Under the pieces are notes generated by a model. The model was not told the origin of the DNA, searched no databases, and was given only the letters and a program-made list of their open reading frames with translations. DNA of 64,000 bases, taken from the NCBI GenBank assembly GCA_026936335.1, contig JAPMXV010000001.1, positions 62,001-126,000 of the forward strand, in the 5' to 3' direction. Source of the DNA: Mantamonas sphyraenae STR306 (Eukaryota; Protista; CRuMs). Position numbers and translations under genes: made by a program. Positions 1 to 64,000 of this stretch are shown here, in pieces. Within the stretch, counting starts at the first letter, position 1; each line of letters starts with the position of its first letter.

Positions 1-6
1 ACTTCC

Positions 7-3000
7 ATGTGTGCCAACGTCACGTCATGCTACCAGACAGCCACAAGCATCGTTTTCCAGCCAGGCAACACCTTGGACATGACCAACACGACACTCGCCT
101 TGGACGACGATGAGATCAGCGGCGACAAGGTGGAAGGAGGCACCATCGACGCCATCACCATCAACACCTTGGCCTCTGGCCAGGTGAACGCAGACAACCT
201 GCGATTGGATGGCAACACAGTGAGCTCCACGGATGCCAACGGACACATTGTGCTCACGCCCAACGGAGCGGGCAACGTCGTGGTCACAGCTGGCAAGACG
301 CTGGACCTTACAGGAACGACCCTGGTGCTGGACAACGACGAGATCAGCGGAGACAAGGTGGAGGGCGGCACCATCAACGCCATCGCCGTCAACACCTTGA
401 CGTCGGGCCTCATCGACGTCGACAATCTTCGAATCGACGGCAACAGCATCGTGGCCACGAATGCACAGGGAAACATCGTGTTCACTCCGGCTGGAAGCGG
501 ACACGTCGAGGTGTCGCCCGGCAAAGCGCTCGTGGCGGCCAATATCACCGTCATCCTGGACGACGACGAGATCAGCGGTGACGCCATCCGTGGCGGCACC
601 ATCAATGCCACTCTCATCAAGCACACCATTGCACATAAGATTTGGATTGACGACATGCTCATTGACGGCAATCGCATCCAGTCGCGCAACGACTCTGTGC
701 AGCAGCTCGTCATCCGTCCCGAAGGCCAGGCCAACTTCAAGCTCACTCCAGGCGCGTATCTCGATGTACGCAACACCAAACTCGTCATCGATGACGATGA
801 AATCAGCGGCGACAAAGTCGAGGGCGGCACGATTTTCAACATCACCATTCGCCGTCTCGCTTCCGCCCAGATGACCGTGGACAGCCTGCGCCTCGACGGA
901 AACACACTGAGTGGCCTCAACGCACAAGGCCCTGGTGACGTCGTCTTTGTGCCCAAGGGAACTGGCAAGCTCGTGCTGGAGCCTGGTCACGAGCTGGATC
1001 TGCGCGGCACAACCCTGCTGCTTGACGACGACGAGATCAGTGGCGACAAGGTGGAGGGGGGCTCCATCGACCAAATTGCCATCGTCACCATGCTCAGTTC
1101 GCTGATCCATGTGGACAGGCTCAAGCTGGAGAACAACACCCTGAGCACCATGCAAACAAACGGGGACATTGTGCTCACCAGCGCCGGCACAGGCAAGGTC
1201 ACAGCCTCAAGCTACGTGCACGTGGACAACATTCACCTCGACGCAGATCGCATCACCACCCTGGGTGGCAACGTCGACCTCGTGTTTTCCCCCAACGGGC
1301 CGGGTGTGGTCAAGGTTGCGGCGGGCCGCTTCCTGGACTTGCGCAACGCCACCGTCACTCTTGACGACGACGAAATCAGCGGCGACAAGGTCGAGGGAGG
1401 CACCATCAACTCCATCACCATCAACACGCTCAACAACCTGTTTGCGTATGTGGACAACGTGACGCTGGACCAAAACACAGTGGGCACAAGCAACGGCACG
1501 GACCTTGTCATCGAGCCGGCGTCCACCACAGTGGACTTTCAGTCGGGCAAGCAGGTGAACTTTGTGGGCACCACGCTGCTGCTTGATGACGACGAAATCA
1601 GCGGCGACAAGGTGGAGTACGGCACCATCGAAGGCATCACGATCAACACCCTGAGCACAAACCAGATCAATTCGGTGAACATCAACACAAGCCATTTGGA
1701 AGCCATGACGATGTCCAACTCCAAGATGTACGCCACGCAGGTGAATGTGGACTCGCTTATCCTCACCAACGCCACGATCTCGGCCAAGGCAGACCGTGAC
1801 ATCCTGCTTACTCCCAGTGGCTCCGGCGCTGTGCGTGTGGCCGCAGGCGACACGTTGGTGCTCACGGGTGTCACCCTGATCCTGGACAACGACGAGATCA
1901 GCGGCGACAAGGTGGAAGGCGGCACCATCAACGCCATCACGATCAACACGCTGACGTCGGGCCAGGTCAACGCGGACAACCTCCGAATGGACGGCAACAC
2001 CGTTTCGTCAAACAACACCAACGGCAGCATTGTCCTGAGCCCCAACGGGGCTGGCAACGTGGTGGTCACTTCGGGCAAGTCTTTGGACCTCACAAACACG
2101 ACGTTGATTGTGGACAACGACGAGATCAGCGGTGACAAGGTGGAAGGAGGCACGGTGACGGCCATTCGGATCAACACCCTCACGAGCACACAGGCAAACG
2201 TGGGCAACGTGCGCGTACAAGGAAACACGATGTCGACAACGAACGCAAACGGCCATCTGTACGTGTCACCCGGAGCACACGGGTCATCGGGAGCCCTGGT
2301 TGTGCATGCAAACTTCCGCGTGGACCTGCGTACCACGACGCTGCTGTTGGACGACAACGAGATCAGCGGCGACAAGATCGAAGGTGGTCTGATTGACGCC
2401 ATCACGATCAACCGCCTGCAGGTGCACAACATGACCATTGGCCACCTCAGCGTGGACGAAAACACCATTCGTGCAGTCGCAGGCAGCAACGTGCAGTTGA
2501 ACCCGCAGCCAGGAGCTAGTGTGCGCGTGCACGCGGGCCGCACCTTTGATGCACGCAACGTGACGCTGTTGCTGGATACAGACGCCCTGCGCTTCGACAG
2601 CATCGTGGGAGGCACCGTGGACGCCATGACGGCGAAACGCATGGAATCAGCAAACGTGACCGTAGGCGTCGTGCACCTGGACGGCACCACAGTGAACACG
2701 GCCAGCGGATCGATGTCCGACCTGTTGCTGTCGACCAACGGCAGCATTGTGCTGACACCCGGCTTCGCAGCAGACTTGCGTGGCAACACTGTGCTCGTGG
2801 ACGATGACGAGATCAGCGGCGACAAGGTGGAAGGAGGCACGATCAACGCGACGACGGTGACCACGCTTCGTTCGCAGCAGATCCTTGCAGGTGAGCTTTT
2901 GCTGGTCAACGGCACCCTGCGTGCAACGCAGACCTCATTGGTGCTCTCTGCGAGCAATAGCGTGATTCAGGTGACGCCTGGCCTGGTGTTGGACCTGACC

Positions 3001-6000
3001 AACACAGCCAGCATCATGCTGAACGACAACTCGATCAGCGGCGACAAGATCGAAGGCGGACGCATTGCAAACATCACCATCGATGCGCTGTACTCTTCAA
3101 TCATGCGTGTGGGCAACACACGCCTGCAGGACGGCGAGCTTGTGGTGACACAGGGCAGCGGAGACCTGCGCCTGGATGCGGCAGGAAGCGGCAAGGTGCA
3201 CGTGAGCACGTCCGACCTGCGTGTGGGCGTGGTGCATGTGGACCACACCAACGGCGACGTGAGCACTGTGTCGGGCAACCAGAACCTGACCCTGAGTGCA
3301 CATGGATCGGGCAAGGTGCGCGTGGCGCCTGGCGAAACGCTGGATCTGCGCGGCGTGCAGGTGATGCTGGACGACGACGCAATCAGCGGCGACAAGGTGG
3401 AAGGAGGTGCGATGGATACGCTGGTGGTGCACGGAAACGTGAGCGCACGCACAGGCGAGGTGGCGGGTATTAAGGTGTCGCAGCGCGTGACGGATGGAAA
3501 CGACACGGTTGTGTTGGAAAGCGTGAGCACCCAAGGCCGCATTAGCGTGATGCGCTCGGCCACAGAAGGCAATGTGGGCATCGGAACAACGAACCCTCAG
3601 TATCTACTGCAGGTGGGCGACAAGGGACCCACAGAAATCCGATGCGAGGTGGTATGCGGCGTCAATTCCACCGTGACGCGCGTGTGGACGCGCCTGCTGG
3701 GGACCGCTGGGGACGATGCGGCGACAAGCATGGAGCGAGTCGGCGACGACGAGGTGTACATTGGCGGCTGGGTTAGCGGCAAATTGTCCAACCAGACGTA
3801 TCTGGGCGGCGAGGATGCTTTTGTGGCAAGGTACACACAGAGCGGCGTACCCGAGTGGCACACGCAGTTTGGCTCGAGCGCAAACGAGCGAGTGCTTGGC
3901 GTGGCGTCGTTGAGCGAGTTTGGTAGTGTGTACGCCGCCGGGCGTGCTGGCGCTGCGTTTGGAGGAGCGACGTACGCAGGCGGAGCCAGCGATGGGTTTG
4001 TGTCGCGCATCGACGCAGGCAACGGCACTTTGCTGTGGACAAGCATGGTAGGAAGCAGTTCCACAGACGTCCTGGAAGACATTGTGGCCCTGAACGACTC
4101 GTCTGTGGTTGCTTGCGGCCACACGCTCGGCGCGGCCGGCGGATCCAACCAGGGCGGGCGAGACGCATGGCTGGTGAAGCTGGCGGGCAACAATGGAAGT
4201 GTGGTGTGGCAGGTCCAGCTTGGAGGCAGCGGCGAAGACAGGCTCGTTGCGTGCAGTGTCGACTCGCAGACGCAGTCCGTGTGGGCCACAGGGTACACGC
4301 GCTCCACCGACGGCCATCTTGGCGGGACGGGCGGTGATGGGTCACTGGATGTGCTGATGGTGATGGTGAGTGCAGACGGGCAGGTCGAGGTGGTTGCACG
4401 CCAAGCGGCTGCCATGGATCAGCGCGCCCTCGCGGTTGCGGTGAACGAGCTGGGCCATGTGTTTGTGGCCGGTGAGACGGAAGGTCAGTTTATGGACACA
4501 TCGCGCGGAGAACTGGACGCGTTTGTGCTGCGTGTCAACGGCACGGGAGGCTTGGTCTGGGGCACACAGTTTGGCACGGCTGGCAACGATTCCGTGACCG
4601 CGTTGGACACACGAGTGAACGACACCCAACTGTTTGCCGCGGGACGTGTATCTGGAGCCTTTGATGGCCAGCAAGCGTACGGTGACAGCGATGTGCTGGT
4701 GACCGTTTTGGATCAAACGTACGGGAATCGCCAGCGCAGCACGGTGCTGGGCACATCGGCAACAGATCAAGGATTGGCTCTGAGTGCGCACGCAGACGCG
4801 CTGTTTGTGGCAGGCGAGTCACGCAGCGGACTGCAAGGCGTGTCGTTGCAGGGGGCGGCTGGCAGCGATGCGTTTGTGTCGCGTCTGCCCGCTTTGGGCT
4901 GTCCCAACGCAGGTTCACTGTTCTTGGCGCAGGTGGAAGCCAGCGAGGCGGCCACAAGCCACGCGGCGACAGTGGACAACCTGAACAACCGCGTGTGGGC
5001 GGGCCGCGTTGCAGGTGCCCTGCCAGGGCGTACAAGTGCAGGCGGCGATGACCTGGCGGTCATCAAGTACGACACGTTTGGCAACGCCGTATGGATGTTC
5101 CAGAGCGGCAGTGTTGGCGATGACGCCGTGCTTGGCCTGACCGTGGACGAAGAGGACAGCGTGTATGCGTGTGGCGTGGTCGCAAGCAGCTGGTTGGCAC
5201 ATGCTCACAGTGGCGGGAGCGGAAACGACGTGGTGGTGTTTAAACTCGACCGCAACGGCAACGTGGCATGGACCAAGCAAATTGGAAGTGACGGGGACGA
5301 CCGCGCTGCCGGTATCGTCATCGGCGCAGGCGGGTACCTGTACCTCGCAGTTGATTCGACCGGAAACTTTGGCGAACTGGGATTGAACACAAGTAGCCGG
5401 GACGCATACGTGGTCAAGATGGACCCGCGTGACGGCTCTGTGTTGTGGACGCGCCAGCTGCAGGGCCACGAGGCGACGGACGAGCACGTGTACGACCTGT
5501 GCACAGACAGTGCAGGCAGCTTGCTGCTCGTCGGCACGCGCGGAAACGGCAGCAGCATCGACGGAGGACTCGTGGCCAAGATGGACCGAGACGGCACGCT
5601 GTTGTGGTGGATGGTCATTGGCGGCGACGGCCATGACGCAGCACTCGCATGTGCAGCGCACGGCTCGCGCTTGTACGTCGCTGGACGCACGAACAGCACA
5701 TCGCTGAACGGCGAAGCCAATCCGAGTGACACATCGAAGCCGTCGGGTTTCCTGACAGCGCTGAACAACGGCGGCGCAGGCGGATCCATCCTGTGGACGC
5801 GCATGCAGAGCAGCGACAGCGTCGACGAGAGTCGAGGCGTGGCAGTGATGCCCAAGACGGGCGTGATTGTTGTGTCCGGTGTGACGCTCGGTGCCGTGGG
5901 AGGTGTGCACGAGGCTGGCCAGGACGTCTTTGTCGTAGGCTACGACGAGGCAGGCGTACGAGTGTACGCCGAGCAGCTGGGCAGCGTCAGCAACGACACG

Positions 6001-9000
6001 TCGGTTGGACGCGTGAGAAGCGACTGCAACGACCAGTTGTTCCTTGCAGGCAGCAACGCAGGGTCGCTCTTGGGTCACGTCCCTCTGGGTGCAGGATCAA
6101 ACGCACTGTTGCTTGTGCGCAGTGTCGTCGTGCGCCCCGAGGTGCGCAACATTACACAGGTCCTGGGTGTGTACAGCTCTGGAGAGGGTGTTTCCACTCT
6201 GCAAGGATATGTGTGGGCATACGGAGCCCCGACAGTGACTGTCAATGTCACGTGCGCAGGGGCGTGTCAGTTGACCCTGAACCAAGCTGCTGCACCTGGA
6301 GTGAGCGTTCTTGGACAGGGCAGTGCACACGTGTCTTTGGTGGGCTCCGAAAGCTCGGTCAGCGCTGTGTTGCAAACCACGTCTGTTTCCGCTGCAAGCA
6401 CACCACAGAACATCACAGTGTCTGTGAGTGACGGCACCAGCTCCACACAGTACGCAGTGAAACTGGTGCGCATTTGTCCGACCACGGTGGCATACGACGC
6501 GATGGTGGGAGGAGCAGGCGACGACGCATTCGTGGACACCGTGGCCGATGCCTTTGGCAGCATTGTGGCGACGGGCTGGGCAAGCGAAACCATGTATGGC
6601 CAAGCTGTGGCCGGCACGCAGGACATGGCCGTTGTCAAGATGGCACCCGACGGAAGCGTGGCCTGGGCACGTTTGTTCGGAGCCAACGGCGCCGCGTCAG
6701 CGGGTCTTGGGGTCGCCACGGACATTCAAGGCAACGTGTATGCCGTGGGATACACCAACGGGGCCATGAGTGAGCAAACGCCCGCTGGCGAGAGCGACTT
6801 TGTGCTCGTCAAGTTGAGTTTGGACGGGCAGCTGAGGTACGTGCGGCAGTTTGGCACGCCGTACGGCGACAGGCTCACGGCAGTTGTCGCACCAGGGGAC
6901 GGATACCTTTATGTCGTGGGAGACACGTACGGCAACTTTAGCAGCGTTGGGCGTGCACAGGATGTTGTGCTCCTCAAGATCGAGGCATCCACGGGCGCCA
7001 TCGTGTGGAGCCACCAGATTGTGGAAGACGGCACGCAGGCTGCGCAAGGCATCTGTGCTGGATCATCGGACGACCTCTACGTGGTGGGCTACACGCACAG
7101 CAACGTTAGTGGCGAAACGTCAATGGGCAACAGCAGCCAGTTGGTGCTGCGCCTCAGTCGTTCCAGCGGCGCGGTACAGTGGACACGCGTACTGGCGAGC
7201 GAGGGAATCGACGAAGCGCAATCATGCACTGTGCACGGGTCCATGCTGTACGTTGCTGGCTCATCCGCAGGCGCAAGTTCGTTCATGGGTGCAGCGGTGA
7301 CGCAGCAGGACGCGACTCTGGTCCAACTGATGACCAGTACAGGCGCTACACAGTGGGTACGTACGTCCAACCGAGTTGGCACAGAGACAGGCAACGGTGT
7401 CGCAGTCACGGCCGACACGGGCCTGGTGCTGCTTGCGGGAACACGCAACGGAACCACTGGCGACTGGTTCACGCAGGCATACACCGAATCGGGCACGCCG
7501 GGCTGGTCACAATCGTTTGGGCAGGGTGCACACGACGCCCTGAACGCGTTTGGCATTGATTGCAACGGCAAGCTGTTCGCCGTGGGATCCAGCAACGGCA
7601 CCTTTGCAGGCGGGCTGACCAACAGCGGTGGCATGGATGCGGTGGTCAAGGTGTGGCACCGCGGATTCCAGGGTCTCGTCGTCAGCGGCGACCTAGGTTC
7701 AACGGAGGTCGAAAACACGGGGCCGAATGCGGGTGCAGGCGCACCCATAGCTATCGGTGCAACCTACCCTCTCGCACTGGACTACTTTGAAAACTTGGCC
7801 GTCAATATGACTGTGGAGTGTGTCAGTAGCAGCTGCGTGGTGTCGGTTCAAAATGCTGCGGCGGGCAGTGTCGTAAGTGGCAACAATACCGGTTCCGCAA
7901 CTGTGACAGGCTTGGCCGCAAGCGTTCAGGCAGCATGGGCGGCTGTGGTTGTTTCTGTGCCCAAATCGGGCCTGGTAACACGCACCATCACCGACGGACA
8001 GTCTGGGATTCACACACATGTGTTGTCCGTCGTCAACAACGAGTGGCAACTCATGGTCACGGGTTCCGCGTCTCAGGATCTCTTCTATGACTGTGCGGTC
8101 GCACCAGACTCGTCAACGTACTGCGGCGGCTTCGCAGCCGCCGCCGTGGCGGGATACGATTACGCTGGCGGCGAGGACTTGATCTTTGCACACATCCATG
8201 CCAACGGCACCCTGGATTGGTTCGACATGGCCGGTTCCAGTGGGAACGACCGTGTCAGGGGCGTTGCCTACTCGACCACGTCTGACCTCATGTACTCTGT
8301 TGGACATATGGCCGCTTCTGCAATGGGGTTAACCTACGCAGGAGGAGTTGGTCCCGACGCCTTCCTTGTTGCGTACCATACCAACGGCACACGTGCGTGG
8401 GCAAAGTCGTTTGGCAGCACGACGTCGGACTACTTTGAGAGAATGCTTGCATTGGACGACCGCCTGTACCTTGTAGGGTACACGTCCACCACCCCGACTG
8501 AGGGTACAGTGTACGGAACCGTCCAAGGCAGCTTCGACAGCTGGGTGGTGTGCACATACTTGAACGGCACTGTCGACTGGCAGCGCGTCATGGGTGGCAC
8601 TCAAGAAGACCGCTTCAACGGCATCTACCACCACAATGGCACAAACACCCTGTACTTGGGTGGGTTGACAAAGTCGGACAACGGCGATCTTGCCGGAACC
8701 ACAGCCTCCTTTGGCATCTGGAGCGTCATGGTTGTGCACATGGACCTCAACGGCACCGTGCTGAGTACGATTGGCGTTGGCCTTGGAAAAACAGTCATCC
8801 ATCGCGGCCTGGGTGTCCTCGACACGGAGCACATCTACGTGGCTGGGTACTCAGACAACCTGTTGGCAGGCCCGGTTGCAGGTGGCAGCAACGATGCCAT
8901 CTTCATGATGATCAACTACAACGGGACTGTGAAGTGGATGAGGCAGCTGGGCGGACCCGACAGCGACCTGTACGGCGGCGTTGTTGTCTCCGAGTCGGAG

Positions 9001-12000
9001 CGCCGTGTTTGGGTCACAGGATCGACATCGGACTACGCCACCACGTACCCTGGCATCTCGGGAGTGTACAGCATTTTCCACGAGTACCAACCCGAGAGTG
9101 GCCGCGTGTTGAAGGAGTATGCGTTTGGTGGAACCTCAACTGACAAGGCGTTCGGTCTGGTTCGAGGCCCTGCGGGCGATTTCTTTACGTGGGGCTACTC
9201 TTCATCGCAGTTCTACGGCACCTCGCCCGTGGGGTCGCTGGACCCCTTTGTGATCCGCTTCAAAGAGACAGCGACATGCAAGCCAGCCAGGTCGGTTGTG
9301 CGACAGCCTTTCAACACCACTGCAGACGATCGCGCATTTGCAGTGGTTACGCTGTCGACCAACGTAATGGTGGTGGGCGTTGACATCAGCGAGTCCTTGC
9401 CTGGTTTCACTTTCAGCGGTGGTGCAAGCGATTCAGGTGTGGTGGCCTTCGACACTCTGGGCAACCCGGTGTGGTACTACCAGACAGGAGGCGTCGGTGC
9501 AGATTTCGTGCTGGACATGGCCAGGTCATCCAGCGACGACGTGTACGTGGCTGGCACCACGGCCGGGAACATCTTTGCGGCCTCTGCTGGCAGCAACGAC
9601 GCCTACCTGTACAAGCTCAACAGCACGGGCAACCTCCAGTGGGGCATCCAGTTCGGCACTGCTGCTTCGGAACAGATCCGTGGTGTGGAGGTGGGCTCGG
9701 ATGGATTCGTGTACATTGCTGGGTACACGGGGGGCGACCTGAACGGCACCAACGCTGGCCAGGATGACCTTTGGGCAGCCAAGGTCGACCCTTCCACGGG
9801 TGCCATCGTGTGGATGCACCAACGCGGAGGCACAGACATCGACTACACCAGTCGCCTGTGCTTGGATGCGCAGGACAACCTGTATGTGGTGGGTCACACC
9901 CAGAGCAGCTTTGACGGCCAAACGCCGGCCGGTAGCTACGACATGTTTGCCACCAAACTGGACAAGAACGGCAACTTTCAGTGGACGCGCTTCGTGGGCG
10001 ACTCACAATCTGAGCAGCATCCCGGCTGTGCCGTGATTGACGACACCTTGTTTGTGGAAACGACGGTTGCTGCAGGAACCTGGTACGGCCACGCCGGACT
10101 GGGTGGGAATGATATCGGCATGGGTGCCATCAACACTGTGGATGGCACGTTGCGCTGGGCCAAGGTCTTTGGCGGCTCGGCCAATGAGACCTCGCGCTCG
10201 ATGGCCGCCTCGCCCGACGGGTACGTCGTGCTGGGAGTGACCACTGCCTCCTCTTTCCCCGACTACACAATCGTTGGCAGCAACGACGCCGTCGCATTGG
10301 CTGTGAGCACCTCGGGCGAGTACCTGTGGGCCCGTGGAGTGGGTTCCACCTCGGGCGAGACTGTGTACTCGACCGCTGTCGGGTGTGACGGCTCGCCACG
10401 CATGGTCGGGTTGACAAGCGGAGTGATGGAAGAGGGTGTGACTCTGGGTGGCACCTCGGATACCATGGTGGCGACCGTTACCTCTGGCGACGCACCCCCC
10501 ACAGTGACCGGGTTGCCCACTCTGTTGTTCAACACCAGCGCGTTCACTCTTGGTTCCCAGTATCCACTGAAGATCTACGACGGAGACACGCGCCTGCTGA
10601 AGCTGACCGTGTCGTGCTCGGCATGCACCGTGTCGTCGACGGAACTGACGGGCACGGCCTATGTGATCGAGCAGGCGTGGAACGCACTCTCCGTCTCGTT
10701 CAACAACACAGTAGGTGACCAAACCTTCACTGTCCAAGTCACCGACGGCACGTACACGACGTCGTCCCAACTGTTTGTTTCTGGCAAGTGTGGAATGACG
10801 ACGCCGCATGTGGCGCAAATCGGCACGAGCGGCGACGACCGTGCGTTTGCCACGACATTCATGCAGGACGGCTCGATTCTGGTGGCCTCGCGCACAGACG
10901 GTACCTTCCCAGGTCAGAGCAGCGCGGGAGGCGTCGATGCGTACGTGGCCAAGTTTGCGCCGAACGGCACCAACCTGTGGTACAAGATGTACGGCACGGC
11001 GACGGAAGACTCGTTCCTGGGCGGCGATGCATCTGCAGACGGCAAGGCGTTGTTTGTGTCGGGATACTCAAGCGCAGCATTTGAAGGCGCCACGGCTCTG
11101 GGTAACGCGGACATCGTGGTGATGCGCATGGACGAGACAGGCAACAAGGTGTGGGTGCGCCAACTTGGCACGTCGGCCAGCGACAAGGCACGTTCGTGCT
11201 GGCTGAGTGCCGACGAACGCTACCTGTACGTGTTTGCCGAGACGTCCGGGTCGTACGCTGGCACGTTGGCCGGTGTGACGGATCTGCTGCTGCTGAAGCT
11301 GGACGCATCCGACGGAAGCGCGGTGTGGAGCCGCCAAATTGGCAACGCGGCTTCCAACGCCATCATGGCAGGCGTGAAGGACGGTGCAGACAATCTGTAC
11401 ATCGTCAGCTACACGACGGGTGACTTTGACGGCCAGACGAACCAGGGCGGCGCCGACGGACTGGTGATCAAGTACGACAGCGAAGGCAACAAGGTGTGGA
11501 CGCGTCTGTACGGCACAACGGGCGACGACTACCTGTACCGGGCGGCCGTGAGTGACGATGGCAGCTCGTTGCTGCTTGCGGGACGCACCAACGCAGGGAC
11601 TTTTTACGGCCAGACCACAAACGGAGCCTACGACGCAACGGCGCTTGCGGTGAACGCGAGCACAGGAGACGTGATGTGGGCACGTGTGGCCGGCGGCGGA
11701 GGAAACGACAAAGCGTGGGGCGCCGCGATCACGGCTGGCAACAGCTTTGTGGTGGGAATGGATCTTGCAGCAGGCACGGTTCTTCCTGGCCAAACCGAAT
11801 TGGGAGGAGGCGACGCCGGGTACGCGGTGTACAACAGCGCGGGTGATGTGCAAAAGTATGTGCAGTACGGCACGACTTCGGAGGATATTGTGCGCAACGC
11901 GGATGCCAACTGCCGTGGCCAGGTGCTGATCAGTGGTCTGACATCCGGTGCCATGCCTGGCAACACGAATGGTGGCGGACGTGATGCGTATGTGTACACG

Positions 12001-15000
12001 TTCACTGTGGATGTACCCACTCTCAGCGGATTGCCAACTGCAACGGTGACCTCGGGAGCCACCTGGGACACGCCGTATGCGCTTGGACTGGCGTACCCGA
12101 TCAGCGTAAACCTTGCTCTGGGCAACCAAGGCTCCATCACGATCACGTGTGCCACATGCGCTGCGGTCTCACCGTCGACCATTTCAGGCAGCGCAGCACA
12201 GCTGGCCACCGCGTGGCAGGCGGTGACGATCACACCCAAGGGAGGCAAGAGTGACCATGTGGTCACAGTGACAGTGGACAACGGTGTTGGAACTTCGCAG
12301 TACACAGTGACTGTGGCGGCGCGATGCACGCCAGGCGTTGCCTTTACGGCGCAGATTGGCACGGCATCGAGCGCCGAGTGGGCTTACTCGACCGCCTTTG
12401 ATGCGTTTGGTGATGTGCTGTACGTTGGTTACACGTCCGCCTCGTTGCTGGGCGGGACACACGTCGGAGCACAAGATGCGTACGTGGTGAAGCTGCACCC
12501 GAATGGCACGGTTGCGTGGTCGTATCAAACTGGATCGACGGGCAACGACCAGTTCCGTGGTGTGGATACCGATGCCGAGGGCAACGTGTATGCTTCTGGA
12601 AACGCGGGAGGAACGGTGAACGGCGTCGCAGCCGTTGGGACATCGTCTTTCCTGCTGGTGAAGCTGGATCGCAACGGCAACCACGTGTGGACAAAGCAGT
12701 ACGGCACTTCGGGCACCGACAATGCCCAGCAGGTGGCAGTGGACAGCAGCGGCCAGTACGTGGTTTTGACTGGCGCCTCAGACGGAAACATGGGCGGCAC
12801 GAGTGCAGGATCAAACGACGTGGTCGTCCTCGCGGTCAACGCCACCGATGGCAACACGACGTGGGTGGACCAACGCGGTGGCACGGGTTCGGACGTGCCA
12901 CGTGGGATGTGCATGGGCCCAGACAACACCATTTACTCCATTGCGATTGTGTCAAGTTCGTTTGACGGCCAGACACTGTCCGCCGGTTCCGATGTGGGCG
13001 TGGTTGCGTACGCATTGAATGGGACGTGGCTGTGGACCAAGTTTGTGGGCGACACGGGCACCGAGCAGGCATTCCGTTGCCACGCAACGTCGTCGCACGT
13101 GTATGTGGCCGGCTACACGACCTCGACCACGATTGAGGGTCAGAACAACGCAGGCGGCAACGATGGCATGGTGTTTGCACTGGAACAGAGCACGGGTGCG
13201 CTGCAGTGGCTGCGACTCGTTGGTACGACCGCCAGCGAGTTGGGACACGCCATCACTGTGCTTCCCACGGGCACCATTGTCCTGGGCGGATACACAGATG
13301 GCAATCTTGCAGCGACGGTGCAAACTGCACCGGACCTGTTTTTGCGAGCGTACGACGCGTCGGGCAATGTGCTGTGGACGGAACAGCGTGGTGAGGCCAC
13401 GCCGGGTTCCAGCTACTGGTACTCGATGGACACAAACTGCCAGGGGCAAATTGTGATTGTGGGCCGCACCGACGGCGTCCTTGGCGCAGGAAACACCAAC
13501 GCAGGTGGATACGACCCGGCTGCCATGCTTCTCACCGATTTTGGTCTTGCACCGACGGTGACAGCACCGGCGTCGGCGAGTCTGAACACGGACACATTTG
13601 TACACGGCGAGCACGCCATCACGGTGTCCGATGTGGACTCGATTACGCTGAGGATGACAGTGTCGTGCCTCCGATGCAACATCAACGGCACGGGCAGCAG
13701 CAGCGTGGGAGTGACGGGCACAGCCGCCCAACTGAACAGCTTCTGGGCAAGCCTGGTGACCAGTGTGGACTCGTCGACGACATCCATGTCCATTGTGGTG
13801 CAGGACAGCTCGCACACAACCACAAAGGCCATTGCCCTGTCACACTGCTTCGCAGACTCGAGGGTGGGCTTTGAGTTCAACATGGTCGGCGGTGCTGGTG
13901 ACGACCGCGGCCACGCCGTGGCTGTGGGTGTCAATGGCGATGTGGCCGTGGCCGGGTTTACCGATGCAAGCCTGTTTGCCACAAACGGTGGCGGTTGGGA
14001 CGTCATTGCGTACAAGTTGTACAAGAACGGTTCCTTTGCGTGGGGCTACCAAAAGGGAGCAGGTGGCAGCGACTTTGGTCGTGACGCGGCCATGGACGTG
14101 CGTGGCGACGTGTATGTGTGTGGCAGCGTAAGCACCGGAGTGTTTGGGCCTGACTTGGGTGGCGGCGACGCGTTTGTGGTCAAGCTGAACGGCACGGACG
14201 GCAGTGAGATTTGGAAGGTGCAACTTGGTACATCTGCGGGCGAAGATGGATACGGAGTGGCGCTGAGTTCCAACGAATCGTTTGTGTACGTGGCAGGCAC
14301 AACATTGGGAACCATGGGAGCGGCCAGTGGCGGTGGCGCGGACATGTTTGTGGCCAAACTGTCTGCGAGCGACGGCTCGACGGTTTGGATCGCACAGGGT
14401 GGAGGCAGCGGTACGGAGAACGGCCGTGCAATCGGCGTGGGTGCCGACGACGACGTGGTGGTGTTTGGTGTCACCAACGCAGTGACAAACGGAGCACCAC
14501 ACGCAGGCGGACAAGACGGTCTGATGATGCAGTTCCATGCAAACGGCACCCTGGGATGGACTGCCAGCGCAGGCAGTGCCTCCAACGACTTTTACTACCG
14601 TGGTACCGTGTCGCACGGCGTTGCGTTGGGCCAAGGGTATGCAAGCGGGACAGTGAACGGCCAGACGAGCGCAGGCGGCCAAGACTTGCTCCTTGTGGCC
14701 GTGGATATGGCGACTGGCAACACGCTGTGGACGCGAATGGAGGGCACGAGTGGCAGCGAAACCGGCCACGCGGTGGGTGTGACACCTGCTGGCATGGTTG
14801 TGAGCGCAGGCGAAACGACCGGCAGCTTTGCCGGGTTCACCAACGCAGGCAGCACGGACCTGTTTTACACAGTGTACGACCTCAGCGGCAACATGGAGTA
14901 TCGCGAACAGCTTGGCGGGTCTGGACTGGACACGCCGCGTGCCATCGACACAAACTGCCATCATCAGGCGGTGATTTCGGGCTTGTCCGCGTCCACCACG

Positions 15001-18000
15001 TGGACAGGCACAACGAATGGCGGTGGCACGGACTCCATGGTGTGGACGTTTGACATCAACGGACGCCACACAGTAAGCGGGTTGCCCGCGAGTGTGAGCC
15101 CCGGTCAGTATGCCATGGGGTCGCTTTACCCGCTGAGCATTGTCGATCCAGAGAATCGCGTGCTGAACATGACGGTGACGTGCACTCAGTGTGCGCTGTC
15201 TGTCAGCAACAGCACTGTGTGGATGACGACAGGTACGCCTTCACAGCTGCAGGCTGCGTGGAGCACATTGTCGGCAACGTTTCCGGGCGCAGACACACTG
15301 GTGGTGACCGTGTACGACAGCCGCTGGACGGTGAGTGCAACGACAAAGGTGTACGCGTGCAGTGACACACCAGCAACTACGTGGGACGCCCAGCTTGGTG
15401 GCTCGGGTGATGATCGCAGTTATGGCACTGCGGTGAGCGCGATGGGCGACGTGTACTCGGTTGGATCCACGTATGGCAGTGTGGCGGCGGCCAACGCCGG
15501 CGCTGTTGACCAGTGGTTCGTCAAGCTAGCGCACAACGGCACCACGCTGTGGCAGAAGCAGTTCGGCACGTCTGCGATAGAGTGGGGTACCGCTGTGACC
15601 GTTGACACACAGGGCAATGTGTACTTTTGCGGTTTCAGTGCCGGGTCGCTGTTTGGCACCTCTGCCGGTGGATTTGACCTTACCATCGTGAAGATGACAA
15701 GCGATGGGAATGTTGTGTGGTCGAAGCAGTACGGAAGCTCAGGTGATGAACGAACGTACGCATGCGAGTTGAGCAACGACGAGCAGTCGCTGTACATAGG
15801 GTACCGCACTACGGGCAACCTTGGAGGCACCAATGCAGGATCAGACGACGCGGGTTTGGCTAAAGTGCACACCAGCAACGGCACGGTTGCATGGTACAAG
15901 CAGGTGGGAGGAAGCGGTGACGACCAGGCCTGGGGCGTTGGCGTGGATGCGATGGACAACGTGTATCTTGCTGGATGGGCCGGGGCGGAGGTGAACGGAC
16001 AAGCCAACAATGGGTCGACAGATGTCCTTGCCCTAAAGTTTGACAAGGACGGCAACGTTTTGTGGACTCGCCAGGTGGGTACGACATCCGCAGAGCTCAC
16101 GCGCGACGCCACAGTTCACAACGGCATGCTGTTGATTGTCGGCAGCACAGAGGGCGCGCTGAACGGCCAGCCGAATATGGGCAGCACAGACGCGTTCGTG
16201 ATGGCGCTGAATACGACGACTGGCGATACGCTGTGGACACGCACTGTGGGCACAACTGGGGCAGATGAGGGGTACTCCGTGGTGGTGACCTCGACCGGGC
16301 GAATCATCGTTAGTGGTACGGTGGGTGGCACCTCAGTGGATACACGCTGCAGGGGACGTATGACACGTTTGCCGCCGTATTCACGGCCCAGGGCGAACTG
16401 TTGTATGTTGAGCAGAACTCGCAACCCGGTGACAACACTGCGCGCCGCGCCAGCATCAATTGCCACGACCGCCTCGTGCAGGCCATGCGGGTGACCACTG
16501 GATATGGATCCAACAGCTATCTGGGCGGTACGAACGATGTAGTGGTGGCCATGCTTGACATCAAGGTCCCAGAACCACAGCTGTCGCTGTGTACACCGCC
16601 GTTCACCTTCACTGTGGCCCGCAACGGCAGTGGAGGCAACGATCGCTACCAGTACGCCGCTGCAACCCCCGATGGTGGACTGGTTGCAACTGCCATCACC
16701 TTTGCTTCCTGGTATGCCACCAACGCCGGTGACTGGGATGTCACTGTGACCAAGAGCGATGCCAACGGCCAACTTGTGTGGGGCAAACAGTATGGCACGT
16801 CTGGCAGTGATTTTATTCGCGACGTTGTGGTGGACATCTATGGCGACGTGTATGCGTGTGGCTACACGAATGGCGCACTGTTCAACAGCTCGTTGGGTGG
16901 CTCAGACGCGTTTGTGATCAAGCTGAACGGCGGCAACGGAAGCACGGTATGGTCCAAGCAGTTTGGAACTGCCAGCGACGATCAAGCCTTTGGTCTGTCC
17001 ATCAGCGAGGATGCCACCACGCTTTACGTGGCAGGAAACACGCAGGGGTCACTCAATGGCACCAACGCAGGCTCGTGGGATGGATTCCTGGCCAAATTGT
17101 CGGCAGGCGATGGCAGCACGCTGTGGATCCACCAGTTTGGAAGCGCAAACGACGAGATCGTGTACGACATGGACATGGACGACAACGGTGACCTGTATTT
17201 GTTTGGCTACGGCGCAGGCACGCTGCACGGTGCAACAAGCGCAGGCGGAAACGACGCCTTGGTCGTGAAGTACCATGCCAACGGCACCCTTGGCTGGACA
17301 GTCATGGTGGGGAGCACCACCAATGATGAGTGGTCACAAGGTGTTGCGTCCCACGGCCTGGTCATCGGCTCGGGAAGCGCCACAGGCACGGTCAACGGCG
17401 TGGCGGCAGTGGGTGGTCAGGACAACCTTGTGGTGGCCATCAACGCCACGACAGGCAGCATTGTGTGGACCAAGATGGAAGGCACTACAGCCACCGACAC
17501 AGGCGTGGCCGTCTCCGTCACACCGTCGGGGTACGTGGTCGCCGGAGCAGACACAGCGGGTGCTTTGCCTGGCTACACACTCGGTGGATCAAGTGACTTT
17601 TTCTACACCGTGTACAGCCTCAACGGCACCAAGCTGTATCAAGCCCAGATGGGCGATACGGGTACCGATAATCTGCGTGATTTCGTGACCACCTGCAACA
17701 ACCAGACAGTTGGGGTGGGCTTCACCAACGGTGTGTGGACAGGCACCACGGCCATTGGCAACGACGATGCCATGGTGTGGACGCTGCCTTTGCTGCCTCC
17801 GATGGCCGTGTATGGACTGCCCAGCCTGATCAACACGGTCTCGGGCCAGACATACGCCCTGGGTGCGCTGCACCCCATCACCATCGCCAACCCGCACGAG
17901 ACCAAACAATTCCAGCTGACGGTGAGCTGTACCGCGTGTACGCTGAGTCTGACCAACACAGTGGGCACCGCATCGCAGGTGCAAACAGCGTGGGCGTCCC

Positions 18001-21000
18001 TTACGGTGTCGCAACCTGCCAACGCTCCGCTGCAGCATGTCAAGGTCACGCTGTCCGCGGGCTCCACTGTCATTACTCATTCGATTCTGGCACAGAGTCC
18101 CAGCGTCGGAGCGCCGTTTGTCAAGCAGTACAACGGCGCCAGTGGAGTGTCGCGCTTCCAGGGCATGGACCGCAACGCAGCAGGGTCATACTGTATCAGT
18201 GGATTTTCCAACACCGTTGTTATGGGCATTCCCATTGAATCGCCTGCAACGACAGGTGCGATTGTCGGTTTGTTGGACGCATTCGGCAACCTGACCATGG
18301 CCACTCGCGTGACCTCCACAAACTCGGAGTACGGCTCTTCCTGCGCCGTTGCAGACAACGGCAACGTGTACGTGGCAGGCCATACGTTCAGCAACCTCGA
18401 CGGCCAGGGCAACAACGGATCTGCCGATTTGATGTGGGCAGCGGTTGATCACACGGGAAAGCAGTTGTGGACCAAACAAGTGGGCTCGAGTGGCACAGAC
18501 TCGCACACGAAAATCACACTGGCTCCCAATGGCTTCCTGTATGCAGCTGGGGTGGTGCTTGGAAACATCACCGAACTTGGCCTGAATGCACTCAGTGGAG
18601 CTCATGCGAGCGCACTCGTCATGAAGATTGACCCGACCACAGGTGAGCCCGTGTGGGCGCTCATGGATACATTTGCCGAAGGTGCAATCGCACCCTTTGC
18701 CATCACCGCAGACTCGCAGAGCAATCTGTTGTACACAGGTATCGCGGCAGTGCCCATCATGGGCAATGCCAACGCCGGCGGCAACGATATCGTTGTGATC
18801 AAGCGCAACAGCAACGGTGCAATGGTGTGGGGTGTATCTGTCGGTGGGGCCAACGACGACGTGGGCCAGGCCATTGCTCTGAGCATGGATGAAAAGGCCG
18901 TGTACGTGGCCGGCTTCTCTGCCGGCAGCATCATGGGCACGACACACAAAGGAGACAATGACGCAGTGCTGATCCGCTTGGACGCACGCACGGGCGCCGT
19001 GGAGTGGGTGCGATCCATTGGCTCCAGCGCCTCAGACGTGTTTTCACAGGTGACTGTGAACGATGACGGGTCAATCATTGCGGGTGGACAGACAAGTGGC
19101 ACCATCGGCGCAGACACTCCGGTTGGCTCGTCGGATCTTTTCTTTGCACACTTTGACGCCGCAGGAAACCTGCTTGGAACGAAGATGCAGGGAGGTGCGG
19201 GCACGGAAAGCGCGTATCATCCATCTGTCGGCAACCCGTTCACATCGACTCTGTTCGTGGTTGGTCAGACAGACGGCGCCTTCCAACCGCAGTTCAGTGA
19301 CTCGGGCAACGCATACGACGCCATCATCGGTTCGGCGTCATTCCCCAAGGTGCCCACGGTGAGTGGCCTGCCGCGGTGGATGTATGCCAGCACCGAGTCG
19401 GTGGGCGCACAGTACCCGCTGGCCATCGCAGACGCAGATAGCAGTGTGCTCACGATGGGCATTGCGTGTGCGGGCTGCAACATCAACGGCACGGGCTTGA
19501 GCAGCACGAGCACCACTGGATCGCCGGCAGCCCTGATGGCCGCCTGGTCTGCGGTGCGCATTGCATTTGACGTCCAAACCAACGCCGCGACACAGTTGAC
19601 GGTGACGGTATCGGACGACGTGGCCAACATCACCACGTCGACGTACATTCGTCCCTGCGGCTCCGTGCCAGCGACCTTTGTGGTGCAATACGGAAGCAGC
19701 GCGAGCGAACGCGTGTTTGACATTGAGGTGGGCATGGACGATGCGGTGTATGCTGGTGGACACACAAACAGCGCCCTGAATGCGTCAGGGCCTACCCCTA
19801 CGGGATGGGGGGCCTACGTGCGCAAGTTCAATGCCACAGGCGGCGAAGCGTGGACGTACATGTTTGACACCGCAAGTACGGATACCAACTACAACTTTGT
19901 GTTGGACAGCGCTGACAACGTCTACTTTCCCTCTGGTGGAGGGGACGTGTATTTGTCCAAGATCTCCTCGTCTGGCACGCAGCTGTGGCAACGTGCTGTG
20001 TTGGTTGGAAACGGCCTGGATTGGGTCTATGGCACGGTAATGACCACAGACGAGAAGTACATCTTCTTGGTGGGAGCGTCGACTTCCACTGATCTCGGGT
20101 TCACGCCGCAAGGCAATGATGTTTGGGCGTCCAAGATCAGCGCTGCCACAGGAGAAATCGTGTGGTTGGACTCATTTGGGACGGCCAACGACGACTCCTG
20201 GATGTCATGCGACGTCGACAGTCTCGACAACCTGTACGCGGTGGGCAGATACAACATATCAACCGACAGCTCGTTTGCGGTGACCAAGTACTCGCCCATG
20301 GGATCACGCGTGTGGACGACGGTCATTCCAAACACAGGGGCTTCCAACGAATTCCGGGCTGCGTTCTATCGCGCAGGGCGACTGTACCTCGCGGGGATTT
20401 TGCACGGCCCCAGTCTCGTTGGCGGTGCGGTGAACCCTGGCTCTCCGACGCAAGTGGGCGTGTTGATGGCCATGGATGCGACGACAGGTACGGTGCTGTG
20501 GTCCACCGCCTTGGGTTCGGGATCCAAGGTCGCTGCCTCCCTTTCGATGACCTCCAACGGCCACTTGCTCGTCCCAATTGCCGATGGCTCCGATTCCACC
20601 GGCGTCGCCTTGTACACAACGGAAGGTCAGTACCTCGACACCAAGACTGTCCTGGCGACTGGCGGATTGTGGATGTACGCAGTGGAGGCCATGTGTGGCA
20701 CTCAGGCCGCTGTCGGTGGAATCTTGAGCGGTAACTATGCTGTGAACGGCGCCTCAGGTGTCCCTGGCGCCACTGACAGTTGGGTGGCGGTTGTCAACCT
20801 GCCCATTCCCATCCTTGGATTGCCGTCGTACGTGGACGTGGGCACTGTGAACGTGGGTGCGTTGTATCCGCTGACGGTGCTGCACGAAGGCAGGCCATTG
20901 AACCTCACTGTGTCGTGCAGTTCGTGCAATCTGAAGGGCACGGGTCTGCAGAGCCTGCAACTTGCAACCGGTGCCACAGCACAGCAGGTGGCCCAGGCGT

Positions 21001-24000
21001 GGAGCACGTTGACTGTGCAGTTTGACAGCAACAAGGCGGGCGAGGCCCTGCAGGTCATTTTGGGCGTGGATGGATACACGTCCACCAAGACTGTGCCTGT
21101 GCATGGTGCGTGTGGCTATGGCCCGGCGACAAACTTTGTGGCCAGCATCGGCACAAGTGCAGACGACCGCGCCACCTCGATGGCCACGGATGCCAGTGGC
21201 AATGCCTACGTGAGTGGATACTCAACCGTGGCGGTGTCGGCGGGCTACACGGTGCAGGGGAGCAACGATCTGTTTGTGCGAAAGTACAACAGCAGCGGGT
21301 TGGAGGCGTGGACGTTCCAGACGGGCGGCGCAGGCAACGATGTCGCGGACGCCGTCCTGGTCGACGGTTTGGGCAACGTGTACATCGTGGGTCGCACCAA
21401 CGGCGACCTTAACGGAAAGACCATCACCGGCGGGGTGGACATGGTTGTGATGAAGCTGACCAGCAGTGGTACTCTTGTGTGGACCACCATGTTTGGCGGT
21501 GTCAACGACGACCTTGCACGCGCCGGTGTACTGTCGCCTGAGGGCGACTACGTGTACGGCGTGGGCCACACCAAGAGCAACCTGAGTGCAATCAACGCAG
21601 GCGAAGACGACATGGTGGCGTTCAAGGTGCGCACCTCGGACGGAACACTGATGTGGACGCGTCAGGTGGGCGGCAGCGCTGCAGACCTGGGATTGTCCGC
21701 GTGTGTGGATCCACGCACAGGCGACCTCTTCCTGGTTGGCGAGACGTCGTCGCCCACCATTGCCGGACAGAGTGCATTTGGCCTCCAGGATTCGCTGGTG
21801 GTCAAGTACGACCCCAATGGCAACATGGTGTGGAGCAAGGTGTACGGAGCAGCCGGAGGCGAGCAGACGTTCGGCTGCGCCTTTGACGCAGCCAGTGACA
21901 CACTGTACGTCGGTGGGTCGACTTCCAGCTCGACCTGGTACGGCCAGACCCGCGGCGGTGGACCCGATGCATCTGTGTTGGCCATCAACAGCACCGATGG
22001 AGGCGTGCTGTGGGGCCGATTGATGGACAGCGGGGCAAGCGAGTTTGTGGCCGGGTTGACCGTGCTTGATTCGGGTCACGTGGTGGCCGGCGGTTCGACA
22101 CAGGGCTCGTTGCCTGGCCAGCCGTTGAAGAACGCCGATGGCAACTACGACCTCTTTGTGGCCACGCTGACAAGCAGTGGCGAGGTGGTGCAAATCATCC
22201 AACAGGGCGTGTCGGGCACGGAAGTGACCAGCCACATCGCCGGTCGATGCAACAACCAGGTGGTGCTGAGCGCCAGGATGCAATCTGCACTGCCTGGCAC
22301 CACCTACGCAGGCGGTGGCCACGATGCGTACGTGGAGCGCCTGCAAGTGATGCAGCCGAGGCTGACGGGTCTGCCGGCTTCCGCGAATGCCGACACGTTC
22401 TCCGGTGCCACGCATGCCCTGCGCATCCTGGACACCGATCCGTCGCAGGTCATGAACCTGACTGTTTCGTGTGTCGGATGCAACGTGAACGGCACAGGCG
22501 GCAGTTCGCTGCAGCAGGTTGGCACAGCCGCCCAGCTGGAGGCCGCGTGGAAGACGCTGTCGTTTGCGCTCCAAACAGGCCAAACGAGTGATGTGCTGAA
22601 CGTGCAGGTCACGTACGGCGCCGTGTCGGGCACCTTTACAACGCGTATGGGCAAGTGTGGATTGACGACGCCGCATGTGGCGCAAATCGGCACGAGCGGC
22701 GACGACCGTGCGTTTGCCACGACATTCATGCAGGACGGCTCGATTCTGGTGGCCTCGCGCACAGACGGTACCTTCCCAGGTCAGAGCAACGCGGGAGGCG
22801 TCGATGCGTACGTGGCCAAGTTTGCGCCGAACGGCACCAACCTGTGGTACAAGATGTACGGCACGGCGACGGAAGACTCGTTCCTGGGCGGCGATGCATC
22901 TGCAGACGGCAAGGCGTTGTTTGTGTCGGGATACTCAAGCGCAGCATTTGAAGGCGCCACGGCTCTGGGTAACGCGGACATCGTGGTGATGCGCATGGAC
23001 GAGACAGGCAACAAGGTATGGGTGCGCCAACTTGGCACGTCGGCCAGCGACAAGGCACGTTCGTGCTGGCTGAGTGCCGACGAACGCTACCTGTACGTGT
23101 TTGCCGAGACGTCCGGGTCGTACGCTGGCACGTTGGCCGGTGTGACGGATCTGCTGCTGCTGAAGCTGGACGCATCCGACGGAAGCGCGGTGTGGAGCCG
23201 CCAAATTGGCAACGCGGCTTCCAACGCCATCATGGCAGGCGTGAAGGACGGTGCAGACAATCTGTACATCGTCAGCTACACGACGGGCGACTTTGACGGC
23301 CAGACGAACCAGGGCAGTGCCGACGGACTGGTGATCAAGTACGACAGCGAAGGCAACAAGGTGTGGACGCGTCTGTACGGCACAACGGGCAACGACTACC
23401 TGTACCGGGCGGCCGTGAGTGACGACGGCAGCTCGTTGCTGCTTGCGGGACGCACCAACGCAGGGACTTTTTACGGCCAGACCACAAACGGGGCCTACGA
23501 CGCAACGGCGCTTGCGGTGAACGCGAGCACAGGAGACGTGATGTGGGCACGTGTGGCCGGCGGCGGAGGAAACGACCTGGCGTGGGGCGCCGCGATCACG
23601 ACTGGCAACAGCTTTGTGATGGCAATGGATCTTGCAGCAGGCACGGTTCTTCCTGGCCAAACCGAATTGGGAGGAGGCGACGCCGGGTACGCAGTGTACA
23701 ACAGCGCGGGTGATGTGCAAAAGTATGTGCAGTACGGCACGACTTCGGAGGATATTGTGCGCAACGCGGATGCCAACTGCCGTGGCCAGGTGCTGATCAG
23801 TGGTCTGACATCCGGTGCCATGCCTGGCAACACGAATGGTGGCGGGCGTGATGCGTATGTGTACGCGTTCACTGTGGATTCTTTGGCCATCAAGGGCTTG
23901 CCGGACTGGATCAAGGCGACGTCGGGCACAATCACCCTCGCTTCGCACCCGATCACTGTGGTTGACTTTCAGGACGCAATGTTGACACTCACCGTTGCGT

Positions 24001-27000
24001 GTACCCATTGTCAGCTGAATGGCACGGGCGGCACGCTGTTGGCGCTTAGTGGTGCGAACGACACCAAGGTTGTGCTGGCTGGTTCTGCGCAACAATTGCA
24101 AGACACGTGGCGAACAATGACCGTGGGTATGAGTAGGCTGTATTCGAACGACACGCTGAATGTGACTGTCTCCAATGGACAGCTGAGCAGCACCTACACT
24201 GTGGACCTGCTGCAGTGTGGCGTGCTGTCCGCGCCCACAACCTCGCAGTTTGGCACTGGCGCAGAGGATGCAGCGGTAGCCGGGACAGTCGCTCTGGATG
24301 GTGGACTTGTCTCGCTGGTGAGAACAACCGGTGCATTCGATGGCCAGAGCCACGCCGGAGGGGTGGACACGTATGTGCGACGCACAAACGCTCAGGGTGC
24401 GGTCGAATGGGCGCAGCAGTTTGGCTCCGCTGGAGATGATGTGCCTTCCGATGTCGTTGCAGACTGCATGGGCAACGTCTTTGTGGTTGGCACCACCAAT
24501 GGCTCGTTGGCCGGTTCCAGTGCCAATGGCACGGATGTGTTTGTGGCCAAGCTGAATGTCACCGGCCACCTAGTGTGGCTCGTGCAAATTGGCAGCAACT
24601 ACACAGACGTGGGTGTCAATGTGGCTCTTAGCCCAAGTGAGACCGAAGTGTACGTGGGCGCAACGACTTTTGGCTCCATGCAGGGGATCAACTTGGGCAT
24701 GTCTGACTTTGTGCTGCTGAAGCTGCGCTCCAGCGACGGCAGCCAAGACTGGGTACGCCAGGGTGGCAGTGCTGGAGCAGACCATGCGCGAGGCGTGTGT
24801 GTCGGCTCGGATGGTGTTGTTCACGTGGTGGCTCAGTCGAGTTCGGCCGTGAACGGTGTGGTTGGGGCCGGTGCCACCGACGTCGTGGTGGTCTCGTACA
24901 ACAGCACCGGTGGAGTGTTGTCCACGCGCATGTATGGCACAAGCATGCATGAGAATGCCACGGGCTGCTCCATGCTCGCAGACACCCTCTTTGTGTCGTA
25001 CGATGCCACCAACGTGGCGACGTCGTCCGAGACCGAGCTGGGTGTGCTTGCTGTGGACGTGCAGTCTGGCTCCCTTTTGTGGAAAACCACTGTGCTGGTG
25101 TCTTCCATGCCGCTGACAAGCACTTCTGGCGTTTCAGCAGCGCCGAATGGCCGTGTGTTTGTGACCGGCCGCCACGCAGGCGCAGGCTTCTATGCCAACT
25201 TGCACGCGGCCACAGGCACCATGTCAACCCGAGGAGTGGTTGCACTCGAGGCTCAGAGCAGCCACGTACACGGCGTTTCCGCTGGCTGCAACAACCAAGT
25301 GTTGCTTGTGGGCGAGGCATCGTCGGCGCTGTCTGGACAGACGTACGCCGGAGGAAGCTCCGATGCGTGGTTGATGTCACTGCGCGCAGATGTGGCCGTC
25401 ACGTTCTCGGGCATGGCAGGCCCTGTGGCTGTTGAGCGTGTCGGTGACACCGTGGCCCCGCTCACAGGCGCAGTTCTTGTGGACGCCGTGTCGTTTGATG
25501 GCGACACCTACGCAATCAACGTGACGTGTGTGGGCTGCAATGTGTCCGTGCCTGCGCTCGCTGCAGATGCCACACTAGCCCAAGCACAAGCCACACTGCG
25601 CGGCGTCACTCTGACGCTGAACGAGGCTGCTGGTGCCCTTTATGTGGCAGTGCGTGATGGCACAGCGTGGTCACCCACCCAAGAGGTCAGCGTGCGTGTG
25701 GTGTGCCCCAGCCCTACATACGGTACAACCACGTTCAGCACCAGTGCCAACGACACGCTGAGCGATGTGGCATTGGACACATTCAACACGGCGCTTGTTT
25801 CCGGGCGCGTGGACGGCAAAGCGACTGTGCGCAGTGTGCTGCCGCAGGGTGTGGTCCAGTGGACGCACAGCCACAACGGTGGCAATGGGACGGCGACTCG
25901 TGTGGCCGTCGACGCACAGCGTCATGTGCTGTACACTTACCAGGCACAGAATTCGACCGCAACATCGTCAGTGATCCGCGTGGTTAAACTTACACCTGGT
26001 GGAAGCCTTGTGTGGGATGTGACGCAGACGTCGGGCGAGTACAACGTAGATGTGGCAACGGCAGTTGCTGTAGGCCCGACCAATGACGTGTTTGTGGCCG
26101 GTTACACCAACGGAAGCCTGGTGGGCAGCAACGCAGGAGGCACAGACACAGTGCTACTGCGCCTGGCCTCGAGCACGGGTGCAGTCATGTGGACCCGACA
26201 AACGGGTGCAAACCAAGACGATCGTGCAACGGACGTTTGCGTCGACAGCAGCGGCAACGCATACGTGGTGGGATCTGGAGCTGCGAATGGACAGGCAAAC
26301 GCAGACGTGTTGGTGTCCAAGTACGACAGCTCAGGCAATCTGACGTGGGTGCAGCTGTATGGCGGTGCGGGCGATGAGGAAGCCACCAGCTGCGTGGTGC
26401 ACGGCACGCGTGTGTATGTGGGCGCAAACACGCCCAGTACCAACTTTTTGTCTCACGTGAATCTGCCATCCGGCAGCAAGGGTGCTGTCCTTGCACTGGA
26501 CACAAGCACAGGCGCGGTTGTGTGGACACAGGTGTTTGCCCATGGCAGTGCTGAGCGTGTGGACGTCCACAACGGCCACACACTGCTCGTGGCAGGCAGC
26601 ACACCGACCGCAGACTGGACCGTTTCTGCGTTTGCGCTGATCAACGGCCAGTACGCGTGGACACACACGGAGGGTGGCACAGGCGCCGACGAGTTGACAG
26701 CTTTGGCGACCGACTGCACAGGCAACCTGTGGCTTGCGGGCAGCAGCAGCGCGGTCGGAGGTGCGCCCTGGGAGATGAAGGTGATGGAGCGTGGCAACCG
26801 TCCACCCATTGTGTCTGGCCTCCCTGCCTCCGTCACCGTGTTTGCGCAGGTGGACTTTGTGTTGAGCTCGCTGTATCCGATGGCCATCAGCGACGTAGAC
26901 GTGACCCATGCCGATCTGATGAGTCTGAACGTCACGGCCGCCCACAATGAGTGCCAAGTGTTTATCACCTCGTACTCGGGTGTGAGCTTTGTCGACGAGA

Positions 27001-27743
27001 GTCTGAACGGAAACACGTCCTTGCGTATGCAAGGCACGCTGAATGCGCTCAACGCAGCCCTCAACTCGCTGCTGGTGCGCTGTCCCGATGCAGAGGCCAA
27101 CGAAACACTGGTGATTCGCATCTCGGACGGTGGGTCCAGCGGGCGAGCATACAGCAGCATGTCCACAGACGGCCGTGAGATGACCACGTCCTACAATGTG
27201 ACGGTGCATGTCCAACGATGCGAGTTTTACAGCAAGGCGTGCGGCCCGAAGCTCATCGAAACGCCAGACGTACTCGCCGTGGCCAATGCCTGGAACTTGT
27301 TCTCGGACGAGCGACTCAAGACCGATGTGCAGACCATTGCACCGGAGAAGGGCATGGAGCTGCTGCGACAGCTGCAGGCTGTACGCTTCCGCTGGAAAGA
27401 CAACGAGCGTGCCGACATCGGCTTCATTGCTCAGGAAGTGGAAAAGGTGGTGCCGGAGCTGGTGAGCACAGGTAGCGATGGCGTAAAGTCCCTGAAGTAC
27501 GCCAACCTGGCACCGATTCTGGTGCAGGCGCTGCAACATCAGCAGCTGCGCGACGCCGAACTCCTGCAGGCCAAGCTGGCACAGGTTCAGGATCTGGAGA
27601 GCAAGGTCGCTGAAAAGAAGCAGCTGCTTGACAAGGCTCAACAGCGTGTGCAACACATGGAACACATGTTGGAAATCCTCGAGCAGCGCGCTGCCGCCAA
27701 GAAGTTGCAAACGACGCAAGACTCATCCGCAGAAGAGTCGTGA
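7..27743 (+). CDS. Giant (about 9,245 aa) intronless fibre/adhesin-like protein: tail-fibre-like repeats, about 16 SBBP beta-propellers with spacer domains, C-terminal peptidase S74 chaperone. Probably 5'-partial; one frameshift at about 16331
   Basis: ORFs 7..16494 and 16401..27743 join if one C is added at 16331-16332 (GGC ACC [C]TC AGT GGA TAC ACG CTG CAG GGG ACG TAT GAC), which restores a normal blade 'GTLSGYTLQGTYDTFAAVFTAQGELLYVEQ'. Both ORFs share the module architecture and a near-identical 1.23 kb module. The frame is open from base 1 and no signal peptide is visible at the first Met. Confidence 0.85.
85..3430 (+). repeat. 14 protein-level repeats of about 75-110 aa with core LDDDEISGDKVEGGTIxAITIxTL and, in many units, VDNLRLDGNT...NGxIVLTPNG (tail-fibre-shaft-like)
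   Basis: Core motif counted 14 times in the translation, one copy degenerate (DTDALRFDSIVGG). The DNA core gacgagatcagcggcgacaaggtggaagg recurs with synonymous divergence. Confidence 0.85.
10783..12012 (+). repeat. Direct repeat copy 1 (propeller module 6), near-identical to 22650..23879
   Basis: 1,230 bp align without gaps at offset 11,867, with roughly 18 substitutions counted by eye (about 98% identity). Confidence 0.95.
22650..23879 (+). repeat. Direct repeat copy 2 (propeller module 14)
   Basis: Same sequence as 10783..12012, from ggcaagtgtgga to ttcactgtggat. Confidence 0.95.
27291..27743 (+). other. Peptidase S74 / intramolecular chaperone auto-processing (ICA) domain followed by a coiled coil
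   Basis: WNLFSDERLKTDVQTI...LRQLQAVRFRWKD...IGFIAQEVEKVVPELV...KSLKYANLAPILVQALQ, with Ser (27303) and Lys (27318) in SDxRLK spacing. Heptad-like tail LQAKLAQVQDLESKVAEKKQLLDKAQQRVQHMEHMLEILE. Confidence 0.92.
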
Positions 27744-27842
27744 TCGGACGGAAAACACGACGCGAGGAAAGACCAATCGAATGGGAGGGTGGAGGAGAGA
27801 AATGGAGATGGTGGGAATGCAATGAAAAGTTCGACTGGTCCC

Positions 27843-28299
27843 TCAGCGCTCCTGGTCACTCGCCTTGGTCGAGCTGCCGCGTTGCCACGGTTTGGCAGGC
27901 GGTGGGCTTCCTTGCTTCAACTCGCCTCCCACAGGGCTGTCATCGATGTCTTGGCGCACGTCGCTGGGTGTCTTGCCCTGCTGAACCATCAGCACGAGTT
28001 CCTGAAACCCAAGCTCCGGGGTGTCCTCCTTCTCGTGGCCGTCCACGTGTTTGTCTGTGCTCTCACACGTGGTGTCACATTCACCCGAATTTCCCTGCTC
28101 TTGCTTTTGTTGCGCTTGCATTATGTACATCCTGCAACGCCTGCTCACCTGGCCCCAGGGCGTTTGCAGCAGTGGCGGCCAAGTCCGCACTCTCTCCCTC
28201 TGACGTGTCGACCACATCCCCGTTCCCTTCATCCGCCTGCACACGTCCCGCGCCCGCAACCATGGTACGCTGCCACTCTGGGATCTTGCCAGTGCTCAT
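27843..28299 (-). CDS. Small KPWE-domain protein (PEX39/C6orf226-like or Pex14-like KPWE module); frameshift at about 28105-28108
   Basis: ATG at 28299 (MSTGKIPEWQR...). Removing one A from the AAAA run joins it to ...LGFQELVLMVQQGKTPSDVRQDIDDSPVGGELKQGSPPPAKPWQRG, which fits the F.E...M...G..P..I..I.D.P...KPW(E/Q) pattern. Confidence 0.6.
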
Positions 28300-28385
28300 G
28301 GGGACCAAAACCACACTCTGGGCCACAAGAAAGGAAAGCTTTGTGCTGGGGTTGCGGCCGCTCCCATCATGCTCAATCTCCACTC

Positions 28386-31048
28386 TCATGCACTGGGACC
28401 CTCCGACTCGGCTTCGAGCACTTGCACACCCTCGACGGCAGGTACGTCGGCCCAGACCATGGCACCGCTGGCAAGCTTGGCGACAAGGTCCACGATGATG
28501 TCGACGTGGGCACGCACTTGACCCATGCTATCGCGCTCGCGCAGAGTGACAGTGTCGTCCTGACATGTGGTAAAGTCGACGGTGACACCAAAGGGAATGC
28601 CAATCTCGTCGGTACGTGCGTAGCGGCGGCCAATCTTGACGCCGCTGTCGTCCACGCGCACCGAAATGCCAGCGTCCTTGAGCTTGCGTGCGGCAGAGGC
28701 CACAAAGGGCTCAAACTCGACGTTGTTGCTCAGAGGCAGCACGGAGCAGGTGATGGGGGCCACCAGGGGCGGGAAAGCCAGCACACCGCGCTGCTCGTCG
28801 TCCTTGCGGATGTAAAAGACATTCTCAAACAGACAGTACAGGATGCGGCCGATGCCAAACGACGGCTCCACCACCGACGGCACATACTTTTCCACATGCG
28901 TGGTGGTCTTGGTGGTCTCGATCTCCACCGCATCGGGCTTGATCTCGAACGAGTTGCCATCCACGTCCACGTTGGCCACACCATCGGCCTCCAGCGTGGT
29001 TTGCAACTGCTTCACAGCCGCCTCGTCCAGGCCCTCGAGGTGGGCCATGACACCCTTGGCTTCCTTCTTGAACAGCTTGCCCAGCACCTTTTTCACTGGT
29101 TTGCACGTGAGCTTGGTCTCCACCAGAGGCTCGGCGAGGTCGCGTGAGGCCACCTGTTCCTTACCTGTGGCCTCGGCATGCTTGGTGAGGTCGTAGGCCG
29201 AGCGGTCAGCGCAGCCGACACACTCGATCCAACCGTAGGAGCACTGGATCTCTGCGTCCCAGCAGTCGCAGGCATAGTGGGCCATTTCGTGTTGCAAATG
29301 CTGGCGGAAGCGCAGGCGTTTGCTGGGCACACCGATGGCCTTGAGGAACTCGCTGGTGCGTGCAATGAAGTAGCCCAGGGTTTGGTTGTCCACCACGCCG
29401 TCAGCCACCGCATCGGCCATGGTCATCTCCACCGTGCCCTTGTTCGACAGCTGGTTCTCTCGAGGCAGCAATGTGATGGGAATGTCACAGATGCGCTCAA
29501 ACTTGGGGTGGTCCTTCTCGTTGGGGTGCGTAAAGTGTTCGATCTCGGCCATTTCAAATTCGCGCACACGCAGCAGACCCGAACGCGGAGCAATCTCATT
29601 GCGGAACGCCTTGCCCACCTGAGCGGCGGCAAAGGGCATCTTGAATTGGTTGAATTCCAACAGGCGGCGGAAGTTGACAAAGATGCCCTGGGCAGTCTCG
29701 GGCCGCATGAAACCCTGCAGATCACCGCGCGGACCAATGCTCGTGGCAAACATCAGGTTGAACGGGAAGGCCTTGCCCAGTGGGTTGCCACCCTCGGGAG
29801 ACTTGACATCGTACTCCTCAAACTTGGCGTCCAGTTCCTCGCAAGAGTAGCAATCGGCCTGGGCCATCACCAGGTTCAGCTCCTCACGCTGCTCCTTGCT
29901 CGTTGCCGTCGCCAGAAGCTCCTCCATCTTTGCTTCCAACAGGTGGTCGGCACGGTAGCACTCGCCCGTCACCTCGTCCTGCACCATGTTGTCGTTGAAG
30001 CGCGACACATGACCGCTTGCCCTGCGAAAAATGCGAGGAGCGGGTGAGCGAACTCGGCTGTGTTGGTACAGGGTGCAATGCCTGTGCCCTCTCTCTCTCT
30101 CATTGTCCAACCCTCTGCCTCTCTCTCTCTCTCTCTCTGATCCCACGAAAAGACAACTCACTTGAGCACAGGGTGGGGCGTGACACACACGCTTTCAATC
30201 TCAAGCATGCTCTCTTCCAGCACAAACCAGTTGCGCCACAGCTCCAGCAGCTTGTTCTTCACCGCCGTACCAGCGGGGCCGTAATCAAACAGACCAGCAA
30301 AGCCTGTGTGTCACGTGGGCGTGTCTGCAATGTCAGTCTGGGTGGCTCTGGGGTACCCACAAAGGACTTGGTGCCCCCTTCCGACGCCACTCTCTGTGTC
30401 CCGCGCTCCGATCCGCGCGCAATGGCAGCAAGAAGCCACAGCAAGCACCAATGTGTGCTCCTTGTGTGCCACACTCCCTTCTCTCTCCACCAATCATGAG
30501 AAGATCTGCACACGCGGAATCCGTCGAACAGGACGCAAGTTCCGGCGAAAAATGCACTGGCTGCTGGGCGCCTCGGCCCAACCGGGTACAGCGCATGCAC
30601 AACGCTCTCACTCTCCACCGGGAGGCAACGGGAGGCGGGAGGGGCATGGCCAGACACCAACACGTAACGACGAAACAGAACACGTACCGCCATAGATTTC
30701 AAAGCTTGGGGCAAAGAAAAATCTGCGGGATGGGAATGTTGTCAGTACCAGGCAGGGTTGCGACACAGAGAGAAGAGAGAGAGATATAAACAAGAAGAGA
30801 GGTGCGGAAACTGACCGTCGCTTGAGCAAATCCTCGAGATCGCTGCGGTTCCAGCGGTCGCCGAGCTTCTCGACCATGCCGGCGAGGACGGCCTTGAGCT
30901 GCTTGAGCTTCTCAACCTCCTGGGCCACCACTTCGGCACTCTCGTTCTTGGACTTGAGGGAGCGCACAAGGTCAGCCTGGGCCTCGACGGCCTGGCGTGC
31001 CTCTTCCATGGCTTGTTCCGTGGGTTCGTTGTCTTCGACAGTCGACAT
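28386..31048 (-). CDS. GARS1: Glycyl-tRNA synthetase (eukaryotic homodimeric type) with N-terminal WHEP-like domain; exons 31048-30816, 30722-30688, 30303-30162, 30021-28386
   Basis: Spliced translation gives RRFFFAPSFEIYGG, GLFDYGP, SGHVSRF, FNLMFATSIGP, MRPETAQGIF, FRNEIAPRSGLLRVREFEMAEIEHF, EMAHYACDCWD, EPSFGIGR and IGRRYARTDEIG. All three GT-AG introns are phase-compatible. Confidence 0.97.
30088..30138. repeat. Two (CT)n/(GA)n microsatellite tracts in GARS intron 3
   Basis: ctctctct runs near 30088-30101 and 30119-30138. Confidence 0.85.
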
Positions 31049-31307
31049 GTCGCGTTTTCGGGTGGCAGCGCAGACGCACATGTCCACACGTGGACAAGCA
31101 GCCCTCCCTACGTCAGCGTCAAGAGTGCCACAGAGGGAAGTGGGTGTTGGGGATGGGAGTTTGAGGGGGGGTGTTTCATGGAATTTGGGTCTTCCTGCGC
31201 TTTCCGAGGCAGGAGAACCAAGAAACCAATCCCCAGGCAAGCACCGAGCGACAGCCTTCCTTTTGCAACAACAAGCAAGACCAGAAACCAAGAACCACCC
31301 GGAGCCC
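31049..31307. promoter_or_regulatory. Putative bidirectional promoter between GARS1 and the RRM gene, containing a G-quadruplex-type motif (31135-31171)
   Basis: 259 bp lie between the divergent ATGs. The + strand reads GGG-AAGT-GGG-TGTT-GGGG-AT-GGG-AGTTTGA-GGGGGGG. Confidence 0.5.
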
Positions 31308-32791
31308 ATGAGTACCAACGATAGCAACGAGAGCAGCGGCACGGAAGGCCAAAACACCATCAAGGTGTTTGTTGGCAACCTGCGCTTCAAGACCACACCC
31401 GAGACGCTCAAGGAGGTGTTTGCAGCACACGGCAACGTGTAAGTGACAACTGACGTGGCACACATGCATACGCATGGGCGTAGAGTCGTGCTGGCCGGTG
31501 TGCGAGCGTGTGGACTCGTCCACGGGCGCCACAGGGACGGGAGCCCGGCGGCGCAGCTTGGGGAGCTTTGCCGGGAAAAAAACGGCAGTTCGCTGACGCT
31601 TGTTTGTGGGCACCCACGACACACAGGCTGTCTGCAAACATCATCTACCGTGGCACGCGCTCCAAGGGCTACGGCTTTGTGGAGTACGGCACCCTCGAGG
31701 AGGCCGAGGCTGCGATTGCCAAGCTGAACGGCACCGAGATTGACGAGCGCGAAGTCAGCGTCGAGCTCGCAAACCCGCGCGAGGTGAGTTTTCTCGTGCC
31801 TCCTTTTGTACTGTGCACCCTTCCACAACGATGCGCTTTTCGCTGCCTCTGCACACATCATGCCCACGCGCGCGTGCACACCCCCGCTCTGCCCGCTGAC
31901 TCCAACGCATGCCCGACCCCGCCTTCTGCAACGAAAACTCGCTGGGGTGGAAAACACCCTCTTCTGCGCTTGGCCAAAAATCGTGTGCCCACCCTGCTTT
32001 TTCTTGCACCACAGGTTTCCGAAGAGAGTGAGTTGTCCCACGTGCATCCCTTGGCGAAGCCTCATGTCCCTCTGCACAGCATATGCCATCTTCCCCTCCT
32101 CCCAGCTCGCCCCTGTGGCGCTGCGCCGTGTGCAGGGAAACTGCGCCAGAGGGCGGGCCCCTGCAAAAAAACGTCCTGGACACACCGCTGCGTTTCCGCC
32201 CTTGCTGCGCAAGACCACATGGCTTGGAGACGCAGCAGCGCACGTGTGTCAACAGCATTTTGATGCACAGCATTGCGTTTCCCCCGTCTGCGCTTCCTGC
32301 CTGCACACGCGCTTCCCACGTACACAACCTCTGACAAGAATCCGCTGCCCTGCGTGTGACACCCTTTCTCAGAGAAACCGGCTGGCAAGAAGCGCAAGCC
32401 GCGACGCCGCAACCGCAACGCTTCGCAGCAGGAAGGCGAGGGTGCGTCTGGCGATGCCGAGCAGGACAACGGACGCGACAAGCGCGATGGCCCGCAGCTG
32501 AACGCTGATGGTCACCTGCACACGTCCAACGCCTGCTTCATCGCCAACCTGCCCTTTTCGCTGGAGAGCGACGCCCTCAAGGAGCTCTTTGTCGAGTTTG
32601 GTGTCAGCACCGCGCGCGTGGCTCGCCGCCGCACTGGCAAGAGCAAGGGTTACGGCTTTGTCGAGATGCAGACTGCCGAAGGCCAGCAGAATGCCATTGC
32701 CCAGATGGACGGCAAGGAGGTCGACGGACGTGTCATTTCCGTCACGGCTGCCAAGCCCCTGGAGGCTGGAGAGTCCAGCTCCGACGAGTAA
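31308..32791 (+). CDS. Two-RRM RNA-binding protein; exons 31308-31438, 31627-31783, 32015-32027 (13-nt microexon), 32373-32791
   Basis: RRM1 has VFVGNL and SKGYGFVEY; a basic linker KPAGKKRKPRRRNRN follows; RRM2 has CFIANL and SKGYGFVEM. Splice phases match with the CAG|GTTTCCGAAGAGA|GTGAGT microexon. Confidence 0.88.
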
Positions 32792-33146
32792 GTGTGCAAG
32801 CGACACTGCTTGCTTGCTGCTGCGCCCTGCGTCTCTGTGTGTCTGCGCGTGAAGTTTGCGTGAGCACATCGAAAGCAAGACAAACCCCCAAGCACACACA
32901 TTGTCAAGGAAGACAAAGGACGGTGCGATGTGTGTTGTTTCTTTGACAAATCAAGCATGCTTGCCTGTGTCCCGTTCTCCGCCCTTTGCTCCCGCCCATT
33001 GTTCATTCCTTCGATTGCCACCTGGCAGGCCCTTTCTTGCAAAGCGAATTCATGCATCGTGTGCTGCTTGGGCAGTGTCCCGTTCCTCCCCCCCCCCTCC
33101 CCCTCCCCCTAGCCATGCAACCAAACCTCTCTTCCACCCCTCAGCG

Positions 33147-36009
33147 ATGTCCGCTCCGCAGCGCGTTTACGAGCTCAATCCCGAGTGGTTTGTTTGCCAT
33201 GACCCGAACACCGGCAGGGACTTTTATGCCCACAAGGCCAGCGGCAAAGTGCAGTGGAACGCACCTGAGTACGTTTTGACGATTGCGCGAGTTTTCGTTC
33301 CCCGCCGCTCACACCCCACCCGCCGCCTTCACACGGCACAGCCCTGCACCCGAACCCGAACCCGAACCCGAGCCTGAACCTGAACCTGAACCCGAGCCTG
33401 AAGAACCGGCCAAGCCCAAGGAGAGGTACACCGAGCTGTTTGACACAAACACCCAGCGGCCGTACTACCTCCATGAGGCGTCCAAAAAGACTCAGTGGAA
33501 CAAGCCCGAGTCCGGCGTGCTCACCATCAAGAAGACGGGCCAGGTCATCGACCTGGACACGGGCGACATCATCACCCAGGGGGTCTCTGCAGAGGTGCAG
33601 TCCAAGCCCAAGAAGACTGCTGTTGCCGCCCTGCAAAAGGCCGAAGGCGGCGGCGGGGACGTCAGCGCGCCAGCAGCTGGTACGCCAACCAGTCCGAGAT
33701 GGCAGACATCCAACAGGCCCTCGACGCACAGGAAAAGGCAGAGGCTGAAGAATGGATCCTTCCTGAGGGCTGGATCAAGGTACGTGCGCCTATGTTTTGC
33801 CAGGCCCCAATTTGGCAAGCAGCCGAACCCTCTCGCTTTTTGCCACTCAGGCCAGCCCGTTTTGTGCCCCCTTTCCCTACACCCACGCAGCTCACACACT
33901 CACCACTCTAACCCGCTCTCCCTGCCTCACCTCTCCATCTCCACCCTGTGCAGCTCTTTGACAAGAACACGGGCAAGGACTACTACGTCAACAAGGGAAC
34001 GGGCAAGTCCCAATGGCGGTTGCCTGAAGGCGCCACCAAGAAGAGCGCCAACACCAACACCAACACCACCACCACCACCACCACCAACCAGACCCAGCAG
34101 CAGGCCGCCGAGCAGCAGCCCAAGCAGCCCAAGACCCAGGAATCCTCCTCGGCCGACGACACCGTACGTTTTTCCAGTTGCTGGAGCCCGTTTTTTTGGT
34201 CGCCTCTCTCTCGTCATCCCTTTCCCTCTCCCCACCCAACTACAACTGCCCGCCATTCCTTCCTGCATCCCCGTCTCCCTTGCTCCTTGACCATCCTGCA
34301 TTTGTTGCTCGCCTTGGCACCTGCCCTCTGCCCCGTGCACACGCTAACATAACCACTGCACCGCCACACACGCCTTGACCCAAACCACCCCCCAACCTGG
34401 CACAATCCCGGTATTTTACGTTTTCCTCCTCCCCTTGCCCTGCCCTTTCCCGTCTCGTCCTGCCCTGTCTCGTGCCTCCCTGGCCTGTCCCGCTCTCCCA
34501 CCTGTGTCCGCGTGCGTGCTCCTCCTCTGTCGTCGTGGCTACCTCTGCGGGTGTGCCACGACTGAAAAACACAGATCGACACCACCAGCACAACCAGCTC
34601 TACCACCAGCTCGGGCTCCACGAGCACATCTGCAGGCTCGTCGTCTGGCAAGCCCTTGCGCTCGCAGTCAGACCTCATCTCCTCCGGGCTGGTACGTACT
34701 CCGAGCATGGTGGGAGGCAAACGTGGCTCCATGCCGGGCCTTCCGCCACAGCTTGCTTCTGACATCCACAAATTCAAGATGGATGACTTTGCCAGTTCCT
34801 TCTTCCAGACCAAGAAAAAGGGTCTCTTTAAGAAGAGCATGCCCGTCGACGAGCTCATCTCCTTCAACCCCAAGCCTATTTCCAGGCCCCTTTTCAACAA
34901 CCTGCCCAAGGATCTCACCAAGGAGGCCGTCGAGGTCCACAAGCTCATTCTCATCTACTGTGGCGACAGGTCGGACAACAAGAAGCGCACCCCGCAAGCC
35001 GTCGCCAAACTTATTATCCGCAAAGGTTTCCAGGCCGCCGACCTCCGCGACGAGATCCTTCTCCAGCTCGTCAAACAGTCCACAAAGAACCCCAACCCGT
35101 ACGTGTGTGCCACCAACCCTCCCAATGCTCGTCCCTTCTGCCATCTCCGTCTCCCTCACACACTCACCCAACCCCCCCCCCCCCTTCCACAGCGAGTCTG
35201 AACTCAAGGTCTGGGCACTCATGGGCCTCGCATGCTCCACCTTCAAGCCCTCGTCCATGTTTGAGGCCTACTTTGTCAAGTCCCTGCACGGTGTGATGAG
35301 CGACGCCGACGAGGAAAAGATCATGCTCAGCGCAAAGTATGCGTACCGCAAGGTGCAGAACATGATCAAGGTCGGCCCGCGCAAGACCATGCCCACCGAC
35401 TTTGAGTTTGCCAACGCCGAGGAGGCCCCCTTTGACCCCTTTGTGTACGAAAACTCCATCGAAGACATCATGGCCCGCCAGCAGCAGGGTGAGTTCTCGG
35501 GCGAGCCCGTGCCCCATGTGCTCCCGTTCCTTACCGAGGCCATCCTCGAAAACGGTGGCGAGTCCCAGGAGGGCATCTTCCGTGTCCCTGCAGATGCCGA
35601 CGAAGTCCACTCCCTCCGCCTTCGCATCGACAAGGGCGACTACTCCATGGAGTTTGACGAGCCCAATCTGCCTGCTGCTCTCCTCAAGCTCTTCCTCCGT
35701 CGCCTGGCGGAGCCCCTCGTGCCTGACGACCTGTACAAATCGGCCATCCAACAGCACTCCAACCCCAAGGGCTGCCTGGAAATCATGCAACAGACCACAG
35801 AGGTCTCACAGGCGGTCGGTGCCTTTGTCATCGACTTTCTCCGCAACCTGTCCCAACACGCGGCCAAGACCAAGATGGATGAGGACAACCTGGCCATGGT
35901 GTTTGCTCCCTCCTTCCTCCGCTGCCCCGAGGACAACCCACAGATGATCCTCGAAAACACCAAACTCGAAAAGGACTTTGTCCGCAACCTCATGGACGTC
36001 CTTCAATGA
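33147..36009 (+). CDS. ARHGAP39: WW x3 - MyTH4 - RhoGAP protein (ARHGAP39/Vilse family); exons 33147-33268, 33342-33779 (frameshift about 33655-33658), 33954-34163, 34575-35098, 35193-36009
   Basis: Three WW-like domains (WFVCHDPNTGRDFY..VQWNAP; YTELFDTNTQRPYY..TQWNKP; LPEGWIKLFDKNTGKDYY..SQWRLP). MyTH4 motif LILIYCGDR...LRDEILLQLVKQSTKNP. RhoGAP motifs EGIFRVP (arginine finger), AALLKLFLRRL and TKMDEDNLAMVFAPSFLR. Confidence 0.88.
33348..33402 (+). repeat. Coding hexanucleotide repeat (CCNGAR)n encoding a (Pro-Glu)n linker
   Basis: cccgaacccgaacccgaacccgagcctgaacctgaacctgaacccgagcctgaa. Confidence 0.85.
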
Positions 36010-36123
36010 ACCCTGCAGCATCGTCAGATGAACAGACAGACCAGACCACACAGACAGAGCCTGAGGGTGTGAGTGCGCAGCGAGGAACGGCGAACGTTGG
36101 CATCGCCAACGAAAACAAACAAA

Positions 36124-39100
36124 ATGTCCCAGTATGATGAGGCCATGGCGTTGATCGAGGAGGACTCGTATATTTCCTCCTCGTCTGACGACGACGCTGA
36201 CGAACTCACCACGGTGGCCATGCGTGGGCGACCCGCGGGCAACAACACCGGCGGCTCAAATGCCGCTGCGCGCCGTCCCGCCGCCGTGCGTGTCCAGATC
36301 AAGCGCTCGTCAGCCTCCCCGTCCCCACGCATGGGCCGTCGTTCAAGCCGGCCTTCCCTCAATAGCTCACGTTCCTCCTCTCCGGGTGTCATGGTCAGCG
36401 GCGTCCTGCTGAACGAGCCGGCCATGCGCCGCCTCTCGGCGGCTTCCGATAGCCAGGTCTCCACTCCAGGAGACGAAACCCCACCTCCTCCTCCAGAGGA
36501 AGAGGATGAAGACGATGGACACGAGGAGGACGAACCCAACAATGACATGGACGACGACAACGACGACGACGACGACGAAAACGACGGGGATGTCCCCGAC
36601 CCGCCGCCGCCGGAGGAACAGGACGAGGCGGAGGACGACCAACCAGGGACACCACCCACCGAACTCGCCCAAGACAGCGACGACGACATCGGCGAACCAT
36701 CGGATAGCGATTCAGACATGGATAGCAGCGACAGCGACGATGGAGGCGTCGTCTCTGTGGCTACAAAGGCGAGGCGTACAGTTCCCGGTCAGCCTGAAAC
36801 GCTTTCTTCTTCTCGCCGCTCCTCGACGTCCAAGGCTGCTGGCCAAGCCCCCGCAGGCCAAGCCACAGTTTCCACTGGCCAAGGCACGTCCCCCACTGCC
36901 TCGACGAGCTCCACTGCCTCTACCAAGGGCGCACAGGACGCGGGAGCCCAATCTTCCAGAGCCGCGCCCGCGGACCGATCCAAACGCCGCCCCAGCGCTC
37001 ATCCCCTCCAAGCCTCCAGGCCCTCTCTGATGAGCAACATGTCGCCTGTGCACGACGATGACGAGGATGAGGAAGAGGAGAGGAGCCCCACCCGCTCTCT
37101 GGAGAGAACTCGCAGTGTGGTGTCTGGCACCATCCCGTCGCAACTCGACCAGCTCGTCTCTTCCCTCACCTACAATGACGACGACGAAACGTCCGACAGC
37201 GACCGCGACTCTGTTGAAGATCTGCCCGTAGACACGGCCCTTGTGTCCCAGCCATCCAGTGGCCGCAGCAGCGTCGACAACGACACAGACAACGACCTGG
37301 ACGACGCAGACATCGCCATCATCAACTATGTGCGTTTTTGCAATCACCCTCGCCCCATGCGCTTCACACTCACACACACTCACACACTGACACTCAACAC
37401 TCACTCCCTCACCCTCACCCCTGCCCACCTCAGGATCGCGTCGAGCGCTTGCGACTCGGCAACTCTGCGTTCCTCCAACACAACACAGAGGATATGCCCT
37501 TCTTCACCGCAAACCTTGCGGCACAGCTAAACACAGAACATGCGCACGACGACCACAGTCGACAGCGCCCCACTGTACACGACCTTCAAGCCGACACAGA
37601 AGCGGCAACGTCCACACGCTCTTCTCGTGTGCGTTTCGCCACCGACGACGACGACGACGACGAAGATTCCGCAAACGGCGTCTCTGCAACCACAGTCTCT
37701 GATTCCAAGGCGGGTGCAACCAACGCCAGCAGCAGTCGTCACGGCTCCTCCTCCTCCGCCGCAAGCTCCTCCACGAGCCGTAGGACGAGCACGACCGAGG
37801 TGTCCATCAAGGACAAGAACGGCCATACAGTCATCCCGCGTGGGGCTTTGGTCAACTCCGTCGCCTCGTCGCGCAACTCTCGCCTCAGTCGTCTCAGTGT
37901 CACCTCCATGAACCAATTGCGCACAAAACGGGCCCCGGGTATTTTCGCAGGCAGGACCGGAGGCATCAAGTTTGTCGACATCGGTGATGTGGACGATGAG
38001 GACGAAGGCGATGAAGTCGAATCCCTGTGGGCCCCATCCGACCAGACCGGAGGCGCCGAACAGGAGCAAGCTCAAGACTCTGCCGCCGGCACAGGTCCTG
38101 CCTCTGGCGACCAACCCACCGAGCAGGACCACATGACTCAACATGCAAAGGTTGTGCAAAAGGCAAAGGTGCTGATCCACCAGTACGACCTGCCCCTGTA
38201 CCTCGGTACCATCGAGTCATTCTGCATCTACCTCGGCGAGATTCCCAGTGCAAGTGACCCCAAGATCATCGACCTTGTGCATGACTTTGACATGCTTGTC
38301 CTCGATCCCATTGCCGTCGCCGGTGGCGTCATGCACTCTGTCCAACGCCACAGCAACACCGTCCTTCTCGCACGCATCCCCATCCGCCAGAACGGCCGTC
38401 TGGTGCCCCACAAAAACCTGAAGAACCAGATCATGCGCATGCTCAACCAGGGCAACATGGATGGCGTCTACTTTGCCGACCTCGAGGACGAATCTCTCGA
38501 CCCGGCAGACGTCAACGCCCTCCTCACAGCCGTGCTCAAGGATGTGGCCGCCAAGCGTGACCACGACGATTCCATCCAGGCCAAACGCGGTATCTTTGTC
38601 ATTGAGGGTGGTGCAGACATCCTCTACGGAGAACTGCCAGCCAAAGTTCACGGCGCCGTCATTGTCAACCCCACCATGAACCGTGACGGCTCCTACAAGC
38701 TCATGCACGGTCTCGAGTACCAAAAGCAAAACGCCTTTTTGAAGAAGCTGGTGTCATTCAACCAGTTCCGCGTCGACTTTCGCATTTTTGCCCTCGAAGT
38801 CGTCAACGACGAGGCCATGGTCCAACCCGAGGTGTACACTCGATTTGTGGACTACTGTAACACCAACAACACCATCGGCTGGGTGCAAGTCGACCCCTTT
38901 GCCACAGATCTTAACCAGGTGCTGCCCCTCAACATGGAACCCGTGGGTTGCATGGCCCTCATGGGCCTGCCCGAGCTCACCACCCTCTTCAAGGCCACCG
39001 AGCAGCACGAAAAAGCCCCACGCAGGGAACGCACAAAGAGCAGACGCGCACGCTTCGGTCACTTTGACTGGGCTGCCATTGTCGAAAACTACGGTGGCGT

Positions 39101-42100
39101 CACTGACCTCGAGGAAACGCTCGACCTCATCTTCCAGACCATCCTGGAACACCGCGACGACTTTCGTGGTGTTTGCCCCAACCACAAACCATTCCATGGG
39201 TGTGGTCGCATGCATAGCCTCTTTCGTGATACCGTCATGTATGCGCTCGAGGAAATCACAAAGATCTATCCGCGCCAGCGCATCGTGTTGGAACAGACCT
39301 GCTACAAACGCCTTCTCGAGGAGATTTACGCTGTGAAGGACGTCGAACAGGTGCTGCCCGAGCTCATGGATCTGACAAACTCGCCACGCTTTCCCAATGC
39401 AGACCGTGAGAGCAACGACTGGAAGATGCCTCTGCGCCCCAGTTTGGAGGAGGCCGGCAGCCGCACGGGCGTCGGTCAGTCCGGCTCCTCTGGCACACAG
39501 ACACCGGTGAACCAAGACAGGGTAAACGGGTCTTCGGGCAGCCATGTGCAGGTGCCCGACATGAAAGGAGTGCACGAGCTGTTTTGCGAGGTCAACACCA
39601 TGCAGTACGACCGCGTAGTGAAGAATGTCATCGATTTGCGCGACCGAGGCTTGCTCAACAATCTGAGCAAACCCGTGGAGCAGGAAATCTACACAGGAGA
39701 CCCGTTGAAAAACAGCTCCAAGGTCACGCCCAGTTTGAAGCTGCTGGAAATCGTCGCGCAGCTGCGCAGCGTGCTGGTAAACCCGATGGCCTTTAAGCAT
39801 GTGATCAAGCCGTGCTTGCGCGAGGGTGAAACCATCACCAACTGTGCTCTGCTGCACTACCTGGATCGGCTGGCGACCAGCCTGCAGACACGATCCTCTG
39901 TCGACTCGGAGCTGCTTCCGGAGCCGTACATGGAGGTGCAGCTGTGGGAGTGTGAACCCACAGCGCTCATGTATGCCGATGTCGTGGACGACAAGCATTG
40001 GTGGGGCGTTAGCAACCGCGAGTTTTCCGACCAGGTGACGCACATCTACGTCGCCCGCAACCACCCCAACACTGCCGAAGCTGTAATCCACTGCTACATG
40101 CAGTATTACGGCTTCAGCCATCAGCAGTGTGTGATCATGGAGGCACTTGTGTCACGCAATGGCCCAGCAGACAGCATGGGCAACCGCTTGTACAAGCTTG
40201 CATCCGATCGAGTGCTCATCGAGTGCAAACAGAGTTCTGTGCGCCATCTTCTCCACCTGATGCAGGGCACGTCGTACGTGTTCAACAAAGTGCCGCGCAT
40301 GAATCTGCCGCCCCTGCTGTTTACGGCCGTGCTCGACCTCGCCGAAGAGGTGCACATGCTGTGTTACAACACACTCATGGACGATGACCGTCAGGTCAAG
40401 GCCACCATGATTGCCGACCTGTTTGAGCGCTCGGAGCGCCTGGAGCGTGAACAAATGGTTCACGGCAAGGAGCTGCTTGCGCCAAAGCTCAGCAAGGAGG
40501 TGCAGATGATTGAACAGCGTCACGACCTGCTTGTGGACGAGGTGACGGAGCTCGTCACGCGTGCTGCGTGGAACGCATCCGACCTACGCGTGCTGCTGCT
40601 CCTCGTGCGCACAGCCACCGCTGCCGTCCAAACATTTGGCACCGTGCCGCCCGGTCTGGCTGTGTTTTCGCAGCTGGTGCAGATGGCTGGACGCAAGAAT
40701 GCGGTGGACGAGCTGGAGATTGCCACGCGCGACGGCAGCGCGTACCCTGTGACCGAGCGCGATGTGGCCACCATCTACTGCGAGTTCAACGGCTACACTG
40801 AAAAGGACATCCAGCTCGTGTTCAATTCGTCCAAGTTTGACATTGGCGGTGTCATTTACGACCGAGTGCGCAAGAGCATCTGCAAGGAGAACCCCGACAT
40901 CGAAAACTTCCCCTGCTTCCAAGAACGCAAGAGCTCGTATGAAAAGACCGCCAAGGACGCCCTGAGCGTCAAGACGTACTTCAAAAAGTACATGGACGGC
41001 CTCTTCTTCATGTTCCCCATGCTGTTCAACTTTCTCCTGGTAATGACGTTCGGTGTGGGCATCTTTTCCTCGCTGTACATGAGCATCGAGCACCAGTCCA
41101 TGGTGGGCTACTCCATCTTTGTGGGCCTGATCTTTGGCGGAGCCATGAACCAAGGTCTGGCTGTGCTCGGTGGCTTGCATTTGCACCAGTGGAGCTATTC
41201 GCTGGTGATGTACATCCACGTGCGGATGTTCTTTGCGGCGCTCGCGCTGGTCACGTCTCTGATTGTGGTCACCGGCGCCTTCCTGCTCATATGGTACAAG
41301 TTTGTGGACGTGTGCCTGTTTGCCGGTTATACCCTGGGATTTGCCGCCATGATTGTGGCCACAGGCGCGCTTGTGAGTTCGCATCGCAAGAGCATCTGGC
41401 GCTCAACAGAGGGCAAGACGGTGCTGCTTGGCCAGCTTGCCACGCTGGTCTTTGTGGTCATCATGTACTTTGGCGTGGGTGTCATCGACAAGGACGTGTA
41501 CCCGACCTGGGGTGGCTGGGTGTATGTGGCCGGGTTGTTTGTGAACGACGCCGTCCTGATTGCAGGCTACGTGCGCTCCATCCACAAGAACACCAAACTG
41601 CTGGAGCACCTGCGCCCCGTGAGTGCTGCCCGTGTGTTTGAATGGTACGCCAAGCGCATGCAGGCGCGCACGGAGAAGGAAGGCTCGAATGTGGGCGAGC
41701 CGCAGCTGCACCAGGTGCCACCCAACGGCAAGGGTATGTCGCCGCAGATGCTGGCTTCAGAGCTTTCCAAGTGGTATGCTCGCAGGTACGGCTTCATCAC
41801 ACACATCCAGGACGTTGTGGAGGTGCAGGCCTTCTTCAATGCCATGGCCAAAAAGGAGATGGCTCGTTTCGAGCAGGACGCGTGGGATGCCTACTCGGAT
41901 GCGTGCCAGGAGGCGCTCGACGGCGGCCTGCTGGCTGCGCTGAAGCAGGTGCCGGACGTGATTGCCGACAAGATCGAGTCGTATCAGATGGAGGAGGACC
42001 TGGTGCATTGGTTCTGCCTGCTGCAGGAAAAGAGCCGCCCCAAGCCGTGGACCGAGACGTGGGACAAAATGCTCAGCGACGCAAAGACCGAGTATACGCT

Positions 42101-45100
42101 GAAGCAAAAGACGGACAAGCTGTTGCGTGGCGGCCTGCAATGGGATTTGGTGCGCGCCCAGGTGGCGTACGGCTGCATGTACTTTCTGCTGCTGTTTGTG
42201 GACCGTCCTCTGCAGTGGGTCAACGGCGAGACGCAGATGTTTGTGCCCACCAGTGCCTACGAGGTGGGTGTTGTGTGGGCGCTTGTCTTTCTGCTCATTT
42301 GCGTCGCAGCACTGGAGCCCGTCATGACGCGCATGATGAAGCACGAGACCCTGGCGCGCGACATGCGCCTCAAGGACGAGGAAACCATCGCCGAGATGGA
42401 GGCTCAGTACAAGCGAGAGAAAAGGCGCACCTATTTGTCCGAACTGCGCGGCTACATGGCCAACATGCTTGTGGCGGCCATCCTGGCAGCTGGACTGATG
42501 ATTATCAGCATGGCCATCCTGTCCCAGTTGCCCAACGCACCGCTGCCATTCACGTTTGACTTTTTCCTGGGTGTCCTTCAGGTGTTCCCCTTTGCAGTGG
42601 CTGGCTATGTGGGGTTCGCCATGGGGTGTTTCAACACGCTGTTCCTTGGACGTGCGTACGTGGGTCGCGTGGCCTGGTCGCTCGTCTACGCCATCCTCCT
42701 TGCCTGGGTGGCGGGTGGTCTTGCGTTTGTCTTTGCACCACGCCAAAACAATCTGGCCAGTCTGTCCATTACTGTGGGCGGTTGGATGTTCTTCTTGCTC
42801 ACACTGCGCTTGGAAATGGGCCGCTGGAGTGCCAATCTGATGACAGTGGACGACAACTCGCGTGAACTGTACCTCAATCCGCAGGAGCAACAGTTCCTCA
42901 ACACCAGCGGACAGAAGTACGTGGGAAGCCACACACCGTCGCCACAAGTGATGAGCCGTGTGGTGCAACACCTGCGCGAGCTGGAACAGAACCACGCCGA
43001 TGGAGAAGTGTCGAGCGTGTCGTACGGTGGTGCGTTGGGCAAGGCCGTGTCGTCGCTGTTTCGTGTGGCCGCGCGACGCCTGGAGACGCTGGAAGAGGAA
43101 AGTGTGATCAACATGGCGTACCCTTTGTTGATCGACCAGATGCGCCAGATTGAAGATCTGTGGAACAAGAACACCATCCGAGTGGTTCTTGTGCCCAGCG
43201 ACCACCTCTTGGTGTCGCACAACCAGCGTCTCAGTGCCCTCTCATACGTCAAAGAGGACTACAGTGTCAATGTGTACGTGGGTGTCGAATCCGAGGTCAA
43301 GCAGTCGCAGCTGGTGCGACGTGTGGCCGAGGCTGTGCTGCACGAGGCTCTGGAACGCTTCTACGGCCTTCCCCACAGTGAGGCCATGGCTGCCGAATTC
43401 GTGCTGGGTGAAGACGTGAACGATCTGCCCGAGCGCGTGAAGCACGAAATGTCTGTGCTGCCCCAGAGCCAGCTGCGTCTGTTGAAACTGCGCACCAATG
43501 CAAGCGTGCTTCAGGCGCTCTTGTTTGGACCCATCAATGGCATCGAGCAGACATGGCCAGAATTGCCACGCTATGTCCGCCGATTCCTGCTTGGGTTGGT
43601 GGTGAGTGTGGACCCTGCGTCTGCACACACGTCGACGGGCGTGGGATCCTGGATCGAGGCGTGCCTTGGCATGAGTGCCGAGGACTTTGAGCTTGCACAC
43701 AATTGGCTCTTCCGCAAGCAGGACGAGGACGCAGGAGACATGGTTGTGGAGCAGCGTCTGGCACGTGCACAGATGTTGGCCCACATTGCCGTGACGGTGA
43801 AAGACGACGTGCGCGTTTACCTCACCATGAACAGAGCCAACCAGCGATCGGACGAGCACGAAGGTCTGCGCCAGGCGGTGAACTACGATGTGGGCATGAG
43901 TCTGAGCGAGGACCCGTTTGCCGACTTGACGTCTGTGCTTGCTGTGAAGGAAGCGTCGCGCACACGCAGCTTCTGGTCGCGGATGCTGGACAGCCTGGAA
44001 GTCTTTATGCGCATCCAGTTCTTGGCCTTTGTGGGCGACACGTCGTTCCCTCGCGAGTGCCATTATGCGCGCAACAACGCAGAAGAGGGCTTTGGCTGGC
44101 TGGGCAACCTGCTCTCGTACATCATGCTGGTGGAGTACTGGTCGCAGAGGGTTTTGGTCAACAGCAGTGTTTGGTTTGTGCTGACAAGCATGCGACCAGA
44201 CATCCACCACCTGAAAGAGCAGGTGTACAACGGCCTGCAGCGAATGGAGGTGTGGGCCAATGGCCGCAAGCTGTCTGTCAAGTCCCTGGATCCGGCGGGC
44301 CAAAGCACGTCGTTTGTGATGTGGGACGACAAGGAAGACACGGTGCTCAGTGTGTATCGCGTGCCGGGGCTGGTGGACATGAACAAGGCGCTGATGGTCG
44401 ACGGCCACGACGCCATGGTTCTGGGCGGCGAAAACAACTTTCGCATCGCCATGCAGGCTGCTGGTTTGACCACCAAAGTCGTGCAAAAGGCACGCTACCT
44501 GCGAGACGGGCGCCTGCATTCCGTGCAATATCGCGAGAAGAAGCCGTCGACAGCATTCTTCTCGTACGGAAAGTCACGGAGTGAGACCGGAGTGCGCATC
44601 CCGGTGGAGAAGCTTGTGTACGCGGGGCAACTGGACGAGCCGCCTGAAGACGCAACCCGAGTGCAGGAGTTGTGGTACTACGACGCAGCGGGGCGCATCA
44701 CACGCGGCGTGTTGTACCGCAGACACCACGGCAGTGGCGAGCGCATCCAGATCAACGTGTCATTCCTGATTGAGGGCCAGCTGCATGCGTTGGAGCCGTT
44801 TACGGGCTCGGTGATGTTTGAGAACGTGCCGTCGCGCACGGGGTACAGTGGCACACTTGTGGTGCGCTACCACGCGTTCACGTCGTACCCGTGGAAGAGC
44901 GTGTGGTCGGAACAGGGCACGGGACGACGTGTGATCACCAGTTTCCGGTACAACCACATCAAGCACCCGACGATGACGTCAGAGCTGGTGGTGAACGAGA
45001 CCACGCGTCAGCCGTGCGACACGCCCGACGTGGTGGCCGAGGACAAGCACCTGTACAAACTGTTGGCCGTGGGTCGCCGTGGCCTGACCATCTACGAAGA

Positions 45101-48100
45101 AGACGTGATGGCCAAGCTGCCTGCGGTGCGACATGTGTGGGAGAACCTGGACCTTGGAAACAAGGCACGCGTCAAGTTTGGCGGATCGCCAACGTACGGT
45201 GAACGCAGTGTGTACGCACGCAAGTACCCTGTGTTGCAGGCGAGATTGGCTCTGTGGACGCTGTGGAAAACAAAGGCGCTGGAGGGGTCGTTTGCCATGT
45301 TGATGGACGAAAACCTGCTGCGCACGGAGCCTGTGCTGAAGCGGTACTGGTTCCTTCGCGACACGCTGAACGTGGATGCGGCACGGCGGGAAATCGAGGA
45401 GAATGTGGACGAAATCGGCCCTGCGATCCAATCGCAGGAGAACCCCGGGTTCAGCTCGAACCTGCTGACGCGCGTGTCCGACTTGAAGATTATGGGCCGC
45501 GGCTTTGACTCGCACGAGGTGTTTGTGCTGGAGGAGGAGGTGACGCGCAGCAGCATGTCGCAGGACAAGATTATCACGGCGCTGGGTCTGGACAGCGGGA
45601 CGTGGCCGGCAGACAATGGTGGCGTGGCGTCGTGTCGTCGCGATTTGGTCGACCGTATTTCCACGGTGCGCTGGTCGCACATCAGCGAGACGGCCAACGC
45701 GATGAAGCTGTTCAACTATCAGGTGGTGAAGAACGTGAACAGCATGGTGATTGTGCCGCTGTGGGGCAACGACGTGGCTGGGCCGAACGAGTACGTGCAC
45801 ACAGACATTCAGTACACGGCTTTGGCAGCCAAGACGCAGCGCACGACGAAAAAGGTGATCCGAGAGTACTTTGTGCCCACGCTGCGGCGTCTGGTTCGAG
45901 GATGTGCTGGCACGCGCGAGCGCCTGACGCGCGAGGACCTGGAGGAGTACACCACCACCATGGTGAACATCTACGTGTACTTTCAACACTACGATTGGTA
46001 CCGCACATGGCACGACACGCAGACTGTGAATGCTTGGCGGCAGGAGTGGCTTCAGTACACGCTGAACAGCTACAAGGTGCTGCAGGTGGTGGACTCGGAG
46101 CGTCCGCGTCTGGTGGACATCGACGCAGCCATGTCTCTGTTCACACACTTTCTGATGCCCTTCACGGCACCCATCCCGCAGGTGGAGGTTGCGCAGGCGT
46201 CGCACCATGGCATCCAAAGTGTGTTGGGTGCAATTTGTAGGCGCCTTTGGGGCTCATCGTTCCTGGTGTGGGACCACGGTATGCTGTGGCGCGAGCGCAT
46301 TCGTGCGTTTAGCGAGACGGATGCGTTTACACCATTTGTGCGCAACGCCATGATTGGGTTGACACGCGTTTGCTCCTCGGTGGCTTACTTCAACGCCGAC
46401 TGCGTGACGTCGTGCTCGAGCACGGGCAACCCGGAATGGGAGCTGCGTTTGGGTCTGAAGTGGGGCATGGAGCGCACGGAACTGCGCTGGAAGATGAACC
46501 CAGTCATCAACGGCATGGAAACAGACCGCTTCTCGCCGCAGCGAGGCACGGAGGAGATGCGTCCGACGGCAGTGATGCTGTCGCATGTGTACGAACTGAA
46601 GGACGTGAAGAACGCAATCATGGCCACCGATGTGATTGTGAACAAGTTCAAGGTGACCGACTTTTTCCTGCTGGTGTACGGATCGCTGGCCAAGGATGCG
46701 CAGTATGTGAGCGAGTGCCGTGAAATCATCACTGCCAAGGATTTGGGCCGCAACGTGGACCTGGCCGGCCTGGGCAATGCGCCCAAGGTGGTGCCTCGCG
46801 GCTGGATCTTCCTCAACTCGAGCAAGAGTGAGGGTCTGCCCCTTGCGCTGGGCGAGGCCGGTCTTGCGGGTCTGCCCGTGGTGTGCACAGACGTGGGTGG
46901 GTCGCAGGAGGTGGTGACACAGGGCAAGTACAGGTATGGAGCTGTGGTGCCACCGAAAAACCCAACGGCGCTGGCACGTGCCATTTTGCACACGCTGGGA
47001 ATGTGCGGCGACTTGCTGAGCATCACACAAGTGCCGGACGAGAATGGAGTGATGACACCGCTGACGCAGCCGGAGCTGCAGCTGGACGAATGTTCGCCGT
47101 TCAACCGCAAAGGCATCGACATCACAGAGCGAATCTATGCGGTGAGCGACTACAGACGACTGCTGGGCATGCGTTTCCGCACGTACGTGATGTCGACGTT
47201 TGGCATGGAACGCTACCTGCGTCAGCACGAAGCGCAAATGGTGGCCGGGGCGCTGAAGTACAGGCTGCGCAAGGCACAGTGCAGGGTGGTGTGGCGTGGA
47301 CAGGTGGCCGAGGCGTCGCACGCATCGTTCTTCCGCCACTTTGTGACCAAGAGCGAAGAACGGCTGTTTGAAGACGACATGGAGATGGAAGAGGAGACGC
47401 TTGCACGCGTGCAACAGATGGGCGACGAGGACGAGGTGGGCTGGGAGGGCATGCTGCGTCTGCAATTGGAGGTGCGCCGACTGCAGAACGAACTGTTGCA
47501 GCAGAGCAACATGACGCAGACGTCTGTGTCGAGCAGGCTCAGCCGCAAACGCAACGATCGGTCGTTCACTGTGGATGTGGAGGCCTTGCGAGACAGTGGC
47601 GACCACAGGCAGCGCAGGCTGTTTGAGAGGCTGTCCAACGTGCAGACCATGGCCTCGCAGAGCATGCTGGGTACGCCCGCGGCAGGTGGGTCGAGGCGCA
47701 TGAGCGAGTTGGTGAACGCGGCCGGTGAACCGACGTCGTTGCTTCAGAGTGTGCTGAGTGACTTGGATGAAGAGGACAGTGGGGCAGAGCTGGCGCACAG
47801 CCATTCGATGGACAGCACGGATTCGCCCATGCCGCTGCGATTCCGAGATTCGCCCGTGGGTGTGGGTGGCAACCGCGGCGGACCGGCAGTGGTGACGCCG
47901 CGCTACACAAGGCCGATGAACGAAGATGGGGTGGAAGAGGAAGAGATTGAGGTGATTGAGGTTGTGGTGGAAGACAGCGAGGGAAGCCGTGCAGGAACAC
48001 CCGGGAACACCGGGAGCAGGGCGAGACAGGTCCAGGACACCACCCAACCAGCAAAGGGGGAAGGAACAGACACTGGGTGTGCCATTGGCGCAAGGGGCAC

Positions 48101-49762
48101 GTCACCAGGCGCTGCTGAAGGGGCGGCGCAGGTCGCGGCCGCAGTTGTCGCTGTTGGATGTGCCTGTGGACGAGGAGGAAGACGGGAGCGTTGTTGCACT
48201 GGGCACACGCTCGCCAAGGAGGCTGTCTGGCGTGGACGAGCTGGGCAACGATTGGGACAAGTGGAACGACGCAGGCGTGTCGCTGATCATGCCATCGGTG
48301 TCCACTGCGGCTGACGAAGGCGACGGGAAAATCAGCAAGGCGTCGTCGACCCTTGCCAGTCCGTTGCGTTCGGCTCGTTCGACGTCAAGACCCGGACCGA
48401 TGCGTCCGCCTGCGGGGCTGGGACGTCGTCGCTCGAGTGTGGCTGCTACGACGCCGCTGTGGTCGGCAAGTTCGACCAACGAAAAGCTTGCGTTCCTGAA
48501 TCCGGCGGCGTCGGAGGATGTGGGCGCAGGCGGCGGAGTGAGTCCGAGCAGATCGATGCGACGAAGCAGCAGCGCAAGCAACGAGGTGGATGTGAAACGT
48601 TGGGGCAAGTTGCGATCGATGCTGAGCAGGTCATCGACGCCGACAACGTTGTTGGGACAGGTGCGCACAGCAGGATCGACGCCGATGGACAGTTCGACGC
48701 CGCAGCCGTCGACAGTGAGCAAGTTCCAGCTGGACATGGTGGAAGAACTGGAGGACGAAGGGTCGGATGTGGGTGTGCCAGAGTATGTGGAGAACAGCGT
48801 GGGCAAGGTGGGCTATGTGAAGTTGGTGCGTGTCCTGTCGCTGTTCCAAGGCTCGATGGACCGTGTGATGTCTGCGTTGAAGGAGGCAGATTGGCCAGTG
48901 GGGACGGAAATGGTGCGCAAACTGGTGGGAGCCCTGCCCGATCCGGACACGGTGGCCGCAATTCGCCGCGAGATTGCAGCCGCAGGCCTGACCGAAGACT
49001 CGCCCGAACTCGTCCTGCCGCTGCGTTTGGTGTTGCAGGTGGATGCTTTGGGCGACGGAAGGGAGCGTGCGCGCAGTCTGCTGTACCACAAGAAATTGAT
49101 GCAAGGACTGACGGAGGCGGAGATGAAGGCCGAGCTGTTGGAAACGGCGTTTGGAGAGATGGTGTCGTCACGCACGCTGTCCGAGGTGCTGGAGCTACTG
49201 GGCAATGTGATGCGAAAGCAGGTGACCCCTGCCGAAGGGGTGGAGGTGCCAGCGGGAGGGTTTGAGTGGTCGCAGCTGGCGACGCTGGACACGCTCAAGA
49301 CACGACGTGGACGCACGACAGCGCTGCAGTTTGCCCTGACGATGAGCGAGCAACAGTTGGACGAGGACGACTTTTCGGCGGAGATCAGCCACCTGAAGGA
49401 GGCTGCAGGCTGTGGGTAGTGAGTGGACGGTGCAGATGGTGCAGCGACTGGGCAAGTACCTGAAACCTGTGGAGTGGCACCTGAGCCATGAGGTGGAGGA
49501 AGAGACGGACGACCAGTTTTGGAAGTGGATGATGGAGAACGTGCAAGCACACCGACATCGCCTTGTGACGGTGGCCAACACCATCGACAAGATCAACCAG
49601 GGATGCCGCAACTTTGTGAGCGACTTTGTACGCAGCGACGACTCGGTGGACTTTAGCCATGTGTTTGGCAACCTGTGGGCGTTTGCAGAGATGTGGAACA
49701 CGGACGAGAATGATGATGGCGCGGACGAGGAAGATGGAGAGGCTTGGAGTGTGATTATGTGA
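36124..49762 (+). CDS. Giant (about 4,510 aa) multi-pass membrane GT4 glycosyltransferase, Gtb3/PelF-like, with C-terminal FH2-like domain; exons 36124-37329 and 37434-49762, frameshifts at about 48003-48005 and 49408-49409
   Basis: Acidic disordered N-terminus; phase-0 intron gtgcgt...cactgac...cag; SFCIYLG...FDMLVLDP; two clusters of hydrophobic TM segments (about 41000-41580 and 42150-42830); DSGTWP..GGVASCRRDLV; ASHH...WDHGMLWRER (PelF/DUF3492-like); GT-B EX7E motif NSSKSEGLPLALGEAGLAGLPVVCTDVGG at about 46815-46900. Confidence 0.8.
48790..49720 (+). other. Degenerate formin-homology-2 (FH2)-like domain
   Basis: Motifs in FH2 order and spacing: LVGALPDPDT (cf. L..FLP..EE), RERARSLLY, AFGEMVSSRTLSEVLELLGNVMR (cf. 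S..L..LL..IL..GN.MN), AGGFEWSQLATLDTLKT..GRTTALQF (cf. A.GF.L..L.KL.D.K....TLLHY), EISHLKEAA and, after the frameshift, DDQFWKWM and VFGNLWAFAEMW. Confidence 0.7.
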
Positions 49763-49786
49763 GAGGCATAAAGGCACAGATGGTAC

Positions 49787-49788
<2 letters not shown>

Positions 49789-49818
<30 letters not shown>
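49789..49818. repeat. (CA)15 microsatellite in the intergenic spacer
   Basis: Uninterrupted CA run between the stop at 49762 and the next ATG at 49875. Confidence 0.95.
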
Positions 49819-49820
<2 letters not shown>

Positions 49821-49874
49821 AGCAATTGGGTGCGTCAGCGTGTCCAACGGGAACTCCGACTTGGTGCCAGGGTG

Positions 49875-51699
49875 ATGAGCAGCGAAGACGGCGGATTTTT
49901 GCTGCTAAGTGGCAAAACGGTGGCCCAAAAGGCCGGCGTGGGTGTGAAGGAAGCTGAAGTGGCGGTGGTGTCGAGCAAAAAGGGAAAGAAGGGAAAGCGA
50001 AGGAAGAAGAAGGCAAACGGGGATGTAGAGGCAAATGGAGAATCACAGCGCAGGCAGAGTGGGGTGGAGGACGTGGAGCGAGAATTGGGTGCAACTGTGG
50101 TGGAAAGCGAAGAGCGTGCAGACTCGTTTGAGGAGCTCGGGGTGGACGATTGGCTGTGCAAGTCGCTTGCAAAGCTGAACATTTCGCGCCCCACAGCTGT
50201 GCAGACAGCGTGCATTCCGGCAGTCCTGAGTGGTAAGTGGCATGGGAAGTGTGTTGGGCATCTGTAGGGAGGTTGTTGTGGCGATGGGATGACGATTGCT
50301 GACACCTGCGCGCAGGGCGAGACGTTCTGGGCCGGGCGCAGACTGGAAGCGGAAAGACGGCGTCGTTTGCCGTGCCCATCTTGCAGGAGCTGGCATCAGA
50401 CCCCTACGGCGTGTTTGCAGTTGTGTTGACACCCACCCGGGAGCTGGCACTGCAGATTGCACAGCAATTCGACTCGATAGGCGAGTCGTTCGGTGTGCGC
50501 TGCGTGACCATCATCGGCGGACTGAGTAAGTGTCGCGTGTGCACACACACATGGATGCAAGGAAGTGAGAGAGCCAACGCCCAACGCCCCCGCCCACGTT
50601 GTTTCCCCACTCCTTCGGTGTTTCCACTGACACATGCACCTGCAATAGACATGACGCGGCAGGCAATGCTGCTGGAGAAGCGGCCGCACGTGATTGTTGC
50701 CACTCCCGGCCGCTTTGTGCACCACATGCAACAGGGCACAGCGGGATTGGATCAATCGCTTCAGCGGGTGCGCTATCTGGTGTTGGATGAGGCGGATAGG
50801 CTACTGAGCGAACGTTTCGAGGAGCAGATGGCGTACGTGCTAGAAGCGCTGCCCAAGGAGTTTCCCGTGGCTGAGCGACGTAAAGGAGAGGCACAGATGG
50901 TGATGCGACGAAGGCAAACGCTGCTGTTCTCGGCCACCATCACACGCAGCCTGGAAAGTGTACAGCGAGGGGCGCAGGTTGCGCCGTTTATGTTTTCGGC
51001 GTGCGACGAATATGCGACGGTGGAGAAGCTGCGGCAGGAGTACCTGTTCATGCCTGCCAAGGTGAAGGATGTGTTTCTGGTGCACGTGCTGGACACCCTG
51101 GAATACGAAAGCGGCATTGTGTTTGTGTCGACGTGCCAGTACGCACAGCTTGTGCACGAGATGCTGAAGCTGTTGGGATTCAGCAGTACGCCGTTGCACT
51201 CGCTGCTGACTCAGACCGATCGCATCAAGTCGCTGGGACGGTTCCGATCGTCCAAGGTGAAGTTGCTTGTGGCCACCGATGTCGCCAGCCGAGGTCTGGA
51301 CATTCCCACGGTGGAGTTGTGGTGAATTACGACGTTCCATCCGTGGCCAAGGACTACGTGCATCGTGTGGGCCGCACAGCACGTGCGGGCCGCAGCGGAC
51401 GCGCGTTGACTCTGATCTCGCAATACGACGTCGAGCTGGTGCAGTCGATCGAAGCACTGGTGGGCAAGAAGATGACGTTGATGGAAGTGGACGAAGACGA
51501 GGTGCTGGACGACCTGAATCGTGTGAGCAAGGCCAAGCGGGGGGCCAAACTGGTGATGTTTGAAAACGGCTTTGACGAGCGCAAGGCCAAGCGCAAGCGG
51601 GAGAGGGATGGCAACAGGGACAATGACGGCTCGTCGTCAAACCAGGGCAGTGGGCACGGGACGGGAGGAGGAGATGTGAAGCGGAGTCGCGCGGAATGA
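49875..51699 (+). CDS. DDX49: DEAD-box RNA helicase DDX49/DBP8; exons 49875-50232, 50316-50525, 50649-51699, frameshift at about 51319
   Basis: Q motif [45 protein letters not shown] (DBP8-typical), [27 protein letters not shown]. Adding one G gives VELVVNYDVP...[13 protein letters not shown]. Confidence 0.9.
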
Positions 51700-51724
51700 A
51701 GCAGAGCAAAAAGCGAGCAGAGAG

Positions 51725-52865
51725 ATGAGCGCACGCATCGGAACGAGCGAGTGTGTGGCCACGTTGGAGGGACACAAAGACCGAACATGGCAATTGGCGT
51801 GGCAACCAAGTGGAAACACGCTTGCGTCGTGCTCGGGTGACAAGACGGTGCGGCTGTGGCAAGAAGGAAGCAATGGGAAGTGGGATTGCGTGGGCATTCT
51901 GGAGGGGGCTCATGAGAGGACCATTCGCAGCCTGTGCTGGAGCCCAGACAATTCGCGGATAGCCACAGCCAGCTTTGATGGGACGGTGTGTGTGTGGGGA
52001 CTGGAAGACGGCGAGTGGGACTGCATGGCCACGCTGGAAGGGCACGAAAACGAAGTCAAGAGCGTGTGTTGGGACCAGTCTGGAAGCATGCTGGCCACAT
52101 GTGGGCGAGACAAGACAGTGTGGATTTGGGAAGGTGGGTTGGCGTGAGGAATGGCCGGGAGCAAGAGTTTTCGAGCGGACGTGTGTGTGTGGGCAGGAAA
52201 ACGGAAGGGAAGGCTGAATAGTCCCCGGGGAGGGGGGTGCAGGGACATGAACTGACAGTGACATGGGCATGCGTGTGGGTGTAGTGCAAGATGGAAACGA
52301 TTACGAGTGTGTGGCCGTGTTGTACGGACATTCGGGTGATGTAAAGAGCGTGACCTGGATGCCCGGACGCGAAGTGCTTGTGTCGACGAGCTACGACAAC
52401 ACTGTGCGTGTGTGGGTGGAAGGCGAGTTGGATTGGGTGTGTGCACAGACATTGGAGGGCCACGAGTCGACAGTGTGGTCGGCGTCGTTTGACAAGAGCG
52501 GGGAGTGGCTGGTGACGGCGTCGGACGACAAAACGCTTGTGTTCTGGCAAAACACAGACCTGGCAAATGCACACAAGAGCGACGGCAAGTCGCGGTGGAA
52601 GAAGATGAACACAGTGAAAGGGGAACACAGGCGTACGGTGTTCAGTGTGGACTGGAGCAGCAACGGCGTGTATGTGGCCACCGGTGCTGGTGACGACACG
52701 GTGCGGGTGTTTAAGAAGCAGGGCGACGGATGGGAAACAGCTGTGGTCATTGAAGGGGCCCACGACACAGACGTGAACTGCGTGGCGTGGCACCCCAAGC
52801 GCGAAGGATTGCTCGCTTCCTGCAGCGACGACGGCACCATCAAGCTTTGGGAGGTTTCCGAGTGA
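51725..52865 (+). CDS. CIAO1: Cytosolic Fe-S assembly WD40 protein CIA1/CIAO1; exons 51725-52133, 52285-52865
   Basis: HERTIRS, ATASFD, LEGHENEVKSV, LATCGRDKTVWIWE, YECVAVL.GHSGDVKSV.W, SYDNTV, AHDTDVNCVAWHP, LASCSDDG. Confidence 0.95.
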
Positions 52866-53001
52866 TGAGATGAGTTGAGAGGATGTGAGGGAGCAGTGAA
52901 CTGGGGATTGAGCTGTGAGGATTGGATTACACTGCGTTCGGGGCAACAAACTCTGCAAATTTGCAATAGCGCCTTGCTGTCGCTGTTTCAGCTCGCATCA
53001 A

Positions 53002-53811
53002 TCACCTCCACGTTGCCAAATGAGAAAGGAGAACACCTGCGGCGACGCCCACGTTGAGCGAGTCAAGGAGAGGCGAGCGGGAATGGTTGGGCACGTGAAG
53101 AAGGTGTGTGCTCGCGTTCAAAAGGTTTGTACGCACGCCATGGTGCTCATTGCCCATGATGAGGGCAATGGCAGAAGATGCATCGACAATGCGACGCATG
53201 AAGCGATCGTCATGGACATTGATGGCCGTGTCGTCCAGGCCCGTGGCAAAGACGGTCCATCCGGCACTGTCCGCGATGACGCGTGGCATGTTGTTGCACT
53301 GAACAATGTGTATGGACTCCATGGCCCCACTGCTGGCCTTGGAGACAACAGGAGACAAGGGTGCAGAGTTGCGCGCGGAGAGAAGGACAGCCGAGACGTC
53401 AAAGAAGGCTGCAGAGCGCAGGATGGATCCCAGGTTCTGCGGATCCTGGACCTGGTCGAGGCACACGACCAGAGGTTTGCGTGAAGGCCCGGTGGAGGAG
53501 GAGGAAGAGGAGGACGGGGACGGGAGCTCGATGTCGTTGAGGGAGCCAATTGTGGGCAGCTGCAACGAGTCGACGTGGAGGACCAAGCCCTGGTGGGGCC
53601 GGTTGCCACTAATTCGGTTGAGAGTGTGTTTGGACACGCGTGAGACGGGCAATTTGGCGTCCTGGGCGAGGGAGAGGACGGAACGGATTGCGTGTGCGTC
53701 GGGCCCCTTCTGCGGAGGCTTGTCGAGGACGAGGAGACGATGGATGACCCTGCGTTGGGACACGATGGCCTGCTGGACAGGATACAGGCCAAAGAGGTGC
53801 TGTTGGGGCAT
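53002..53811 (-). CDS. MRM1: SpoU/TrmH-family rRNA 2'-O-methyltransferase (MRM1/RlmB-like)
   Basis: LFGLYPV, RPHQGLVL, LDQVQDPQNLGSILRSAAFF, LSPVVSKASSGAME, LIMGNEHHGV, DSLNVGVAAGVLL. The first ATG is at 53811 and no obvious targeting peptide is present, so the start is uncertain. Confidence 0.85.
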   Translation of the reverse strand: MPQQHLFGLYPVQQAIVSQRRVIHRLLVLDKPPQKGPDAHAIRSVLSLAQDAKLPVSRVSKHTLNRISGNRPHQGLVLHVDSLQLPTIGSLNDIELPSPSSSSSSSTGPSRKPLVVCLDQVQDPQNLGSILRSAAFFDVSAVLLSARNSAPLSPVVSKASSGAMESIHIVQCNNMPRVIADSAGWTVFATGLDDTAINVHDDRFMRRIVDASSAIALIMGNEHHGVRTNLLNASTHLLHVPNHSRSPLLDSLNVGVAAGVLLSHLATWR

Positions 53812-53870
53812 GCGGGTGTGTGGTTGTGAATGTATGCGCAAGGGTGCGCGTGCTTCGCCAAAGCCGGAGG

Positions 53871-56115
53871 ATGTCGAGCGCGTACGAGATGCCGCTGCTG
53901 GACGACGGCTACGTGAGCTACAGCGATGAGGACAGTGTGATCAGTGACTCGGACCTGAACCACGGCGACGAGCCGGTGGTGCTCACAGACACGCTGGAGG
54001 GGTATCTGGGGCGAAAGGGCAGGGAGATCGCTCATCTGCAGGGGGACGATGCCTTTGGTCTGCTGGACTTTAGTCGGTTGGCCCATGCGAGCATCAGCAA
54101 ACCTACGGTAGGTTGGGCAGTGACGCGGAAGCGTGGAAAGGCCTGGCAGTGGGAGGAGGCCGGAAAGGTTGGGCAACGGGTGACCGTTTTGAACCAGCAC
54201 CACTGACATCGGGCCTCACACACGCACAGGAGGCAGATTTGAATTCGGAGGAGTATGCACGCATGCAACGCATCAATGCAGTGGTGGTAGGTTGTGTGGA
54301 GGGTTTTGTTTTACGACTCTATGGCGAGGGAGGGACGCTGACACACAGGCGGTGCACACAGGGGGCCGATGGAAGCCACGAAGACCCCGGAGAGAATGCC
54401 ACAGTAGCACGCATCCAGTCGGTAGGTAGCCACGTGCACGGGTCGTGTGAATCGCAAAGGAGTACCCAGGGAGAAGGAGGGAAGGAGCTGCGGCGTTGTG
54501 TTCTGACACCAGAGAGGGTACACAGCTGCAAAAGGAGCTGGTGAAGATGGCGACGCCCGGCAAGGCCGGTGCAACAAACAGCACAGCGTCACTGGTAGAG
54601 GCAGGCAACCCTCGGTCGAGCAAGGATCATTATTTGAGGAGTGAGCCATCGTTGATGCGCAACATGTCACAGACAAGCAGGACAAGGTCGCGCTCCCGCA
54701 CGGTGAGTTTTACAGAGGGCAAAGAGACGCACACAGTGACACAGAGTCACAATCACACAGCGACAAGGAGTGAGAACTGACGCAGTTGCATATGACAGCG
54801 CCGGGATAATGCGTCAGAGACGAGCGAGGTGCACTTTGCGCCCGGGTCGTTCCAGGAGAAGCTGGATCAGCTGACGAGGCAGAAACTGGAGCTGCGGAGA
54901 CAGCAGCTGGACGAGCAGATTGACGGGTTGAAGCGAGACTCGATGCAGCGTGCGCATGACATGCACGGACTGCGGCCACCGGCAAAGATGAACATGAGAG
55001 AGATCCGAGACGAGGCAAGGCGGCTGGTGAAGCGGATGCGTATGGCAGAGCGAGAACGGCTGGAGAAGGAGTACAAAGAGTTGTTTGACAACGAGCTGAA
55101 GCTGTTGCGACAGCAGCAGGCGTCGAGTCTGAAGCGAGAGGAGGAGGAGTTGGCGCGCTCGCGTGAGGAGGCACGGCGCAAGGAGGCACGGCGCAAGCGG
55201 CAGATGCGTGCACAGCGACTGGAGGCCGAACGAAGGCTGCGCGAGTCGATCAACAAGCATTCGCAACGACTGCGGGGCGACGGGTGGCAAGAGGAGATGG
55301 AGGAGCGGCGAAGGATGCGAGAGGAAGATGCGCAGGAGGAGGTGGAGGAGGAGGAGTTTGTGTTTTCGCTGCGACAAAACAGAAAGAAGAAACAGACGCG
55401 CGGGGTGCCACAGGGACGGCGTAGGAAGCAGCGGGAGGACTGGGAACGTGTGTTGAAGGAGACCAACACCACCGACGTGGAGATGCGGAACCGGAACCTG
55501 GAACGCATGCTGAACGCAGCCAAGGAGCGACGCATCCACATCGAGCTGGAGCGCAAGAGTGTGAACGAGTGGACGATGGAAAAGCTGATCCCGCTGGCAC
55601 GACGCAGCCTGTTGGAAAAGCGCATGCGTGCGGAGCGCGAGGCACAAATGTCGCAGCAGTCGTCGGCACGGTCGAGCATGCGGCGTCCATCGACGCATCT
55701 GGCAGCCGGGGGCGGATCGGGCTCACGCGAGCGCAGCGGATCGATATCCCAGTTTCTCAGCGCAGAAGGATCACCCGTGCGTCGCGGACGTTCGGGATCC
55801 AATGCTTCGCAGATGTCGCGGCGATCCAGTCAGCACGATGGGAACATTCGATCGTCTCTGGATCGGCTGCACGAGGTGTCCGGAATGCCGTACAGCCGGT
55901 CGCAGGATTCCCAGGACGGCGACGCCTCGGGCGGCGAGTCCGGTGACACGGGATCAATGGGGACGACGACACGGCTGTCGGGCAAGAAGAAGACACGTCG
56001 GCAAAGCTCAAGTGTCAGTGTACGAAGCATGGGAAGCAGTGGCGGGGGAGTGGGTGCAAACACACGAGCAAGTACCGAACGGTTGCCGCCCATCTTTGCA
56101 GGTGTGGATGAATGA
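53871..56115 (+). CDS. Hypothetical coiled-coil/charged-helix protein; exons 53871-54107, 54230-54286, 54362-54421, 54526-54702, 54799-56115
   Basis: Four GT-AG introns, each with a CTGAC branch and all phase 0, join into one frame. The protein has an E/R/K/Q-rich helical middle and an S/R/G-rich tail. No family recognised. Confidence 0.65.
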
Positions 56116-56254
56116 CGGGGGGTGACAGCGGCAGATGGGAATGAAGAACAACTCATGTGTGGAGAGCCAGAAACAGGGCAACTTGGAATGGATGGTGAGA
56201 CGGCAGGAACGCTCGCACCGAGGCAGCGTTTCGCCGTCCAGTCCTCCACAATCA

Positions 56255-59200
56255 ATGCCGACGTACGCCATCCGAGGCGTCGAGGTGCATTTTCCCTTTG
56301 ATGCCTACGACAGCCAAATGGTGTACATGGAAAAGGTGATTGAGAGTCTGCAAACGGTAGGTCGGGGAAATTCAGGGCATGATGATCAATGATCATGCCA
56401 GCAAACACACGCACGCACGCACAGGGACAGGGAGGCACGCTCACTCACACACGATGGGATTCCAGGGGAGCAATGCGCTGCTGGAGTCCCCGACGGGCAC
56501 AGGAAAGACGCTGTGTCTGCTGTGTGCGGCGCTGGGGTGGCGTGAGAGTTTGAAGGAGCAGAACAAGTGGCGGAGCAAAGAGTGGGGCGCAGCAGGCGAG
56601 GGAGAGGACATGGGAGACGATGAGACAGGGAGCAACAAAGGCAAAGAGATAGCCGGAAGTGGGGGCGACGGAGTGCGTGGGCGACGTGTGCAGATCGGAT
56701 ACGAGGACGTGGCGTCGGCCGTGCCAAAGCTGGTGTACGCTTCACGAACACACTCGCAAATCGCACAGGTGATTGAGGAGCTGAAGCAGACGGCATACAA
56801 GCCATCCATGACGGTGATTAGTTCACGTGCCCAGTCGTGTGTGCACCCAAGGGTGTCCAAGTTGAAGGCAGGGGCGGCCCAAAACTCAGAGTGCCGCAGC
56901 CTCGTCGACGCGCGCCGATGCATGCACCACATCAATGTGGAACAGTTCCATCGAGCAAACAGCTCGCTGCCTGTGATGGACATTGAGGACATGGTGCAGC
57001 TGGGCGAAATGCACACCGTGTGCCCGTACTACCTGGCGCAGACGCGGCTGGCAACCGCCGAGGTGGTCTTTATGCCCTACAACTACCTCGTCGACGCAGG
57101 CATCCGCTCCTCCCTCAAACTGGATCTTCAGAACGCTGTGGTCATTTTCGACGAGGCGCACAATCTGGAGTCGGCCTGTCGCGACGCGGCCTCGTTTGAT
57201 CTCACCGCGACCCAGCTCGCCGTGGCCATGGACGAGCTCGACAGCTGCTACGACGCCGCAGGCAAAGGCATGGCCAATGTGGACATCAGTCCCACCGACT
57301 TTGTGCAGATGAAATCCGTGCTGCTCAATCTGGAGGCACATCTGGATGGCCTCGAGATGGGCGGCAGCAGCAGCAACAGCAGCAGTTCCTCCTCCTGGGG
57401 TCCGTCGCCCACAGGGATCACACTGACGCCCAGGGAGATGCGAGCTGCGTTGCGAGATGCGTGTCAGATGGACTCGACGACAGTGCCAGACATGTGCCGG
57501 GTACTGGACGGTGGCGTCAAGGTGTTGTCGTCGGAGGAGTTTGGCGAACGCAAGAACAGGGAGCTGATGATGGACACCGTTCGCAAGGCCCTCAGCACCC
57601 TGTTCCCTGCCAACGAGGAGGATGTGGGACTGGTGGAGCGCTGTTTCCGCGTGCACATCCACGACCAGAGCAAGGTGACCGGCAGCAACCGCGGCGCTGG
57701 ACGACACTCTGGGGCGGGCTTTGCGGCCTTGGCACGCAGCACGAAAACATCGCAACTGGCCAATCGGACCATTTCGTACTGGTGTTTGTGGCCCGGTGTG
57801 GCGACACAGAGTCTGACGCTGCGCGGGGGTTGCCGCAACGTGATTCTCGCGTCGGGTACCCTGTCTCCCATGAACTCGTTTGCGGCGGAGTTGGGACTGT
57901 CGTTTCCGGTGCAGTTGGAGAACGACCACGTGATCAAACCGGAACAGGTGCTTGTGGGCGTGGTGGGCGCAGGCACGACGGGCCACGAGCTCAACTCCTC
58001 CTTTCGCAAGCGTTCCACCCCGGAGTACCTGAATGAGTTGGGCAACACTGTGGCCAATGTCGCTCGACACGTGCCCTACGGTCTCCTTGTCTTTTTTCCC
58101 TCGTATGGCATGCTCAAGTCGTGCGTGGAGCATTGGCAGGCACGCGCAACGGATCTGCCAGCATCTGGCAGAGCATCCAACGGCACAAGAAGTGCGTGGT
58201 TGAACCTTCGTCGTCAGCGGAGCTCAACGAAACCATGGAGGAGTACAAACGACTGGTGGACAGTTCAGAGACACGCGGGGCAGTGTTGTTTGCGGTGCTG
58301 CGGGGCAAGGTCAGCGAAGGTCTGGACTTTGCCAACAACTATGGGCGGGCGGTAATGATCACGGGACTGCCCTATCCGCCCTACTTTGACCCCAAGGTTC
58401 AACTCAAGCAGCGGTGGATTGACGAGGAGAGGTTGTCGGAGGATCTGACGGGACAGCAGTGGTACGAGCAGCAGGCCACGCGTGCGGTGAACCAGGCCAT
58501 TGGACGTGTGATTCGCCACATCGGCGACTTTGGCGCCATCTTGCTGTGCGACTCGCGCTTTGGACGCCGGTCGACCATCGAACAGCTGAGCAAGTGGATT
58601 CGGCCCAACGTCACCAACCTGAGCGACTTTGGCACGCTGACACGCTCCCTGCGAGGGTTCTTCCAACGCATGGACCCTTCCGGAGACACGGGCGAGGAGG
58701 TGCGCACCAACAACCTGGAAAAAGCCATCAAACGCAAGGAACGCCGCTCCATGTTGGACAACCTGTCGCTGGTGAGTGTCGAGGACATGGAAGGTGCAGG
58801 GTCCTCAGACACGCTGATGCCCCACTCGAGCGGGGTCAACGGCAATGCAGAGATGGCAGCCCTGCGCAGACGATACCAAGCAAGCAGCAGCAGCAGCAGC
58901 AGTAGCAGCAGCAGCAGAGACGGTGGCGGGGATGAGGATGTGAGCAGTGTCAGCAGCAAGCGGTTTTCGTTGCGTGCCATGATGCACACAGAGGGAATGC
59001 GTGCCAAAAAGGAACAGGAAGAGAAACGATGCGGCAATTGCCCGAGTCACTGCTGCGGATTGCAAACAAACAGCGGGAACAGAAACTGAGCGATGGGATG
59101 GACGAGACGCAGGAGGGAGTCACAACGCGTGTGTCGGTGGTGCACAAGTCCAAGAAGGGCAAGCAGACAATCACATACAGGCCAGACATGGCAAGGTACA

Positions 59201-60435
59201 AGAGGGAGAACCAGGACGGGTCGGGAACGACCACCACGACGACAACCACCACCGACACATTCAAAAACATCCAACAGCGACAGGCACAGCAACGACTGCT
59301 AAAGAGCACCACATTTGATGGCAGCAGTGCTCCTGCCACCGGTGGACCACAGGCGACGGAGGAACGAAAGGGGGATTCGCGACGCGACAGCGCTCAGTTT
59401 CTGGTGACGCTGAAGCAAGCATTGAGCCAAACAGCGTTCCAAGAGTTTACAGAGCTGCTGAGGGGCTACAAGCGCAGCGAGGTGCAGACGGACGAGCTCA
59501 TTGAGAGGGCGTACGAGCTGCTGCGAAAGGCAGGTGCATACAGCACGGTCTTGCTGGCTGACTTTGAGATGTTTATCCCGGCCAAACAACGGCCGCGCTA
59601 CCGTGCGTTTGTGGAGGAGGAGCGGAAGAGGGCTCGTGCACGTAAACAGAGCGGGGAAGGGGAGGAACTGGTCGAGGTGCAGCAGGAAACGAGTGTGGAT
59701 CTGGTGACGGGCATGCCGATGCCAGCTCGGAAGAAGAGGAAACGAGTACGCAGGGCTGGATCGGGGCTCTTGCTGAACGATGTGGTGATGGCCTCATTCC
59801 AGCAGCAGCGGAAGGAGGCGGTGATGGCCGCATATGCTTCTTCCTCCTCCCACTCATCCTCATCTTCGGGTGCACCCGCCGTCAAGTACGACAGCAACAT
59901 GGACATCATCACCAAGGTCAAGCAGGGAAGTCTGGGCGTGTTCCAGTGTGCCGTCTGCATGGAGGAGGTGGACAATCCGCACAAGAGCAAGATGTGTGGT
60001 CACATCCTGTGCTACAACTGCTGGACCAGCTGGCTCTCGCATAACACCAGCTGTCCCATGTGTCGCCAACGTGCTCGTGTGGGTATCCTCGTCCCTGTGG
60101 GGGAAGCAGAGCTTGCCGACCAAGTCCGAGCGTTGGAGAAGCGCGGCGAAGTGTCTGCGGGTGATGCAAGTGATGCAGGTGATGCAGGCGATGAAGATGA
60201 CGAAGGCATGACCACGTCCACAAGTGTGAACGAAGAAACCGAAGCGGAGGAAGATGCTGCTGCGCGTGACTCAGGTCGCGGTTGTCCAAAGTGTGGCGAG
60301 ATTTCCAACGACCGCCATGCCAGCCGCATCTGTGGCCATGTCATGTGTGGAAAGTGTTGGGTGGCTACCAACTATGTGTGTGCAAAGTGCAGCATGCCTT
60401 CTCGCAAGAAGCACCTGAAGAAGCAATTCTTTTGA
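56255..60435 (+). CDS. RTEL1: RTEL1-type Fe-S DEAH DNA helicase with harmonin-like domain and two C-terminal RING fingers; exons 56255-56356, 56466-60435, frameshifts at about 58139 and 59024
   Basis: IRGVEVHFPFDAYDSQ, LLESPTGTGKTLCLLC, YASRTHSQ, four Fe-S cysteines (SCVH, ECR, RCM, VCPYY), DEAHN, ILASGTLSP, GLLVFFPSY, RGKVSEGLDF, RAVNQAIGRVIRH. Harmonin-like segment FLVTLKQALSQTAFQEFTELLRGYKR. Confidence 0.9.
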
Positions 60436-60546
60436 GGATGAATGAAACGAATTCAGATCAACGTATTATATCGCAATAGTCAAACGCTTAGATGCATTGT
60501 ATGAATCAGCACGCGCGTGGGATGGTGTGGGTGCGCCACCAATCTC

Positions 60547-62373
<1,827 letters not shown>

Positions 62374-62724
62374 TTACGATGTACAGTGCACAAAGCACCC
62401 ACGAATGCATTTCGTACAAACATGCGCAGACAGTGACCTGAGCTAAAAGGCACAGGCATGCACTGGTGGCGAGAGGCGGCGAGGTTGCAGAAAACGCTGA
62501 TCCGTTTTTTCTCGCGCTCGGTGCCCCGCCAACACTGACAGGGGTCACAAAGGCCACCCGTGCATGCGCACAACACAACACACTCATACAAGGGAACGCC
62601 TTCCATCACAATTTCCACATGCATGCATGTCAAAGAACAATGGCAAGTTTGGCAACCAACACACCTTTTTCACTTGCCTCCCGCTGCGCCCACTCGGCGC
62701 ATCCGCTTTTGTGTCTCTCCATCA

Positions 62725-64000
62725 TCACCGTTTTGCGCGCGACACTTGCTTCTCCAAGGCCATTGTGGTTGCTCGTGCGTCGTAGAGCTCCTTCTTGGCG
62801 TCGTCGATCTCCTTGCGAGTGTGCTCGGCCGTCGTGGCGCGCGTGCGCAGCACAACCTCCTGCTCCTCAGCACGCAACACATCCAGATAGGTCCAGTACG
62901 ACCCCAACTCGCGGTTGATGTCCGACAAGATGGCGTCGAGTTTCCACTCTTCGTTTTCGTCGCTGGCACGCAACGCGGAGGAGCTGCTGGGCGACCCCAC
63001 AGCGGAGCTGGACGACGGGGAGCCCACAGCATCCTGCGTCTGCAGTGACTGCTGCTGTGCCTGCTGGGCCTGCACGGTCCCATTCAAACCGTGAAACTCC
63101 CGGGCGAGGTCGACCAATGGCAAGCCGTCCTTGCCCACGATTGCGTAGTCGTACTGCAGCATAAACTCCGGCAGCACCAGTTTGGGGTTGATCATGACAT
63201 ACTCCTGCGTCACCGGGTCGTACACAGAGTCGTACCCGGCCAGCAGTTCGTCCAGATCCATGCGTTGCAACACTTCACCCTGCTGCAACGTGTACACACG
63301 TCCCACAATCACACGACACAGCACCAGGTAGAAAACCCCATGTCTCCCTCCTCCTTGCGGCTGCTACTCTCCACAAGCACATTCCCCTGCGTCTTGATCG
63401 CCGCAAAGTCCGGACGCGTCGATTCCAGCGTGCTGAACCGACTAAAGTGGAAGGGCCTCTGGATGGACGCCGACATGTCGATGGCCTGGCGTACCTTGAA
63501 CTCGTAGGGGCCATTCGCCGCGCGGTCGTGCCAGAAGCGGGAGAATGCCACGCGGTAGTCGGCCTCGCTTGGATCCCGCAGCCCAAACGTGACCATGCGC
63601 TCGATGGCATCCTCGGGCACCACGCAGAACAGCCCTTTGATGGAGCCTGCATCGTACTGTTTCGCCTTGCGCTGGAACTGGTCCAGCAGGAACAGGTTTT
63701 CGATTTTAAACACATTCAGCACGTTCAGACTCAACGCAGGCTCGCTGGGCAGAAACTTGCTCTTGATATTGTCTGCAGCCACCTGTTTGCAGCGGGAAAA
63801 CAGGGCGTGGCTGGCCTCCAGCTGCTTCAGTCGGATGTAATCGTTCGTTTCCCACGCCAGCGTGTGTGCAAACAGCTTCAGTTCGCCCACCTTTCGCTGC
63901 AGTGCCTCCAGCTTGTCCAACAGCGCTGCTTCTTGCAGTCGCTTGGCATGCGCCTTGGCCACGCGCTCCTTCAGCACACTCTGAAACGCCAGCGTGTGTT
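62725..64000 (-). CDS. 5'-partial protein with a degenerate PARP/ADP-ribosyltransferase-like fold (LRRC9-like) flanked by coiled coils; frameshift at about 63332-63339
   Basis: LNVLNVFKIENLFLLDQF, IKGLFC, IERMVTFGL, FHFSRFS. One added base gives FYLVLCRVIVGR...GYDSVY...EYVMINPKLVLPEFMLQY, the strand order of PARP-like domains. Confidence 0.6.

What the first reader, a model, noticed from the sequence alone, without database searches (positions are those of the whole stretch)
7..27743. Giant eukaryotic fibre built on a phage tailspike plan: fibre repeats, 16 propellers and a self-cleaving S74 chaperone
Seen: a single intronless frame of at least 9,245 aa among ordinary intron-containing eukaryotic genes, with a C-terminal SDERLK...GFIAQEV domain and coiled coil. 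Established: S74/ICA domains drive trimerisation of phage tailspikes and fibres, then cleave themselves off using a Ser-Lys dyad. The characterised eukaryotic examples are MYRF/MrfA transcription factors, which this is not. Inference: the cell makes a homotrimeric fibre of roughly 2.8 MDa displaying up to about 48 propellers. It could be an adhesive thread, prey-capture filament, flagellar hair or extrusome component derived from phage or bacterial parts. I know of no described eukaryotic protein with this architecture.
Basis: partly seen in the sequence, partly recalled or inferred. Interest (0 to 1): 0.92.

Follow-up and report, generated by a model that had tools for sequence, protein, structure and literature searches.

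The report
Protist's giant phage-style secreted fibre
A bacteria-eating marine flagellate (Mantamonas sphyraenae) has a normal nuclear gene for a roughly 10,300-residue secreted protein built like a phage tail fibre with a self-cleaving folding helper, with a chain of 16 propeller domains inserted into one small loop; I found no comparable eukaryotic protein described.

Summary
Real, with corrections. The genome matches Mantamonas sphyraenae exactly. The gene is neither a single frame in this assembly nor intronless. It starts 3.5 kb before the window with a signal-peptide exon and two predicted introns. The assembly lacks one base at 16,330 that contigs of all four runs carry. Predicted product: about 10,327 aa, with 23 or more phage-type fibre repeats, 16 seven-bladed SBBP propellers, 13 cadherin-like spacers and a C-terminal S74 with its Ser-Lys dyad; no membrane anchor. 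Neighbours are ordinary eukaryotic genes. A run inferred to be poly-A RNA covers the tested 5.8 kb. A shorter paralogue and bacterial S74 fibres have an uninterrupted tip. Here 7,887 residues of propellers sit inside that tip's six-residue turn, so they should loop off the fibre axis. The array is 98-99% identical to part of another giant gene. Closest known system: Bdellovibrio MAT prey-binding fibres; MYRF and polinton-virus membership fail. Trimerisation, cleavage and adhesive role are inferred, not shown. Other readers of this scan already noted the paralogue and the insertion in this genome.

The parts
1..27743 (+). Window part of the long last exon. The gene begins upstream of the window (window = C1:62001-126000): exon 1 C1:58485-58653 (ATG, signal peptide, small CxxC domain), intron 105 nt, exon 2 C1:58759-58845, intron 171 nt, long exon from C1:59017 with 10 further fibre repeats
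   Evidence: hydropathy 2.94 over 15 residues; same layout in the paralogue. Splicing is inferred from sequence, not from reads
1..45 (+). End of a Cys-rich, sequon-dense insert (about 200 aa, 34 Cys, 24 sequons; begins about C1:61440) in the turn of fibre repeat 10; absent from the paralogue.
46..3567 (+). Fibre shaft, window part: 13 of the 23 strict ISGDKVEGG-type repeats of about 76 aa (26 HMM hits in the whole gene)
   Evidence: relatives in phage genes; AF2 monomer pLDDT 85, extended chain, only weak matches, mostly to trimeric beta-fibres
3568..3618 (+). First half of the fibre tip (GNVGIGTTNP...LQVG), resembling the MAT capping-loop motif
3619..27269 (+). Inserted array of 7,887 aa: 16 seven-bladed SBBP propellers (starts at 3655, 4900, 6472, 8026, 9271, 10786, 12322, 13846, 15358, 16590, 18099, 19656, 21111, 22653, 24216, 25701) and 13 cadherin-like spacers; two Cys at each end
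16329..16331 (+). One-base gap in the assembly inside propeller 9; frame changes from +1 to +3
   Evidence: extra base in contigs of four runs; near-identical C25 copy is in frame
8044..23879 (+). Stretch shared at 98-99% DNA identity, in three blocks, with a giant propeller gene on contig 25; propellers 6 and 14 are 98.5% identical to each other
   Evidence: pN/pS 0.45
27270..27302 (+). Second half of the fibre tip (VLAVANAWNLF), directly before the cleavage site
27303..27743 (+). Peptidase S74 / ICA chaperone with Ser (27303) and Lys (27318), GFIAQE motif and helical tail; predicted released fragment 146 aa, 16.6 kDa; stop at 27741-27743

Best explanation
A host nuclear gene for a secreted, glycosylated homotrimeric beta-fibre adhesin. 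Inferred working: the signal peptide sends three chains into the ER. The C-terminal S74 domains trimerise through their helical tails and start the intertwined fibre. Because the propeller array lies inside a turn, the two halves of the tip must rejoin, perhaps clamped by the cysteines at the ends of the insert. Each chain then throws out a loop of 16 propellers while the fibre zips towards the N-terminus (about 140 nm if it rises like Bd3182). The Ser-Lys dyad cuts off a 16.6-kDa chaperone. The product is a long stalk with a head of up to 48 propellers, most likely a multivalent binder of bacterial prey or substrate, a eukaryotic counterpart of Bdellovibrio MAT fibres. Shown: architecture, continuity of frame, host context, insertion point. 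Strongly inferred: transcription, secretion. Inferred from family knowledge: trimer and cleavage. Weakest step: the ligand and the role.
For: S74 above cut-off with both catalytic residues. Signal peptide, no TM segment. Sequons in the array 96 against a shuffled mean of 68, 0 of 1000 shuffles as high; prokaryotic SBBP relatives are at 0.83 of expectation. 13 of 16 propellers have a Cys at the start and one in the last blade. AF2 module pLDDT 95, seven blades plus Ig-like domain, best match CylK propeller Z 53. Uninterrupted tip in the paralogue and in bacterial S74 proteins at 55-68% identity, including a Bdellovibrionota genome. The same repeat with a C-terminal S74 in a T4-like phage beside neck and terminase genes. 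MATs are signal peptide + fibre + S74 adhesins of a bacterial predator (PMC10769870), and mantamonads feed on prokaryotes (PMC10492846).
Against: No trimer model, proteomics, localisation or binding data. No membrane anchor, so how it would be held on the cell is unexplained. Folding across a 7,887-aa insert has no precedent that I found. SBBP propellers have no established ligand. No orthologue found in any other eukaryote. RNA identity of run X1 is by elimination. pN/pS of 0.45 against the C25 copy shows only moderate constraint.
Confidence: 0.58

Rival explanations
1. Same secreted trimeric fibre, but structural rather than a prey adhesin: a cell-coat filament, flagellar hair, extrusome content or gliding-trail scaffold, possibly co-assembling with the short paralogue and the other giant propeller proteins.
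For: No anchor; apparently high transcript depth; several anchorless giant propeller proteins share modules; Mantamonas glides.
Against: Propellers are only about 28% identical to each other and modules are swapped between genes, which fits varied binding better than a uniform lattice. I found no ultrastructure report of hairs or extrusomes, but the search was shallow.
Confidence: 0.2
2. The insertion uncoupled the chaperone: S74 only tethers three chains (or is vestigial) and does not cleave; the fibre folds another way, for example with the short paralogue.
For: Only 11 tip residues remain next to the S74; in endoNF cleavage needs an Arg of the folded upstream helix.
Against: Dyad, GFIAQ motif and both tip halves are conserved; uninterrupted bacterial tips have a similar sequence before the Ser; MYRF cleaves without stalk residues.
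Confidence: 0.13
3. A relic fibre gene of an integrated polinton-like or giant virus, or a foreign contig joined by mis-assembly.
For: PLVs commonly carry S74 fibres of up to 3.9 kaa (PMC12220804); the repeat's relatives are largely viral.
Against: Flanks are CDC20, NUDIX, NCBP3, GARS1, RhoGAP, formin; no A32 ATPase in the genome; signal peptide and introns; GC 0.59-0.63 and GC3 0.71-0.78 like neighbours; paralogous modules on many contigs.
Confidence: 0.03
4. The frame break is real: a truncated allele, two genes, or programmed frameshifting.
For: The assembly shows it; contigs drop rare variants and the region is duplicated on C25, so one broken haplotype cannot be fully excluded.
Against: All contigs covering the site in four runs have the extra base; their codons (AGC, AAC) differ from C25 (AGT); the X1 contig across the site lacks 11 of 17 C25-specific letters. 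The assembly has similar indels in the paralogue.
Confidence: 0.03
5. A secreted decoy or trap for viruses, or an enzyme array (CylK-like propellers).
For: Viral-type shaft; best structural match is an enzyme's propeller.
Against: CylK needs its N-terminal calcium-binding domain for the active site, which is absent here; propellers share no invariant column; no evidence on viruses of this host.
Confidence: 0.03

Closest known systems
Bdellovibrio bacteriovorus MAT (mosaic adhesive trimer) fibres, S74 subgroup (PMC10769870)
   Same: Signal peptide, long beta-fibre, capping-loop motif, C-terminal S74 with SDxxxK; cellular, not viral; made by a predator of bacteria; mosaic modules.
   Different: Eukaryotic, with introns, sequons and cysteine pairs; ten times longer; shaft repeat not shown to be shared; 16 propellers looped out of the tip instead of a tip cleft or terminal adhesin domain; two S74 genes rather than 13.
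Phage tail fibres and tailspikes with S74/ICA (endoNF, T5, S16 gp37; T4-like P0065)
   Same: Shaft repeat family and S74 chaperone.
   Different: Host-encoded and secreted; no virion genes nearby; propeller array.
MYRF / MrfA
   Same: Eukaryotic S74/ICA with Ser-Lys dyad.
   Different: No NDT80 domain, no transmembrane helix; predicted lumenal or extracellular rather than cytosolic cleavage.
Polinton-like virus and giant-virus S74 fibres (PMC12220804)
   Same: Large modular fibre with repeated binding domains and terminal S74, found in protist genome sequences.
   Different: Those lie inside viral elements; this gene has host neighbours, a signal peptide and introns, and other modules.
SBBP propellers (PF06739); CylK C-terminal domain
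   Same: Seven 57-residue blades; rmsd 1.9 A over 381 residues.
   Different: Tandem array of 16 with cadherin-like spacers; no CylK N-terminal domain.

Membership tests
Peptidase S74 / ICA | Pfam PF13884 above cut-off at the C-terminus | tested here: met
   58 bits against 22, E 1.2e-15
Peptidase S74 / ICA | Ser-Lys dyad (S-D-x-x-x-K) and conserved Gly of the GFIAQ motif | tested here: met
   dyad defined
Peptidase S74 / ICA | C-terminal trimeric coiled coil | tested here: inconclusive
   heptad-like helical tail seen by eye; no coiled-coil program or trimer model
Peptidase S74 / ICA | Trimer-dependent self-cleavage | not testable with these tools
   needs protein work
Bdellovibrio MAT | N-terminal signal peptide | tested here: met
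   hydropathy and layout; no dedicated predictor run
Bdellovibrio MAT | Conserved beta-rich domain of about 130 aa after the signal peptide | not tested
   no MAT sequence was aligned; the region here is shorter and carries a CxxC
Bdellovibrio MAT | Capping-loop motif V-G-(x)-G/N-x-x-x-P-x-x-x-L before the S74 | tested here: met
   window 3568-3618 resembles the printed consensus with one extra position, but is 7,887 aa from the S74
Bdellovibrio MAT | Bacterial surface protein of about 1,000 aa | tested here: not met
   eukaryotic, about 10,300 aa; works like a MAT, not filed as a member
Bdellovibrio MAT | Binds prey surface glycans | not testable with these tools
   no binding data
MYRF / MrfA | NDT80 DNA-binding domain before the ICA | tested here: not met
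   no Pfam hit in the window part of the protein; the genome-wide search was uninformative
MYRF / MrfA | Transmembrane helix after the ICA | tested here: not met
Polinton-like virus fibre | Located in a viral element with capsid, ATPase and integrase genes | tested here: not met
   host genes on both sides; no A32 ATPase; capsid genes not searched separately
SBBP propeller | PF06739 repeats forming a seven-bladed propeller | tested here: met
CylK alkylases | N-terminal calcium-binding beta-roll completing the active site | tested here: not met
   structural match covers only CylK 249-655; requirement

The most novel reading that the evidence does not exclude
A eukaryote has adopted the phage/Bdellovibrio S74 fibre as a self-maturing secreted scaffold that works in the ER, and uses one turn of the tip as an insertion site for an 8,000-residue, exchangeable propeller cassette, giving a 3-MDa stalk with 48 variable binding heads for catching bacteria or gripping surfaces.
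Probability: 0.45. Interest if true: 0.9.

Novelty: new variant of a known kind. Interest (0 to 1): 0.8.

Why it matters
The characterised eukaryotic S74 proteins I found are MYRF-type transcription factors; other S74 fibres in protist sequence belong to viruses. A host-encoded secreted S74 fibre would show the chaperone-protease working in the secretory pathway, give a molecular candidate for prey or surface recognition in a deep-branching bacterivore, and parallel Bdellovibrio MATs across domains. The natural pair (short fibre and fibre plus insert) makes testable how a triple beta-fibre folds across a huge loop.

Tried and rejected
Single frame in the assembly: rejected. Start at window 7: rejected. 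Contamination or viral context: rejected. Read differences as simple alleles: not used as selection evidence, since most match the C25 copy. S74 tree: mostly unresolved; the two Mantamonas domains did not group and no donor can be named. No PDB sequence match for the shaft, no cultured-phage match, no significant structural match in the PDB for the monomer model and one unnamed viral match at E 8.6e-05. Length-matched search for large relatives gave three unrelated SBBP mosaics without S74; that tool sees only 0.55-1.75 times the query length. No eukaryotic orthologue recognised in metagenome or viral scans. NDT80 genome search uninformative. Searches failed on input and were not repeated. The spliced model was not joined for any search: pieces were searched by reference and the length is exon arithmetic. 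In scripts the two frames were annotated with X at the break.

Full report
Source. The window is C1:62001-126000 of a 25,061,354-base, 78-contig genome. The FALCON assembly of Mantamonas sphyraenae has 78 contigs of mean length 321,299.41, which gives the same total (PMC10492846). The organism is a diploid marine gliding flagellate of the CRuMs group that feeds on prokaryotes.

Observation. The six-frame scan shows two open frames, 1-16491 and 16314-27740, not one. The change falls inside a propeller blade at about 16,330. Contigs of four public runs all carry one extra base there: listed as insertions in X1, X2 and X3 and as loose ends in X2, X3 and X4; none shows the assembly's form. The region is also present at 98-99% identity on contig 25, so I checked whether the contigs came from that copy. 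C25 is in frame with codon AGT, the runs give AGC or AAC, and the X1 contig across the site lacks 11 of the 17 C25-specific letters. The gap is therefore most likely an assembly error. The runs come from the same study as the assembly, so they are not independent isolates.

Gene model. The first frame is open for 1,005 more codons upstream. Before that lie an ATG at C1:58485 with a hydrophobic signal-type peptide, and two phase-1 GT-AG introns of 105 and 171 nt that join in frame; exon arithmetic gives about 10,327 aa, 1.06 MDa.

Expression. The paper lists four runs for this species: PacBio, paired-end, mate-pair and poly-A RNA. At the short stretch unique to this locus X2 and X3 have depths 50 and 39, which double in the duplicated part and together fit the stated 115x Illumina coverage. 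X4 has depth about 8 with scattered indels, as expected of PacBio. X1 has depth 490 at the unique stretch, does not double, has no contig over 20 kb and shows a TruSeq adapter end. X1 is thus probably the RNA run and this locus the expressed copy. This is inference; the tool labels all four as 'DNA?', and only 13800-19600 was laid.

Architecture. (1) 23 strict fibre repeats of about 76 aa, 10 of them upstream of the window, with a 200-aa Cys-rich insert in repeat 10 that the paralogue lacks. (2) A tip motif at 3568-3618. (3) 16 propellers and 13 spacers. AlphaFold gives one module as a seven-bladed propeller plus an Ig-like domain at pLDDT 95; the nearest solved structure is the CylK propeller, Z 53; the last spacer resembles bacterial cadherin-like domains. 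Propellers are about 28% identical to each other, except 6 and 14 at 97%. (4) S74 with Ser and Lys in place. There is no transmembrane segment. Sequons are enriched in the array (96 against 68; 0 of 1000 shuffles) but not in prokaryotic relatives, and 13 of 16 propellers have a cysteine at the start and one in the last blade. This fits adaptation to the secretory pathway.

The insertion. The only other S74 found in the genome lies at C1:144-151 kb. It has a signal peptide, the same repeats and no propellers, and its tip runs straight from the VGIGT..P..LLQVG motif through six residues to the strand that ends at the NAWNLF-SD cleavage site. Bacterial S74 proteins have the same uninterrupted tip at 55-68% identity, among them a Bdellovibrionota genome, Paludibacter and a proteobacterial genome with four copies. 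In the giant both halves are kept, 7,887 residues apart. The uninterrupted form is thus the older one and the array is an insertion in a turn. Two cysteines flank each end of the insert; a disulfide clamp is a guess.

Where the parts come from. The shaft repeat matches uncharacterised proteins of phages and some bacterial contigs, one of them a 2,120-aa T4-like phage protein with a terminal S74 beside neck and terminase genes. The propellers match mostly prokaryotic SBBP proteins at about 30%. Within Mantamonas the propeller-spacer module has spread over many contigs, with frames of 10,699, 10,900, 7,123 and 6,665 aa; blocks are shared almost unchanged with C25 (pN/pS 0.45). The S74 tree does not resolve a donor. 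GC and GC3 match host genes, and the neighbours are CDC20, NUDIX, NCBP3, GARS1, RhoGAP, a glycosyltransferase, formin and RTEL1. No viral packaging ATPase was found.

Mechanism. From what is known of S74 domains I infer that three chains meet through the C-terminal helices in the ER, the split tip re-forms, the shaft intertwines, and the dyad releases a 146-aa fragment. The monomer model of three repeats is confident but has few internal strand pairs, and its weak matches are mostly trimeric beta-fibres; this fits an obligate trimer but does not prove one. At the rise of Bd3182 (550 A for about 780 residues) the shaft would be about 140 nm. The most likely role is multivalent adhesion to prey or substrate; a structural coat or hair role is the main rival. 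How an anchorless fibre is held on the cell is unexplained.

Comparison and novelty. It works most like the Bdellovibrio MAT fibres but is not filed as a member. It fails the MYRF tests and the polinton-like virus context test. Four literature searches aimed at this question found no host-encoded secreted S74 fibre in a eukaryote; the library is incomplete, and unstudied database entries may exist. Verdict: a real gene, a new variant of the S74-chaperoned fibre, surprising in host, size and topology; function untested. Interest 0.8.

Noticed in passing
G000:C1:143911-151092 (L007, L008): Short paralogue: signal peptide, introns, the same fibre repeats and an S74, no propellers; several frame changes in the assembly, probably indel errors. 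The simplest test case for a eukaryotic S74 fibre.
   Followed up: partly
G000:C25:176108-211401, C67:7058-28426, C26:134170-166869, C30:24967-44961: Other giant propeller-spacer proteins (6,700-11,000+ aa) with different ends: beta-helix-like tails on C25, C67, C30 and several hydrophobic, TM-like segments on C26. The C25 gene seems to start with a signal peptide.
   Followed up: partly
window 10783-12012 and 22650-23879: Propellers 6 and 14 are 98.5% identical in DNA while all other pairs are 22-44% identical in protein: recent copy or conversion.
   Followed up: partly
window 37218-48311: 3,698-aa open frame with DUF3492 and Glycos_transf_1 domains near its end, a PelF-like glycosyltransferase arrangement.
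   Followed up: no
L040, L041, L042, L045 (genome LJ_bin-0460) and L044: Bacterial genomes with MAT-like S74 fibres sharing the Mantamonas tip; one has at least four copies.
   Followed up: partly
window 16330; C25 near 208,100; C1:144-151 kb: Single-base indels split long genes in this assembly, so its giant genes are probably under-annotated.
   Followed up: partly

What the first reader, a model, noticed from the sequence alone, without database searches (positions are those of the whole stretch)
47900..49762. Polysaccharide synthase fused to a formin FH2-like domain: cytoskeleton-guided matrix secretion?
Seen: after a long Ser/Arg-rich linker, coding-like sequence continues across a 1-nt shift at about 48004, with no intergenic gap, into an FH2-like domain (GNVMR for GNxMN, conserved Lys in LDTLKT). 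No lasso Trp motif or adjacent FH1 polyproline is evident. The first ATG of the downstream frame (48289) lies inside the upstream ORF. Established: FH2 domains dimerise and bind actin barbed ends, and fungal chitin synthases with myosin-like domains are a precedent for cytoskeleton-coupled synthases. Inference: a previously undescribed GT4-FH2 fusion that tethers polymer extrusion to actin or microtubules, or uses FH2 for dimerisation.
Basis: partly seen in the sequence, partly recalled or inferred. Interest (0 to 1): 0.85.

Follow-up and report, generated by a model that had tools for sequence, protein, structure and literature searches.

The report
Polysaccharide synthase with degenerate formin tail
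In a marine gliding protist, one giant gene joins an enzyme that probably makes a sticky extracellular sugar polymer to a worn-down copy of the actin-building formin domain, which has lost the parts needed to build actin and more likely serves as an anchor inside the cell.

Summary
The fusion is real. Short-read contigs lack one base at 48003 (three runs) and at 49408 (four runs). Both frameshifts are therefore assembly errors, and one frame runs from the GT4 domain to the stop at 49762 (about 4,510 aa with a predicted first exon). The genome statistics match Mantamonas sphyraenae. The enzyme is a Gtb3/PelF-like GT4 synthase with intact motifs. The tail is FH2-derived (Pfam E 7e-10; ESM 0.95), but it is a pseudo-formin: no lasso, linker or FH1, the actin-binding knob Ile replaced by Arg, GNxxN altered, only the post Lys kept. 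Actin nucleation and ring dimerisation are unlikely. All four allelic changes in the domain are silent, so it looks constrained. A passive cytoplasmic tether (microtubule or filament side) is my best guess and is untested. None of 150 homologs, nor the genome's paralogs, carries FH2; some carry RhoGEF, PH or LIM domains instead. It is known from one species only. No earlier scan note showed this fusion on other DNA.

The parts
36124..37329 (+). Predicted first exon: 402-aa acidic, Ser/Pro-rich low-complexity N-terminus (short acidic poly-Pro runs, far from the FH2; not an FH1)
   Evidence: open frame from ATG 36124, in phase after the intron; no Pfam hit; not covered by reads
37330..37433 (+). 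Predicted 104-nt GT-AG intron
   Evidence: GTGCGT donor, pyrimidine/CA-rich tract, CAG acceptor; removing it gives a 4,510-aa frame; inferred, not read-tested
37434..49762 (+). Second exon: one open frame once two assembly insertions are removed; Gtb3-like body, GT4 domain, linker, FH2-like domain, stop
   Evidence: no splice joints in 44000-49780
41001..42744 (+). Membrane region, nine hydrophobic segments by a crude hydropathy scan; none after it, so GT4 and the FH2-like tail lie on the same side
   Evidence: Kyte-Doolittle > 1.6
45144..47300 (+). DUF3492 + GT4 catalytic region, PelF/Gtb3-like; conserved Lys (46599) and E-x7-E (46830-46856) intact
   Evidence: 33-48% identity to most homologs
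47301..48777 (+). About 500-aa linker: a probable short coiled coil, then Ser/Arg/Gly-rich low-complexity sequence; no PPP run
48003..48003 (+). Extra base in the assembly (run of G); artefact
   Evidence: left out in contigs of X1, X2, X3
48598..48612 (+). RWGKL: sits at roughly the spacing of the first lasso Trp, but the region scores no better than shuffles; at most a relic
48778..49696 (+). Degenerate FH2 core (knob, coiled coil, post, C-terminal helices); no lasso or linker
48829..48831 (+). Arg at the position of the knob isoleucine (Ile in 15 of 16 formins)
   Evidence: ungapped extension of the profile match that starts one residue later
49201..49215 (+). GNVMR, altered GNxxN post motif, preceded by a 3-residue deletion
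49297..49299 (+). Retained post Lys (K or R in 16 of 16 formins)
49408..49408 (+). Second extra base in the assembly; artefact that creates a false stop at 49417-49419
   Evidence: left out in X1-X4; the FH2 profile runs through once it is removed

Best explanation
One gene encodes a membrane-embedded Gtb3-type GT4 exopolysaccharide synthase with a C-terminal pseudo-FH2 domain on a long flexible linker. Shown: single open frame, intact GT4 motifs, FH2 ancestry, loss of lasso, FH1 and knob Ile. Inferred from homology: the GT4 domain polymerises UDP-sugars (probably GalNAc-type) in the cytosol and the membrane region exports the chain. Inferred, weakest step: the monomeric FH2 core no longer nucleates actin but acts as a passive tether, binding microtubules or filament sides, and holds the synthase at a defined patch of cortex or on secretory vesicles.
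For: Single frame. GT4 motifs. FH2 ancestry. Lost features; their role in actin assembly from PMC3192862 and PMC2364705. Constraint: 21 of 27 allelic differences are silent, 4 of 4 inside the FH2 match; codon bias equals that of the GT4 region. mDia2 with the Ile mutated, or made monomeric, still binds and stabilises microtubules (PMC2364705). A non-motile myosin domain tethers a chitin synthase before secretion (PMC3252574). Other protist homologs carry RhoGEF, PH or LIM domains.
Against: No binding data. The domain is at most 24% identical to any formin and on a very long branch (6.7), so any binding surface may be gone. It is net acidic, like the genome's true formins, which gives no positive sign of microtubule binding. 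The mDia2 results were obtained with FH1-FH2 constructs. No ortholog was found, so conservation across species is untested. Only four variable sites support constraint.
Confidence: 0.5

Rival explanations
1. Same real fusion, but the FH2-derived helical bundle has been recruited as a protein-interaction or regulatory module unrelated to the cytoskeleton, for example binding partner subunits such as the catalytically degenerate GT4-deacetylase paralog.
For: Extreme divergence with the fold pattern kept; main actin site lost; a paralog with degenerate GT4 and two Agd3 domains exists as a possible partner.
Against: The post Lys and GF motif are kept; no partner evidence.
Confidence: 0.28
2. The FH2 tail is a decaying passenger from an old gene fusion, with no current function beyond staying folded.
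For: Long branch; absent from paralogs and from all 150 homologs.
Against: No stops or true frameshifts over about 300 codons; the whole core from knob to last helix is kept; 4 of 4 silent changes; codon bias as in the enzyme.
Confidence: 0.12
3. The domain is a working, unusual formin that dimerises (perhaps through the synthase or the linker coiled coil) and caps or nucleates actin at the secretion site.
For: Post Lys kept; RWGKL lies near lasso spacing; one metagenomic formin of 16 also lacks the Ile.
Against: Ile-to-Arg at the knob site, no lasso signal, altered GNxxN, no FH1; such changes strongly impair actin assembly in tested formins.
Confidence: 0.07
4. Two separate genes, or an assembly artefact, create an apparent fusion.
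For: The assembly does have indel errors; no long cDNA read was seen.
Against: Single contigs of X1 and X2 span 44000-49780 with no stop in the corrected frame; no joints; no strong splice donor near 48003 restores the frame.
Confidence: 0.03

Closest known systems
Aspergillus fumigatus Gtb3 (galactosaminogalactan synthase) and its fungal and protist homologs
   Same: Giant membrane GT4 with DUF3492 + Glycos_transf_1 near the C-terminus and the same catalytic motifs; homology along most of the length. [quoted passage not shown]
   Different: About 4,510 aa with an 818-aa tail after the GT4 region (median 57 aa in homologs) ending in a pseudo-FH2. No Sph3 or Ega3 family found in the genome; Agd3 domains are fused to another paralog. 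Gtb3 itself was not aligned by name; Aspergillus and Penicillium GT4 homologs were.
Formins (FH2 domain; Bni1, mDia1, DAAM1)
   Same: Knob, coiled coil, post and C-terminal helices; GN and GF motifs; post Lys.
   Different: No FH1, lasso or linker; knob Ile is Arg; GNxxN is GNVMR. It resembles in extent the crystallised mDia1 core fragment (1v9d, TM 0.63 by query).
Myosin-chitin synthases (Ustilago Mcs1)
   Same: A polysaccharide synthase fused to a cytoskeletal domain that has lost its classic activity and tethers rather than moves (PMC3252574).
   Different: GT2 chitin synthase with a myosin domain, widespread in fungi and tested; here a GT4 synthase with an FH2 relic, one species, untested. 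An analogy, not homology.
Moss For1F (Sec10-formin fusion)
   Same: A formin fused to secretion machinery (PMC5839782).
   Different: For1F carries a class I formin described as an actin nucleation factor and an exocyst subunit; no enzyme.
Bacterial PelF
   Same: GT4 domain similarity (NF038011, E 7.9e-22).
   Different: 78 bits, below the cut-off of 100; PelF is a small soluble enzyme (own knowledge).

Membership tests
Formin (FH2) | FH2 core homology (knob, coiled coil, post) | tested here: met
   Pfam 39 bits over cut-off 34.8; ESM features 0.95, 27 of 30 hits FH2; own profile 40 + 17 bits against 6.8 for shuffles
Formin (FH2) | N-terminal lasso with two Trp and linker (ring dimer) | tested here: not met
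   Lasso profile scores -0.8 bits, 354 of 1,000 shuffles as high; formins in the profile score 65-99
Formin (FH2) | Knob isoleucine (Bni1 I1431) | tested here: not met
   Arg at 48829; Ile in 15 of 16 formins. One alternative gapped alignment puts Val there, but it breaks the helix pattern
Formin (FH2) | GN(F/Y)MN post motif | tested here: not met
   G and N kept, last Asn (16/16) is Arg, 3-residue deletion before it
Formin (FH2) | Post lysine (Bni1 K1601) | tested here: met
   Lys at 49297 aligns with K/R in 16 of 16
Formin (FH2) | Proline-rich FH1 next to FH2 | tested here: not met
   No run of three Pro in the 4,088 aa from Met 37494
Formin (FH2) | FH2 fold | tested here: inconclusive
   Model with formin alignment: pLDDT 85.5, top 24 PDB hits all formins, but biased by the alignment; single-sequence model pLDDT 46, no match
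Formin (FH2) | Actin nucleation or barbed-end tracking | not testable with these tools
   needs biochemistry
Gtb3-like GT4 synthases | DUF3492 + GT4 domain with Lys and E-x7-E | tested here: met
Gtb3-like GT4 synthases | Large protein with multi-pass membrane region before the GT4 and full-length homology to fungal members | tested here: met
   nine hydrophobic segments; alignment over residues 704-3259 to top homologs and 815-3257 to chytrid proteins
Gtb3-like GT4 synthases | Accessory GAG genes (Agd3, Sph3, Ega3) | tested here: inconclusive
   Agd3 domains present in a paralog; GH114 not found; the Spherulin4 search had no positive control; not clustered with this gene
Gtb3-like GT4 synthases | Makes alpha-1,4-GalNAc/Gal polymer | not testable with these tools
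   needs enzymology or glycan analysis
PelF (NCBIfam equivalog) | Score over the curated cut-off | tested here: not met
   78 bits against 100

The most novel reading that the evidence does not exclude
A formin FH2 core has been domesticated as a monomeric cytoskeletal anchor that positions a galactosaminogalactan-type synthase to lay adhesive for gliding. It would be one of several independent captures of cytoskeleton-linked domains (FH2, RhoGEF/PH, LIM) by protist Gtb3 homologs, paralleling myosin-chitin synthases.
Probability: 0.3. Interest if true: 0.8.

Novelty: new variant of a known kind. Interest (0 to 1): 0.56.

Why it matters
The architecture was not found in any homolog or paper searched. 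If the tail is an anchor, it gives a natural lasso-less, Ile-less FH2 for separating formin actin assembly from other formin functions. It also gives a testable link between cytoskeleton and matrix secretion in a deep-branching gliding flagellate whose adhesion is unexplained (own knowledge). Practically, the assembly hides the gene behind two false frameshifts, so gene models for this genome are likely split here. Importance is limited by the single species and the lack of any functional evidence.

Tried and rejected
Programmed frameshift or intron at 48003/49408: rejected; short-read contigs lack the bases, show no joints, and no strong donor restores frame at the first site. Single-sequence searches with the FH2 piece found nothing in 5.8 billion proteins or 1.84 billion representatives; PDB sequence search gave only DAAM1 at E 0.3. 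Single-sequence AlphaFold model was uninformative. ESM Atlas gave no hit for the last 106 aa. No FH2 in 150 GT4 homologs by Pfam annotation or by two formin profiles. Paralogs on C31, C59, C36 end without FH2. The tree could not name a donor formin. Five paper searches for this fusion, for protist Gtb3 homologs or for Mantamonas formins gave nothing relevant. Left out: database search and folding of the joined, read-through protein. All database searches and folds were run on the pieces by reference. The joined model was built only inside scripts from window.fa and scored against sequences already fetched; the piecewise scores support the same conclusion.

Full report
Source. The genome has 25,061,354 bases in 78 contigs, and one contig is 300,753 long. 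These match the FALCON assembly of Mantamonas sphyraenae: 25.06 Mb, 78 contigs, N70 300,753, built from PacBio RSII reads and polished (PMC10492846). The identification is an inference from these numbers. Mantamonas is a marine gliding flagellate of the CRuMs group.

Observation. The GT4 frame runs 37338..48314, a second frame 47956..49419 and a third 49412..49762. Pfam gives DUF3492 and GT4 domains in the first, FH2 at E 7.2e-10 (over the cut-off) in the second, and FH2 at E 0.0085 in the third, covering profile positions 90-274 and 283-371. ESM features of the second piece are FH2-like: 0.95, with 27 of 30 hits FH2.

The frameshifts are assembly errors. Public short-read contigs laid on 44000-49780 lack one base at 48003 (X1, X2, X3) and one at 49408 (X1-X4), with no splice joints. 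X1 and X2 span the whole stretch in one contig. Removing the two bases gives one frame of 4,088 aa from Met 37494 to the stop at 49762. A predicted first exon (36124-37329) and a 104-nt intron extend this to 4,510 aa; that part was not read-tested. The assembly shows similar one-base breaks in a DEAD-box helicase near 51320 and in a canonical formin on C27. These runs come from the same study as the assembly, so they correct it but are not an independent population.

Transcription. The tool labels all runs 'DNA?'. X3 is probably the poly-A RNA run. It carries TruSeq adapter ends, the paper's RNA library was TruSeq, and its longest contig is 20 kb against 169-278 kb for X1 and X2. This is an inference, and mate-pair libraries can also carry such adapters (own knowledge). 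X3 contigs tile the stretch with one-base gaps at variable sites and bridge both corrected positions. That fits one unspliced transcript but does not prove it.

The enzyme. The GT4 region finds 150 homologs, mostly at 33-48% identity, in fungi, ichthyosporeans, algae and metagenomes; named close ones include Fabomonas tropica and Physarum polycephalum. Homology covers most of the length. The conserved Lys and E-x7-E are intact. Nine hydrophobic segments lie at 41001-42744 and none after, so the GT4 domain and the tail share a side of the membrane, presumably the cytosol. This is the architecture of Gtb3, the putative galactosaminogalactan polymerase and exporter (PMC9860509). The genome has a second intact copy (C31) and a third with degenerate GT4 motifs fused to two Agd3 deacetylase domains (C59). 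This makes a GAG- or Pel-like polymer plausible. GH114 was not found, and the Sph3 search was uninformative.

The tail. A profile of 16 full FH2 domains (three from this genome, 13 from metagenomes) aligns from 48832 to 49696, through the second corrected base. The pieces score 40 and 17 bits apart and 70 joined; the best of 2,000 shuffles scores 6.8. What is missing matters. The upstream 94 residues score no better than shuffles against a lasso-linker profile (354 of 1,000), although RWGKL lies near the spacing of the first lasso Trp. The residue just before the aligned block is Arg, where 15 of 16 formins have the knob Ile. GNxxN reads GNVMR after a 3-residue deletion. The post Lys is kept. 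There is no PPP run after Met 37494. The knob Ile and GN motif are among the most damaging sites in fission-yeast formins (PMC3192862), and loss of a lasso Trp makes mDia2 monomeric and over 250-fold less active on actin (PMC2364705). With a formin alignment, AlphaFold gives pLDDT 85.5 and Foldseek returns formins in the top 24 rows; this is biased by the alignment. The single-sequence model was poor. The joined domain was not folded or searched in the databases.

Constraint and spread. Of 27 single-base differences between runs and assembly, 21 are silent, including all four inside the FH2 match; third-position GC there (0.76-0.77) equals that of the GT4 region (0.78). The numbers are small but point to purifying selection. 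The FH2-like branch is very long (6.7) while the GT4 branch is ordinary (0.8). No homolog has FH2, and single-sequence searches find no relative of the tail. Other homologs carry a C-terminal RhoGEF (P0006, P0120, P0144; one clade), an internal PH, N-terminal LIM domains (P0107), or Agd3 with EGF and filamin-type repeats (P0005).

Mechanism. Shown: one frame, intact GT4 motifs, FH2 ancestry, loss of the dimerisation and main actin-binding features. Inferred: the enzyme makes and exports an exopolysaccharide, and the tail is a monomeric pseudo-FH2 that does not nucleate actin (about 0.9). For what it does instead I favour a passive cytoskeletal tether (0.5), because Ile-mutant and monomeric mDia2 still bind microtubules and because the non-motile myosin domain of Mcs1 tethers a chitin synthase (PMC3252574). 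Rivals are a non-cytoskeletal interaction module (0.28), a passenger (0.12), a working formin (0.07) and separate genes (0.03).

Verdict. It is built like a Gtb3-type synthase and passes the sequence tests for that group. It is not a formin by membership: lasso, Ile, GNxxN and FH1 fail. The architecture appears undescribed, within the limits of the library searched. It is a new variant of a known kind, seen in one species.

Noticed in passing
G000:C59 about 38.7-56 kb, minus strand (L013, L014, L097-L099): 5,411-aa open frame joining two Agd3-type deacetylase domains to a Gtb3-like body whose GT4 motifs (Lys, E-x7-E) are lost: a pseudo-glycosyltransferase-deacetylase fusion. P0005 has a similar Agd3 + GT4 fusion.
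   Followed up: partly
P0006, P0120, P0144 (L101), P0107: Metagenomic Gtb3 homologs with a C-terminal RhoGEF domain (three proteins of one clade), an internal PH domain, or N-terminal LIM domains.
   Followed up: partly
window 51310-51330: DEAD-box helicase broken by a one-base shift in a conserved motif; probably another assembly error (not read-tested).
   Followed up: partly
G000:C27:60010-60018 (L003): Canonical formin with a one-base shift inside FH2; probably an assembly error. The C31 GT4 paralog (L011 about 1030-1800) also changes frame without an obvious intron.
   Followed up: partly
window 7-27743: Two overlapping giant frames (5,495 and 3,780 aa) that probably form one protein of over 9,000 aa with SBBP/PQQ-type beta-propeller repeats and a C-terminal Peptidase_S74 (intramolecular chaperone) domain; frame change near 16400-16490.
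   Followed up: partly
window 34375-36009: MyTH4 + RhoGAP gene ending 114 nt before the predicted start of the synthase gene, same strand.
   Followed up: partly
window 28386-32218, minus strand: tRNA synthetase with WHEP and class II anticodon-binding domains (glycyl-type by domain set; own knowledge).
   Followed up: no
window 36400-36600: Acidic poly-Pro runs in the predicted first exon of the synthase; could bind profilin, EVH1 or WW domains, but not in FH1 position.
   Followed up: no
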